DNA from: Antedon mediterranea
Lineage: Eukaryota > Animalia > Echinodermata
Length of the DNA stretch: 64,000 nucleotides
NCBI RefSeq assembly: GCF_964355755.1
Contig: NC_092676.1
Location: forward strand, 26,616,871 to 26,680,870
Direction: 5' to 3'
Shown: positions 1 through 64,000 of the stretch, piece by piece
Position numbering within the stretch: the first letter of the stretch is position 1
Layout: each line of letters begins with the position of its first letter
Made by a program: the position numbers and the translations under genes
Notes under the pieces: generated by a model
Database searches by the model: none
What the model was told of the DNA's origin: nothing
Seen by the model: only the letters and a program-made list of their open reading frames with translations

Positions 1-589
1 TGAGCAGTTTTAATCTCATCTTTTATTTGAATGATGTTATAAACAAATACATGCATATATGTTTTTGGAAGCACTTCCCATAATCAGTGTGAAGCTATAT
101 TACATGGTGCGTTTTTTGTACTCATTTTCATCGGTATTTAAATTGTATTTTTAGACTAAACCTAACTTGAATTATTGTATATATGATACACAAGTTACAG
201 GAAAAGGCAGTTTTTGTTTTTTTAGTTTTAAATCATTATACAACATTTTTCTTATTTTATCAAATAATCATGATGTCTATGGTAACATAAGTAGATTGTA
301 CCTTAATAAAGTGATCACTACTGTAACATAGTAATACTGTCTACCTACAGTACGATTATTAATTTTTCCAAAGCAAATTTCAGACTAGATTTCTCCCTGT
401 AGTCAAATGTATACTGTAATTAATTTGAGTATTTTTAGTTTATGTTATACTATAGTTTGTAGTCAAAAGCATTATTATGGTTTTCCTAGCTTTATATCAT
501 AATATATTATATTAATTACAAATGTTATGCAATGAACATTATTCTCATTCTATCAAGTAAGCATTAATATGGTAGTGGTGTTTACTGGC

Positions 590-711
590 AATGGCAACAT
601 AGCATTCAGTGATGTTTGTAATAGATGCATTCAAGTATGTGATAAGAATGGTCATGTGATCAAATCCATTGGTAAGGGTATATTGGAAGACCCATGTGGT
701 ATTCACATAGA
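590..711 (+). pseudogene. Isolated NHL-blade fragment of a TRIM-NHL gene
   Basis: Reads NGNIAFSDVCNRCIQVCDKNGHVIKSIGKGILEDPCGIHI, near-identical to an internal NHL segment of the neighbouring TRIMs, with no flanking coding sequence. Confidence 0.85.
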
Positions 712-956
712 ACCCTCTCCCTGGCTGTTTCTATCTTGTTGAAATTTATTTATGAGTGAAAATAAATTGCTTGAATAATTGCTTCAGTTGTGTTTTGCAA
801 TACTGATTTTGAAGACGTAACATCTTGTTCAAATAGATGAATGCTTTGATAACATGATTTCAAGTTTCAAAGTCCAAAAAACAATTTTATACGATTATTA
901 CTGTAAACGATTGGTTTTATTTCATGAAACTATCATTTGAGCTGGAAAATTATAAG

Positions 957-1368
957 GTAAAGCAGGATATTTGTAAAATGTTTTACTCATCAGTGATGTT
1001 ATCTATTTGGGATTATTGTGGGGTTATTGTATGTTGGTGTAATTGGTTCGTCTGTGCAAACGCTTGACTCTTTCTACAGCGAACGTCTTGGCGATGTGTT
1101 CCATGCTATATTGGAAGACACCAACCATCCTCTTCATAACAACAATATCGGCTCCGTTATCGTTAGAAGTGGTAGGATGAGGACGGTGAATGCGCAGACG
1201 GACCGTTACAAATACTCGTTCTACTCAGCTGGGATAAGGCATTATAACAAAACATTTCTTAGATAGTCCCCCTTATATTTATATTTATTTATTTTAGGCA
1301 AGCCAAGGTCATTTATGAGCCCTGTAAATTCCATTTATTTTGAACAATAAATGAATCTGTATCTGTAT
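957..1368 (+). mobile_element. 5'-truncated LINE (L2/Rex-like ORF2 C-terminus) with short ATCTGT-repeat tail
   Basis: Translates VKQDICKMFYSSVMLSIWDYC, then HPLH...SGRMR...TDRYKYSFYSAGIRHYN (ORF 1018-1266), typical of CR1-clade LINE ORF2 ends. AATAAA and an atctgt-atctgt tail follow. Paralogous flanks (e.g. 18891-18905) lack the insert. Confidence 0.7.
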
Positions 1369-1717
1369 TTAACATAAAAAATTAAATTACATTTATTTAG
1401 TTGAATTAGTTCAGTGTAGCTGTATAGTCTCCAATGCAAACAGTATAGTCAAGATACACAGTAATAGATTCTGGTTGAGCTTAACATGGATTGTTGGCTT
1501 GGATATTAGTAACTAGATTATTTTTCCTACGATTAAATGCCAAGCAGAGATTTATTGTACAGACATCCGATGATCACATGAAAAGAAGAAACCAATATAG
1601 TAAAACACAATTGATAATGGGTGGATAACTAAATTGAATTTTTTTTATTCAATAAATTGAAAAAACATGTAATTTTCTATTTATGTGTAATATATTAAAA
1701 ATTACATCTTTTGCAGA

Positions 1718-3430
1718 ATGGCTAGCAAGTATTTAAGTCTACTTGGAGATATAGATGAGAAAGTACTAGAATGTTCTATCTGTAATGGAAGGCTAGAAGA
1801 CCCAAAATCACTTAGCTGCATTCATAGTTTCTGTCTGAAGTGTTTGGAGAAATGGGTTCGTACCAATTGTGGCAAGCTAACATGCCCTATTTGTCGCAAA
1901 GAGTACCCAATACCAAAAGGAGGGCTTGAAAAACTTGCACCAAATACATTTCTTAACAACCTCTTGGAAACCATCAAACAACATGAAGAGAAATATGAGG
2001 CTAAAGGGACTGCCTTGCTGTGTGCCTCTCATGCTAAACCATTAGAAATGTATTGTACAAAATGTAAAGTACCAATATGCATAGAATGCACTGAAATGGA
2101 ACATGCCGCAGGAACAGGAAAACATGAACTAATTAACATTGTTACAGCATTTAATACGTTTAAGGAAACCTCAGAAAAATTGAAGAAAGCTGCCAATGAA
2201 TCCATGAGAAAAACAGAAAATGTACTCAAAGTAATCACAAAGAATGCTAAAGAACTAGAAGAAAGTAAAGAGGCAAGTCTCACAGATATCAATAACCAAG
2301 TTCAAGAAATGGTAAAAGTAATCCAGAAAAAAGGAGAAGAAATGAGAAAAAAAGTTAAAGCAAATTATATGGAGGAAAAGAAAGTCAATGATGTACAAAT
2401 TACAAATTTAACAAAAATAATCAAAGAATTAAAAACAATTGTGAGTTCCTTAAGTCAGTTAATAATGAGTGAGCCAGCAATTGCTATGAAATCAAGTGAG
2501 ATTGCATTAAAGAAAATGATGGATGAAATTAATAAATCTGAAAAAATCAAGCAAAAGGAGAGCAGACAAATTAACTTCTTCAGAAACAAACATCCAATTG
2601 ATTTTTTGAAAGAAAATGACATTGGCAATTTGGAATTCACACTTCACTTCACACTTCCTATCAAAGTAGATGGTAAGCCTACAGGAGTAGCAAAGTGTGA
2701 TGATGATTGCTTGCTGGTTTCATTTAACACAAATGAAATTCACAAGTACAACCAATCAGGAGAAAGTATACGCAAGATTACACTACCAGAAGATGTGATG
2801 GTTTACAGAATGTACAGAATGAAGAATGGCAACATAGCATTCAGTGATGACAGTAATAAATGCATTAAAGTATGTGATATGAATGGTCATGTGATCAAAT
2901 CCATTGCTAAGAATGCATTAAAGAGAACAATAAAGAATCCATTTGGTATTCACATAGATGAGGCAACTAATGTTATATATGTAGCAGATGGAGACAATGG
3001 ATGTGTGTTCATGTTTGACATTAATAGTGGTAAGCAGTTGAAAAAGATAGGATCACAAAATGAAGAACATGGATACACTGATGTTGCACTTACAAAAACT
3101 GGTAAAGTACTTGTATCAGATGCAGGACACAATCAAGTATTATTGTATGATGACAATGACAAGTCAATGAAAGTACTCATCAATAGAGGATATGAAGATG
3201 GTAAGGTGTGGTACCCATATGGAGTTGTAGTTGATGAGGATGATAACATCATCATTGCAAGTAACAACAAACTACAACTATTCAGTAGTGATGGACATTT
3301 TATCAAAAGAATTGATCAACAAGAAGATGGAATTAAGTCACCAGAGCAGTTATGTATCATTTCTCATAACCAATGTATGGTTGCTGTAGCAAACTACTTT
3401 GACAACACGATCAAATCATTTAATTATTAA
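1718..3430 (+). CDS. TRIM-NHL copy 1, intact (570 aa): RING C3HC4, B-box2, coiled coil, NHL propeller; TRIM2/3/56/71-like E3 ligase
   Basis: RING CSIC...CIHSFCLKC...CPIC; B-box CASH...YCTKCKVPICIEC...H...H; K/E-rich heptads; NHL repeats (PTGVA, PFGIHID, PYGVVVD). Acceptor ttgcag lies 1 nt before the ATG. Confidence 0.93.
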   Translation: MASKYLSLLGDIDEKVLECSICNGRLEDPKSLSCIHSFCLKCLEKWVRTNCGKLTCPICRKEYPIPKGGLEKLAPNTFLNNLLETIKQHEEKYEAKGTALLCASHAKPLEMYCTKCKVPICIECTEMEHAAGTGKHELINIVTAFNTFKETSEKLKKAANESMRKTENVLKVITKNAKELEESKEASLTDINNQVQEMVKVIQKKGEEMRKKVKANYMEEKKVNDVQITNLTKIIKELKTIVSSLSQLIMSEPAIAMKSSEIALKKMMDEINKSEKIKQKESRQINFFRNKHPIDFLKENDIGNLEFTLHFTLPIKVDGKPTGVAKCDDDCLLVSFNTNEIHKYNQSGESIRKITLPEDVMVYRMYRMKNGNIAFSDDSNKCIKVCDMNGHVIKSIAKNALKRTIKNPFGIHIDEATNVIYVADGDNGCVFMFDINSGKQLKKIGSQNEEHGYTDVALTKTGKVLVSDAGHNQVLLYDDNDKSMKVLINRGYEDGKVWYPYGVVVDEDDNIIIASNNKLQLFSSDGHFIKRIDQQEDGIKSPEQLCIISHNQCMVAVANYFDNTIKSFNY

Positions 3431-4483
3431 TGTGTAAAAAGAAACACAGTTGAATGAAAGATCAATTACATTAAATCAAAATCATTAATTAGTTTATTAA
3501 TAATTTATTGTCTTAATTACACAAAGTTCAACATTTAAAAACAATCTTCAAATAAATTGGAAAGATTTGTTTAAAATAATATTCAAAATAACAAAACTTC
3601 TGATGGAATAATGCCTTGTATCATTTTAACTATTGTATATATACTATAATTGTGTCATCAAAAATAAATGTTTCTTGAGTTTTGTAAATTTTAATACTGT
3701 TGTAGAAATGCTGTAAAAGCTTAAACACAGATATTAATGAAGAAATTATTTGATATATAGAAGATAAGTCACTCTGTTTATGTAGGCATTTGAAGGGACT
3801 ATACATTGTGTATACAACTTGTTTGAGCAGTTTTAATCTCATCTTTTATTTGAACGACGGTTATACACAAATACATACATGTTTTGGGAAACACTTCCCA
3901 TCAGTGTAAAGCTATATTACATGGTGCGTTTATTTGTACTCATTTTCACCGGTATTTAAATAGTATTTTTAGAATAAGCCTAATTTGAATTATTGTATAT
4001 GTTATACTTACAGGCTAAGGCATATATATATGTTTAGTATTTTTAGAATAAAACCAATTTTAATTATTGTATATAATATGTAGACTTGCAGGCAAAGGCA
4101 GTTTTTGTTTTTCTAGTTTTAAATCATTATACAACATTATTCTTATTTTATCATCATTTTAAGCATAGATGTCTATGGTAATAATGGAAGTAGATTGTAC
4201 TTTAATAAAGTGATCACATACATTTTTAAAGCAAATGTCAGACTAGTTTTCGCCCTGAAATCAAATGTATACTGTAATTAATTTGAGTATTTTGAGTTCA
4301 TGTTATAAATAGCATCTATTTCAAATTAGAAAACACTTTGCATTGATCCGAATGTAAATATAGAACATTGTTGTCAAATCATCGGATACCAAGAGAGCAT
4401 ATTCTGATCACACAAGTGGTCATTAAATAGAGACCCACCTTGAACTATCAGTATTAGAGTAAATTAAATTTAGATTTATTTAC

Positions 4484-5288
4484 CACCTCCAGTGAAATTA
4501 TTTCCGTAATTTGCATCTCCTCCGCTCGGGGCATTACCAGCTTTTGCGCTATAGCGCCCTCCAGGTGGATGGTACACTCCACGAGCTCCTCGCTGTTTAT
4601 TGCCACCGCCTACTGTTGCTTTTTTAGCAGGTCCTGACTCAGAAAATGTGATTGGGGTGATGTTACCTCTCTTTACACTAGAATAACACAAAATAAAATT
4701 GAATCTAAATATATAAATGTCTTTAATTATGTGTGACTAATAATGTCTACACTATCAAACTAGTTTGACAAAAAAAAGTGTGATGTGCCCAAATATGGTA
4801 GTGATGATGTCATCATGTCTATATATGGGCACATCACATTTTTTTGGTCAAATAATATTTGATAATGTAGACAGAGCTTAAATTATGAGACACAATTTGT
4901 TCATTGTCATGCAAATGTTAAAACACCAAAAAAAGTTAATATATTATTATTTCATATTAGGCAATTATATTCACATACTTTTGTTGTTGTTGTGTTTGTT
5001 CTGTTGTAGCTTTCTGGATCGGTTTCCATGACAATGTAATGATGCATCCGTAGCCTGGTGGGTTACTTAACAAGTCCTAGAGTAAACAAAATAATGAATA
5101 TTTAGTATTTTATCCTTAATTTAACAAAAAATATTGGTTGTTATCTTAAGAGCGACAACTTTGATCTTATTTTTTTTTATTTATTTTTTTTATTCTCGTC
5201 AGATTTCAATACATCTCCTGTTTTATCTCGCAGGTCTGCCCTCAGTTGTTTCATGTAAACTTGGTTACCACGTGCAAAATACTGTAAT
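4484..5288 (-). pseudogene. API5: API5 copy C, 3' exons (5288-~5133 LQYFARG, 5076-~4979 DL..NPPGY, 4677-4484 SVKRG...YHPPGGRYS), degraded
   Basis: Matches the API5 C-terminus (RLQYFARG...KIKVVALKIT; TLSWKP; YxPPxGxYS). The LQYF exon has a T-rich insertion and has lost its donor. The terminal exon and the KNVHST/EYMPLPP exons are absent. Confidence 0.85.
4741..4880. mobile_element. MITE (GCTCTGTCTACAC TIR family), degenerate left end
   Basis: gtctacactatcaaac...tgtgatgtgccc...gggcacatcaca...gtagacagagc forms an imperfect palindrome; same family as 30460-30639. Confidence 0.65.
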
Positions 5289-6263
5289 CTGTAAAAACAA
5301 TAAAAAAATATAATTTAATGATTTATTGAATATATGTAAAATTTTATATATTAAATCTTGACTCGTCAGTGCTGTCCGAGTTGAATGCCAACAAGACAAG
5401 TAATCTGTAGAAACTTGAGATAGCGTCGACAGAGTTTTTGTTTAATTTTCTCTCGACAAGTCAACTCGTCGGGCATCGTTGCAACGGACGCTATCTGAGT
5501 CGTGAGGTAATTTCACAATTGATCATAATCACAATGGTACTAGGTTTGGTCTACTAGCGTTCCTGCTCCCAACTCGTCATCAATTCATAGAAGCCTTGAT
5601 CAGGTAAGCCTACCTGGTTGGTGACGACTATAGAATGGTCCCGAGATAATGCCTATACTACAGCAAAGTGGAAATATGTGTTCTGTCTTTATTATTCAAG
5701 AGTCACTAGAGTTACGTAATAACGCCACTGCCTAGTTCACATGTAAAGGCAATGTGTAAGCCAGCCTTACACTGTTTATGTAGTTTATTCAAAACTTTAA
5801 ATTGTGTTCAGAGATTTGTCATATATTATGTACTCATACAGTATAAGGCCCTAACCAAGTATTGCTTCAATGAACAATTCTAATCATATTCGATTTTGTA
5901 AAACCATTGATAAACAAATCATGGTGCTATAGAAATGTAAGTGTATAGGTCCATGAACAAACTTCTTTGTGGTAGACTGATTCAGTTCACTGATTCAGTT
6001 CAGTGTTTTTTGATTTTGCTATAGTCAAACCTAGTTTAGAAGACAGCTCCAATAACAAGACATTTTAAGGTGGAAAAACCAACTTTATTTAATTATTGGA
6101 AAATAATTTTGTTTTAAAATTTGAGCGGCACAAGTACATATTTAACATATAAATTGGATAAGTGGATTTAATCTATTATCTATACAAATAGCCAATGCTA
6201 TATAGGCGAGGCTGGAGTATATAATTATTAATATATATATACAATTATAACTACTATTGCAGG

Positions 6264-7924
6264 ATGGCTAGCAAGAATTTAAGTCTACTTGGAGATATAG
6301 ATGAGAAAGTACTAGAATATGCTATCTGTAATGGAAGGCTAGAAGACCCAAAATCATTTAGCTGTCATCATACCTTCTGTCTGAAATGTTTGAAGAATTG
6401 GGTTCAAACCAATCATGGCAAGCTAACATGTCCGAATTGTCGCAAAGAATACTCTATTCCAGTATTCTTAACAACCTCTTGGAAACCATCAAACAACATG
6501 AAAAAAAAGAAGATGTTAAAGGCACTGCCTCTTTGTGCACCTCTCATGCTAAACCATTACAGATGTATTGCACAAAATGTAAAGTACCAATATGCATAGA
6601 ATGCACTGCAATGGAACATGCCGCAGGAGATGGAAAACATGAACTAATTAACATTGTAACAGCATTTAATACGTTTAAGGAAACCTCAGAAGACTTAAAG
6701 AAAGCTGCCAATGAATCCATAAAAAAAACAGAAAATGTACTTAAAGTAGTCACAAAGAATGCTAAAGAACTAGAAGAAAGTAAAGAGGCAAGTCTCACAG
6801 ATATTGATAACCAAGTTCAAGAAATGGTAAAAGTAATCCAGAAAAAAGGAGAAGAAATGAGAAAAAAAGTTAAAGCAAATTATATGGAGGAAAAGAAAGT
6901 CAATGATGTACAAATTACAAATTTAACAAAAATCATCTCTGAATTAAACACAAGTGTGAGTTCCCTAAATCAGTTACTAATGAGTGAGCCAGCAATGGCT
7001 TTGAAATCAAGTGAGATTGTATTAAATACAATGATGGATGAAATTAATAAATCTGAAGAAACCAAGCAAAAGGACAGCAGACAAATTAACTTCATCAGAA
7101 ACAAAAAACCAATTGATTTACTGAAAGAGAATGACATTGGAAATGTTCTATTCAAACCACTTCCTATCAAAGTAAAGGGTAACCCTTTTGGAGTAGTAAA
7201 GTGTGATGATGATTGCTTGCTGGTTTCATTTTGGACAAATGAAATTCATAAGTACAAACTATCAGGAGAATGTATAAGCAAGATTACACTACCAAGAGGT
7301 GTGGAAGTTAGCAGAATGTACAGAATGAAGAATGGCAACATAGCATTCAGTGATGTTGGTAATAAATGCATTCAAGTATGTAATATGAATGGTCATGTCA
7401 TCAAATCCATTGGTAAGGGTGTATTGAAATATCCATGTGGTATTCACATAGATGAGGCAACTAATGTTATATATGTAGCAGATGGAAGAAATGGATGTGT
7501 GTTCATGTTTGACATTAATAGTGGTAAGATGTTGAAGAAGATAGGTTCACAAAATGAAAAATATGGATACTCTAATGTTACACTTACAAAAACTGGTAAA
7601 GTACTTGCAACAGATAGAGGTAATCATCAAGTATTATTGTATGATGACAAGGACAAGTCAATGAAAGTACTCATCAATGAAGGAGTTGAAGATGGTAAGG
7701 TGATGATGCCACGTGGGGTTGTAGTTGATGAGGATGATAACATCATCATAGCAAGTGACAGCAAACTACAACTATTCAGTAGTGATGGACAATTTATCAA
7801 AAGAATTGATAAACAAGAAGATGGAATTAGTGTACCAAAGCAATTTTGTATTATTTCTGATAACTCATGTATGGTTGCTTTAGCAAACTACCTCATCAAG
7901 ACGATCAAAATATTTAATTATTAA
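6264..7924 (+). pseudogene. TRIM-NHL copy 2, frameshifted just after the RING
   Basis: 31-nt deletion at ~6464 relative to paralogs (GGLEKLAPNT missing) and first RING Cys replaced by Tyr (LEYAIC). B-box, coiled coil and NHL remain open in ORF 6386-7924. Confidence 0.88.
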
Positions 7925-7960
7925 TGTATAAAAATATTACATTAAAGAAACAAAGTCAAA

Positions 7961-9154
7961 CTAGATTTAATTCGTTACTATGATGGTTATTTATATGCAT
8001 TGATTTAAATAAAGATAACTGATTTTTAAATTATTATTTCGTTTCGTCTCCCAAGGTGAGACTCGATCTCGGTACCTTGAATGCTGTAGACATGAGCACA
8101 GACCACCGAGCCATATACAACTGACTAAAAGTTGTAGAAATATTTCTCTGTGTATTTACTATGCAGTAACCACTTTGGTGAAGATAGATTATTACATAAC
8201 GCAATGAATCATAATTTTTTACTATGATGATATCTTTAAAAATTAAAAAAAATGATGCACTGTCAAAGTATATACTTTTAACTTTAATATATGAATATTT
8301 TAAAGAAGAAGGTTAATGTTAAGTTTGTTATTTCGGTCCAAGAAAATGTCATAGTTTGTTCGATTGTTGAAATTGAAATTGTTTTATTTAATATGCAATT
8401 AATGATGATGTAATCAACTTTTTTTCTCTTAATTTCATAATAAATCATACATATGATACATACACTTTAAGAAAATGAAATGAAAAATAGGGTTTCCCGA
8501 GCATTCTGACGATTTATGTTAATTTTAAAATGTAGCATATTTTCACCATTTTGGTAAATTACACGTGCGTAGCCTGTTAATTTTAACGTGCTCGTATAAC
8601 ATGGTTTCAAATTGAAAAGTGAATAAAATATGATGAAATTGCTAAAGATATGTTGTTAAACAGAAATCAGGCAAAAAGAGTGCGCATTACAGTTTAACGC
8701 GATGTACGCATGCAAGATTCTGCGCACTCATAGCAATTTTTAAACACTTGAAATTGCCTGAAACGTACTCTAATTTCATCAAAAATAATTTTTGACAATT
8801 TTGAAAATGGTAAGCGCGCGTACGCATGCGTTATGTGCGCTACGCACATATTTTTATTGTCATATGATGAAATATGACCTGAAATTTATGAGTACCAAAT
8901 TTGGTTTAATTATAATACATGCTTGTGAAGATATGATTACAAACGTGATTTCGTTAAATCATGCGTAGACTGCCTAATTTTTTATTGCACACCGTGAAAA
9001 GATAACGACATCGATTCCTGGCAATTAGGAATATACTCTGAAAAATTGACGTAGCTAGATGAAACTGATCTCAAGATAATTGAGGGACAAAATAGTGCTT
9101 AGGAAAGAACAAATATGGAGAAATAAATTATGCATGATAATGCATATAACCTAA
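7961..9154 (-). mobile_element. Non-autonomous Helitron/Helentron-like element
   Basis: Minus-strand 3' end ...acgaattaaatCTAG matches the ends at 22490-22509 and 24950-24968. It interrupts the conserved TRIM 3' flank (aagaaacaaag...gatcaattac) and has a CpG-rich interior. Confidence 0.6.
8047..8115 (-). pseudogene. Degenerate tRNA-like / SINE-head sequence inside the Helentron-like element
   Basis: Minus strand has TGGCTCGGTGG (A-box-like) and GAGATCGAGTCTC (B-box/T-arm-like) at tRNA spacing; no clean cloverleaf. Confidence 0.35.
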
Positions 9155-10518
9155 TTAACGATCAATTACATTAAATCAATATTATCTATTAATTAGTTTA
9201 TTTTTTAATTTATTGTGTTAATTACACAAAGCTTAACATTTAAAACAATCTTCAAATAAATTGGAAAGATTTGTTTAAAATAAAACTCAAAACAAGAAAA
9301 TGTTTATTTTTAAAATTTCATATGAGGTCAAACTTGGTTGAATGACTTGTATTTTCTAACTTGAATATCATTTGAACTAATGTTATAATTATGTCATCAT
9401 TGAAAAATAAATGGTTTTTTTAGTTTTGTAAATGTTAACATTGATGTAGAAATACTGTAAAAGCTAAGTAAACACAGACATGAAGAAATCATCTGAAATA
9501 GAAGATAATAAGTCACACTGTTTATGTAGGCGTTTGAAGGGACAAGACATTGTGTATACAACTTGTTTGAGCAGTTTTAATCTCGTCTTTTATTTGAACA
9601 ACGACGATTATAAACGAATACATGCACATGTTTTGGGAAACACTTCCCATAATCAGTGTAAAGCTATATTACATGGTGCGTTTATTTGTACTCATTTTTC
9701 TTATTTTATCAAGTAGGCATAGATGTCTATGGTAATGGAAGTAGATTGTACCTTAATAAAGTGATCACATACTGTATATAGTAATACTGTCTACTTAGTA
9801 ATGTTAATTTTTAAAAAAGCAAATGTCAGACTAGTTTTCTCCTTGAATTCCAGGGCCTAAAAGTAGTTAAAAAAGGGCTGAACTTAATTTGATGTCCTAT
9901 CTTTTGCATTACAATTTTTTTAATTTAGAGGGGGCCCAGGCCGACTGGGGCCACCTTGAATCCGGCTCCTGGCTGTTTCTATCTTGTTGAAATTGTATTG
10001 ATTATTTATGAGTGACAATAACTTGAGTGCTTGAATAAATGCTTCAGTTGTGTTTTGCAATACTGATTTTGAAGGCGTAACACCTTGTTCAAACAGATGA
10101 ATGCTTTGATAACATGATGATCATGAAAGTTTCAAAGTGCAAAAACCAACTTTATTCGATTACTGTAAATGATTGGTTTTAATTCCTGAAACTATCATTT
10201 GAGCTGGGAAAAAGGTATTTAACATAAAAAATGATATTAGATTTATTTAGTTGTATTAGTTCAGTATAGCTGTAGTCTCCTATGCAAACAGCTAGTCAAG
10301 ATAAACACTAATAGATTCTTGTTGTGTTAACATGGATTGTTGGCTTGGATATTAGTAACTAGATTATTTTTCCTACAATTAAATGCCAAGCAGAGATGTA
10401 TTGTACAGGCATCCGATGATCACATGACAAGACGTAACCAGTATAGTAAAACCCAATTGATAATGGGTGGATAAATAAATAAATTGCATTTTTTTAATAA
10501 AATAAAATCTTTTGCAGA

Positions 10519-12225
10519 ATGGCTAGCAAGGATTTAAATCTACTTGGAGATATAAATGATAAACTAGAATGTTCTATCTGTAATGGAAGGCTAGAAGACC
10601 CAAAATCACTTGGCTGCCTTCATAGTTTCTGTCTGAAGTGTTTGGAAAATTGGGTTCAAACCAACAATGGACAGCTAATATGTCCTATTTGTCGCAAAGA
10701 GTATCCCATACCAGTAGGAGGGCTTCAAAAGCTTGCCCCAAATACAATTCTTAACAACCTCTTGGAAACCATCAAACAACATGAAGAGAAAGATGAGGCT
10801 AAAAGCACTGCTTCTTTGTGCGTCTCTCATGCTAAACCATTAGAAATGTATTGCACAAAATGTAAAGTACCAATATGCATAGAATGCACTGAAATGGAAC
10901 ATGCCGCAGGAGATGGAAAACATGAACTAATTAACATTGTAACAGCATTTAATACGTTTAAGGAAACATCAGAAGACTTGAAGAAAGCTGCCAATGTATT
11001 CATAAGAAAAACAGAAAATGTACTTAAAGTAGTCACAAAGAATGCTAAAGAACTAGAAGAAAGTAAAGCGGCAAGTCTCAAAGATGTTGATAACCAAGTT
11101 CAAGAAATAGTACAAGTAATCAAGAAAAAAGGAGATGAAATGAGAACAAAAGTTGAAGCAAATTATATGGAGAAAAAGGAAGTCAATGATGTACAAATTA
11201 CAAATTTAACAAAAATAATCAAAGAATTAAACACAATTGTGAGTTCCTTAAATCAGTTACTAATGAGTGAGCCATCAACTGCTATGAAATCAAATGAGAT
11301 TATATTAAATAAAATGATGGATGAAATCAACAAATCTGAAGAAATCAAGCAAAAGGACAGCAGACAAATTAACTTCATCAGAAACGAACAGCTAATTGAT
11401 TTATTAAAAAAAAATGACATTGGAAATGTTGTATTCAAACCACTTCTTATCAAAGTAGAGGGGGAGCCTTGTGGAGTAGCAATGTGTAATGATGATTGTT
11501 TGCTGGTTTCAATTAACACAAATGAAATTCACAAGTACAACAAATCAGGAGAAAGTATAAGCAAGATTACACTACCAGAAAGTGTTATGGTTTATAGAAT
11601 GTACAGAATGAAGAATGGCAACATAGCATTCATTGATTGGGGTAATGAATGCATTAAAGTATGTGATATGAATGGTCATGTGATCAAATCCATTGGTAAG
11701 AAGAGTCCATTCAAGAGAACAATAAAGGATCCAAGTGGTATTCACATAGATGAGGCAACTAATGTTATATATGTAACAGATTGGGACATGAAATGTGTGT
11801 TTATGTTTGACATAATTAATGGTAAGCTGTTGAAGAAGATAGTATCACAAAATGAAGAACAAAGATACACTGATGTTGCACTTACAAAAACTGGTAAAGT
11901 ACTTGTAACAGATGCAGGAAAGCATCAAGTATTATTGTATGATGACAAGGACAAGTCACTGAAAGTACTCATCAATGAAGGAGTTGAAGATGGTAATGTG
12001 AGGTACCCATATGGAGTTGTAGTTGATGAGGATGATAACATCATCATAGCAAGTTACCACAAACTACAACTATTCAGTAGTGATGGACATTTTATCAAAA
12101 GAATTGATCAACAAGAAGATGGAATTATAAGTACACCACCTCAGTTATGTATCATTTCTCATAACCCATGTATGGTGGCTGTAGCACATAGGGGTGACAA
12201 CACAATCAAAATATTTAATTATTAA
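10519..12225 (+). CDS. TRIM-NHL copy 3, intact (568 aa)
   Basis: Full RING, B-box, coiled coil and NHL ORF; acceptor tttgcag 1 nt before the ATG. Confidence 0.93.
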   Translation: MASKDLNLLGDINDKLECSICNGRLEDPKSLGCLHSFCLKCLENWVQTNNGQLICPICRKEYPIPVGGLQKLAPNTILNNLLETIKQHEEKDEAKSTASLCVSHAKPLEMYCTKCKVPICIECTEMEHAAGDGKHELINIVTAFNTFKETSEDLKKAANVFIRKTENVLKVVTKNAKELEESKAASLKDVDNQVQEIVQVIKKKGDEMRTKVEANYMEKKEVNDVQITNLTKIIKELNTIVSSLNQLLMSEPSTAMKSNEIILNKMMDEINKSEEIKQKDSRQINFIRNEQLIDLLKKNDIGNVVFKPLLIKVEGEPCGVAMCNDDCLLVSINTNEIHKYNKSGESISKITLPESVMVYRMYRMKNGNIAFIDWGNECIKVCDMNGHVIKSIGKKSPFKRTIKDPSGIHIDEATNVIYVTDWDMKCVFMFDIINGKLLKKIVSQNEEQRYTDVALTKTGKVLVTDAGKHQVLLYDDKDKSLKVLINEGVEDGNVRYPYGVVVDEDDNIIIASYHKLQLFSSDGHFIKRIDQQEDGIISTPPQLCIISHNPCMVAVAHRGDNTIKIFNY

Positions 12226-12395
12226 TGTATAAAATATAACATTGCATTAAAGAAACAAAGTTAAATCAAAGATCAATTACATTAATCCAAATTATTTATT
12301 AATTAGTTTATTATCTTAAGTACACAAATCTTACAATTTAAAAAGAATCATTAATTAAAAATAAAACCTAAAATAACCAATATTATTTTTAAAAT

Positions 12396-14120
12396 TAGAA
12401 TGTTCTATCTGTAATGGAAGACTAGAAGACCCAAAATCACTTAGCTGCCTTCATAGTTTCTGTCTGAATGAAGTGTTTGAAGAATTGGGTTCGAACCAAT
12501 GGCAAGCTAACATGCCCTATTTGCCGCAAAGAGTATCCTATTCCATTAGGAGGGCTTCAAAAACTTGCACCAAATACAGTTCTTAACAACCTCTTGGAAA
12601 CCATCAAACAACATGAACAGAAAGATAAGGCTAAAGGCACTGCCTCTCTGTGTACCTCTCATGCTAAACCATTAGAGATGTATTGCACAAAATGTAAAGT
12701 ACCAATATGCATAGAATGCACTGAAATGGAACATGCCGCAGGAGATGGAAAACATGAACTAATTAACATTGTAACAGCATTTAATACGTTTAAGGAAACC
12801 TCAGAAGACTTAAAGAAAGCTGCCAATGAATCCATCAGAAAAACAGAAAATGTACTTAAAGTAGTCACAAAGAATGCTAAAGAACTAGAAGAAAGTAAAG
12901 AGGCAAGTCTCACAGATATTGATAACCAAGTTCAAGAAATGGTAAAAGTAATCAAGAGAAAAGGAGAAGAAATGAGAAAAAAAGTTGAAGCAAATTATAT
13001 AGAGGAAAAGGAAGTCAATGATGTACAAATTACAAATTTAACAACAATCATCTCTGAATTAAACACAAGTGTGAGTTCCCTAAATCAGTTACTAATGAGT
13101 GAGCAATCAACTGCTATGAAATCAAGTGAGAGTGTATTAAATACACTAATGGATGAAATTAATATATCTCAAGAAATCAAGCAAAAGGACAGCAGACAAA
13201 TTAACTTCATCAGAAACAAACAGCCAATTGATTTACTGAAAGAAAATGACATTGGAAATGTTACATTCAAACCAGTTATTGGTATTAAAGGGGATATGAT
13301 GCCCAGGGAAGTATCAAAGTGTGATGATGACATTGGAAATGTTGTAATCAAACCACTTTCTCTCAAAGTAGAGACTGGGCCTTGGGGAGTAGCAAAGTGT
13401 GATGATGATTGCTTGATGGTTTCATTTCGCACAAATAAAATTCACAAGTACAAACTATCCGGAGAATGTATAAGCAAGATTACACTACCAAGAGGTGTGG
13501 AAGTTAACAGTATGTACAGAATGAAGAATGGCAACATAGCATTCAGTGATGTCGGTAATAAATGCATTCAAGTATGTGATATGAATGGTCATGTGATCAA
13601 ATCCATTGGTAAGGGTGTATTGATGAATCCATGTGGTATTCACATAGATGAGGCAACTAATGTTATATATGTAGCAGATGGAAACAATGGACGTGTGTTC
13701 ATGTTTGACATTAATAGTGGTAAGCAGGTGAAGAAGATAGGATCACAAAATGAAGAACATGTATACATTGATGTTGCACTTACAAAAACTGGTAAAGTAC
13801 TAGTAGCAGATGCAGGAAAGCATCAAGTATTATTGTATGACGACAAAGGCACATCAATGAAAGTACTCATCAATGAAGGAGTTGAAGATGGTAATGTGAG
13901 GTACCCATATGGAGTTGTAGTTGATGAGGATGATAACATCATCATGGGAAGTATAAACAAAATACAACTATTCAGGAGTGATGGACATTTTATCAAAAGA
14001 ATCGATCAACAAAAAGATGGAATTAGTTTACCACGTCAGTTATGTATCATATCTCATAACCCATGCATGGTTGCTATAGCAAATAGGGGTTTCAAATCAA
14101 TCAAAATATTCAATTATTGA
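12396..14120 (+). pseudogene. TRIM-NHL copy 4, 5'-truncated (lost acceptor and first ~16 codons) with a 4-nt duplication in the RING; 550-aa ORF from 12468
   Basis: Coding homology starts abruptly at 12396 (tagaatgttct). Comparison with 53666/55863 shows ~2.2 kb deleted. ctgaATGaag versus ctgaag in copy 10. Confidence 0.85.
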
Positions 14121-15800
14121 TGTATAAAATATATCATTGCATTAAAGAAACAAAGTTGAATGAAAGATCAATTACATTAAATAAATTAATTAGTTTATTA
14201 CACAAAGCTTAACATTTAAAAACAATCTTCAAATTTGGAAATTTTAAAATAAAACTCAAAATAACCAAAATCTATTATTCAAATTTTATATGAGGCGAAA
14301 CTTATGATTTTGTATTTTCTAACTTTAATATCATTTTAACTAATGTTATAATTACAGTATATGTCATCACTGAAAAATAAATGGGTTTTTGAGTTGTTTT
14401 TTGTGTGTGTATATATGTTTAGTATTTTTAGAATAAGCCCAATTTTAATTATTGTATATAATATATGTTATACTTGTAGGCAAAGGCAGTTTTTTTTTTC
14501 TAGTTTTAAATCATTAAATACAACATTATTCTTATTTTATCAAGTAATCATACATGTTTTGGAAAGCACTTCCCATAATCAGTGTGAAGCTATATTACAT
14601 GGTGTGTTTATTTTTACTCATTGTCACCGGTATTTAAATAGTATTTTTAGAATAAGCCTAATTTGAATTATTGTATATATGTTACACTTACAGGCTAAGG
14701 CAGTTTTTGTTTTAGTTTTCCTTTCGATTAGCGATGACTCACGACCAACCAATGTCAAGCAAATCAGTCTGTCGTGGTGGCAGGAAACACGTCCCATCCT
14801 ATCTCTGCCTACGCACAATGATTTAACTTGACATGTTTGGTCATACAAATCAAAAGCTCACAAATATGTAGAGTACAATTGTACAGTACATTCATAGCAA
14901 GTCACAACAAACTACTACTACAACCTACAACAAGAAGATTTGTACTGTACGTTACATTTTCTTTTTTAAACCTTATTATTACGTTTCATTGTTGTTATAG
15001 ATTGTTATAGCCTGCAATATAGCAAGTTACAACAAACTACAACTATCTAGTGATGGACATTTTAGTTATGTTATTTATTTAAAGACTTTTGTTTGAAAAG
15101 GGGAAATAAAAATATATGCCAATACACAATCACGTTGACCCTTTTCTTATGGTCTAGTGCTTTGTATGGTAAGTGTCCAATTATAACTCCAAACGTTTGA
15201 AAATCTGACAATACCAATGTACAGTATACAATCTGTAAAAACTATGGTGCTTCTATTGTGATGGATTGTGCTTTAGTTAGTGTTTTGCATCACTGATTTC
15301 TCATGCTGAAAAGAATGCTGGAAAAAATTGTTGTCCTACAGGTATGATATGATGCCTTGTGATGCCATACTGTTTCTATCATATTGAAATATCATGAGTT
15401 ATATATTGAGTAACAATAAAGTGCTTTAATAAATGCTTCAGTTGTGTTTTGCATTTAACAGGTAAAAAAAACATAACAAATTATATTAAATTTATTTAGT
15501 TGAATTAGTTCAGTGTAGCTGTATAGTCTCCAATGCAAACAGTTAGTCAAGATACACAGTAATAGATTCTGGTTGGGTTTAACATGGGTTGTTGGCTTAA
15601 ATATTGGGAACGTAGATTATTTTATTAAATGCCAAGCAGAGATGTATTGTACAGGCATCCGATGATCACATGACAAGTAACTAATATAGTAAAACCCAAT
15701 TGATAATGGGTGGATAAATAAATTGCATTTTTGTATTCAATAAATTGAAAATATGCAATTTTCTATTTATGTGTAATTTATTAAAAAAATCTTTTGCAGA

Positions 15801-17495
15801 ATGGCTAGCAAGTATTTAAATCTACTTGGAGATATAGATGAGAAAGTACTAGAATGTTCTATCTGTAATGGAATTGGCTAGAAGACCCAAAATCACTTAG
15901 TTGTCATCATAGTTTCTGTCTGAAGTGTTTGAAGAATTGGGTTCAAACCAATCATGGCAAGCTAACGTGCTCTATTTGTCGCAAAGAGTATACAATACCA
16001 GTAGGAGGGCTTGAAAAACTTGCACCAAATACAATTCTTAACAACCTCTTGGAAACCATCAAACAACATGAAAAGAAAGGTGAGGTTAAAGGCACTGCCT
16101 CTCTGTGCGCCTCTCATGCTCAACCATTAAAACTGTATTGTACAAAATGTAAAGTACCAATATGCATAGAATGTACTGAACTGGAGCACATTGCAGGGGA
16201 TGGAAAACATGAACTAATTAACATTGTTACAGCATTTAATACGTTTAAGGAAACCTCAGAAGACGTAAAGAAAGCTGCCAATGAATCCATAAGAAAAACA
16301 GAAAATGTACTTAAAGTAGTCACAAAGAATGCTAAAGAACTAGAAGAAAGTAAAACGGCAAGTCTCACAGATATTGATAACGAAGTTCAAGAAATGGTAC
16401 AAGTAATCAAGAACAAAGGAGATAAAATGAAGAGGAAAGTTGAAGAAAATTATATGGAGGAAAAGGAAGTCAATGATGTAGAAATTACAAATTTAACAAA
16501 AATCAACTCTGAATTAAACACACTTGTGAATTCCCTAAATCAGTTACTAATGAGTGATCCAGCAACTGCTATGAAATCAAGAGAGATTGTATTAAATATA
16601 ATGATGGATGAAATTAATAAATATGAAGAAATCAAGCAGGACACCAAACAAATTAACTTCATCAGAAACAAAAAGACAATTGATTTATTGAAAGAAAATG
16701 ACATTGGAAATGTTGTATTCAACCCACTTCCTATCAAAGTAGAGGGTGAGCCTACAGGAGTAGCAAAGTGTGATGATTGCTTGCTGGTTTCATTTCGCAC
16801 CAATGAAATTCACAAGTACAACCAATCAGGAGAATGTACAAGCAAGATTACACTACCAGAAGGTGTGATGGTGTACAGAATGTACAGAATGAAGAATGGC
16901 AACATAGCATTCAGTGATGAGCGTAATAAATGCATTAAAGAATGTGATATGAATGGTCATGTGATCAAATACATTGGTAAGGGTGTATTGATGGATCCAT
17001 GTGGTATTCACATAAATGAGGCAACTAATGTTATATATGTAGCAGATAGGAGACATGGATATGTGTTCATATTTGACATTAATAGTGGTAAGCAGTTGAA
17101 GAAGATAGGATCACAAAACGATAATAGATACACTGATGTTGCACTAACTAAAAATGGTAAAATACTTGTAGCAGATGAAGGACAGTGTCAAGTATTATTG
17201 TATGATGATGAGGACCTGTCACTGAAAGTATTCATCAATGAAGGATTTAAAGATGGTAAGGTGTGGTGCCCACGTGGAGTTGTAGTTGATGAGGATGATA
17301 ATATCATCATAGCAAGTAAGATGTAGTAAAAACAAACTACAACTATTCAGTAGTGATGGTCAATTCATCAAAAGAATTGATAAACAAGAAGATGGAATTA
17401 GTGTACCACATCAGTTATGTATCATTTCTCATAACCCATGTATGGTTGCTGTAGCAATTTGGGGCGACAACAAAATTAAAATATTTAATTATTAA
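15801..17495 (+). pseudogene. TRIM-NHL copy 5, frameshifted at both ends
   Basis: ATG at 15801; 2-nt insertion at ~15874 (ggaaTTggcta); 10-nt insertion with stop at ~17318-17327; homologous tail ends ...IKIFNY TAA at 17495. Confidence 0.88.
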
Positions 17496-18227
17496 TGTAT
17501 AAAATATATCATTACATTAAAGAAACAAAGTTGAATGAAAGATCCAAATTATCTATTAGTTTATTTATTCATTTATTGTCTTAATTCCACAAAGCTCAAC
17601 ATTTAAAAACAATGTTCAAATAAATTGGAAAAATTTGTTTAAAATAAAACCCAAAATAACAAATATCTATTTTTTTAATTTTATGATGTGAAACTTATGA
17701 TGGTTGAATGACTTGTATTTTCTAACTTTAATTTCATTTGAACTATTGTATTAAATACTATAATTGTGTCATCAAAAGTAAATGTTTTTTTTTTTTTTAG
17801 TTTTGTAAATGTTAAGACTGTTGTAGAAATATTGTAAAATCTAAGTAAACACAAACAAGATGAAATCATCTAAAATTTGAGGATAATAAGTCGCACTGTT
17901 AGTAGGCATTTGAAGGGACAAGACATTGTGTATACAACTTGTTTGAGCAGCTTTAATCTCATCTTTCATTTGAACAACAGTTATCAACAAATACATGCAC
18001 ATGTTTTGGGAAGCACTTCCCATAATCATTGTAAAGCTATATTACATGGTGCGTTTTTTTTACTAATTTTCACCAGTATTTAAATGGTATTTTTAGACTA
18101 AACCTAACTTGAATTATTGTATACATGTTACACAAGTTACAGGAGAGAGAGTACTGACTTCAATATTCAAACATCAGCATAGAAAGTCAAACTACAACAA
18201 TTTAGTAGGGAAGGACATTTTAACAAA

Positions 18228-18496
18228 AATAATAATAGTTCATTCTTATATAGCACATACAAGCATTATTACCTCAGTCATTTTTGGGATCAAACACATA
18301 TAGAAACATACTCCCATAATAATGCAGCTAATAATCAGCGCAAAGTTGTGTCTTGATCTAACCGGTGCCCATTTTATACACCTGGGTGGTGAGAGGCAAA
18401 TATCAGTAAAGTGTTTTGCCTAAGGATACAAGCAATGTGGCGAGAGTTGGATTCAAACCACGATCAGTATTCCAACACACTGAGCCACACACCCTC
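18228..18496 (-). mobile_element. tRNA-derived SINE
   Basis: The reverse complement has a pol III-like head (gtggctcagtg...ggtttgaatcc), a core cttaggcaaaacactt...cccaggtgtataaaatggg, and the tail gtgctatataagaatgaactattattatt. Confidence 0.7.
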
Positions 18497-19248
18497 ACGA
18501 AAAAAGTGGTGGGGGGGGGGGTGGGGTGGGTTTCTTCTATATTAGTTTATGTTGTTAATTTTAAGACCTTTGTTTGAAAAGGGGAAATAAAAATATATGC
18601 CAATACACAATCAAGTTGACACTTTTCCTGTGGAAGGGGGGGGGGGGGGCCAACCCGGGCCCCACTTGAATCTTGTTGAAATTTCATTGATTATTATGAG
18701 TGACAATAAAGTGCTTGAATAAATACTTCAGTTGTGTTTTGCAATACTGATTTTGAAGGCGTAACTCCCTTGTTCAAATAGATGAATGCTATGATAACAC
18801 GATCACAGGTTTCAAAGTGCAAAAACCAACTTTATACAATTACTGTAAACGATTGGTTTTAATTCCTGAAACTATCATTTGAGCTGGGAAATTATAAGGT
18901 ATTTACCATAAACAATTATATTACATTTATTTAGTTGAATTAGTTCAGTGTAGCTGTATATAGTCTCCTATGCAAACAGTTAGTGAAGATACACAATACG
19001 AATAGATTCTTGTTGTGTTTAACATGGATTGTTGGCTTGGATACTATCTTATTTTTCCTACAATTAAATGCCAAGCAGAGATGTATTGTACAGGCATCCG
19101 ATGATCACATGACAAGAAGAAACTAATATAGTAAAATCCAATTGATAATGGGTGGATAAATAAACTGCATTTTTTTTATTCAATAAATTGAACAAATATG
19201 TAATTCCTATTAATGTGTAAATTATTAAAAATTAATTCTTTTTGCAGA

Positions 19249-20931
19249 ATGGCTAGCAAGGATTTAAGTTTACTTGGAGATATAGATGAGAAACTAGAAT
19301 GTTCTATCTGCAATGAAAGACTAGACAACCCAAAATCACTTAGGTGCTTTCATAGTTTCTGTCTAAAGTGTTTGGAAAATTGGGTTCAAACCAATCATGG
19401 CAAACTAACATGCCCTATTTGTCGCAAAGGGTATCCAATACCAGTAGGAGGGCTTCAAAAACTTGCCCCAAATACAATTCTCAACAACCTCTTGGAAACC
19501 ATCAAACAACATGAAGAGAAAGATGAGGCTAAAGGCACTGCCTTGCTGTGCTGCTCTCATGCTAAACCATTAGAAATGTATTGTACAAAATGTAAAGTAC
19601 CAATATGCATAGAATGCACTGCAATGGAACATGCCGCAGGAGATGGAAAACATGAACTAATTAACATTGTTACAGCATTTAATACGTTTAAGGAAACATC
19701 AGAAGACTTAAAGAAAGCTGCCAATGAATCCATAAGAAAAACAGAAAATGTACTTAAAGTAGTCACAAAGAATGCTAAAGAACTAGAAGAAAGTAAAGAG
19801 GCAAGTCTCACAGATATTGATAACCAAGTTCAAGAAATGGTACAAGTAATCCAGAAAAAAGGAGAAGAAATGAAGAGGAAAGTTGAAGCAAATTATATGG
19901 AGGAAAAGGATGTCAATGATGTACAAATTACAAATTTAACAAAAATCATCTCTGAATTAAACACAAGTGTGAGTTTCCTAAATCAGTTACTAATGAGTGA
20001 GCCAGCAACTGCTATGAAATCAAGTGCAAGTGTATTAAATACACTGATGGATGAAATTAATAAATCTCAAGAAATCAAGCAAAAGGACAGCAGACAAATT
20101 AACTTTATCAGAAACAAACAGCCAATTGATTTATTGAAAGAAAATGACATTGGAAATGTTGTATTCACACCACTTACTATCAAAAAGGGTATGCCAATTG
20201 GAGTAGCAAAGTGTGATGATGATTGCTTGCTGGTTTCATTTCTCACAAGTAAAATTCACAAGTACACACTATCAGGAGAATGTATAAGCAAGATTACACT
20301 ACCAAAAGGTGTGGAAGTTAACAGAATGTACAAAATGAAGAATGGCAACATAGCATTCAGTGATGTTGGTAATGAATGCATTCAAGTATGTGATATGAAT
20401 GGTCATGTGATCAAGTGCATTGGTAAGGGTGTATTGAAGAATCTACGTGGTATTCACATAGATGAGGCAACAAATGTTATATATGTAGCAGATTGGAGAA
20501 ATGGATGTGTGCTGTTTGACATTAATAGTGGTGAGCAGTTGAAGAAGATAGGAACACAAAATGAAGAAAACGGTTACATTGATGTTGCACTTACAAAAAC
20601 TGGTAAAGTACTTGTAGCAGATAAAAGACAGCATCAAGTATTATTGTATGATGACAATGACAAGTCACTGAAAGTACTCATCAATAGAAGATATGGAGAT
20701 GGTAAGGTGAGGTGCCCACGTGGAGTTGTAGTTGATGAGGATGATAACATCATTATAGCAAGTGAACAAAAACTACAACTATTCAGTAGTGATGGACATT
20801 TTATCAAAATAATTGATCAACAAGAAGATGAAATGAGTGTACCATTTCAGTTATGTATCATTTCTCATAACCCATGTATAGTTGCTGTAGCATACTTCCT
20901 TATCAACACAATTAAAATATTTAATTATTAA
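19249..20931 (+). CDS. TRIM-NHL copy 6, intact (560 aa)
   Basis: True start is MASK at 19249 after tttgcag; the ORF-track start 19213 is intronic. All domains present. Confidence 0.92.
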   Translation: MASKDLSLLGDIDEKLECSICNERLDNPKSLRCFHSFCLKCLENWVQTNHGKLTCPICRKGYPIPVGGLQKLAPNTILNNLLETIKQHEEKDEAKGTALLCCSHAKPLEMYCTKCKVPICIECTAMEHAAGDGKHELINIVTAFNTFKETSEDLKKAANESIRKTENVLKVVTKNAKELEESKEASLTDIDNQVQEMVQVIQKKGEEMKRKVEANYMEEKDVNDVQITNLTKIISELNTSVSFLNQLLMSEPATAMKSSASVLNTLMDEINKSQEIKQKDSRQINFIRNKQPIDLLKENDIGNVVFTPLTIKKGMPIGVAKCDDDCLLVSFLTSKIHKYTLSGECISKITLPKGVEVNRMYKMKNGNIAFSDVGNECIQVCDMNGHVIKCIGKGVLKNLRGIHIDEATNVIYVADWRNGCVLFDINSGEQLKKIGTQNEENGYIDVALTKTGKVLVADKRQHQVLLYDDNDKSLKVLINRRYGDGKVRCPRGVVVDEDDNIIIASEQKLQLFSSDGHFIKIIDQQEDEMSVPFQLCIISHNPCIVAVAYFLINTIKIFNY

Positions 20932-21532
20932 TGTAGAAAATACATCATTGCATTAAAGAAACAAAGGTGGATGAAAGATCAATTAAATTAAATCAATATT
21001 ATCTATTAATTAATTTATTAATTTATTGTCCTATACACAATTCTTAAAATGTAAAAATACTCTTCAAATAAATTGGAATAAAAATAAAACTTAAAATATC
21101 CAAAATTTATTTTTTAAATTTCTTATGAGATAAAACTTTTGATGGTTGAATTGAATGCTTTGTATTTTCTAACTTGAAGATCATTTGAACTAATATTATA
21201 ATTATGTTATAAAAAATAAATGTTTTTTTTTGTGTATATATTTAGAATAAGCCCAATTTAAATTATTGTATACAGTATATAATATGTAGACTTGTAGGCA
21301 AAGGCATATTTTGTTTTTCTAGTTTTAAATCATTAAATACAACAATATTCTTATTTCATCAAGTAAGCATAGATGTCTATGGTAATGGAAGTAGATTGTA
21401 CTTTAATAAAGTGATCACATACTGTATATAGTAATCTTTACTACTAGTAATATCAATTGTTTTAAAGCAAATGTATAATTAAAACATTTTAAAATGATGT
21501 TTTTTGCATACAGGTCTAATTGAATGATTTAT

Positions 21533-22509
21533 TATGTGATCATTTAGAATAAAATGATCACCTATTGTTATTGTATGAAATCTTATTATTTGTTACTTTC
21601 TGTACAGATTTTGTGTGTCAATTATCTCAAAAAGTTGAATGGCAATGGTCACAAGAATTTCACAATGTCTTTCTAATACTTTAACTTAGTCCTAAAAAGC
21701 TTTTCAGCGCGATCACTCATCCCTGACGTCATTTATACGCCAGTTTGTGAAATCGCATTATCAATCATATCTCCATAATTCATTATCACATATTAATGAA
21801 ATTCCCTACACGTAAACTTCAGGTCAAGGGTAAAAATATTAGCAAATAAAAACACACCCGTACATAGGTTCATGCGCGTAAAATTGCGCGTTAAAAGTTA
21901 AAAATGTGAAAAATCATTTCTAATCAATTTCTTTCTCAATTTCATGTCATTTTAAGCATGTCAAAAATTCCCACGCGCACGCAAATTTTTTCGCGCGCGG
22001 CACGCATGTAGCGTTAAAAACATATTTTTTCACTTGATTTATGTTTTTTCAGTCGTATTTTCATATTTTGCGTCATAGTTCATGACATTTAAAAGAGCGC
22101 GCATCCATATTATGCGTATCCAAATTTCTTCAACACGTTAATATGTTGTTGCTCAAATAATTTCCTTCCAAAATTGCTATCTACGTGTTTCATTTTGATG
22201 ACATCATCATTTATAAAATTTGGAATAAAGGAGGGTCCCGTTATTTTCACCTATTCTGCACTGTATTTAGTATGTATGTTACACTGTATATAGATATACA
22301 GTATCGGGTACAGTATATACTGTACATATTGTATATGGCATATAATACTAAATAGGCACAATTCAGCACTATAAGCGTATAATAGGATGGCATACATCAA
22401 CATTTTCCGATCGTATGTTAACGTACGTGGAGTTTTTAAAAAAATTAATTTCAGTAAAATGATAAAAATGATCACCTATAATTCGTCAAAGTGACGAATT
22501 AAATTCTAG
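21533..22509 (+). mobile_element. Non-autonomous Helentron/DINE-like element
   Basis: 5' inverted repeat gtgatcattt-agaat-aaaatgatcac; 3' subterminal repeat aaaatgatcaccta; hairpin aattcgtca-aag-tgacgaatt; then CTAG followed by T. Absent at the paralogous site near 35105. Confidence 0.7.
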
Positions 22510-22534
22510 TTTAACTCTTGTATTTTTAGAGTAA

Positions 22535-22804
22535 TACCCTTTCACATTTGCAAAATGTAACAACTTGTAACCAGGTTTGCACATATTGTGAAAAAGGCCT
22601 GTTCTTTTCTTCCGAGATACGTGTGTGGCTCTGAAAATTAACAGACTAATCACAGTACTCTAATAATTAAATAGCGCGCTCAGCTATGCAATGACAATAC
22701 TTTCTCTTGAGATTTCTCCAGGTTCGCATACAGTATGCGTGTAATAAATCGGGTATCAAACCTGGTTACAACTTTCAATAATTTACGCAGATGTAAAAAG
22801 GGTA
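22535..22804. mobile_element. PIF/Harbinger-like MITE with TAA target-site duplication
   Basis: TAA|taccctttcacat...tgtaaccaggtttg ... caaacctggttaca...atgtaaaaagggta|TAA. A paralogous copy lies at ~36208-36480. Confidence 0.7.
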
Positions 22805-23715
22805 TAATACTACTGTACTTTGCATATATTTTATTGAATTATCGGTTTAAACTTTTTGCCTGTATAATTGTTTATCAGAGTCCGATGATATATATCATAT
22901 ACCGACACCTTTCAATTCACTGCATTTGATTTGGATAATCGCCAGTCTATAGTTATTGCCTTACCCCGAACTACACCCCATCATAACAAAGATAAGAACA
23001 ATTGTTTTTGTGAGATAGATTAAAAATCAATGAGGCATGAACCAGCTTGTAATAACAGGGACTTTATATGCAACAGGATGGTAGACAAATGATGACGGTA
23101 GATGAAAGGCTACGGTAATTTATACAAATTATTAATCTGCGCATAAGCACAGTATACTGAGTTTACTCCATTCTGTTTAAAATCGTAACGGTATTTTGGT
23201 CAACTTTATATATATATTAAAATTTTAGTTGTAAAATTAACTTAAACATCATATTTTATGTACATGTATACTGATTCTTCTAGATTCATTAAAAAATACG
23301 GTAAGCATCCCCGTATGCCTTTTTTATGGTTTTAATTAGGTTTTTAGTTCATCCTTTGATTTTACAGAATCAAACATTTTCTTTGTTTCATTTTTTTTTT
23401 TCTCAATCAACAACATTTATTTGTAGTAGTGATTCTATCGATCAATTTTTTTGCTTTGTTTTCTTCAATGTTTTTCAATCGTTTAGAAACTGCATTTTTT
23501 TTCTTATTAATATACGTCGCAATAAACTACAATCTTTCAAGGTATTGCACAAGTTTAATTAACAACTTAACTCAGATCTATCAACAGTGAGCCTTGAAAA
23601 TTAATTGTCTTGTACATAATTAGGTCTATCAATATTTGTCATACCAATTGTCTGTACTGTATTGTTTGTACAGTTGCTGTTACAAATTTACTCATTGACA
23701 CATTAGGATCATTAT

Positions 23716-24968
23716 TAGGTAATCATTTAGAATAAAATGATCACCTATTGTTATTGTATGAAATCTTTATTCTTTCTGTACACTATTTTGTGTAACAATT
23801 ATCTCAAAAAGTTGAATGTCAATGATCACAAAATTTTCACAATATCTTTTAAATACTGTAACTTAATCATAATAAGCTTTTCAGCGTGATCACTGATCCG
23901 TGACGTCATTTATACGCCATTTTGTGAAATTACATTATCAATCATATCTCCATAACTTGTCATAAAATATTAATGAAAATCAATGAAAATTAAGTTTTGA
24001 TCAATTTAGAGCATGAATTAGGCCATTTGCACGTTTTAAAAAATTACTGCGCAAAAACACGTTTTTGCACGCGCTGTACTTAAAAAGTGTAAAAAATACG
24101 ATTTTTTGTACAAATCGCATTCTACTCACCATCCTTAGTACATTTACCAAATTTGAGTTTGTTCCGACTTAAAATAACGCTATACGAGGAGGTTAAAAAT
24201 GACAAAATGCGCACATTAATTGCATAAAAGTCGCTGAAAATGGTGAAAAATAAGGCATTTTTAAAATGAAAATAATTCTTCAGAATGCACGATGACCCTC
24301 AATTTTTTTAACTTATTCTGGAAGCCATTGAGTTGTAGATATGAATTCATGTACACATTTCACGTACAAAATGTTGTGACGTCACCAAATGGCCAGTTGA
24401 ATTTAAAATTAAGTGTTTTTTCTCTTTCGTCATAATTTATCACATTCAATAGAACGCATCTCTGTTATTGGTGCCCGATTTTCGCTCCAATTTTAGTATG
24501 TGATTGCACAATTAATTGAATTTCTCATGACTCATGCCACTATTTTTATTTTTATGACATCATCACGCGTAAAAACTTGAATAACGTAGGTCGTGTAATT
24601 TCACCTTCGCCGTAAATTTGAATATCTTACAGCTCTTCATAATTGAAGGTTACCTTGATAATTATAATTTATTATGGAAGCTGATGAAATGTAGATATGA
24701 ATTCATATAAAAATCAAGCCTATCTGATGTTATGACGTTAACATATGGCCAGTTGAAGTTTAAAAGTAGTTTTTTCATCTTTTTTGTCAAAGTTATACAA
24801 ATTTCAAAGAGCGCGCACAGCGTTTCTACGTGCCAAATTCTCTTCCAATTCTTATATTTATTTTCTCAATTCATTATCTTTTGAAATTGTCATCTTCGAG
24901 TTTATTTTGATAATTCCATCATACCAAAAAATTAGAACAATTCGTCAAAGTGACGAATTAAATTCTAG
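23716..24968 (+). mobile_element. Non-autonomous Helentron/DINE-like element, second plus-strand copy
   Basis: Same 5' end (tcatttagaataaaatgatcacctattg) and same 3' hairpin plus CTAG as 21533-22509; different interior. Confidence 0.7.
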
Positions 24969-25271
24969 TTAATATTAATATTCATTTTACAAAGTTTTTT
25001 TTTATTTGATTACAATATCTATCACATGATTCCTGATTTAATAACAATAAACAATTAAGCTTGGTTGTATATTTACTTTTAGAGACTAAAGAAGGCTAAA
25101 CACCATTTTGGATGATAATTACCGAGGATAAGTATTGCCTTTAAATAAGATTGGGCAGCAGAAGGAACTTAAATTAAACTTTACAGGCTATGTAGGAGCT
25201 ACTAATTCCTTAGTAGAAGAACTGGAGCCTTGGAACTGTATTTTTAAGGGTACAAAAATAAAATTGTTTAC

Positions 25272-25637
25272 CAAAAAAATGCCTTAAGATCTGCTTGTTT
25301 AATGGCAATGTTCACCAGCTGTTGACGACCAAGAAGAGTCTGCATCGTTGATAACCTTGATAACAGCTTCATAAAGGCTACAAACTCATCGCCGGTCACA
25401 TCATGTAAAATAAAAAAAAAAATAGTAAAGACAGAAACATTAACATTTGAGCAACTACATTGCACCCCTTTGAGTTAAAATAGGAACTTACTTCTTTTAA
25501 TTTTTCAATGATCTGTTCTTCTTCTTTTGTTATTAAATTTGGTTCCAAAGATTTAACCTTTGTGCTCAAGAACTTAATGACACAATCACGAACAAGATCT
25601 TCTTCCGATTGAATTTGGGCAAATCCTCCTAAAGCAC
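25272..25637 (-). pseudogene. API5: API5 copy C, middle exons (25637-25492 GALGG...; ~25411-25272 ILHDVTGDEFVAFMKLL...QADL)
   Basis: Matches API5 GTLGGLFSQI...RERAIKFL and VLEDVTGEEFVLFMKIL...GRQQLV...QADL. Indels are present and the second exon has lost its acceptor. Confidence 0.85.
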
Positions 25638-26646
25638 CTGCTCAAAATCATAACATTTATTATAAAATATTAATATTTAAACCAATAGATGCACACATCA
25701 TCTAATTTCAACTACCACCACCATGTGCATTTGTTTGTGTTCATTTCAAGTCCGTAAGCAGCTGTAGTTTTATTATACCAATGAAGATGTGTTACACGTG
25801 TCAAAAATTCAAGATATGTGCTGTAAATTTGTTTGGAACAATGTTGTTATATCAGCCATAAATGTTTGTCAATTTTTACTGCAGAAACCAGAACAAATTA
25901 TTTTCTGGATCATGTACACAGACATTTAGATATTAAACCTTATTCAAATGTAATACTTAATTTTAGTGATATGAGGGTCATCTCCTATTTTACAAAGAGT
26001 GAGGATTGTAAGCATAAGCCAGCCATGAGTTTCACAGAAATCACAATGTTATTTAAGTTCCTAATTTTAAATTTTTTAAGCACAATGGTATTCTTAGAAT
26101 AGAAACTAAAATAAAATGAACCATAAATAATATTGAGTTTAAAATGTTCTGATTATGCTGACCAAAGTTAATAAAAAGGCTACATTCATAAACCAATAAA
26201 ACTGAACTATGTTATCGACTTTATTTTCAAATCACCAAAACATAAAAAGGAATTATCACAAATAATTAAGAACAATTATTACATTATCGAGCATTACATT
26301 AAGTGTTTACTCATTGCAAAAAACATGAAAACCAAAAAAAAACTATGTTGCTTGCGTGAAGTACTATTATCATACAGACTTGAATATAAGCCCACCCCAT
26401 GAATAAGGTTTCGCGTGGGGAACCCTTCTGTAGAAGCTACCTCCAAACTTACCTTTCAACAAAATAGAATTCCATCACCTCTTAAAGCGAAAACTCAGGA
26501 TAAATAAAAAAAGTTAAATATAAACTATAAATTCTGAATAAAATAATGTTTCTCATTTTGCTGTTTCCAAAAACAAAGTTCTAAGGTTAAAAAAAACTAA
26601 AGCTACTAACAAATAATTCACTTACCGCCATACTTGTTTTCTTTAG

Positions 26647-27682
26647 TGTATCTTCATGTGCAATATAAACAATGAAAAATAATCTTACACAATTTGAGTT
26701 ATATCTCCCTCTTCGAGGAGAAAGGCTATCGTAAGCTTGGCACGCAATAAAACACTACACTTTAGTATCAGGTGCTGGGATTTCCTTGCATCTACTTACT
26801 AGAATCAGCAATGATGACAATGATTTTAATATACTTACCATACTTTGTAACAGTACAGTATAATTGTTGAAAATTTATAATGAAAAATGGTACTGTACTT
26901 ACCTATGTCATAGGTCAACTATTATGCAAATGAGACTTACTCCATGAACATCTAGCTAGCTAGCTCTATGCTTGCTTACAAACAAATCAGTTGTTTGACT
27001 GCAAAAATGATTACAAGGTGCAGATTTCTGTCTACTAAAGATAGTAGTATTATCGATAATAATAACCAGCTTTAAAGCAAGTCTACCTTTAAAATTATTA
27101 CATAATAGTTGAGGTCACCTAAATAGAACTCCACGAAATAACTCCATGACATATACCTGCTTGTTGTTCAGCATAATACTTCAATGTACAGTGTATTTCA
27201 CACATGTACAACCAACATATAAAGTGTAGCTATACTTACCATTGTGTGGCAAAGATGCAATCTGTTGTTACTGTAATACATGATGTCATCATATTACATG
27301 TTAAGTCTATTACTTCAGGTTATCTAAACATGGTACATTTCATACAATATAAATATCTCAAATATGTTGTTAAATATTTATGAACAACTTGACACAAAGA
27401 AATATTATTTGCACACAATATAATTTGTTCCTGTGATCTTGTAGGATGAAAGCAAAGTCAATTAATGATTCATATTTCGAATATAATATCCACTGTGTAT
27501 CAAATATGTATGTTGTTAAATGTTTTACCATTGTCTGTACAATTAGTTTACTTTGTGTCTAGTTGATCAAATCAGAGTCTCACAACCAACATCGTACTCA
27601 CAATTACGAGTCAGAATGGAATATTATGATCACCGAGTCGACGCTGGATCCAATCACGTCCAAAACACTTGGCTGGATCTAA
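26647..27682 (+). pseudogene. Putative last two exons of an unidentified gene convergent with API5 (26647-26740, 27563-27682)
   Basis: Splice signals tttag|...|gtaagc and gtctag|. Using the longer paralogs, the joined frame reads KIILHNSSYISLFEEKGYCQFIQ-LIQFESHNQHRTHNYESEWNIMITESTLDPITSKTLGWI*. Several paralog differences fall on third codon positions. Confidence 0.45.
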
Positions 27683-28694
27683 AGTGGTATTGTGATTTTA
27701 CACAGGAGTTGATGTTGATAGGAGAACAGCCCATCTTTTATACATTCTATCATTTTTGTTGTTTGTTTACAGTATGTGATGTGTTTCAAAACTAGCATGC
27801 TTTTCAAACATGTCTAAGCTAGCGTAAGGATACCTAAATCTATAAATTGTGTATAACAATAGTATGTATAACAATAGTATGTATACATTTGTGTTTGCAA
27901 CACAGTCTAGTAAAAGTATTGGCAGTACTAAAGTAGTTCCTTAAAAAAACTAAATTCTCAACAATCTACCAGTAACATAGGTGAACATTTTAACACTTTG
28001 TACATACAAATAAAAAATTAATTGAAATACTGAAATGTTTTGGTAAATTGATTCAGTATAAAAACATCAGCTTGTAAATGATATAGCAAAATCAAAGCAA
28101 CATTGCAAACTCATGTGGAAACATGGTTTGTTAAAAATGTCGGCTGATTGTCAACATTTTAATTACAAAACCATAACAATTCAAATAATTGTTATTACCT
28201 TATTTACAATTGGTTAACTAAAGAGAATCGATTTATTTTTACATTATTTTCTGGGTAATAACACTATTAACAATAATCAAGGATACTGTATTCAATTTTA
28301 GAAAAGGCAATAAAAAAAGTATTATTACTTTACATAAAAATAAGACAACTAACAACTGAATATCGTTACTTATCAGGAGAACCAGATAACAATCATTTTT
28401 TACTGGAAATACCAAAATCTATTTTAGGTTTTTAAGAAGTTACCAATCTGAAGGTTGACTTTATAAAAATCTGTCAATTGTATTACTGTGAACTTTGACC
28501 TACAGAGTGACTGGCAATAGTAGGATCTGGAAATATTCTCATAACACTGATTGTTGCGACATTCAAAAACGATTTCCACGGCCACGTCCTTTTGACCATC
28601 CACGACCCCGGAATCCACCTCGACGTTGCTGTCCTGTAAAACAATGTAAAATAAGTTAAATAGATGTTAACAGGAAACATAGATTAATCTATAA

Positions 28695-28832
28695 AGCTCT
28701 GTCTACACAATCAAATTTGCCCATATATGGACTTGATGATGCCATATCACTACCATATTTGGGCATATCACCACCATATTTGGGCACGTCACACTTTTTT
28801 TGTCAAATAGTATGATAGTGTGCACAGAGCTT
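28695..28832. mobile_element. MITE (GCTCTGTCTACAC family) in an API5 intron; paralog ~43127-43247
   Basis: Terminal inverted repeat aagctctgtctacac ... gtgtgcacagagctt. Confidence 0.7.
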
Positions 28833-29134
28833 TAGAGTAAACCAATTTTAGAAAAGATTTATTTACCACCTCCAGTGAAATTATTTCCGTAATTTGCATC
28901 TCCTCCGCTCGGGGCATTACCAGCTTTTGCGCTATAGCGCCCTCCAGGTGGATGGTACACTCCACGAGCTCCTCGCTGTTTATTACCACCGCCTACTGTT
29001 GCTTTTTTAGCAGGTCCTGACTCAGAAAATGTGATTGGGGTGATGTTACCTCTCTTTACACTAGAGTAAAGAAAACACAAAATAAAATTGAATTTAAATA
29101 TATATAAAAGTCTTTCAATTATGTGTGACCAAAT

Positions 29135-29284
29135 CTTTGTCTACACTATCAAACTTTATGTGACAAAACAAAAATGTGATGTGCATATGTCCATATATAG
29201 ATATGATGATGTCATATCAGTACCATATTTATGGGCACATCACATATTTTTGTCACATAAAGTTTTATAATTTAGACAGAGCTT
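29135..29284. mobile_element. MITE (GCTCTGTCTACAC family) in an API5 intron; paralogs ~43541-43690 and ~4741-4880
   Basis: tgtctacactatcaaactttatgtgacaaaa ... ttttgtcacataaagttt...tagacagagc. Confidence 0.7.
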
Positions 29285-30459
29285 AAACAATGAGATACAA
29301 TTTGTTCACATATTGTCATGCAAATGTTTCCTTATAACACATGTGAAAGTACCAAAAAAAGTTAATATATTATTATTTCATATTAGGCAATTATATTCAC
29401 ATACCTTTGTTGTTGTTGTGTTTGTTCTATTGTAGCTTTCTGGATTGGTTTCCATGACAATGTAATGATGCATCCGTAGCCTGGTGGGTTACGGAACAAG
29501 TCCTAGTGTAAACAAAATAATGAATATTTAGTGTTTTATCCTTTATTTAACAAAAAAACATGGAGAGGCTGTATCTGCCCCTCTTATTTATAAAGAAAAC
29601 CACTTAAAACAATATGATAGAGTCAAGAATCACAATGTTTGGATGCTTCAATATGTCAGAGTATCATACGTGACAATGCTGTTGGTAATGCAAAGATCAC
29701 AAAATGCACAATGAGCGTGCCATACCTTAATTAAAGCATTGATATTGGTTGTTATCTTAAGAGCGACAACTTTGATCTTATTCTCGTCAGATTTCAATAC
29801 ATCTCCTGTTTTATCTCGCAGGTCTGCCCTCAGTTGTTTCATGCAAACTTGGTTACCACGTGCAAAATACTGTAATCTGTAAAAACAATAACAAAATTTA
29901 ATTTAATGATTTATTAATATCTTTTTTTAAAATTTTTAAATTAGGCAATTTCAATGTCCCATAATTGGAAGGGAAAAACAAATTTTGTTACTGTAATCCT
30001 ATTAAAAAATAAATTGTTTTTTTGTTTTATTCAATCAATAATTAGAAAAATAAAACCCTTTTGGATCAATATGCAAACAAATAATATGCATTCATTCTGA
30101 AGTACTGCAAAATTTAATTCTGTCCACGTACCTTAGACGGAAGTCTTTCAAACGATCAAGATTTTCTTCAGCAGTGAAGAAGTCTGGACACTTCTTACCC
30201 ATCTGGTGAAGAGTGTACATTAAACATTCTACGATTGAAAATTGTAATTTAGGTTCATCGCTATCTTTTCCGTTCTCTCCTTCCTCAACTTCAGCTGGTG
30301 GAAGCGGCATATACTCCTAGAAAATATATTATTTAATAATTTTGAATGAAGCAGAAGATACAAAGTTTCTTCGACCAGAAAAATACTAGATCTCTTCTTC
30401 TGTCTTCCCTGATAAAACTTTTGTATGGAAAACAAACTGCTACTGTATACAAGCTCTTA

Positions 30460-30639
30460 AGCTCTGTCTAAACTATCAAACTTTATGTGATAAAACAATG
30501 TAATGTGCCCAGATATGGACATCATGATGTCATATCACATATTTAGGTACATATCACTACCATATTTAGGCATATCACTACCATATTTGGGCACATCACA
30601 CTATTTTGTCACATAAAGTTTGATAGTGTAGACAGAGCT
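30460..30639. mobile_element. MITE (GCTCTGTCTACAC family) with internal 20-nt repeats; paralog ~44814-44994
   Basis: agctctgtctaaactatcaaactttatgtga ... tcacataaagtttgatagtgtagacagagct; catatcactaccatattt tandem inside. Confidence 0.75.
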
Positions 30640-32270
30640 TTAATCAAGATTGTTACAGGGAGGTTTGTTTTTGGCTAAGGGCTTGGCATGCAATGAAAAT
30701 GATCAACATACTACACAACAACTACCTACAGTACACCTATCTTTATTGAACAGGACATTCTATAATTTTGTAAAATATTTTAAATCATTTAAAAGATGAA
30801 CATCATTCTTACCAGCAATGCATTGTGAACCGTCTCTAAGCACCCTCTGTCTTCGTAATCTCCACAGTGTGTAGACATCTCAGCTAATAACTTTAATACT
30901 TCCAACTTTACGTTTGTACCTTCTGGTCCCGCAAGCTCACTGAGGAACGGGACGACATGGTTGGAAATGTGTTCTATAAACTTTGTTGAATGCACATTTT
31001 TCTAGAAAAAAAAAGAAGAATATTTGTTAGAAAAAAAGTTTTAGCATTAAATGGTAAAAAAGTGATAATTTGTGAATAGGCCACTCTTGTAGGTAGATCA
31101 ACTTTCGTATGCACTTTCAGGTCAAAAGAATTTGACTTTAAGGTTGACTTGGTTTAGGGTGGTCAAACAATGCATACATTCATGTACAGTCTAATGGGAC
31201 ATTTTAGTAAAAAATGACCTTTGACTCGCACCAAAGGCATGTTATATCCAAATACGTTCACACATACGGTGTAAGTAGCATGGCTTAAGTTAATCCATGG
31301 ATTAAAATGCCAAGGTGTTTACACGTACGGCGTTTGTTATGGGGTAAAATACATAAGTCCAAGTACTGTTTAAGTTTTAAAAGTAATAACCCAGGGTCCC
31401 TTTTTAGATTTTGAAGGCCATCTTTTTTTGTTTAACCATTTCATAAAATACGGCCATCTTAATTATAGTGAGGGTTTGATTTCCATTTCATGCGTTGAAT
31501 TCTTTCCCAAAAGTCACTCTGCTTTTAGACATTATTTACTTTTAATTTCACTCTAACCAATTCATGCGCTTTCAGATTGAAGATTTACAGTATATATAAA
31601 TTTACAATACATATAGTAAAAAACATGAAGTAATTGGTAAATATCTTGAAATAAGGTAAAAATTATTCAAACATCGCTGTAGTTTAGTTCCTTGACATTA
31701 GTTAAGATGGGGTATGTAGCTGTCGTTAATAACGACAAAGACGTGGCGTGGTGAGTTGCGTTAATAATAATAATAATAATACCTAGTTCACATGTAAAGG
31801 CAAGGTGCAAGCCAGCTTTACACTGTACGTATGAACCCCTATGAAGATTTTTGATATATTATGTACTCATATAGTATAAGGCCTGAGTATTGCTTCAAGG
31901 AACAATTATAATCACATTAAACTTTTTAAAACCATTGATAAACAAACCATGGTGCTTCTTTGTGATTCAGTTCACTGATTCAGTTCAGTCTTTCCTGATT
32001 TCACAATATTCACATCTAGTTTAGAAGACAGCTCATATTAATGTGACATTTTAAGGTGGAAAAAACCACTTTATTTAATTACTGGAATAACATTTTGTTT
32101 AAAATTTGAGCTGCACAAGTACAAGGTATTTAACATATAAATTGCTTTTTTAAGTGGATTTAATCTATAATCTATACAAACAGCCAATGATAATATTGAT
32201 AGATTTAGGTGATGGGCTGGAGTAAATCATTATTAATATATATATATACAATTATAACTCCTATTGCAGA

Positions 32271-33971
32271 ATGGCTAGCAACGAATTAAGTCTACTTGGA
32301 GATATAGATGATAAAGTTCTAGAATGTTCTATCTGTAATGAAAGGCTAGAAGACCCAAAATCACTTAGCTGCCTTCATACCTTCTGTCTGAAGTGTTTGG
32401 GGAATTGGGTTCAAACCAATCGTGGCAAGCTAAAATGCCCTATTTGTCGGAAAAAGTATCCCATACCAAAAGGAGGGCTTGAAAAACTTGCCCCATAAAC
32501 ACAATTCTAAACAACCTCTTGGAAACCATCAAACAGCATGAAGTGAAAGATGAGGCCAAAGGCACTGCCTCTCTGTGCGCATCTCATGCTAAACCATTAG
32601 AAATGTATTGCACAAAATGTAAAGTACCAATATGCATAGAATGCACTGCAATGGAACATGCCGCAGGAGATGGAAAACATGAACTAATTAACATTGTAAC
32701 AGCATTTAATACGTTTAAGGAAACCTCAGAAGACTTGAAGAAAGCTGCCAATGAATCCATAAAAAAAACAGAAAATGTACTTAAAGTAGTCACAAAGAAT
32801 TCTAAAGAACTAGAAGAAAGTAAAGAGGCAAGTCTTACAGATATTGATAACCAAGTTCAAGAAATGGTACAAGTAATCCACAAAAAAAGGAGAAGAAATG
32901 AGAAAAAAGGTTGAAACAAATTATGTGGAGGAAAAGAAAGTTAATGACGTACAAATTACAAATTTAACAAAAATCATTTCTGAATTAAACACAAGGGTGA
33001 GTTTCCTAAATCAGTTACTAATGAGTGAGCCAGCAATTGCTATGAGATCAAGTGAGATTGTATTAAATACACTGATGGATGAAATTAATAAATCTGAAGA
33101 AATCAAGCAAAAGGACAGCAAACAAATTAAATTTATCAGAAACAAACAACCAATTGATTTACTGAAAGAAAATGACATTGGAAATGTTATATTCAAACCA
33201 TTTACTATCGAAGTAGAGGGTAAGCCTACAGGAGTAGCAAAATGTGAGGATGATTGCTTCCTGGTTTCATTTCTCACAAATAAAATTCACAAGTACAACC
33301 AATCAGGAAAATGTACAAGCAAGATTACACTACCAGAAGGTGTGGAAGTTAACAGAATGTACAAAATGAAGAATGGCAACATAGCATTCAGTGATTATAG
33401 CATTACTACATGCATTCAAGTATGTGATATGAATGGTCATGTGATCAAATCCATTGGTAAGGGTGTATTGATGGATCCATATGGTATTCACATAGATGAG
33501 GCAGCTAATGTTATATATGTAGCAGATTGGGACATAGGATGTGTGTTCATGTTTGACATTAATAGTGGTAAGCAGTTGAAGAAGATAGGATCACAAAATG
33601 AAGAACATGAATACACTAGTGTTGCACTTACAAAAACTGGTAAAGTACTTGTAGCAGATAGAGGGCAGCATCAAGTATTATTGTATGATGACAAGGACAA
33701 GTCAATGAAAGTACTCATCAATGAAGGGTGGGAAGATGGTAAGGTGATGGGACCAAGTGGAGTTGTAGTTGATGAGGAGGATGATAACATCATCGTAGCA
33801 AGTATTGAAAAACTACAACTATTCAGTAGTGATGGACATTTTATCAAAAGAATTGATAAACAAGAAGATGGAATTAGTTATCCACGTCAGTTATGTATCA
33901 TTTCATATAACCCATGTATGATTGCTTTAGCAAATTACGATGACAGCACAATCCAAACATTCAATTATTGA
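32271..33971 (+). pseudogene. TRIM-NHL copy 7, two +1 frameshifts
   Basis: ccaTaaac creates a stop at 32496-32498; extra A in the run at ~32885; distal coiled coil and NHL open from 32898. Confidence 0.88.
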
Positions 33972-34443
33972 TGTATAAAATATATCATTACATTAAAGAA
34001 ACACAGTTGAATGAAAGATCAAGTACATTAAAAATTATCTATTAATTAGTTTATTACACTAACATTTAAAAACAATCTTCAAATAAATGGGAAATTTTAA
34101 AATAAAGCTGAAAATAACCAATATCTATTCATATGAGGCGAAACTTATGATTTTGTATTTTCTAACTTTAATATCATTTGAACTAATGTTATAATTACAG
34201 TATGTCATCATTGAAAAATAAATGGATTTTTTTTTTGTGAATATATTTAGTATTTTTAGAATAAGCCTAATTTGAATTATTGTACAGTATATTATAATAA
34301 TATATGTTACACTTGTAGGCAAAGGCAGTTTTTGTTTTAGTTTTCCTAGTTTTAAATCATTAAATACAACATTATTCTTATTTCATCAAGTAGTCATACT
34401 GTAGATACCTATGGTATTTAAATGAAAGTAGATTGTACCTTAA

Positions 34444-35020
34444 TAAAGTGACCACATACTATATATAGTAATCTGTACTACCTAGTATTGAATATAAAGT
34501 GATCACATACTATATATAGTAATCTGTACTACCTAGTATAATATAAAGTGATCACATACTGTGTATAGTAATCTGTACTACCTAGTATAATATAAAGTGA
34601 TCACATACTGTGTATAGTAATCTGTACTACCTAGTATAATATAAAGTGATCACATACTGTATATAGTAATCTGTACTACCTAGTATAATATAAAGTGATC
34701 ACATACTGTATATAGTAATTTGTACTACCTAGTATAATATAAAGTGATCACATACTGTGTATAGTAATCTGTACTACCTAGTATAATATAAAGTGATCAC
34801 ATACTGTATATAGTAATCTGTACTACCTAGTATAATATAAAGTGATCACATACTGTATATAGTAATCTGTACTGCCTAGTATAATATAAAGTGATCACAT
34901 ACTGTATATAGTAATCTGTACTACCTAGTATAATATAAAGTGATCACATACTGTATATAGTAATCTGTACTACCTAGTATAATATAAAGTGATCACATAC
35001 TGTATATAGTAATTTGTACT
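34444..35020. repeat. 49-bp minisatellite, ~12 units
   Basis: Unit taaagtgatcacatactgtatatagtaatctgtactacctagtataata, head-to-tail with no spacers. Confidence 0.95.
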
Positions 35021-35112
35021 AAAGTAATAGTAATTGTTTTAAAGCAAATGTATAATTAAAGCATTTGAATTGATGTTTTTTGCAAACAGTTCTAATTGAA
35101 TGATTTATTTAA

Positions 35113-36190
35113 CTTTCATTTCATTTCATTTATTTCAATATCATTATCGCAGCCTTAGCAGAATTACAAAGATATTTACATTTGTTCAATATTAAAATTA
35201 GCATAAAAGTATAAAACCAATGATAAAAAAATATAAAAAAGGAGGTAATTTACACAAGAAATACAATACAGGAACATTCAAAAAGTTTAGCTTAAAATAT
35301 TAAAATAGAAAAAAAAAACACCTAAAAGCATCAATAAAAATCGCAAAGCTGTACTGGGTGATATATACTGATTATTCATTTAGAAGCGAGATAAGGTATG
35401 GTATTGCACTTTTTCTATATCTTTCAACTCTGCATTTGGGTTGTTGATACTTTACACGTCTTAGTTTCATGTTACTTACATTCTTCACTGGAAACCATTT
35501 TCCAAAATGAATACTTTTTGAACAATTCAGAGCAAACTTATAGCATAGATTACGCCTTCTATCAGATAAAGTGTCTAAAGAAAGATCATTGAGTGCTTGG
35601 TCATAACATATGTAGTCATTACACAATATTATTCTGCAAGCCCTTTTTTGGACAGATTCTATCATATCACTTTGTTTCTTAGTTAGACTAGAATGCCATA
35701 CTGGGACAGCATATTCAACACTTGGTCTTATGTAACTCTTAAATACATCTACAAGATCAAATTTCGGAAGATTGAACTTTCTTAATCTACATAATATATG
35801 CAGACGTCTGCTGGCTTTGGATACAATTTCTTTAACATTACGGTCCCATTTGAGGTTAGCTTGAATCCATAAACCTAGTAACTTAGTTTCATTAACGATT
35901 TCAATTGTAGCATTACCAATGAAAAGGGGTTCATGTTCATATTGATTTCTTTGAAAGTTGAAATACATAGTTTTACATTTAGTTGGGTTAAGTTTTAGTT
36001 TGTTTTCATTAGACCATACATTCAGTAAAGCAACATCATTCTGAATTGAGGAAATTACATCCTTTTTTACTATCTGTCCTATGCACAAATCATCTACATA
36101 TTTCCAAGTTTTACATGGCGAGTCTTGCATGGCATCATTAATTAGAGCAAGAAAGATCATAGGCCCAAGGAGCGTACCTTGAGGGACCCC
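35113..36190 (-). mobile_element. 5'-truncated CR1/L2-clade LINE (RT C-terminal part, 3' UTR, (GAAAT)n tail)
   Basis: GVPQGTLLGPMIFLALIND...KYVDD...LKLNPTKCKTM...KLLGL...YIRPSVEYAVPVW...IESVQKRA (ORF 35372-36160); tail aataaatgaaatgaaatgaaa on the minus strand. Confidence 0.92.
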
Positions 36191-36494
36191 CTTGTATTTT
36201 TAGAGTAATACCCTTTTCACATCTGCAAAATGTAACAACTTGTAACCAGATTTGCAGAGTGTGAAGAAAATTTTCTGGAAAAGGGCCTTTCCTTTTCTTC
36301 CGAGATGTCTCGAGATTTTACTGCGCATGTGTCGCCCTGGAATTTAACTGACCAATCACAGTACACTAATAATTAAATAGCGCCCCGAGCTATGCAATGA
36401 CAATACTTTCTCTCGAAATTTCTCAGGGTTTGTGTATGAAATTGGGAGATCAAACCTGGTTACAACTTGTAACAATTTATGTAGCTACTTTGCA

Positions 36495-36690
36495 GATAGA
36501 CCCGGGTTCAATTCCAGACAACTCCCAGTCCACTCAGCTGTAAATGAGTACCTGATTGAAAATACTAGGGAGAAAAAAGGCGGCGTGGAAAGGAACTGGC
36601 CACCCTACCACATAATGCCGAGGCTTAGTACAATGAGCTCCTAACAGCTCATTCCCCTACGTTCAGAGAACACGGGACTCACCTTTACTT
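36495..36690 (+). mobile_element. SINE fragment
   Basis: B-box gggttcaattcc, core ccactcagctgtaaatgagtacc, tail acctttacttt. Absent from the paralogous site near 22790-22820. Confidence 0.65.
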
Positions 36691-36997
36691 TGCATATATT
36701 TTATTGAATGATGTGTTTGAACTTGTTGCCTGTTTAATTTCAATTCACTGCCTCTGATTGGATAATCACCAGTCTATAGTTATTGCCATGCCCCAAACTA
36801 CACCCCTCCGAGAAATTTGCACAGCCCTCTCTATAAACTTTGTATAATCTTTGCAGCTTTTAATGGAGCTATATTTAAATTTGATTGCATGTTGATTGAA
36901 CTAGTTGTTCAATTAACTAGGTTAATTGAACTTTGACTAGTTTAACCAGGTTAATTTTAAACTATTCATATTATTTAGTTAAAAGAATTGCACTTAC

Positions 36998-37974
36998 TGA
37001 CAAAAATGGCAGAGCCTGTTTTATACACTGGGTTAACCTTGTCAACACAATCTGGATCAGATGGCTAAAAACAGAACATTAAGTTTATTATAATTTATAA
37101 ATATAAGTTAATTTATATGAACATTTAATTTACACATTATTATCTATATATTGGAATACAATTGTTATCACAAAGAAAAGAACTCTGTTCTGTTCAAAAT
37201 CACAACAGTATTTTGGTAAATTTAACGTTCGGTTTGTGACGTCATTTTGAAACTTTTAACAATAAAAAATAGTCAATCAGTAGGCTTAAGTCGTAAATCA
37301 CCTCTTTAAAAATGTAATACATTTTATAAAGCTAACATTTGCTTATTTGTCTTTGGAATATTGTTTACATACATTTTATCAAATTGAAAATAAAATCAAT
37401 TGTGACTAAAGAAAGAAGGCTAAACATGATTTTGGATGATAATTACTGAGGATAGGTATTGCCTTTAAATAAGACTGGGTATAAAAAACTTAAATTAAAC
37501 TTCACAGGCTATGTAGGAGTAACTAATTCCTTCATAATAGAAGAACTGGAGGCTTGGAACTGTATTCCTTTGGATAAAAAATAAAATCTTTTACCACAAA
37601 ATCTGCTTTAAAATCTGCTTGTTCAATGGCAATGTTCACCAGCTGTTGACAACCAAGAAGAGTCTGCATCGTTGATAAACTTTATAACAGCTTCATAAAG
37701 GCTACAACTCATCACCAGTAACATCATGTAAAATCTATAAAAAAAAAAAACAATTAGTGAAGACAGAAACATTAACATTTGAGTAACTACCTTGCACCCC
37801 TAGAAGCTAAAACAGGAACTTACTTCTTTTGAATTTTCAATGATCTGTTCTTGAACATCTTTGTTATTATATCTGGTCCCAAAGATTTGACCTTTGTACT
37901 CAAGAACTTGATGGCACGATCACGAACAAGATCTTCTCCTGATTGAATTTGGGCAGATAATCCTCCTAAAGCAC
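36998..37974 (-). pseudogene. API5: API5 copy B, middle exons (37974-37824 GALGG; 37734-37595 ILHDV; 37064-36998 PSDPDCVDRLTQCIKQALPFLS), each with a 1-nt indel
   Basis: GT-AG bounded and contiguous with API5 ...QADL..F-PSDPDCVDRL.QC..QA.P..S-KNVHST. The next exon is at 31001, so TRIM copy 7 is intronic. Confidence 0.88.
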
Positions 37975-39780
37975 CTGCTCAAAATCATAAAATTTTTTAT
38001 AAAATATGAATATTTAAACCAATAGATGCACACATCATCTAATTTCACACAACACCACCATGTGCATTTGTTTGTGTTGATTTCAAGTCCGTAAGCAGAT
38101 GTAGTTTATTATACTAATGAAGACGTTAAACGTGTCAAAAATTCAAGGTATGTGCTGTAATGTTGTTTAAAAAACACTTTGTTAGGAATAATGTTGTAAT
38201 ATCAGCCATCAACGTTGGTCAATTATTACTGGAGAAACCAGGACAAATTATTTTCTGGATGATGTACAGAGACATTTAGATATTAAACCTTATTCAAATG
38301 TAATACTTAATTTTAGTGATATGAGGGTCATCTCCTATTTTACAAAGAGTGAGGATTGTAAGCATAAGCCAGCCATGAGTTTCACAGAAATCACAATTTT
38401 ATTTAAGTTACTAATTTTAAATCTTTTAAGCACAATGGTATTCTTAGAATAGAAACTAAAATTAAAATGAACCATAAATAATATTTAGTTTAAAATGTTC
38501 TGATTATGCTGAACCAAGTTAATAAAAAGGCTACATTCATAAACCAATAAAACTATGTTATCAACTTTATTTTCAAAACACCAAAACATAAAAAGGAATT
38601 ATCACAAATAATTAAGAACAATTATTACATTATCGAGCATTACATTAAGTGTTACTCATTGCAAAAAACATGAAAACCCAAAAAAAACTATGTTGCTTGC
38701 GTGTACAGTACTATTATCATACAGACTTGAATATAAGCCAACCCCATGAATAAGGTTTCGCGTGGGGAACACTTCTGTAGAAGCTACCTCCAAACTTACC
38801 TTTCAACAAAATAGAATTCCATCACCTCTTAAAGCGAAAACTCAGGATAAATAAAAAAAGTTAAATATAAACTATAAATTCTGAATAAAATAATATGTTT
38901 CTCATTTTGCTCTTTCCAAAAACAAAGTTCTAAGGTTAAAAAAAAACTAAAGCTACTAACAAATAATTCACTTACCGCCATACTTGTTTTCTTTAGTGTA
39001 TTTTCATGTGCAATATAAACAATGAAAAATAATCTTACACAATTCGAGTTATATCTCACTCTTCGAGAAGAAAGGCTATTGTCAGTTTATCCAGGTAAGC
39101 TTGGCACGAAATAAAACACTACACTTTAGTATCAGGTGCTGGGATTTCCTTGCATCTACTTACTAGAATTAGCAATGATGACAATGATTTTAATATACTT
39201 ACCATGCTTTGTAACAGTACAGTATAATTGTTGAAAATTTATAATGAAAAATGGTACTGTACTTACCTATGTCATAGGTCAACTATTATGCAAATGAGAC
39301 TTACTCCATGAACATCTAGCCGGCTCTATGCTTGCTTACAAACAAATCAGTTGTTTGACTGCAAAAATGATTACAAGGTGCAGATTTCTGTCTACTAAAG
39401 ATAGTAGTATTATCGATAATAATAACCAGAAGCAAGTCTACCTTTAAAATTATTACATAATAGTTGAGGTCACCTAAATAGAAAAATTACTAACAAAAAA
39501 CATAACTAATATTTTCCTTCCCATTTACAATATTCCTGGTTGCTCACCTGGTGTAAAGACTTCTATAGTCTGTCTCTATCAACTCCATGACATATACCTG
39601 CTTGTTGTTCAGCATATTACTTGAATGTACAGTGCATTTCACACATGTACAACCAACATATAAAGTGTTATAGCTATACTTACCATTGTGTGGCAAAGAT
39701 GCAATCTGTTGTTACTATAATACATGAAGTCATCATATTACATGTTAAGTCTATTACTTCTGGTTATCTAAACATGGTAC

Positions 39781-41840
39781 GGGTGCAGGTCAACTCGGCC
39801 CTAAACCGTCTCGGCCAAAGTCAAGTCGGCCCCACGTCAAGTCGGCCCCAAGTCAAGCCGGCCTCAAGTCAACTCGGCCTCAAGTCAATTCGGCCTCACG
39901 TCAACTCGGCCTCAAGTCAACTCGGCCTAAAGTCAACTCGGCCAAAAACTAATCCGTCAACTCGGCCTTTAAAAAGTATGGAATGCAAAAAGTGCTAATA
40001 TAGTAGTTCATTACAATGGCAGGATATAGTACGGTTAGGCCTATATAATAGACGAAATAAAACGGAAATTTCAATGTAAATTAAAACACACTGGCTGATC
40101 GTTTTTCGTTTAATTGATAGGTAATTTTTATTTATATTGTTGGTTGGTTTGTCTCAGTAAGAACCCTCAGTAATGTGTTTGTTAGATCTATTTTGAGGAT
40201 GTTCCCAGAAATAATCGCAAATATTCTTAGAAGGCCTATATATTATATAGATATTATTAGATTAATACAGTAAAATAAAAATGGGTTTTTTTGTATATAT
40301 TCTCTCTCAAATTATTAGCAATATGTCACGGTCAAAGTGAATAACTATATGTGACATTAAAATGGTATATTACAGTAACAAAATCTTTTCACACATTTAT
40401 TGACGATGTCAATCAAACTACCGAAGAGATTATGGAAACAAATTCGGAATGTTCTGTCATGTTAAATTTCTATTGCAATTGTGGGCTATTCAAATTGTTT
40501 TTATTACTTTTGTTAGGCCTATTTGATTATAATGGAGAATCCAATGAATACATTTATAGGAAATTAATCTAAAACACACTGAAGAAATCATCATGAATAA
40601 ATGGTGTATTTTTATTTTGTCAAGCATAAAAACTAATCTAAAACACACTGAAGAAATCATCATGAAAAAATGGCGTATTTTTATTTTGTCAAGCAAAAAC
40701 TAAAACATATTGTTTGAGTCCAAAACAACGGAATTCCTAAACAACATAATATTGCCTTTGCATTCTCATCTGTTTTTTAACACCCACCGCGCCCTGTATT
40801 GTTCAATAAAATTGATCACCTAAAGGGGCATTCCCACCGTCCGTACCTGTTCCGTTTCGCGGACGGCGCCGTTTTTTCAACGTGACGCGCGCCCGTTCAC
40901 CGTTCCGTTTTAAACATTCACACCTGTTCCGTTTTGTGACGTGACGTTAAAATAGCAGCCGTTTCTGGATGATCATCGGATGATAGTGAGGAAGAAATTA
41001 TTCTTTTTAGTTTAATTAAAGATGATATTACAAAACGGGACACAAGATTCCCGATGATAGTATAACAACACACACCATGACAAATTCCATGAATCCATAC
41101 TTAAATACAATAAAATCACAATCACATCCCTATGGACTGTTATGGAAGCAAATTTCTCTCTTCCCATGGTGTACTGTATTAATTATGAATAATTATGAAG
41201 TACTAAACGAAATGAAAATAAAAATGTCATACAAAAAAAACCGTAAGGCCTATTTGAAAATAATGCACATTCATGTCTGGGGTGTGTGTGCATGTAACCT
41301 ATACCCATAATGCTTATGCAATTTGTTTTCTTGCCTTTTGATTTGTTTTGATTTTAATGTCATTTTATTCTTTTTATATTGATGTATATACAGTTGTAGA
41401 CCGAAGTATATTGTTTAAATATTTTTTTTTTTAATGTCTTCTTCGACAGTTATTCCTGTATACAAAATGTGAAGAAATATTTGTTTATTTCAAACAATAT
41501 AAATAAATACTACCTATCAATTAATATTATATAATCATTTATATTGAATTTTCCGTTGTATTTCGTCTATTATGTAGGCATAACCGTACTATATCCTGCC
41601 ATTATAATATTAACTACTATATTAGCACTTTTTGCGTTTCATAGTTTTTAGAGGCCGAGTTGACGGATTAGTTTTTGGCCGAGTTGACGTGAGGCCGAGT
41701 TGACTTGAGGCCGAGTTGACGTGGGGCCGAGTTGATGTGGGGCCGAGGTGACGTAGGGCCGAGTTGACTTGGGGCCGACTTGACGTGGGGCCGACTTGAC
41801 TTTGGCCGAGACGGTTTAGGGCCGAGTTGGATCGAAACCC
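39781..41840. mobile_element. Foldback-type non-autonomous DNA transposon with ~350-bp TIRs containing 16-bp tandem subrepeats
   Basis: Ends GGGT...ACCC; TSD ATGGTAC (39774-39780 and 41841-41847; 8-bp CATGGTAC also possible). (gtcaactcggcctcaa)n on the left is mirrored on the right. Empty sites at ~27330 and ~63867. Confidence 0.9.
40566..40697. repeat. ~69-bp direct duplication inside the foldback element
   Basis: aatctaaaacacactgaagaaatcatcatgaa...ttttattttgtcaagca occurs twice. Confidence 0.85.
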
Positions 41841-42993
41841 ATGGTACATTTCATACAATATAAATATCTCAAATATGTTGTTAAATATTTATGAACAACT
41901 TGACACAAAGAAATATTATTTGCACACAATGTAATTTGTTCCTGTGGTCTTGTAGGGTAAAAGCCAATTCAATTAATGATTCACATTTAGAATATAATAT
42001 CCACTGTGTATTAAATATGTATTTTGTTAAATGTTTGACCATTGTCTGTACAATTAGTTTACTTTGTGTCTAGTTGATCCAATTCGAGTCTCACAACCAA
42101 CATCGTACTCACAATTACGAGTCAGAATGGAATATTATGATCACCGAGTCGACGCTGGATCCAATCACGTCCAAAACACTTGGCTGGATCTAAAGTGGTA
42201 TTGTGATTTTACACAGGAGTTGATGTTGATAGGAGAACAGCCCATCTTTTATACATTCTATCATTTTTGTTGTTTGTTTACAGTATGTGATGTGTTTCAA
42301 AACTAGCATGCTTTTCAAACATGTCTAAGCTAGCGTAATGATACATAAATCTATAAATTGAGTTCAACAATAGTATGTATACATTTGTGTTTGCAACACA
42401 GTCTAGTAAAAGTATCATCAGTACTAAAGTAGTTCCTTAAAAAAACTAAATTCTCAACAATCTACCAGTAACATAGGTGAAAATTTTAACATTTTGTACA
42501 TACAAAAGAAAACTTAATTGAAATACTGAAATGTTTTGGTAAATTGATTCAGTATAAAAACATCAGCTTGTAAATGATATAGCTAAATCAAAGCAACATT
42601 GTGAATTTTTTTGTTAAAAATGTCGGCTGATTTTAATTACAAAACCATAACAATTTACAATTGGTTAACTACAGAGAATAAATTCATTTTTACATTATTT
42701 TCTGGGTAATAACACTAACAATAATCAAGGGATACTGTATTCAATTTTAGAAAAGGCAATAAAAAAGGTATTTTTAGTTTACATCAAAATAAGTCAACAA
42801 CTGAAGATCGTTACTTATTAGGAGAACCAGATAACAATACATTTTTACTGGAAATACCAAATCTATTTTACTTGAAAAAGTTACCAATACTTTATATAAA
42901 TCTGTCGCCTGTATTACTGTGAACCTTAACCTACAGAGTGACTGGCAATAGTAGGATCTGTAAATATTCTCATAACAGTGACTGTTGCGACAT

Positions 42994-45355
42994 TCAAAAA
43001 CGATTTCCACGGCCACGTCCTTTTGACCATCCACGACCTCGGAATCCACCTCGACGTTGCTGTCCTGTAAAACAATGTAAAAAAAGAGTTAAATAGATGT
43101 TAACAGGAAACATAGATTAATCTCTAAAGCTCTGTCTACACAATAAAATGTGCCCATATATGGACTTGATGATGCCATATCACTACCATATTTGTGCATG
43201 TCACACTTTTTTTTGTCAAACTAGTTTGATAGTGTGGACAGAGCTTTAGTGTAAACCAATTTTTGAAAAAATTTATTTACCACCTCCAGTGAAATTATTT
43301 CCGTAATTTGCATCTCCTCCACTCGGGGCATTACCAGCTTTTGCGCTATAGCGCCCTCCAGGTGGATGGTACACTCCACGAGCTCCTCGCTGTTTATTGC
43401 CACCGCCTACTGTTGCTTTTTTAGCAGGTCCTGACTCAGAAAATGTGATTGGGGTGATGTTACCTCTCTTTACACTAGAATAACACAAAATAAAATTGAA
43501 TTTAAATATATAAAAGTCTTTCAATTATGTGTGACCAAATCTCTGTCTACACTATCAAACTTTATGTGACAAAACAAAAATGTGATGTGCATATGTCCAT
43601 ATATAGATATGATGATGTCATATCAGTACCATATTTATGGGCACATCACTTATTTTCGTCACATAAAGTTTTATAATGTAGACAGAGCTTAAACTATGAG
43701 ATACAATTTGTTCACATATTGTCATGCAAATGTTTCCTTATAACACATGTGAAAGCACCAAAAAAGTTAATATATTATTATTTCATATTAGGCAATTATA
43801 TTCACATACCTTTGTTGTTGTTGTGTTTGTTCTGTTGTAGCTTTCTGGATTGGTTTCCATGACAATGTAATGATGCATCCGTAGCCTGGTGGGTTACGGA
43901 ACAAGTCCTAGTGTAAACAAAATAATGAATATTTAGTGTTTTATCCTTTATTTAACAAAAAAACATGGAGAGGCTGTATCTGCCCCCCCTTATTTATAAA
44001 GAAAACCCCTTAAAACAATATGATAGAGTCAAGAATCACAATGGTTGGATGCTTCAATATGTCCGAGTATCATACGTGACAATGCTGTTGGTAATGCAAA
44101 GATCACAAAATGCACAATGAGCGTGCCATACCTTAATTAAAGCATTGATATTGGTTGTTATCTTAAGAGCGACAACTTTGATCTTATTCTCGTCAGATTT
44201 CAATACATCTCCTGTTTTATCTCGCAGGTCTGCCCTCAGTTGTTTCATGTAAACTTGGTTACCACGTGCAAAATACTGTAATCTGTAAAAACAATAACAA
44301 AATTTAATTTAATGATTTATTAATATCTTTTTTTTAATTTTTAAATTAGGCAATTTCAATGTCCCATAATTGGAAGGGAAAAACAAATTTTGATGAAACA
44401 AAATTACTGTAATCCTATTCAAAAATAAATTGCTTTTTTGTTGTTTATTTTGTCTTAAGAGCTATATCTTTTATTCAATCAATAATTAGAAAAATAAAAC
44501 CCTTTTGGATCAATATGCCAACAAATAATATGCATTCATTCTGAAATACTGCAAAATTACCCATCTGGTGAAGAGTGTACATTAAACATTCTACGATTGA
44601 AAATTGTAATTTAGGTTCATCGCTATCTCTCTCCTTCCTCAACTTCAGCTGGTGGAAGCGGCATATACTCCTAGAAAATATATTATTTAATAATTTTGAA
44701 TGAAGCAGAAGATACAAAGTTTCTTCGACCAGAAAAATACTAGATCTCTTCTTCTGTCTTCCCTGATAAAACTTTTGTATGGAAAACAAACTGCTACTGT
44801 ATACAAGCTCTTAAGCTCTGTCTAAACTATCAAACTTTATGTGATAAAACAATGTAATGTGCCCAGATATGGACATCATGATGTCATATCACATATTTAG
44901 GTACATATCACTACCATATTTAGGCATATCACTACCATATTTGGGCACATCACACTATTTTGTCACATAAAGTTTGATAGTGTAGACAGAGCTTTAATCA
45001 AGATTGTTACAGGGAGGTTTGTTTTTGGCTAAGGGCTTGGCATGCAATGAAAATGATCAACATACTACACAACAACTACCTACAGTACACCTATCTTTAT
45101 TGAACAGGACATTCTATAATTTTGTAAAATATTTTAAATCATTTAAAAGATGAACATCATTCTTACCAGCAATGCATTGTGAACCGTCTCTAAGCACCCT
45201 CTGTCTTCGTAATCTCCACAGTGTGTAGACATCTCAGCTAATAACTTTAATACTTCCAACTTTACATTTGTACCTTCTGGTCCCGCCAGCTCACTGAGGA
45301 ACGGGACGACATGGTTGGAAATGTGTTCTATAAACTTTGTTGAATGCACATTTTT
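42994..45355 (-). pseudogene. API5: API5 copy A, 3' exons (45355-45167, 44670-~44558 truncated, 44282-44132, 43907-43810, 43474-43281, 43064-42994)
   Basis: Near-identical to copy B, but the EYMPLPP exon has a 10-nt deletion and has lost its 3' part and donor. Confidence 0.9.
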
Positions 45356-46634
45356 CTAGAAAAAAAAAGAAGAATATTTGTTAGAAAAAAAGTTTTAGCA
45401 TTAAATGGTAAAAGTGATAATTTGTGAATAGGCCACTCTTGTAGGTAGATCAACTTTCGTATGCACTTTCAGGTCAAGAGAATTTGACTTTAAGGTTGAC
45501 TTGGTTTAGGGTGGTCAAACAATGCATACATTCATGTACAGTCTAATGGGACATTTTAGTAAAAAATGACCTTTGACTCGCACCAAAGGCATGTTAGTAT
45601 ATCCAAATACGTTCACACATACGGTGTAAGTAGCATGGCTTAAGTTAATCCATGGATTAAAATGCCAAGGTGTTTACACGTACGGCGTTTGTTATGGGGT
45701 AAAATACATAAGTCCAAGTACTGTTTAAGTTTTAAAAGTAATAACCCAGGGTCCCTTTTTAGATTTTGAAGGCCATCTTTTTTTGTTTAACCATTTCATA
45801 AAATACGGCCATCTTAATTATAGTGAGGGTTTGATTTCCATTTCATGCGTTGAATTCTTTCCCAAAAGTCACTCTGCTTTTAGACATTATTTACTTTTAA
45901 TTTCACTCTAACCAATTCATGCGCTTTCAGATTGAAGATTTACAGTATATATAAATTTACAATACATATAGTAAAAAACATGAAGTAATTGGTAAATATC
46001 TTGAAATAAGGTAAAAATTATTCAAACATCGCTGTAGTTTAGTTCCTTGACATTAGTTAAGATGGGGTATGTAGCTGTCGTTAATAACGACAAAGACGTG
46101 GCGTGGTGAGTTGCGTTAATAATAATAATAATAATACCTAGTTCACATGTAAAGGCAAGGTGCAAGCCAGCTTTACACTGTACGTATGAACCCCTATGAA
46201 GATTTTTGATATATTATGTACTCATATAGTATAAGGCCTGAGTATTGCTTCAAGGAACAATTATAATCACATTAAACTTTTTAAAACCATTGATAAACAA
46301 ACCATGGTGCTTCTTTGTTATTCAGTTCACTGATTCAGTTCAGTCTTTCCTGATTTCACAATATTCACATCTAGTTTAGAAGACAGCTCATATTAATGTG
46401 ACATTTTAAGGTGGAAAAAACCACTTTATTTAATTACTGGAATAACATTTTGTTTAATTGAAATTTGAGCTGCACAAGTACAGAACAAGGTATTTAACAT
46501 ATAAATTGCTTTTTTAAGTAGATTTAATCTATAATCTATACAAACAGCCAATGATATTATTGATAGATTTAGGCGATGGGCTGGAGTAAATCATTATTAA
46601 TATATATATATACAATTATAACTCCTATTGCAGG

Positions 46635-48333
46635 ATGGCTAGCAACGACATTAGTCTACTTGGAGATATAGATGATAAAGTTCTAGAATGTTCTATCTGT
46701 AATGAAAGGTTAGAAGATCCAAAATCACTTAGCTGCCTTCATACCTTCTGTCTGAAGTGTTTGGAGAATTGGGTTCAAACCAATCGTGGCAAGCTAAAAT
46801 GCCCTATTTGTCGGAAAAAGTATCCCATACCAAAAGGAGGGCTTCAAAAACTTGCCCCAAACACAATTCTAAACAACCTCTTGGAAACCATCAAACAGCA
46901 TGAAGTGAAAGATGAGGCCAAAGGCACTGCCTCTCTGTGTGCCTCTCATGCTCAACCATTGAAAATGTATTGTACAAAATGTAAAGTACCAATATGCATA
47001 GAATGCACTGAAATGGAACATGCTGCAGGAGATGGAAAACATGAACTAATTAACATTGTAACAGCATTTAATACATTTAAGGAAACATCAGAAGACTTGA
47101 AGAAAGCTGCCAATGAATCCATAAAAAAAACAGAAAATGTACTTAAAGTAGTTACAAAGAATTCTAAAGAACTAGAAGAAAGTAAAGAGGCAAAGTCTTA
47201 CAGATATTGATGACCAAGTTCAAGAAATGGTACAAGTAATCCAGAAAAAAGGAGAAGAAATGAGAAAAAAAGTTGAAACAAATTATGTGGAGGAAAAGAA
47301 AGTTAATGACGTACAAACTACAAATTTAACAAAAATCATTTCTGAATTAAACACAAGGGTGAGTTTCCTAAATCAGTTACTAATGAGTGAGCCAGCAATT
47401 GCTATGAGATCAAGTGAGATTGTATTAAATACACTGATGGATGAAATTAATAAATCTGAAGAAATCAAGCAAAAGGACAGCAAACAAATTAAATTTATCA
47501 GAAACAAACAACCAATTGATTTACTGAAAGAAAATGACATTGGAAATGTTATATTCAAACCATTTACTATCGAAGTAGAGGGTAAGCCTACAGGAGTAGC
47601 AAAATGTGAGGATGATTGCTTCCTGGTTTCATTTCTCACAAATAAAATTCACAAGTACAACCAATCAGGAAAATGTACAAGCAAGATTACACTACCAGAA
47701 GGTGTGGAAGTTAACAGAATGTACAAAATGAAGAATGGCAACATAGCATTCAGTGATTATAGCATTACTACATGCATTCAAGTATGTGATATGAATGGTC
47801 ATGTGATCAAATCCATTGGTAAGGGTGTATTGATGGATCCATATGGTATTCACATAGATGAGGCAGCTAATGTTATATATGTAGCAGATTGGGACATAGG
47901 ATGTGTGTTCATGTTTGACATTAATAGTGGTAAGCAGTTGAAGAAGATAGGATCACAAAATGAAGAACATGAATACACTAGTGTTGCACTTACAAAAACT
48001 GGTAAAGTACTTGTAGCAGATAGAGGGCAGCATCAAGTATTATTGTATGATGACAAGGACAAGTCAATGAAAGTACTCATCAATGAAGGGTGGGAAGATG
48101 GTAAGGTGATGGGACCAAGTGGAGTTGTAGTTGATGAGGAGGATGATAACATCATCGTAGCAAGTATTGAAAAACTACAACTATTCAGTAGTGATGGACA
48201 TTTTATCAAAAGAATTGATAAACAAGAAGATGGAATTAGTTATCCACGTCAGTTATGTATCATTTCATATAACCCATGTATGATTGCTTTAGCAAATTAC
48301 GATGACAGCACAATCCAAACATTCAATTATTGA
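46635..48333 (+). pseudogene. TRIM-NHL copy 8, single +1 frameshift (could be a sequencing error)
   Basis: gaggcaAagtctt at ~47192 versus gaggcaagtctt in paralogs; NHL protein sequence identical to copy 7. Confidence 0.8.
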
Positions 48334-48811
48334 TGTATAAAATATATCATTACATTAAAGAAACACAGTTGAATGAAAGATCAAGTACATTAAAAATTAT
48401 CTATTAATTAGTTTATTACACAAAGCTTAACATTTAAAAACAATCTTCAAATAAATTGGAAATTTTAAAATAAAGCTGAAAATAACCAATATCTATTCAT
48501 ATGAGGCGAAACTTATGATTTTGTATTTTCTAACTTTAATATCATTTGAACTAATGTTATAATTACAGTATGTCATCATTGAAAAATAAATGGATTTTTT
48601 TTTTGTGAATATATTTAGTATTTTTAGAATAAGCCTAATTTGAATTATTGTACAGTATATTATAATAATATATGTTACACTTGTAGGCAAAGGCAGTTTT
48701 TGTTTTAGTTTTCCTAGTTTTAAATCATTAAATACAACATTATTCTTATTTCATCAAGTAATCATACTGTAGATACCTATGGTATTTAAATGAAAGTAGA
48801 TTGTACCTTAA

Positions 48812-51160
48812 TAAAGTGACCACATACTATATATAGTAATCTGTACTACCTAGTATAATATAAAGTGATCACATACTGTGTATAGTAATCTGTACTACCT
48901 AGTATAATATAAAGTGACCACATACTGTATATAGTAATCTGTACTACCTAGTATAAAATAAAGTGACCACATACTGTATATAGTAATCTGTACTACCTAG
49001 TATAATATAAAGTGATCACATACTGTATATAGTAATCTGTACTACCTAGTATAATATAAAGTGACCACATACTGTATATAGTAATCTGTACTACCTAGTA
49101 TAATATAAAGTGATCACATACTGTACATAGTAATCTGTACTACCTAGTATAATATAAAGTGACCACATACTGTATATAGTAATCTGTACTACCTAGTATA
49201 ATATAAAGTGATCATATACTGTATATAGTAATCTGTACTACCTAGTATAATATAAAGTGACCACATACTGTATATAGTAATCTGTACTACCTAGTATAAT
49301 ATAAAGTGATCACATACTGTATATAGTAATCTGTACTACCTAGTATAATATAAAGTGACCACATACTGTATATAATAATCTGTACTACCTAGTATAATAT
49401 AAAGTGATAACATACTGTATATAGTAATCTGTACTACCTAGTATAATATAAAGTGATCACATACTGTATATAGTAATCTGTACTACCTAGTATAATATAA
49501 AGTGACCACATACTGTATATAGTAATCTGTACTACCTAGTATAATATAAAGTGACCACATACTGTATATAGTAATCTGTACTACCTATTATAATATAAAG
49601 TGATCACATACTGTACATAGTAATCTGTACTACCTAGTATAATATAAAGTGATCACATACTGTATATAGTAATCTGTACTACCTAGTATAATATAAAGTG
49701 ACCACATACTGTATATAGTAATCTGTACTACCTAGTATAATATAAAGTGATCACATACTGTACATAGTAATCTGTACTACCTAGTATAATATAAAGTGAT
49801 CACATACTGTATATAGTAATCTGTACTACCTAGTATAATATAAAGTGACCACATACTGTATATAGTAATCTGTACTACCTAGTATAATATAAAGTGATCA
49901 CATACTGTACATAGTAATCTGTACTACCTAGTATAATATAAAGTGATCACATACTGTATATAGTAATCTGTACTACCTAATATAATATAAAGTGACCACA
50001 TACTGTATATAGTAATCTATACTACCTAGTATAATATAAAGTGATCACATACTGTACATAGTAATCTGTACTACCTAGTATAATATAAAGTGACCACATA
50101 CTGTATATAGTAATCTGTACTACCTAGTATAATATAAAGTGACCACATACTGTATATAGTAATCTGTACTACCTAGTATAATATAAAGTGATCATATACT
50201 GTATATAGTAATCTGTACTACCTAGTATAATATAAAGTGACCACATACTGTATATAGTAATCTGTACTACCTAGTATAATATAAAGTGATCATATACTGT
50301 ATATAGTAATCTGTACTACCTAGTATAATATAAAGTGATCACATACTGTACATAGTAATCTGTACTACCTAGTATAATATAAAGTGATCACATACTATAT
50401 ATAGTAATCTGTACTACCTAGTATAAAATAAAGTGACCACATACTGTACATAGTAATCTGTACTACCTAGTATAATATAAAGTGACCACATACTGTATAT
50501 AGTAATCTGTACTACCTAGTATAATATAAAGTGACCACATACTGTATATAGTAATCTGTACTACCTAGTATAATATAAAGTGACCACATACTGTATATAG
50601 TAATCTGTACTACCTAGTATAATATAAAGTGACCACATACTGTATATAGTAATCTGTACTACCTAGTATAATATAAAGTGATCATATACTGTGTATAGTA
50701 ATCTGTACTACCTAGTATAATATAAAGTGATCACATACTGTATATAGTAATCTGTACTACCTAGTATAATATAAAGTGATCACATACTGTATATAGTAAT
50801 CTGTACTACCTAGTATAATATAAAGTGATCACATACTGTATATAGTAATCTGTACTACCTAGTATAATATAAAGTGATCACATACTGTATATAGTAATCT
50901 GTACTACCTAGTATAATATAAAGTGATCACATACTGTATATAGTAATCTGTACTACAGTACCCAGTATAAAATAAAGTGATCACATACTGTACATAGTAA
51001 TCTGTACTACCTAGTATAATATAAAGTGATCACATACTGTATATAGTAATCTGTACTACCTAGTATAATATAAAGTGATCACATACTGTATATAGTAATC
51101 TGTACTACCTAGTATAATATAAAGTGATCACATACTGTGTATAGTAATCTGTACTACCTA
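48812..51160. repeat. 49-bp minisatellite, ~48 units
   Basis: Same unit as 34444-35020, with interspersed variants (gatc/gacc, gtat/gtac/gtgt). Confidence 0.97.
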
Positions 51161-51802
51161 CAGCCATTTTTGACAATTTCAGACTAAAGTTTTCTCCCTG
51201 AAAAGTAGTTTAAAAAAAGGGCTGAACCTAAATTGTATTGATTATTTATGAGTGACAATAAAGTGCTTGAATAAATGCTTCAGTTGTGTTTTGTAATACT
51301 GATTTTGAAGGCATAACATCTTGTTCAAACAGATGAATGCATTAATAACACGATTACAAGTTTCAAAGTGCAAAAACCAACTTTATTGATTACTGTAAAC
51401 GATTGGTTTTAATTCCTGAAACTATCATTTGAGCTGGGAAATTATAAGGTATCTAACATAAAAAATGATATTAGATTTATTTAGTTGTATTAGTTCAGTA
51501 TAGCTGTAGTCTTCTATGCAAACAGCTAGTCAAGATAAACACTAATAGATTCTTGTTGTGTTAACATGGATTGTTGGCTTATTGGATATTAGTAACTAGA
51601 TTATTTTTCCTACAATTAAATGCCAAGCAGAGATGTATTGTACAGGCATCCGATGATCACATGACAAGACGTAACCAGTATAGTAAAACCCAATTGATAA
51701 TGGGTGGATAAATAAATAAATTGCATTTTTTTAATTCAATAAATTGAAAATATGCAATTTTCTATTTATGTGTAATTTATTAAAAATAAAATCTTTTGCA
51801 GA

Positions 51803-53495
51803 ATGGCTAGCAAGGATTTAAATCTACTTGGAGATATAAATGATAAACTAGAATGTTCTATCTGTAATGGAAGGCTAGAAGACCCAAAATCACTTGGCTG
51901 CCTTCATAGTTTCTGTCTGAAGTGTTCAAACCAACAATGGACAGCTAATATGTCCTATTTGTCGCAAAGAGTATCCCATACCAGTAGGAGGGCTTCAAAA
52001 GCTTGCCCCAAATACAATTCTTAACAACCTCTTGGAAACCATCAAACAACATGAAGAGAAAGATGAGGTTAAAAGCACTGCTTCTTTGTGCGTCTCTCAT
52101 GCTAAACCATTAGAAATGTATTGCACAAAATGTAAAGTACCAATATGCATAGAATGCACTGCAATGGAACATGCTGCAGGAGATGGAAAACATGAACTAG
52201 TTAACATTGTTACAGCATTTAATATGTTTAAGGAAACATCAGAAGAATTGAAGAAAGCTGCCAATGTATTCATAAGAAAAACAGAAAATGTACTTAAAGT
52301 AGTCACAAAGAATGCTAAAGAACTAGAAGAAAGTAAAGAGGCAAGTCTCAAAGATGTTGATAACCAAGTTCAAGAAATGGTACAAGTAATCAAGAAAAAA
52401 GGAGATGAAATGAGAACAAAAGTTGAAGCAAATTATATGGAGAAAAAGGAAGTCAATGATGTACAAATTACAAATTTAACAAAAATAATCAAAGAATTAA
52501 ACACAATTGTGAGTTCCTTAAATCAGTTACTAATGAGTGAGCCATCAACTGCTATGAAATCAAATGAGATTATATTAAATAAAATGATGGATGAAATCAA
52601 CAAATCTGAAGAAATCAAGCAAAAGGACAGCAGACAAATTAACTTCATCAGAAACAAACAGCTAATTGATTTATTGAAAAAAAATGACATTGGAAATGTT
52701 GTATTCAAACCACTTCTTATCAAAGTAGAGGGGGAGCCTTGTGGAGTAGCAATGTGTAATGATGATTGTTTGCTGGTTTCAATTAACACAAATGAAATTC
52801 ACAAGTACAACAAATCAGGAGAATGTATAAGCAAGATTACACTACCAGAAAGTGTTATGGTTTATAGAATGTACAGAATGAAGAATGGCAACATAGCATT
52901 CATTGATTGGGGTAATGAATGCATTAAAGTATGTGATATGAATGGTCATGTGATCAAATCCATTGGTAAGAAGAGTCCATTCAAGAGAACAATAAAGGAT
53001 CCAAGTGGTATTCACATAGATGAGGCAACTAATGTTATATATGTAACAGATTGGGACATGAAATGTGTGTTTATGTTTGACATAATTAATGGTAAGCTGT
53101 TGAAGAAGATAGTATCACAAAATGAAGAACAAAGATACACTGATGTTGCACTTACAAAAACTGGTAAAGTACTTGTAACAGATGCAGGAAAGCATCAAGT
53201 ATTATTGTATGATGACAAGGACAAGTCACTGAAAGTACTCATCAATGAAGGAGTTGAAGATGGTAATGTGAGGTACCCATATGGAGTTGTAGTTGATGAG
53301 GATGATAACATCATCATAGCAAGTTACCACAAACTACAACTATTCAGTAGTGATGGACATTTTATCAAAAGAATTGATCAACAAGAAGATGGAATTATAA
53401 GTACACCACCTCAGTTATGTATCATTTCTCATAACCCATGTATGGTGGCTGTAGCACATAGGGGTGACAACACAATCAAAATATTTAATTATTAA
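51803..53495 (+). pseudogene. TRIM-NHL copy 9 (recent duplicate of copy 3), 14-nt deletion in the RING
   Basis: aagtgt|tcaaac at ~51925 lacks ttggaaaattgggt; downstream frame open to ...KIFNY. Confidence 0.88.
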
Positions 53496-54669
53496 TGTAT
53501 AAAATATAACATTGCATTAAAGAAACAAAGTTAAATCAAAGATCAATTACATTAATCCAAATTATTTATTAATTAGTTTATTATCTTAAGTACACAAATC
53601 TTACAATTTAAAAAGAATCATTAATTAAAAATAAAACCTAAAATAACCAATATTATTTTTAAAATTTCATATGAGGCAAAACTTATGATGGTTGAATGAC
53701 TTGTATTTTCTAACTTTAATTTCATTTGAACTATTGTATATAATACTATAATTGTGTCATCAAAAATAAATGTTTTTTTAGGTTTGTAAATGTTAACATT
53801 GATGTAGCATTATCACATATTAATGTTTATGTAAAGTATTGTATATATTGTTCTATCCAATTCACTCAACAATGTATTTTTTGTAACTGTTTTAGTGTAA
53901 CTTTTTATCTTAATATGTTAATCTATTATTGTAATATCCAATACCAATTTATTGATTGCAATCAAAAACTTTGAACTTTGAAATAAAATTTAAAAAAAAC
54001 AATAAAACTCTTTTATGAACTAATTTTTCATTCTTACTTTAAAATAAATTGTATATTTTAATTATCAAATTTTATTGTAATTAATCTAAATGTTAATCTT
54101 GGTGTGGGTCATTTTAACCGTTCTTTGTGATAGTATTTATGCAAAATTAGCAATTAATAAATTCATGGTGACTGGATATCATTAATATATTTTGTGATTT
54201 TAAATGTTTAAACTAATAATTTGTACCTTTGTGATTTAATTAAAACAATATTATAGCCTACTGTATGTAGTTGATTCATTTATTGATACTGATTTTTTTA
54301 AATATATAATACGCGTTCGCACTCTAAACGCTTCACATTAATATTACCGGGCCATTTTTTTTTATAGATCAAACACATATAAAAACATAGTTCCATTTTT
54401 TATATTACAAAGGAAGCTTTTGCAAACCTTACCTTTAGTGTCTTTATTTTTGGTTCAAATGTTTTATTTACTTAATAATTAATATGATATATTTATAGTT
54501 TATACTGTAATAATTTTAAAATTCCTACCATGTCTGTTTACTATAGGATGAATGTAGATTATTTAAAAACTTTAATATTATAAAGACAAAATGCACAAAC
54601 AAAGTAGCCCACTATGTAGAACAAAACATTGCTATACAAACAATACAACAAACAAATTAAACTAAAGAG

Positions 54670-54900
54670 AAGGTAAAGGTATTTATTTTGGTCTTTAAAC
54701 TTAACTAGAAACTGAGGAAATCCGGGCCTCTATAAACCCATGGCAGCCAGGAGTGGAGCGTCTACCAAGTTCTTTAACATGCACTATACATACACGGCTT
54801 TACATCCCATCCGAAGGACGAGGCAATGAGAATAAAGCATCTTGCCTAAGGATACAATTAGTATGGTACAGAGATTCGATCCCATGCCTATCACATACTA
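54670..54900 (-). mobile_element. SINE remnant
   Basis: Tail aaggtaaaggt, core ttacatcccatccgaaggacgaggcaat...cttgcctaagga, and B-box-like gattcgatccc, all in reverse orientation. Confidence 0.55.
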
Positions 54901-55812
54901 GTACGATATTATCATTACAGAACTGGTGTTTTAACATGTATTGAATTGTGATACATGTATATGTATTGATCATTGTTTAACATGGTAAAGTGAACAATTA
55001 TAATCACATTCAACTGTTGAAAATCATCAACAAACAAACTATTGTGTGCTTCTATTGTGATGGATTGATTTAGTTAAATGTTTTGCATCCCAGATTTTGA
55101 AATCATCACACCTACAGTAGTCTAGAATACTGCTCTGGACATATATGATATTTCAACGCAGAAAAACCAACTTTATTTAATGATTGGAAAAGTTTAGTTT
55201 GAATTCTTGTAACTAACATTTGAATACAGTACAAGGTATTTACATATAACTTTTTTTTTGTGGATTTATTTTGTATACAAGTCTCATATACAAACAACCA
55301 TGATACTGTAGATGGATTTAGTTAGACGTACAGTACTTAGGCGTGGCTGGAATTGGAGAACTAGGTACATGTGTATTCTATGTTATAACAATAATAATAT
55401 AATAAGTAATAAGTACTTTCATCAGTTTCTTCCATGTGTAATATCTCCTTTTTAAAAATATTTTTTTTAACTTTTTAATGTTGTAAATTTTGATGTTTGA
55501 AAGCTTGTACCAATTTTATATGTAAATCTCTCACAATTCAGTTTTATTTTATATATACTGCAAAGAGAAATATTGAATAAAAGCAGAATGAATGAATGAA
55601 ATTCTCCAGTCTTGTTTCTGAAATCTAATCTAAAATATGGTGTGGATATAGTTAATAAGTAATTGTTATTTAATGCTCCATATTCATCTAAATTACACAC
55701 AAAATCCTAAAGTAAAACATTCATTGTGTCGCATAGAAACTAACATGGTGAGAATATACAGTTTGTAATATTATTTTTATTAAACAAAATAATTACAAAT
55801 TACTATTGCAGG

Positions 55813-57585
55813 ATGGCTAGCAAGGATTTAAGTCTACTTGGAGATATAGATGAGAAAGTACTAGAATGTTCTATCTGTAATGGAAGACTAGAAGACCCAA
55901 AATCACTTAGCTGCCTTCATAGTTTCTGTCTGAAGTGTTTGAAGAATTGGGTTCGAACCAATGGCAAGCTAACATGCCCTATTTGCCGCAAAGAGTATCC
56001 TATTCCATTAGGAGGGCTTCAAAAACTTGCACCAAATACAGTTCTTAACAACCTCTTGGAAACCATCAAACAACATGAACAGAAAGATAAGGCTAAAGGC
56101 ACTGCCTCTCTGTGTACCTCTCATGCTAAACCATTAGAGATGTATTGCACAAAATGTAAAGTACCAATATGTATAGAATGCACTGCAATGGAACATGCCG
56201 CAGGAGATGGAAAACATGAACTAATTAACATTGTTACAGCATTTAATACATTTAAGGAAACATCAGAAGACTTAAAGAAAGCTGCCAATGAATCCATCAG
56301 AAAAACAGAAAATGTACTTAAAGTAGTCACAAAGAATGCTAAAGAACTAGAAGAAAGTAAAAAGGCAAGTCTCACAGATATTGATACCCAAGTTCAAGAA
56401 ATGGTACAAATAATCAAGAAAAAAGGAGAAGAAATGAGAAAAAAAGTTGAAGCAAATTATATGGAGGAAAAGAAAATCAATGATGTACAAATTACAAAGT
56501 TAACAAAATTCAACTCTCAATTAAACACAATTGTGAGTTTCCTAAATCAGTTACTAATGAGTGAGCAATCAACAGCTATGAAATCAAGTGAGAGTGTATT
56601 AAATACACTAATGGATGAAATTAATATATCTCAAGAAATCAAGCAAAAGGACAGCAGACAAATTAACTTCATCAGAAACAAACAGCCAATTGATTTACTG
56701 AAAGAAAATGACATTGGAAATGTTACATTCAAACCAGTTATTGGTATTAAAGAAGGGGATATGATGCCCAGGGAAGTATCAAAGTGTGATGATGACATTG
56801 GAAATGTTGTAATCAAACCACTTTCTCTCAAAGTAGAGACTGGGCCTTGGGGAGTAGCAAAGTGTGATGATGATTGCTTGATGGTTTCATTTCGCACAAA
56901 TAAAATTCACAAGTACAAACTATCCGGAGAATGTATAAGCAAGATTACACTACCAAGAGGTGTGGAAGTTAACAGTATGTACAGAATGAAGAATGGCAAC
57001 ATAGCATTCAGTGATGTCGGTAATAAATGCATTCAAGTATGTGATATGAATGGTCATGTAATCAAATCCATTGGTAAGGGTGTATTGATGAATCCATGTG
57101 GTATTCACATAGATGAGGCAACTAATGTTATATATGTAGCAGATGGAAACAATGGACGTGTGTTCATGTTTGACATTAATAGTGGTAAGCAGTTAAAGAA
57201 GATAGGATCACAAAATGAAGAACATGTATACATTGATGTTGCACTTACAAAAACTGGTAAAGTACTAGTAGCAGATGCAGGAAAGCATCAAGTATTATTG
57301 TATGACGACAAAGGCACATCAATGAAAGTACTCATCAATGAAGGAGTTGAAGATGGTAATGTGAGGTACCCATATGGAGTTGTAGTTGATGAGGATGATA
57401 ACATCATCATGGGAAGTATAAACAAAATACAACTATTCAGGAGTGATGGACATTTTATCAAAAGAATTGATCAACAAAAAGATGGAATTAGTTTACCACG
57501 TCAGTTATGTATCATATCTCATAACCCATGCATGGTTGCTATAGCAAATAGGGGTTTCAAATCAATCAAAATATTCAATTATTGA
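55813..57585 (+). CDS. TRIM-NHL copy 10, intact (590 aa), with a 28-aa internal duplication before the propeller
   Basis: Full RING, B-box, coiled coil and NHL ORF; acceptor tattgcag 1 nt before the ATG. Confidence 0.93.
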   Translation: MASKDLSLLGDIDEKVLECSICNGRLEDPKSLSCLHSFCLKCLKNWVRTNGKLTCPICRKEYPIPLGGLQKLAPNTVLNNLLETIKQHEQKDKAKGTASLCTSHAKPLEMYCTKCKVPICIECTAMEHAAGDGKHELINIVTAFNTFKETSEDLKKAANESIRKTENVLKVVTKNAKELEESKKASLTDIDTQVQEMVQIIKKKGEEMRKKVEANYMEEKKINDVQITKLTKFNSQLNTIVSFLNQLLMSEQSTAMKSSESVLNTLMDEINISQEIKQKDSRQINFIRNKQPIDLLKENDIGNVTFKPVIGIKEGDMMPREVSKCDDDIGNVVIKPLSLKVETGPWGVAKCDDDCLMVSFRTNKIHKYKLSGECISKITLPRGVEVNSMYRMKNGNIAFSDVGNKCIQVCDMNGHVIKSIGKGVLMNPCGIHIDEATNVIYVADGNNGRVFMFDINSGKQLKKIGSQNEEHVYIDVALTKTGKVLVADAGKHQVLLYDDKGTSMKVLINEGVEDGNVRYPYGVVVDEDDNIIMGSINKIQLFRSDGHFIKRIDQQKDGISLPRQLCIISHNPCMVAIANRGFKSIKIFNY

Positions 57586-59283
57586 TGTATAAAATATATC
57601 ATTGCATTAAAGAAACAAAGTTGAATGAAAGATCAATTACATTAAATCAAAATTATCTATTAATTAGTTTATTACACAAAGCTTAACATTTAAAAACAAT
57701 CTTCAAATTTGGAAATTTTAAAATAAAACTCAAAATAACCAAAATCTATTATTCAAATTTTATATGAGGCGAAACTTATGATTTTGTATTTTCTAACTTT
57801 AATATCATTTTAACTAATGTTATAATTACAGTATATGTCATCACTGAAAAATAAATGGGTTTTTGAGTTGTTTTTTTTGTGTGTATATATGTTTAGTATT
57901 TTTAGAATAAGCCTAATTTTAATTATTGTATATAATATATGTTATACTTGTAGGCAAAGGCAGTTTTTGTTTTTCTAGTTTTAAATCATTAAATACAACA
58001 TTATTCTTACTTTATCAAGTAATCATACATGTTTTGGAAAGCACTTCCCATAATCAGTGTGAAGCTATATTACATGGTGTGTTTATTTTTACTCATTGTC
58101 ACCGGTATTTAAATAGTATTTTTAGAATAAGCCTAATTTGAATTATTGTATATATGTTACACTTACAGGCTGAGGCAGTTTTTGTTTTAGTTTTCCTTTC
58201 GATTAGCGATGACTCACGACCAACCAATGTCAAGCAAATCAGTCTGTCGAGGTGGCAGGAAACACGTCCCATCCTATCTCTGCCTACGCACAATGATTTA
58301 ACTTGACATGTTTGGTCATACAAATCAAAAGCTCACAAATATGTAGAGTACAATTGTACAGTACATTCATAGCAAGTCACAACAAATTACTACTACAACC
58401 TACAACAAGAAGATTTGTACTGTACGTTATATTTTCTTTTTTAAACCTTATTATTACGTTTCATTGTTGTTATAGATTGTTATAGCCTGCAATATAGCAA
58501 GTTACAACAAACTACAACTATCTAGTGATGGACATTTTAGTTATGTTATTTATTTAAAGACTTTTGTTTGAAAAGGGGAAATAAAAATATATGCCAATAC
58601 ACAACCACGTTGACGCTTTCCTTATGGTCTAGTGCTTTGTATGGTAAGTGTCCAATTATAACTCCAAACGTTTGAAAATCTGACAATACCAATGTACAGT
58701 ATACAATCTGTAAAAACTATGGTGCTTCTATTGTGATGGATTGTGCTTTAGTTAGTGTTTTGCATCACTGATTTCTCATGCTGAAAAGAATGCTGGAAAA
58801 AATTGTTGTCCTACAGGTATGATATGATGCCTTGTGATGCTATACCATACTGTTTCTATCAATCATATTGAAATATTATGAGTTATATATTGAGTAACAA
58901 TAAAGTGCTTTAATAAATGCTTCAGTTGTGTTTTGCATTTAACAGGTAAAAAAAACATAACAAATTATATTAAATTTATTTAGTTGAATTAGTTCAGTGT
59001 ATCTGTATAGTCTCCAATGCAAACAGTTAGTGAAGATACACAGTAATAGACTATGGTTGTGTTTAACATGGATTGTTGGCTTAAATATTGGTAACTAGAT
59101 TATTTTATTAAATGCCAAGCAGAGATGTATTGTACAGGCATCCGATGATCACATGACAAGCAACTAATATAGTAAAACCCAATTGATAATGGGTGGATAA
59201 ATAAATTGCATTTTTTTATTCAATAAATTGAAAATATGCAATTTTCTATTTATGTGTAATGAATTAAAAAAATCTTTTGCAGA

Positions 59284-60982
59284 ATGGCTAGCAAGTATTT
59301 AAATCTACTTGGAGATATAGATGAGAAAGTACTAGAATGTTCTATCTGTAATGGAAGGCTAGAAGACCCAAAATCACTTAGTTGTCATCATAGTTTCTGT
59401 CTGAATTGTTTGAAGAATTGGGTTCAAACCAGTCATGGCAAGCTAACGTGCCCTATTTGTCGCAAAGAGTATACAATACCAGTAGGAGGGCTTGAAAAAC
59501 TTGCACCAAATACAATTCTCAACAACCTCTTGGAAATCATCAAACAACATGAAAAGAAAGGTGAGGTTAAAGGCACTGCCTCTCTGTGCGCCTCTCATGC
59601 TCAACCATTAAAAATGTATTGTACAAAATGTAAAGTACCAATATGCATAGAATGCACTGCAATGGAACATACTGCAGGAGATGGAAAACATGAACTAATT
59701 AACATTGTTACAGCATTTAATACGTTTAAGGAAACATCAGAAGACTTAAAGAAAGCTGCCAATGAATCTATAAGAAAAACAGAAAATGTACTTAAAGTAG
59801 TCACAAAGAATGCTAAAGAACTAGAAGAAAGTAAAGAGGCAAGTCTTACAGATACCTGTATTGATAACCAAGTTCAAGAAATGATACAAGTAATCCAGAA
59901 AAAAGGAGAAGAAATGAGAAAAAAAAGTTGAAGCAAATTATATGGAGGAAAAGGAAGGTAATGACGTACAAATTACAAATTTAACAAAAATCATCTCTCA
60001 ATTAAACACAAGTGTGAGTTTCCTAAATCAGTTACTAATGAGTGAGCCAGCAATTGCTATGAGATCAAGTGAGAGTGTATTAAATACACTAATGGATGAA
60101 ATTAATGAATCTCAAGAAATCAAGCAAAAGGACAGCAGACAAATTACCTTCATCAGAAACAAACAGTCAATTGATTTACTGAAAGTTGGAAATGTTATAT
60201 TCAAACCACTTCCTATCAAAGTAGAGGCTAATCCTTGGGGAGTAGCAAAGTGTGATGATGATGATTGCTTGCTGGTTTCATTTTTCACAAATGAAATTCA
60301 CAAGTACAACCAATCAGGAGAATGTACAAGCAAGATTACACTACAAGAAGGTGTGAAAGTTTACAGAATGTACAAAATGAAGAATGGCAACATAGCATTC
60401 AGTGATGGAAGAAATAAATGCATTCAAGTATGCGATATGAATGGTCATGTGATTAAATCCATTGGTAAGGGTGTATTGATGCATCCATGGGGTATTCACA
60501 TAGATGAGGCAACTAATGTTATATATGTAGCAGATTCGCACATTACATGTGGGTACGTGTTTGACATAATTAATGGTCAGCTGTTGAAGAAGATAGGAAC
60601 ACAAAAGGAATCACATTATTATGGATACACTGATGTTGCACTTACAAAAACTGGTAAAGTACTTATAGCACATGCAGTAGGTAATCAAGTATTATTGTAT
60701 GATGACAAGGACAAGTTAATAAAAGTACTCATCAAAAGAGGTGATGAAGATGGTAAGGTGAGGTACCCACGTGGAGTTGTAGTTGATGATGAGGATGATA
60801 ACATCATCATAGCAAATAAACATAGACTACAACTATTCAGTAGTGATGGACATTTTATCAAAAGAATTGATAAACAAGATGAAATTAGTTATCCACAGCA
60901 GTTATGTATCATTTCTTATAACCCATGTATGATTGCTGTAGTAAATTGGAGGGACACCAAAATCAAAATATTCAATTATTAA
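59284..60982 (+). pseudogene. TRIM-NHL copy 11, +1 frameshift in an A run (could be a sequencing error)
   Basis: atgagaaaaaaaagttga at ~59914-59931; ORFs 59284-59931 and 59942-60982. Confidence 0.8.
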
Positions 60983-61740
60983 TGTATAAAATATATCATT
61001 ACATTAAAGAAACAAAGTTGAATGAGAGATCAATTATGTATTAAATCAAAATTATATATTAATTATTTTATTAATTAATTTATTGTCTTAATTACACAAT
61101 GCTTAAAATGTAAAAAATGCTCTTCAAATAAATTGGAATGATTTGTTTAAAATAAACCCAAAATATTCAATATTTATTTTTTAAATTTTGTATGAGGTAA
61201 AACTTATGATGGTTGAATGCCTTGTATTTTCTAACTAAAAATAAATGTTTTTGTGTGTATATATTTAGTATTTTTAGAATAATCCCAATTTTAATTATTT
61301 TATACAATATATGTTACACTTACAAGCAAAGGCAGTTTTTGTTTTTCTAGTTTTAAATCATTAAATACAACATTATTCTTATTTCATCAAGTAAGCATAG
61401 ATACCTATGGAAGTAGATTGTACATTAAAAAGTCCCTATTGGATGCTATAAAACAACTTGTAATCACCTCTTTAAAAAATATAGATTTTATAAAGCTAAC
61501 ATTTGCTTATATATCTTTTGGAATATTGTTTACATACAGTACATTTTCGTTACAAAAAAAGAAGGCTAAACACCATCTTGGATGGTAATTACCGAGGATA
61601 GGTATTGCCTTTAAATAAGACTGGGTAGAAGGAACTTAAATTAAACTTCACAGGCTATGTAGAAGCAACTAATTCCCCCATAGTAGAAGAACTGGAGGCT
61701 TGGAACTGTATTCCTAAGGGTACAAAAAAAAATCGCTTAC

Positions 61741-62103
61741 CACAAAATCAGCTTTAAGGTCTGCTTGTTCAATGGCAATGTTCACCAGCTGTTGACGACC
61801 AAGAAGGGTCTGCATCGTTGGTTCATAATGGCTACAACTCATCATCAGTAACATCATGTAAAATCTATATAAAAAAAAAAATTAGTAAAGACAGAAACAT
61901 TAACATTTGACTAAACCAAATTGCACCCCTACGAGTTAAAACTGGAACTTACTTCTTTTGATTTTCAATGATCTGTTCTTCAACATCTTTTGTTATTATG
62001 TCTGGTCCCAATGATTTGACCTTTGTATTCAAGAATTTGATGGCACGGTCACGAACAAGATCTTCTCCCGATTGAATTTGGGCAAATAGTCCTCCTAAAG
62101 CAC
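61741..62103 (-). pseudogene. API5: API5 copy A, middle exons (62103-61953 GALGGLFAQIQSGEDLVRDRAIKFL; 61864-61741 ILHDV...QADL)
   Basis: API5 homology with GT-AG boundaries and indels; the PSDPD exon is deleted. Confidence 0.87.
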
Positions 62104-63135
62104 CTGCTCAAAATCATAGCATTTATTATAGAATATGAATATTTAAACCAATAGATGCACGCATCATCTAATTTCAACTATCACCACCATGTGTACTTTT
62201 TTTGTGTTCATTTCAAGTCTGTAAGCAGGTGTAGTGTTATTATACCAATGAAGACACGTTAAACGTATAAAAAATTCAAGGTATGTGCTGTAAATTTGTA
62301 AAAAAAACAGTTCATGTTTGGAATAATGTTGTTATTTCAGCCATCAACGTTTCTCGATTTTTACTGCAAAAACCAGAAATAATTATTTTCTGGATCATGT
62401 ACAGAAATTTATTTAGATATTAAACCTTAATCAATTTTATTACATAATATTGTAGTGAGGGTCATCTCATATTTTAAAAATTACTTTAAATTAGAGTGAG
62501 GAACAAGCCAGTCACAAGTTTCACAGAAATTATGTTATTTCAGATACTAATTTAAAATCTTTTAAGCACAATGGTATTCTTAGAATAGAAAGTAAAATAA
62601 AAATGAACCATAAATAATATTGAATGTTCTGATTATAATGCTGAACCAACTTAATAAAAATGATACATTCATAAACCAATAAAAATAAACTATTTTATCG
62701 ACTTTATTTTCAAAACACCAAAACATAAAAAGGAATTATCACAAATAATTAAGAAAAATTACTACATTATCGAGCATTACTTTAAGTGTTTACTCATTGC
62801 AAAAAACATGAAAACCCCCCAAAAAAACTATGTTGCTTGCGTGTACAGTACTTACTATTATCATACAGACTTGAATATAAGCCCACCCCCTGAATAAGGT
62901 TTCGCATGGGCTTATATGGGTAACACTTCTGTAATGGGTAACACTTCTGTAGAAGCTACCTCCAAACTTACCTTTCAACAAAATAGAATTCCATCACCTC
63001 TTAAAGCTAAAACTCAGGATAAATAAAATAATATGTTTCTCATTCTGCTGTTTTCAAAAACAAAGTTCTAAGGTTAAAAAAAACTAAAGCTACTAACGCA
63101 AACAATACCCTTACCGCCAAACTTGTTTTCTTCAG

Positions 63136-63233
63136 TGTATCTTCATGTACAATATAAACAATGAAAAATAATCTTACACAATTCGAGTTATATCTCGCTC
63201 TTCGAAGAGAAAGGCTATTGTCAGTTTATCCAG
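63136..63233 (+). pseudogene. Third copy of the putative convergent-gene penultimate exon
   Basis: ttcag|TGTATCTTCAT...ATCCAG|gtaagc, paralogous to 38997-39094. Confidence 0.4.
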
Positions 63234-64000
63234 GTAAGCTAGGCACGAAATAAAACACTATACTTTAGTATCAGGTGCTGGGATTCTTTGCATCACTTAC
63301 TAGAATCAGCAACGATGACAATGATTTTGATATACTTACCATGCCTTGCAACAGTACAGTATAATTGGTCAACAATATGCAAATGAGACTTACTCCATGA
63401 AAATTTAGCTAACTGTATGCTTGCTTACAAACAAATCAGTTGTTTGACTGAAAAAAAATGATTTCAAGGTGCAGATGTCTGTCCACTAAAGATAGTAGTT
63501 TTATCGATAATAATAACCAGCTTTAAAGCAAGTCTACCTTTAACATTTTTACATAATAGTTGAGGTCACCTAAATAGAAAAATTACTAACAAAAAACATA
63601 ACTAATATTTCCCTTCCCATTTACAATATTCCTGGTTGCTCACCTGGTGTAAAGATTTCTATAGTCTGTCTCTATTAACTCCATGACATATACCTGCTTG
63701 TTGTTCAGCATAATACTTCAATGTAAAGTGTATTTCACACACGTACAACCAACATATAAAGTGTAGCTATACTTACCATTGTGTGGCAAAGATGCAATCT
63801 GTTGTTACTATAATACATGAAGTCATCATATTACATGTTAAGTCTATTACTTCTGGTTATCTAAACATGGTACATTTCATACAATATAAATATCTCAAAT
63901 ATGTTGTTAAATATTTATGAACAACTTGACACAAAGAAATATTATTTGCACACAATGTAATTTGTCCCTGTGGTCTTGTAGGGTATAAAAGCCAATTCAA

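Follow-up and report, generated by a model that had tools for sequence, protein, structure and literature searches.

We analysed a 64-kb stretch of Antedon mediterranea DNA (the window), whose plus strand carries, between positions 1718 and 60982, 11 full or near-full tandem copies of a RING/B-box/coiled-coil/NHL gene, all on the same strand and each with a single coding exon. The original prediction had counted 11 copies, and these were all found, but only four of them in the window (c1, c3, c6 and c10) are intact, and c4 lacks its 5' end. We count eight independent propellers rather than 11 because those of c3 and c9, c4 and c10, and c7 and c8 are essentially identical. All eight distinct propellers are represented within the array, while intact genes make up only 4 of the 11. 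Nine frameshifts are spread over the other seven copies, eight of them upstream of the propeller, and no in-frame premature stop was found in any of the 11. Gene death in the array is frequent. The twin blocks are either recent block duplications or uncollapsed haplotypes.

590 to 718, plus strand: relic propeller fragment of a further copy, blade 2-3 region, 129 bp (tblastn 62% to c1 residues 370-416, E 4e-11)
1709 to 1717 (c1), plus strand: TTGCAG(A/G), acceptor-like motif one base 5' of the ATG, in 10 of the 10 copies that have a start
1718 to 3430, plus strand: c1, intact, 570 aa; RING 19-59, B-box 101-141, coiled coil 141-275
2645 to 3427, plus strand: six-bladed NHL of c1, residues 310-570
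6264 to 7924, plus strand: c2; 31-nt deletion past the RING, near 6463; first RING Cys replaced; frame open from B-box to NHL
10519 to 12225, plus strand: c3, intact; propeller twin of c9
12392 to 14120, plus strand: c4, 5'-truncated, without start codon; +4 nt in the RING (12465); propeller twin of c10
within 12392 to 14120, plus strand: 72-nt in-frame duplication preceding blade 1 of c4
15801 to 17495, plus strand: c5; +2 nt in the RING (15874), +10 nt in blade 5 (17315)
19249 to 20931, plus strand: c6, intact
32271 to 33971, plus strand: c7; +2 nt (32495), +1 nt (32881); propeller identical to that of c8
46635 to 48333, plus strand: c8; +1 nt in the coiled coil (47192)
51803 to 53495, plus strand: c9; 14-nt deletion in the RING (51923); twin of c3
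55813 to 57585, plus strand: c10, intact, 590 aa; 75-nt in-frame duplication preceding blade 1
59284 to 60982, plus strand: c11; +1 A in the coiled coil, inside a run of A (59919), a lesion or a sequencing error

For the extra A of c11, contigs without the base exist, yet the paralogs also lack it, and a 6-nt insertion specific to c11 is uncovered in three of the four sequencing runs. The acceptor-like motif suggests that the genes likely have a 5' UTR intron, for which it would serve in splicing. The genes are presumably expressed; contigs of run X1, which we guessed to be RNA, also span intergenic and repeat DNA, and the run is therefore silent on expression.

The RING matched PF00097 above cutoff in c1 and c10, and the single B-box matched PF00643 at residues 101-141. 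RING zinc ligands are intact in the four intact copies, whose products are therefore predicted E3 ligases. In the AlphaFold2 model (mean pLDDT 84.8, propeller 10-residue blocks 83-98), coiled-coil helices occupy residues 141-249 and 253-275, through which the proteins may dimerise and, as the original prediction supposed, might form heterodimers, and six blades can be read off the strand pattern. The propeller aligned with the NHL domains of Thin, TRIM2 and TRIM71 at TM 0.76-0.80, and the best matches by sequence and fold were Thin, TRIM2, TRIM71 and TRIM3 (Foldseek E 3e-18 to 1e-17; 19-24% identity). Among 12 Pfam families, no PRY or SPRY (B30.2) match was found in c1 and c10, and the Pfam filamin families matched neither protein. 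Weak filamin matches occur in longer crinoid relatives; those of about 720 aa have a first B-box and a filamin repeat that the window subfamily lacks. Every motif quoted in the original prediction is present in the alignment. Its P-x-G motif occurs in blades 1, 3 and 5, and as P-x-Q in blade 6, but is missing before blades 2 and 4.

Among the eight distinct copies, the B-box is invariant at 32 of 40 columns (mean identity 91%) and the proximal coiled coil at 43 of 58 (92%), bearing out their predicted near-invariance. The wider claim of a constant E3/dimerisation module was overstated because the distal coiled coil varies: its identity is 78%, compared with 76% for the whole NHL domain, with a pN/pS of 0.87, and the identity of the RING is 84%. 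The scaffold is therefore only partly constant, its distal coiled coil varying to the same average extent as the propeller. Purifying selection acts on the RING, B-box and proximal coiled coil. We rejected homogenisation as the source of this constancy, because the RING and B-box have a pS of 0.16-0.19, no lower than that of the NHL domain (0.12), and a pN/pS of 0.31-0.39. Positive selection in the N-terminal half was not accepted either, since its 2dlnL of 11.9 on one tree lies within the range produced by recombination only and fell to 5.7 with partitioned trees. An exact 50-nt contig from the proximal coiled coil reached depths of 732, 190 and 690 in runs X2-X4, against about 7-41 for long flank contigs; depth is not equivalent to copy number, so we gave these values no weight.

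We then fitted codon models to the 256 NHL codons of the eight distinct copies, leaving out c4, c7 and c9 as twins of c10, c8 and c3. Comparison of M2a with M1a gave a 2dlnL of 175.8, with an omega2 of 10.3 at 9.7% of sites. Values were similar in the F61 control (167.8), after removal of gap-adjacent columns (177.5) and for M8 versus M8a (172.7). They were lower with six per-blade partitions on their own trees (132.2), with multi-nucleotide hits allowed (87.8), with site-rate variation (56.0) and with the latter two combined (37.3, p=8e-9). The four intact copies alone gave 74.1, or 27.3 with multi-nucleotide hits. The dN/dS at the variable sites is thus far above 1 (about 10 at about 10% of propeller codons), as the original prediction required. 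Naive empirical Bayes (NEB) posteriors, calculated from the eight sequences with our own implementation rather than PAML or HyPhy, singled out 18 sites.

2675 to 3400, plus strand: selected codons (c1 numbering, NEB posterior >0.9) 320, 322, 337, 378, 425, 426, 440, 469, 471, 492, 499, 501, 516, 517, 541, 543, 560, 561

These sites fall in all six BC loops and in the DA loops before blades 1, 5 and 6. Faces were assigned from the secondary structure of the model and the loop definition given in the available part of PMC4015489, rather than from 3D distances. On this assignment the variable sites cluster as predicted: 16 of the 18 lie in top-face loops, which corresponds to 16 of 71 top-loop positions versus 0 of 50 bottom-loop positions (p=1.6e-4). 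With the codons partitioned a priori, top loops had an omega of 1.88 (omega=1 test 8.2, p=0.004) and bottom loops one of 0.41 (p=0.03). Variation is concentrated in the DA and BC loops, with a mean identity of 54% across top loops compared with 86% for bottom loops and 84% for strands. The strands are accordingly less variable than the top loops, but their supposed conservation is not matched by an omega of 0.92, which is indistinguishable from 1. On the propeller predicted by the model, positive selection is limited to a single face, that of the DA and BC loops.

The same pattern could arise without adaptive diversification if the array were mostly decaying, with loops that are unconstrained, locally hypermutable or spared gene conversion, and with recombination inflating the tests. 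Seven of 11 copies are broken, pS is raised in top loops (0.18 versus about 0.10), and recombination is detectable (PHI-like test, p=0.0005 for all informative sites and 0.15 for third positions). Simulation of recombination only put 10 of 18 runs above 6, showing that the test is inflated. Even so, neutral simulations with free recombination, which covered the effect of recombination alone, stayed at 0-26.2 in 18 of 18 runs, whereas the real data reached 172 when run through the same protocol. Bottom loops, no less loop-like in nature, hold none of the selected sites; the signal also persists under rate variation with multi-nucleotide hits and in the intact copies alone, and no copy carries an in-frame premature stop. 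We therefore regard this explanation as largely refuted already and highly improbable.

Positive selection is a sign of conflict and does not name the opponent. The substitutions had been described as rich in W, Y, F and R. The aromatic part of this held, W/Y/F accounting for 19 of the 85 distinct residues at selected sites versus 6 of the 199 from other loops (p=8e-7), but R alone was not significantly enriched there (p=0.17). One alternative is intragenomic conflict, in which the propellers would recognise RNA or proteins of transposons or other selfish elements, likely in the germline, with the same anatomy and arms race but another opponent. TRIM-NHL top faces bind RNA, according to the available part of PMC4015489, and the best fold matches of our model include RNA-bound LIN-41/TRIM71 and Brat. 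Aromatic enrichment is also compatible with base stacking, and in 6 of 11 copies a crude count assigns less negative charge to top than to bottom loops. However, the same part of PMC4015489 expects positive tops or positive patches in RNA-binding TRIM-NHL proteins, and crude charge, counted from residues, ranges from -12 to +3 in top loops (-2 to +4 at the 18 selected sites), being negative in two of the four intact copies and zero in one more. Nor do selected sites show an enrichment of basic residues (p=0.73). Overall, we consider a selfish-element opponent unlikely, though not negligibly so. We infer a pathogen-derived ligand. As to its chemical class, the aromatic-rich face and a crude charge that differs from copy to copy lead us to prefer proteins or mixed ligands to a single conserved RNA motif.

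Crinoid proteins (Antedon, up to 79% identical) are the closest named relatives. In the set of A. mediterranea proteins retrieved, the best identity was 76-81%, with no close counterpart. Window copies grouped with 14 A. mediterranea domains (support 1.0), while 57 of 62 Anneissia propellers formed their own clade apart from them (support 0.90); the family has expanded separately in the two crinoid genera. Entropy at the selected sites was 2.6 bits versus 1.0-1.1 elsewhere, both in 18 A. mediterranea (p=2e-10) and in 36 Anneissia paralogs (p=7e-9). In the array, c5 and c11 have a common 5' flank and RING but different propellers; recombination exchanges N-terminal halves, and with them scaffolds, between copies.

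These comparisons bear on a further alternative, that the genes encode substrate adaptors which have diversified towards endogenous or symbiont-related targets (in proteostasis, stress or self/non-self), selected for new specificities once duplicated, with no ongoing arms race. Propeller tops are general interaction platforms in the available part of PMC4015489, and expansions of NHL-repeat and of B-box orthogroups are listed for merulinid corals, their function being unstated in the part of PMC11639872 available. Yet replacements recur at one small set of sites (up to seven residues among eight copies) across two clades that expanded separately, dead copies predominate, and close A. mediterranea counterparts were missing among the proteins retrieved. 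Recurrent turnover therefore fits better than stable subfunctions, and we find the adaptor explanation decidedly unlikely.

Our preferred reading, which we hold to be probable, is a repertoire, evolving by birth and death, of cytosolic E3 ligases that bind pathogens and would operate like TRIM5 or finTRIM proteins but with an NHL propeller. The tandem array would supply diversified propellers, each binding a different, fast-changing pathogen ligand via its top face; oligomerisation and ubiquitination would fall to the conserved RING/B-box/coiled coil. Our confidence is tempered because rate variation and multi-nucleotide hits cut the statistic from 176 to 37, top-loop pS is raised and seven copies are broken. 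An immune role for the family, like its ligand, is proposed purely by analogy; the genes likely constitute an inherited set of intracellular pathogen sensors or restriction factors.

[quoted passage not shown] Some members of this class have a filamin repeat before the propeller, not detected in c1 or c10. TRIM32 is not known to carry it either, so its absence is no bar to membership. Known members are few and conserved, whereas the family here is large and turns over fast, with a selected top face. Flies have three TRIM-NHL genes, worms four and mammals five, and characterised proteins are mostly regulators of endogenous RNA (PMC4015489, available part); human and mouse share their group 1 TRIM genes 1:1 (PMC2533329), and a primate screen found two selected sites in TRIM2, both outside known domains (PMC3845644).

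TRIM5alpha/TRIM22 and the fish finTRIM (ftr), btr and trim35/hltr genes (class IV) resemble the array in multigene expansion, in recombination and in positive selection on the (here predicted) ligand-binding loops of a C-terminal domain behind the RBCC; according to the available part of PMC3137616, the B30.2 domains of fish ftr/btr/trim35 genes show the same signature. They bind via B30.2/PRY-SPRY, however, while the array uses an NHL propeller in an invertebrate host, and B30.2 group 2 TRIMs are reported absent from invertebrates (PMC2533329). We take the resemblance as a functional analogy that implies no class membership. TRIM56 likewise combines RBCC with an NHL-like domain, on which its RNA binding and virus restriction depend (PMC11768893, available part), but has two B-boxes and a disordered linker and is described as one gene with isoforms, compared with one B-box and many genes here.

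In published surveys TRIM-NHL genes figure as a small, conserved group of RNA regulators, and rapid TRIM evolution driven by pathogens is assigned to the vertebrate B30.2 class; our literature search found no published account of such a variable TRIM-NHL array. A crinoid TRIM-NHL family with the same arms-race signature would be a candidate intracellular recognition system in invertebrates. The 18 one-face residues and four intact genes form a short list for direct ligand-specificity testing, and the propellers, as a natural library of 260-residue domains that differ in their loops, are also interesting as a scaffold for binders. More tentatively, marine invertebrates, reported to lack B30.2 TRIMs, may repeatedly have turned the NHL propeller into the basis of a TRIM5-like repertoire for intracellular recognition, encoded in the germline. 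The crinoid repertoire would comprise tens of members, with recombination re-pairing propellers with different RING/B-box/coiled-coil scaffolds and promoters, some RING-broken copies perhaps kept as RING-less partners or decoys, and the propeller clade fused to a death-effector domain. The Anneissia relative P0121 joins a propeller of the same clade to such a domain.

Searching the window by tblastn with the first gene as query revealed 11 copies on the same strand (c1 to c11, at 1718-60982). The coding part of every copy is a single uninterrupted exon, and TTGCAG(A/G) directly precedes the ATG in all ten copies that have a start codon, probably representing the acceptor of a 5' UTR intron. 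Pfam matched the encoded protein to RING, B-box and NHL, and an AlphaFold2 model of c1, built from a 71-sequence alignment (mean pLDDT 84.8, pTM 0.51), showed a long coiled coil and a six-bladed propeller whose best matches were the NHL domains of Thin, TRIM2, TRIM71 and TRIM3. Judged by architecture and predicted fold, the array proteins are TRIM-NHL proteins. The predicted count of 11 copies was thus recovered, but only c1, c3, c6 and c10 are intact. Nine frameshifts are spread over seven copies and c4 lacks its 5' end; no copy has an internal stop codon when translated across the breaks with an X at each. Since propellers were essentially identical within three pairs, we omitted c4, c7 and c9 and analysed eight copies. 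We also noticed an in-frame partial duplication of 72-75 nt in c4 (13282) and c10 (56744), which takes in the linker and the beginning of blade 1; a similar insert is present in the A. mediterranea protein P0010.

Among the eight distinct copies, mean identity (with pN/pS in parentheses) was as follows: RING 84% (0.39), B-box 91% (0.31), proximal coiled coil 92% (0.36), distal coiled coil 78% (0.87) and NHL 76% (1.13). The constant scaffold of the original prediction therefore comprises the B-box and proximal coil, and does not extend to the distal coil. This portion is maintained by purifying selection, because pS there (B-box 0.16, proximal coil 0.10) is not clearly below that of the propeller (0.12).

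We then fitted codon site models, implemented by us in Python, to 256 propeller codons of the eight copies. M2a was preferred over M1a (2dlnL 175.8; 167.8 with F61 frequencies, 177.5 after dropping gap-adjacent columns), placing 9.7% of sites at an omega of 10.3, and M8 over M8a (172.7); dN/dS at the variable sites exceeds 1, as had been expected. The statistic was 87.8 when double and triple nucleotide hits were allowed. Synonymous divergence was higher in the top loops, so a site-rate class was added to the model, giving 56.0, or 37.3 (p=8e-9) in combination with multi-hits, where 16 of the 18 selected sites were kept. Recombination is detectable in the array and inflates the test; six partitions, each with its own tree, gave 132.2, while neutral simulations with recombination only, drawing a fresh random tree each 16 or 43 codons, peaked at 26.2 (n=18) compared with 172 for the real data. 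The statistic was 74.1 for the four intact copies alone (27.3 with multi-hits) and 114.2 for the four broken ones. For the N-terminal half it fell from 11.9 to 5.7 once trees were partitioned, leaving no surviving signal. Of the nine frameshifts, all but one precede the propeller (about 0.04 in a one-sided binomial calculated by hand), a weak hint only, because second hits are not independent. That artefact or decay explains the pattern is very improbable; a real diversifying TRIM-NHL array is well supported.

Using the strands of the c1 model to assign loops, we found selected positions at 10/22 BC and 6/49 DA residues and at 0/50 AB/CD residues. The variable residues thus cluster on one face, in agreement with the original prediction; this top face, defined as the b-c and d-a loops, is where Brat binds RNA (PMC4015489, as excerpted). 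Two selected residues lie elsewhere: 543, in the first part of strand 6A adjoining its DA loop, and 440, on an outer strand, which was dropped under the site-rate class and multi-hits model. In partitions based on structure only, omega was 1.88 (top loops), 0.41 (bottom loops) and 0.92 (strands). The anticipated richness in W/Y/F/R held for W/Y/F, which are enriched at selected sites, but not for basic residues. With this composition and a crude top-loop charge ranging from -12 to +3 among copies, the ligand may be of more than one class. As readings of the array, diversification for endogenous substrates seems quite unlikely and conflict with transposons unlikely.

Close homologues were all crinoid. 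The best A. mediterranea protein match reached up to 79% identity at full length, Anneissia japonica showed about 45-59% propeller identity (60% in one partial match), and identity beyond crinoids fell to about 32% or less. In one homologue alignment, with 18 paralogs from A. mediterranea and 36 from Anneissia, the selected positions were far more variable than others. We also built a propeller tree from the 11 window copies, 82 crinoid domains and seven outgroups; in it, 57/62 Anneissia domains formed a separate clade, while the window copies fell among Antedon domains, none of which was a close counterpart. These paralog and domain counts are approximate, because they are 90% clusters drawn from a pair of word-limited searches, with isoforms and fused gene models among them. 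Both expansions diversified the same propeller face. The window subfamily no longer has the filamin repeat or the first B-box seen in the crinoid form of roughly 720 aa. In P0121, an Anneissia japonica protein, a death-effector domain (PF01335, E 7e-9) replaces the RBCC and is fused to a propeller of the clade under study; its N-terminal region is present twice, with no RING or B-box match. P0109 and P0111, from the same species, carry same-clade propellers behind mutually similar N-terminal regions without a Pfam match.

Excerpts of earlier work describe group 1 TRIM genes as conserved and invertebrates as lacking group 2, with one expansion of the filamin-related subgroup in worm and fly (PMC2533329), file TRIM-NHL proteins under subfamily C (PMC3503706), place both selected sites of TRIM2 beyond its domains (PMC3845644) and report expanded NHL-repeat and B-box orthogroups in merulinid corals (PMC11639872). 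The terms tripartite, NHL and immune were absent from the main text of PMC7351957, whose supplements may tabulate an expansion. Our search of mainly open-access literature found no prior description of an invertebrate TRIM-NHL family with selection on the top face. The window genes evolve like class IV TRIMs, yet do not belong to class IV. An immune function is likely. The array probably encodes a germline set of cytosolic binders, in which each propeller variant would act through its attached, predicted RING E3 and the repertoire would evolve through an arms race. We favour this reading because excerpts report a matching signature in fish B30.2 TRIM families (PMC3137616) and restriction by TRIM56 through an NHL-like domain (PMC11768893), and because of the Anneissia death-effector relative.

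The block c3-c4-c5 recurs as c9-c10-c11, and c7 as c8. Twin propellers differ at 0-3 bases per 200, whereas the N-terminal half has patches with up to 6-11 differences, suggestive of conversion by other paralogs. The RING is shared between c5 and c11, as are 96% of 601 upstream bases, but from the middle of the coiled coil on, 3' flank included, the two differ at 16-39 bases per 200, suggesting unequal crossover within the gene. The twin blocks could also be uncollapsed haplotypes. Other elements of the window were as follows:

590-718, small relic of a further copy (tblastn with the first gene)
4412-5139 and 8052-9143, interspersed repeats of very high depth in four sequencing runs
25088-30114, 37296-44558 and 61462-64000, non-coding blocks of 84-92% identity repeated between gene clusters
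34443-35021, 49-bp satellite, 11.8 copies, 96-97% matches, downstream of c7
35372-36199, minus strand, LINE-type reverse transcriptase fragment of 275 aa (PF00078 and PF09004), directly after the c7-side satellite
39789-39943, 16-bp-period minisatellite, with a reverse-oriented relative at 41677-41800
48811-51160, 49-bp satellite, 47.9 copies, 96-97% matches, downstream of c8

The sequence at about 4470-5130 is found again at 28830-29560 and 43270-43960, and the 49-bp unit also occurs in loose read-contig ends at 9756-9785, hinting at a satellite remnant upstream of c3.
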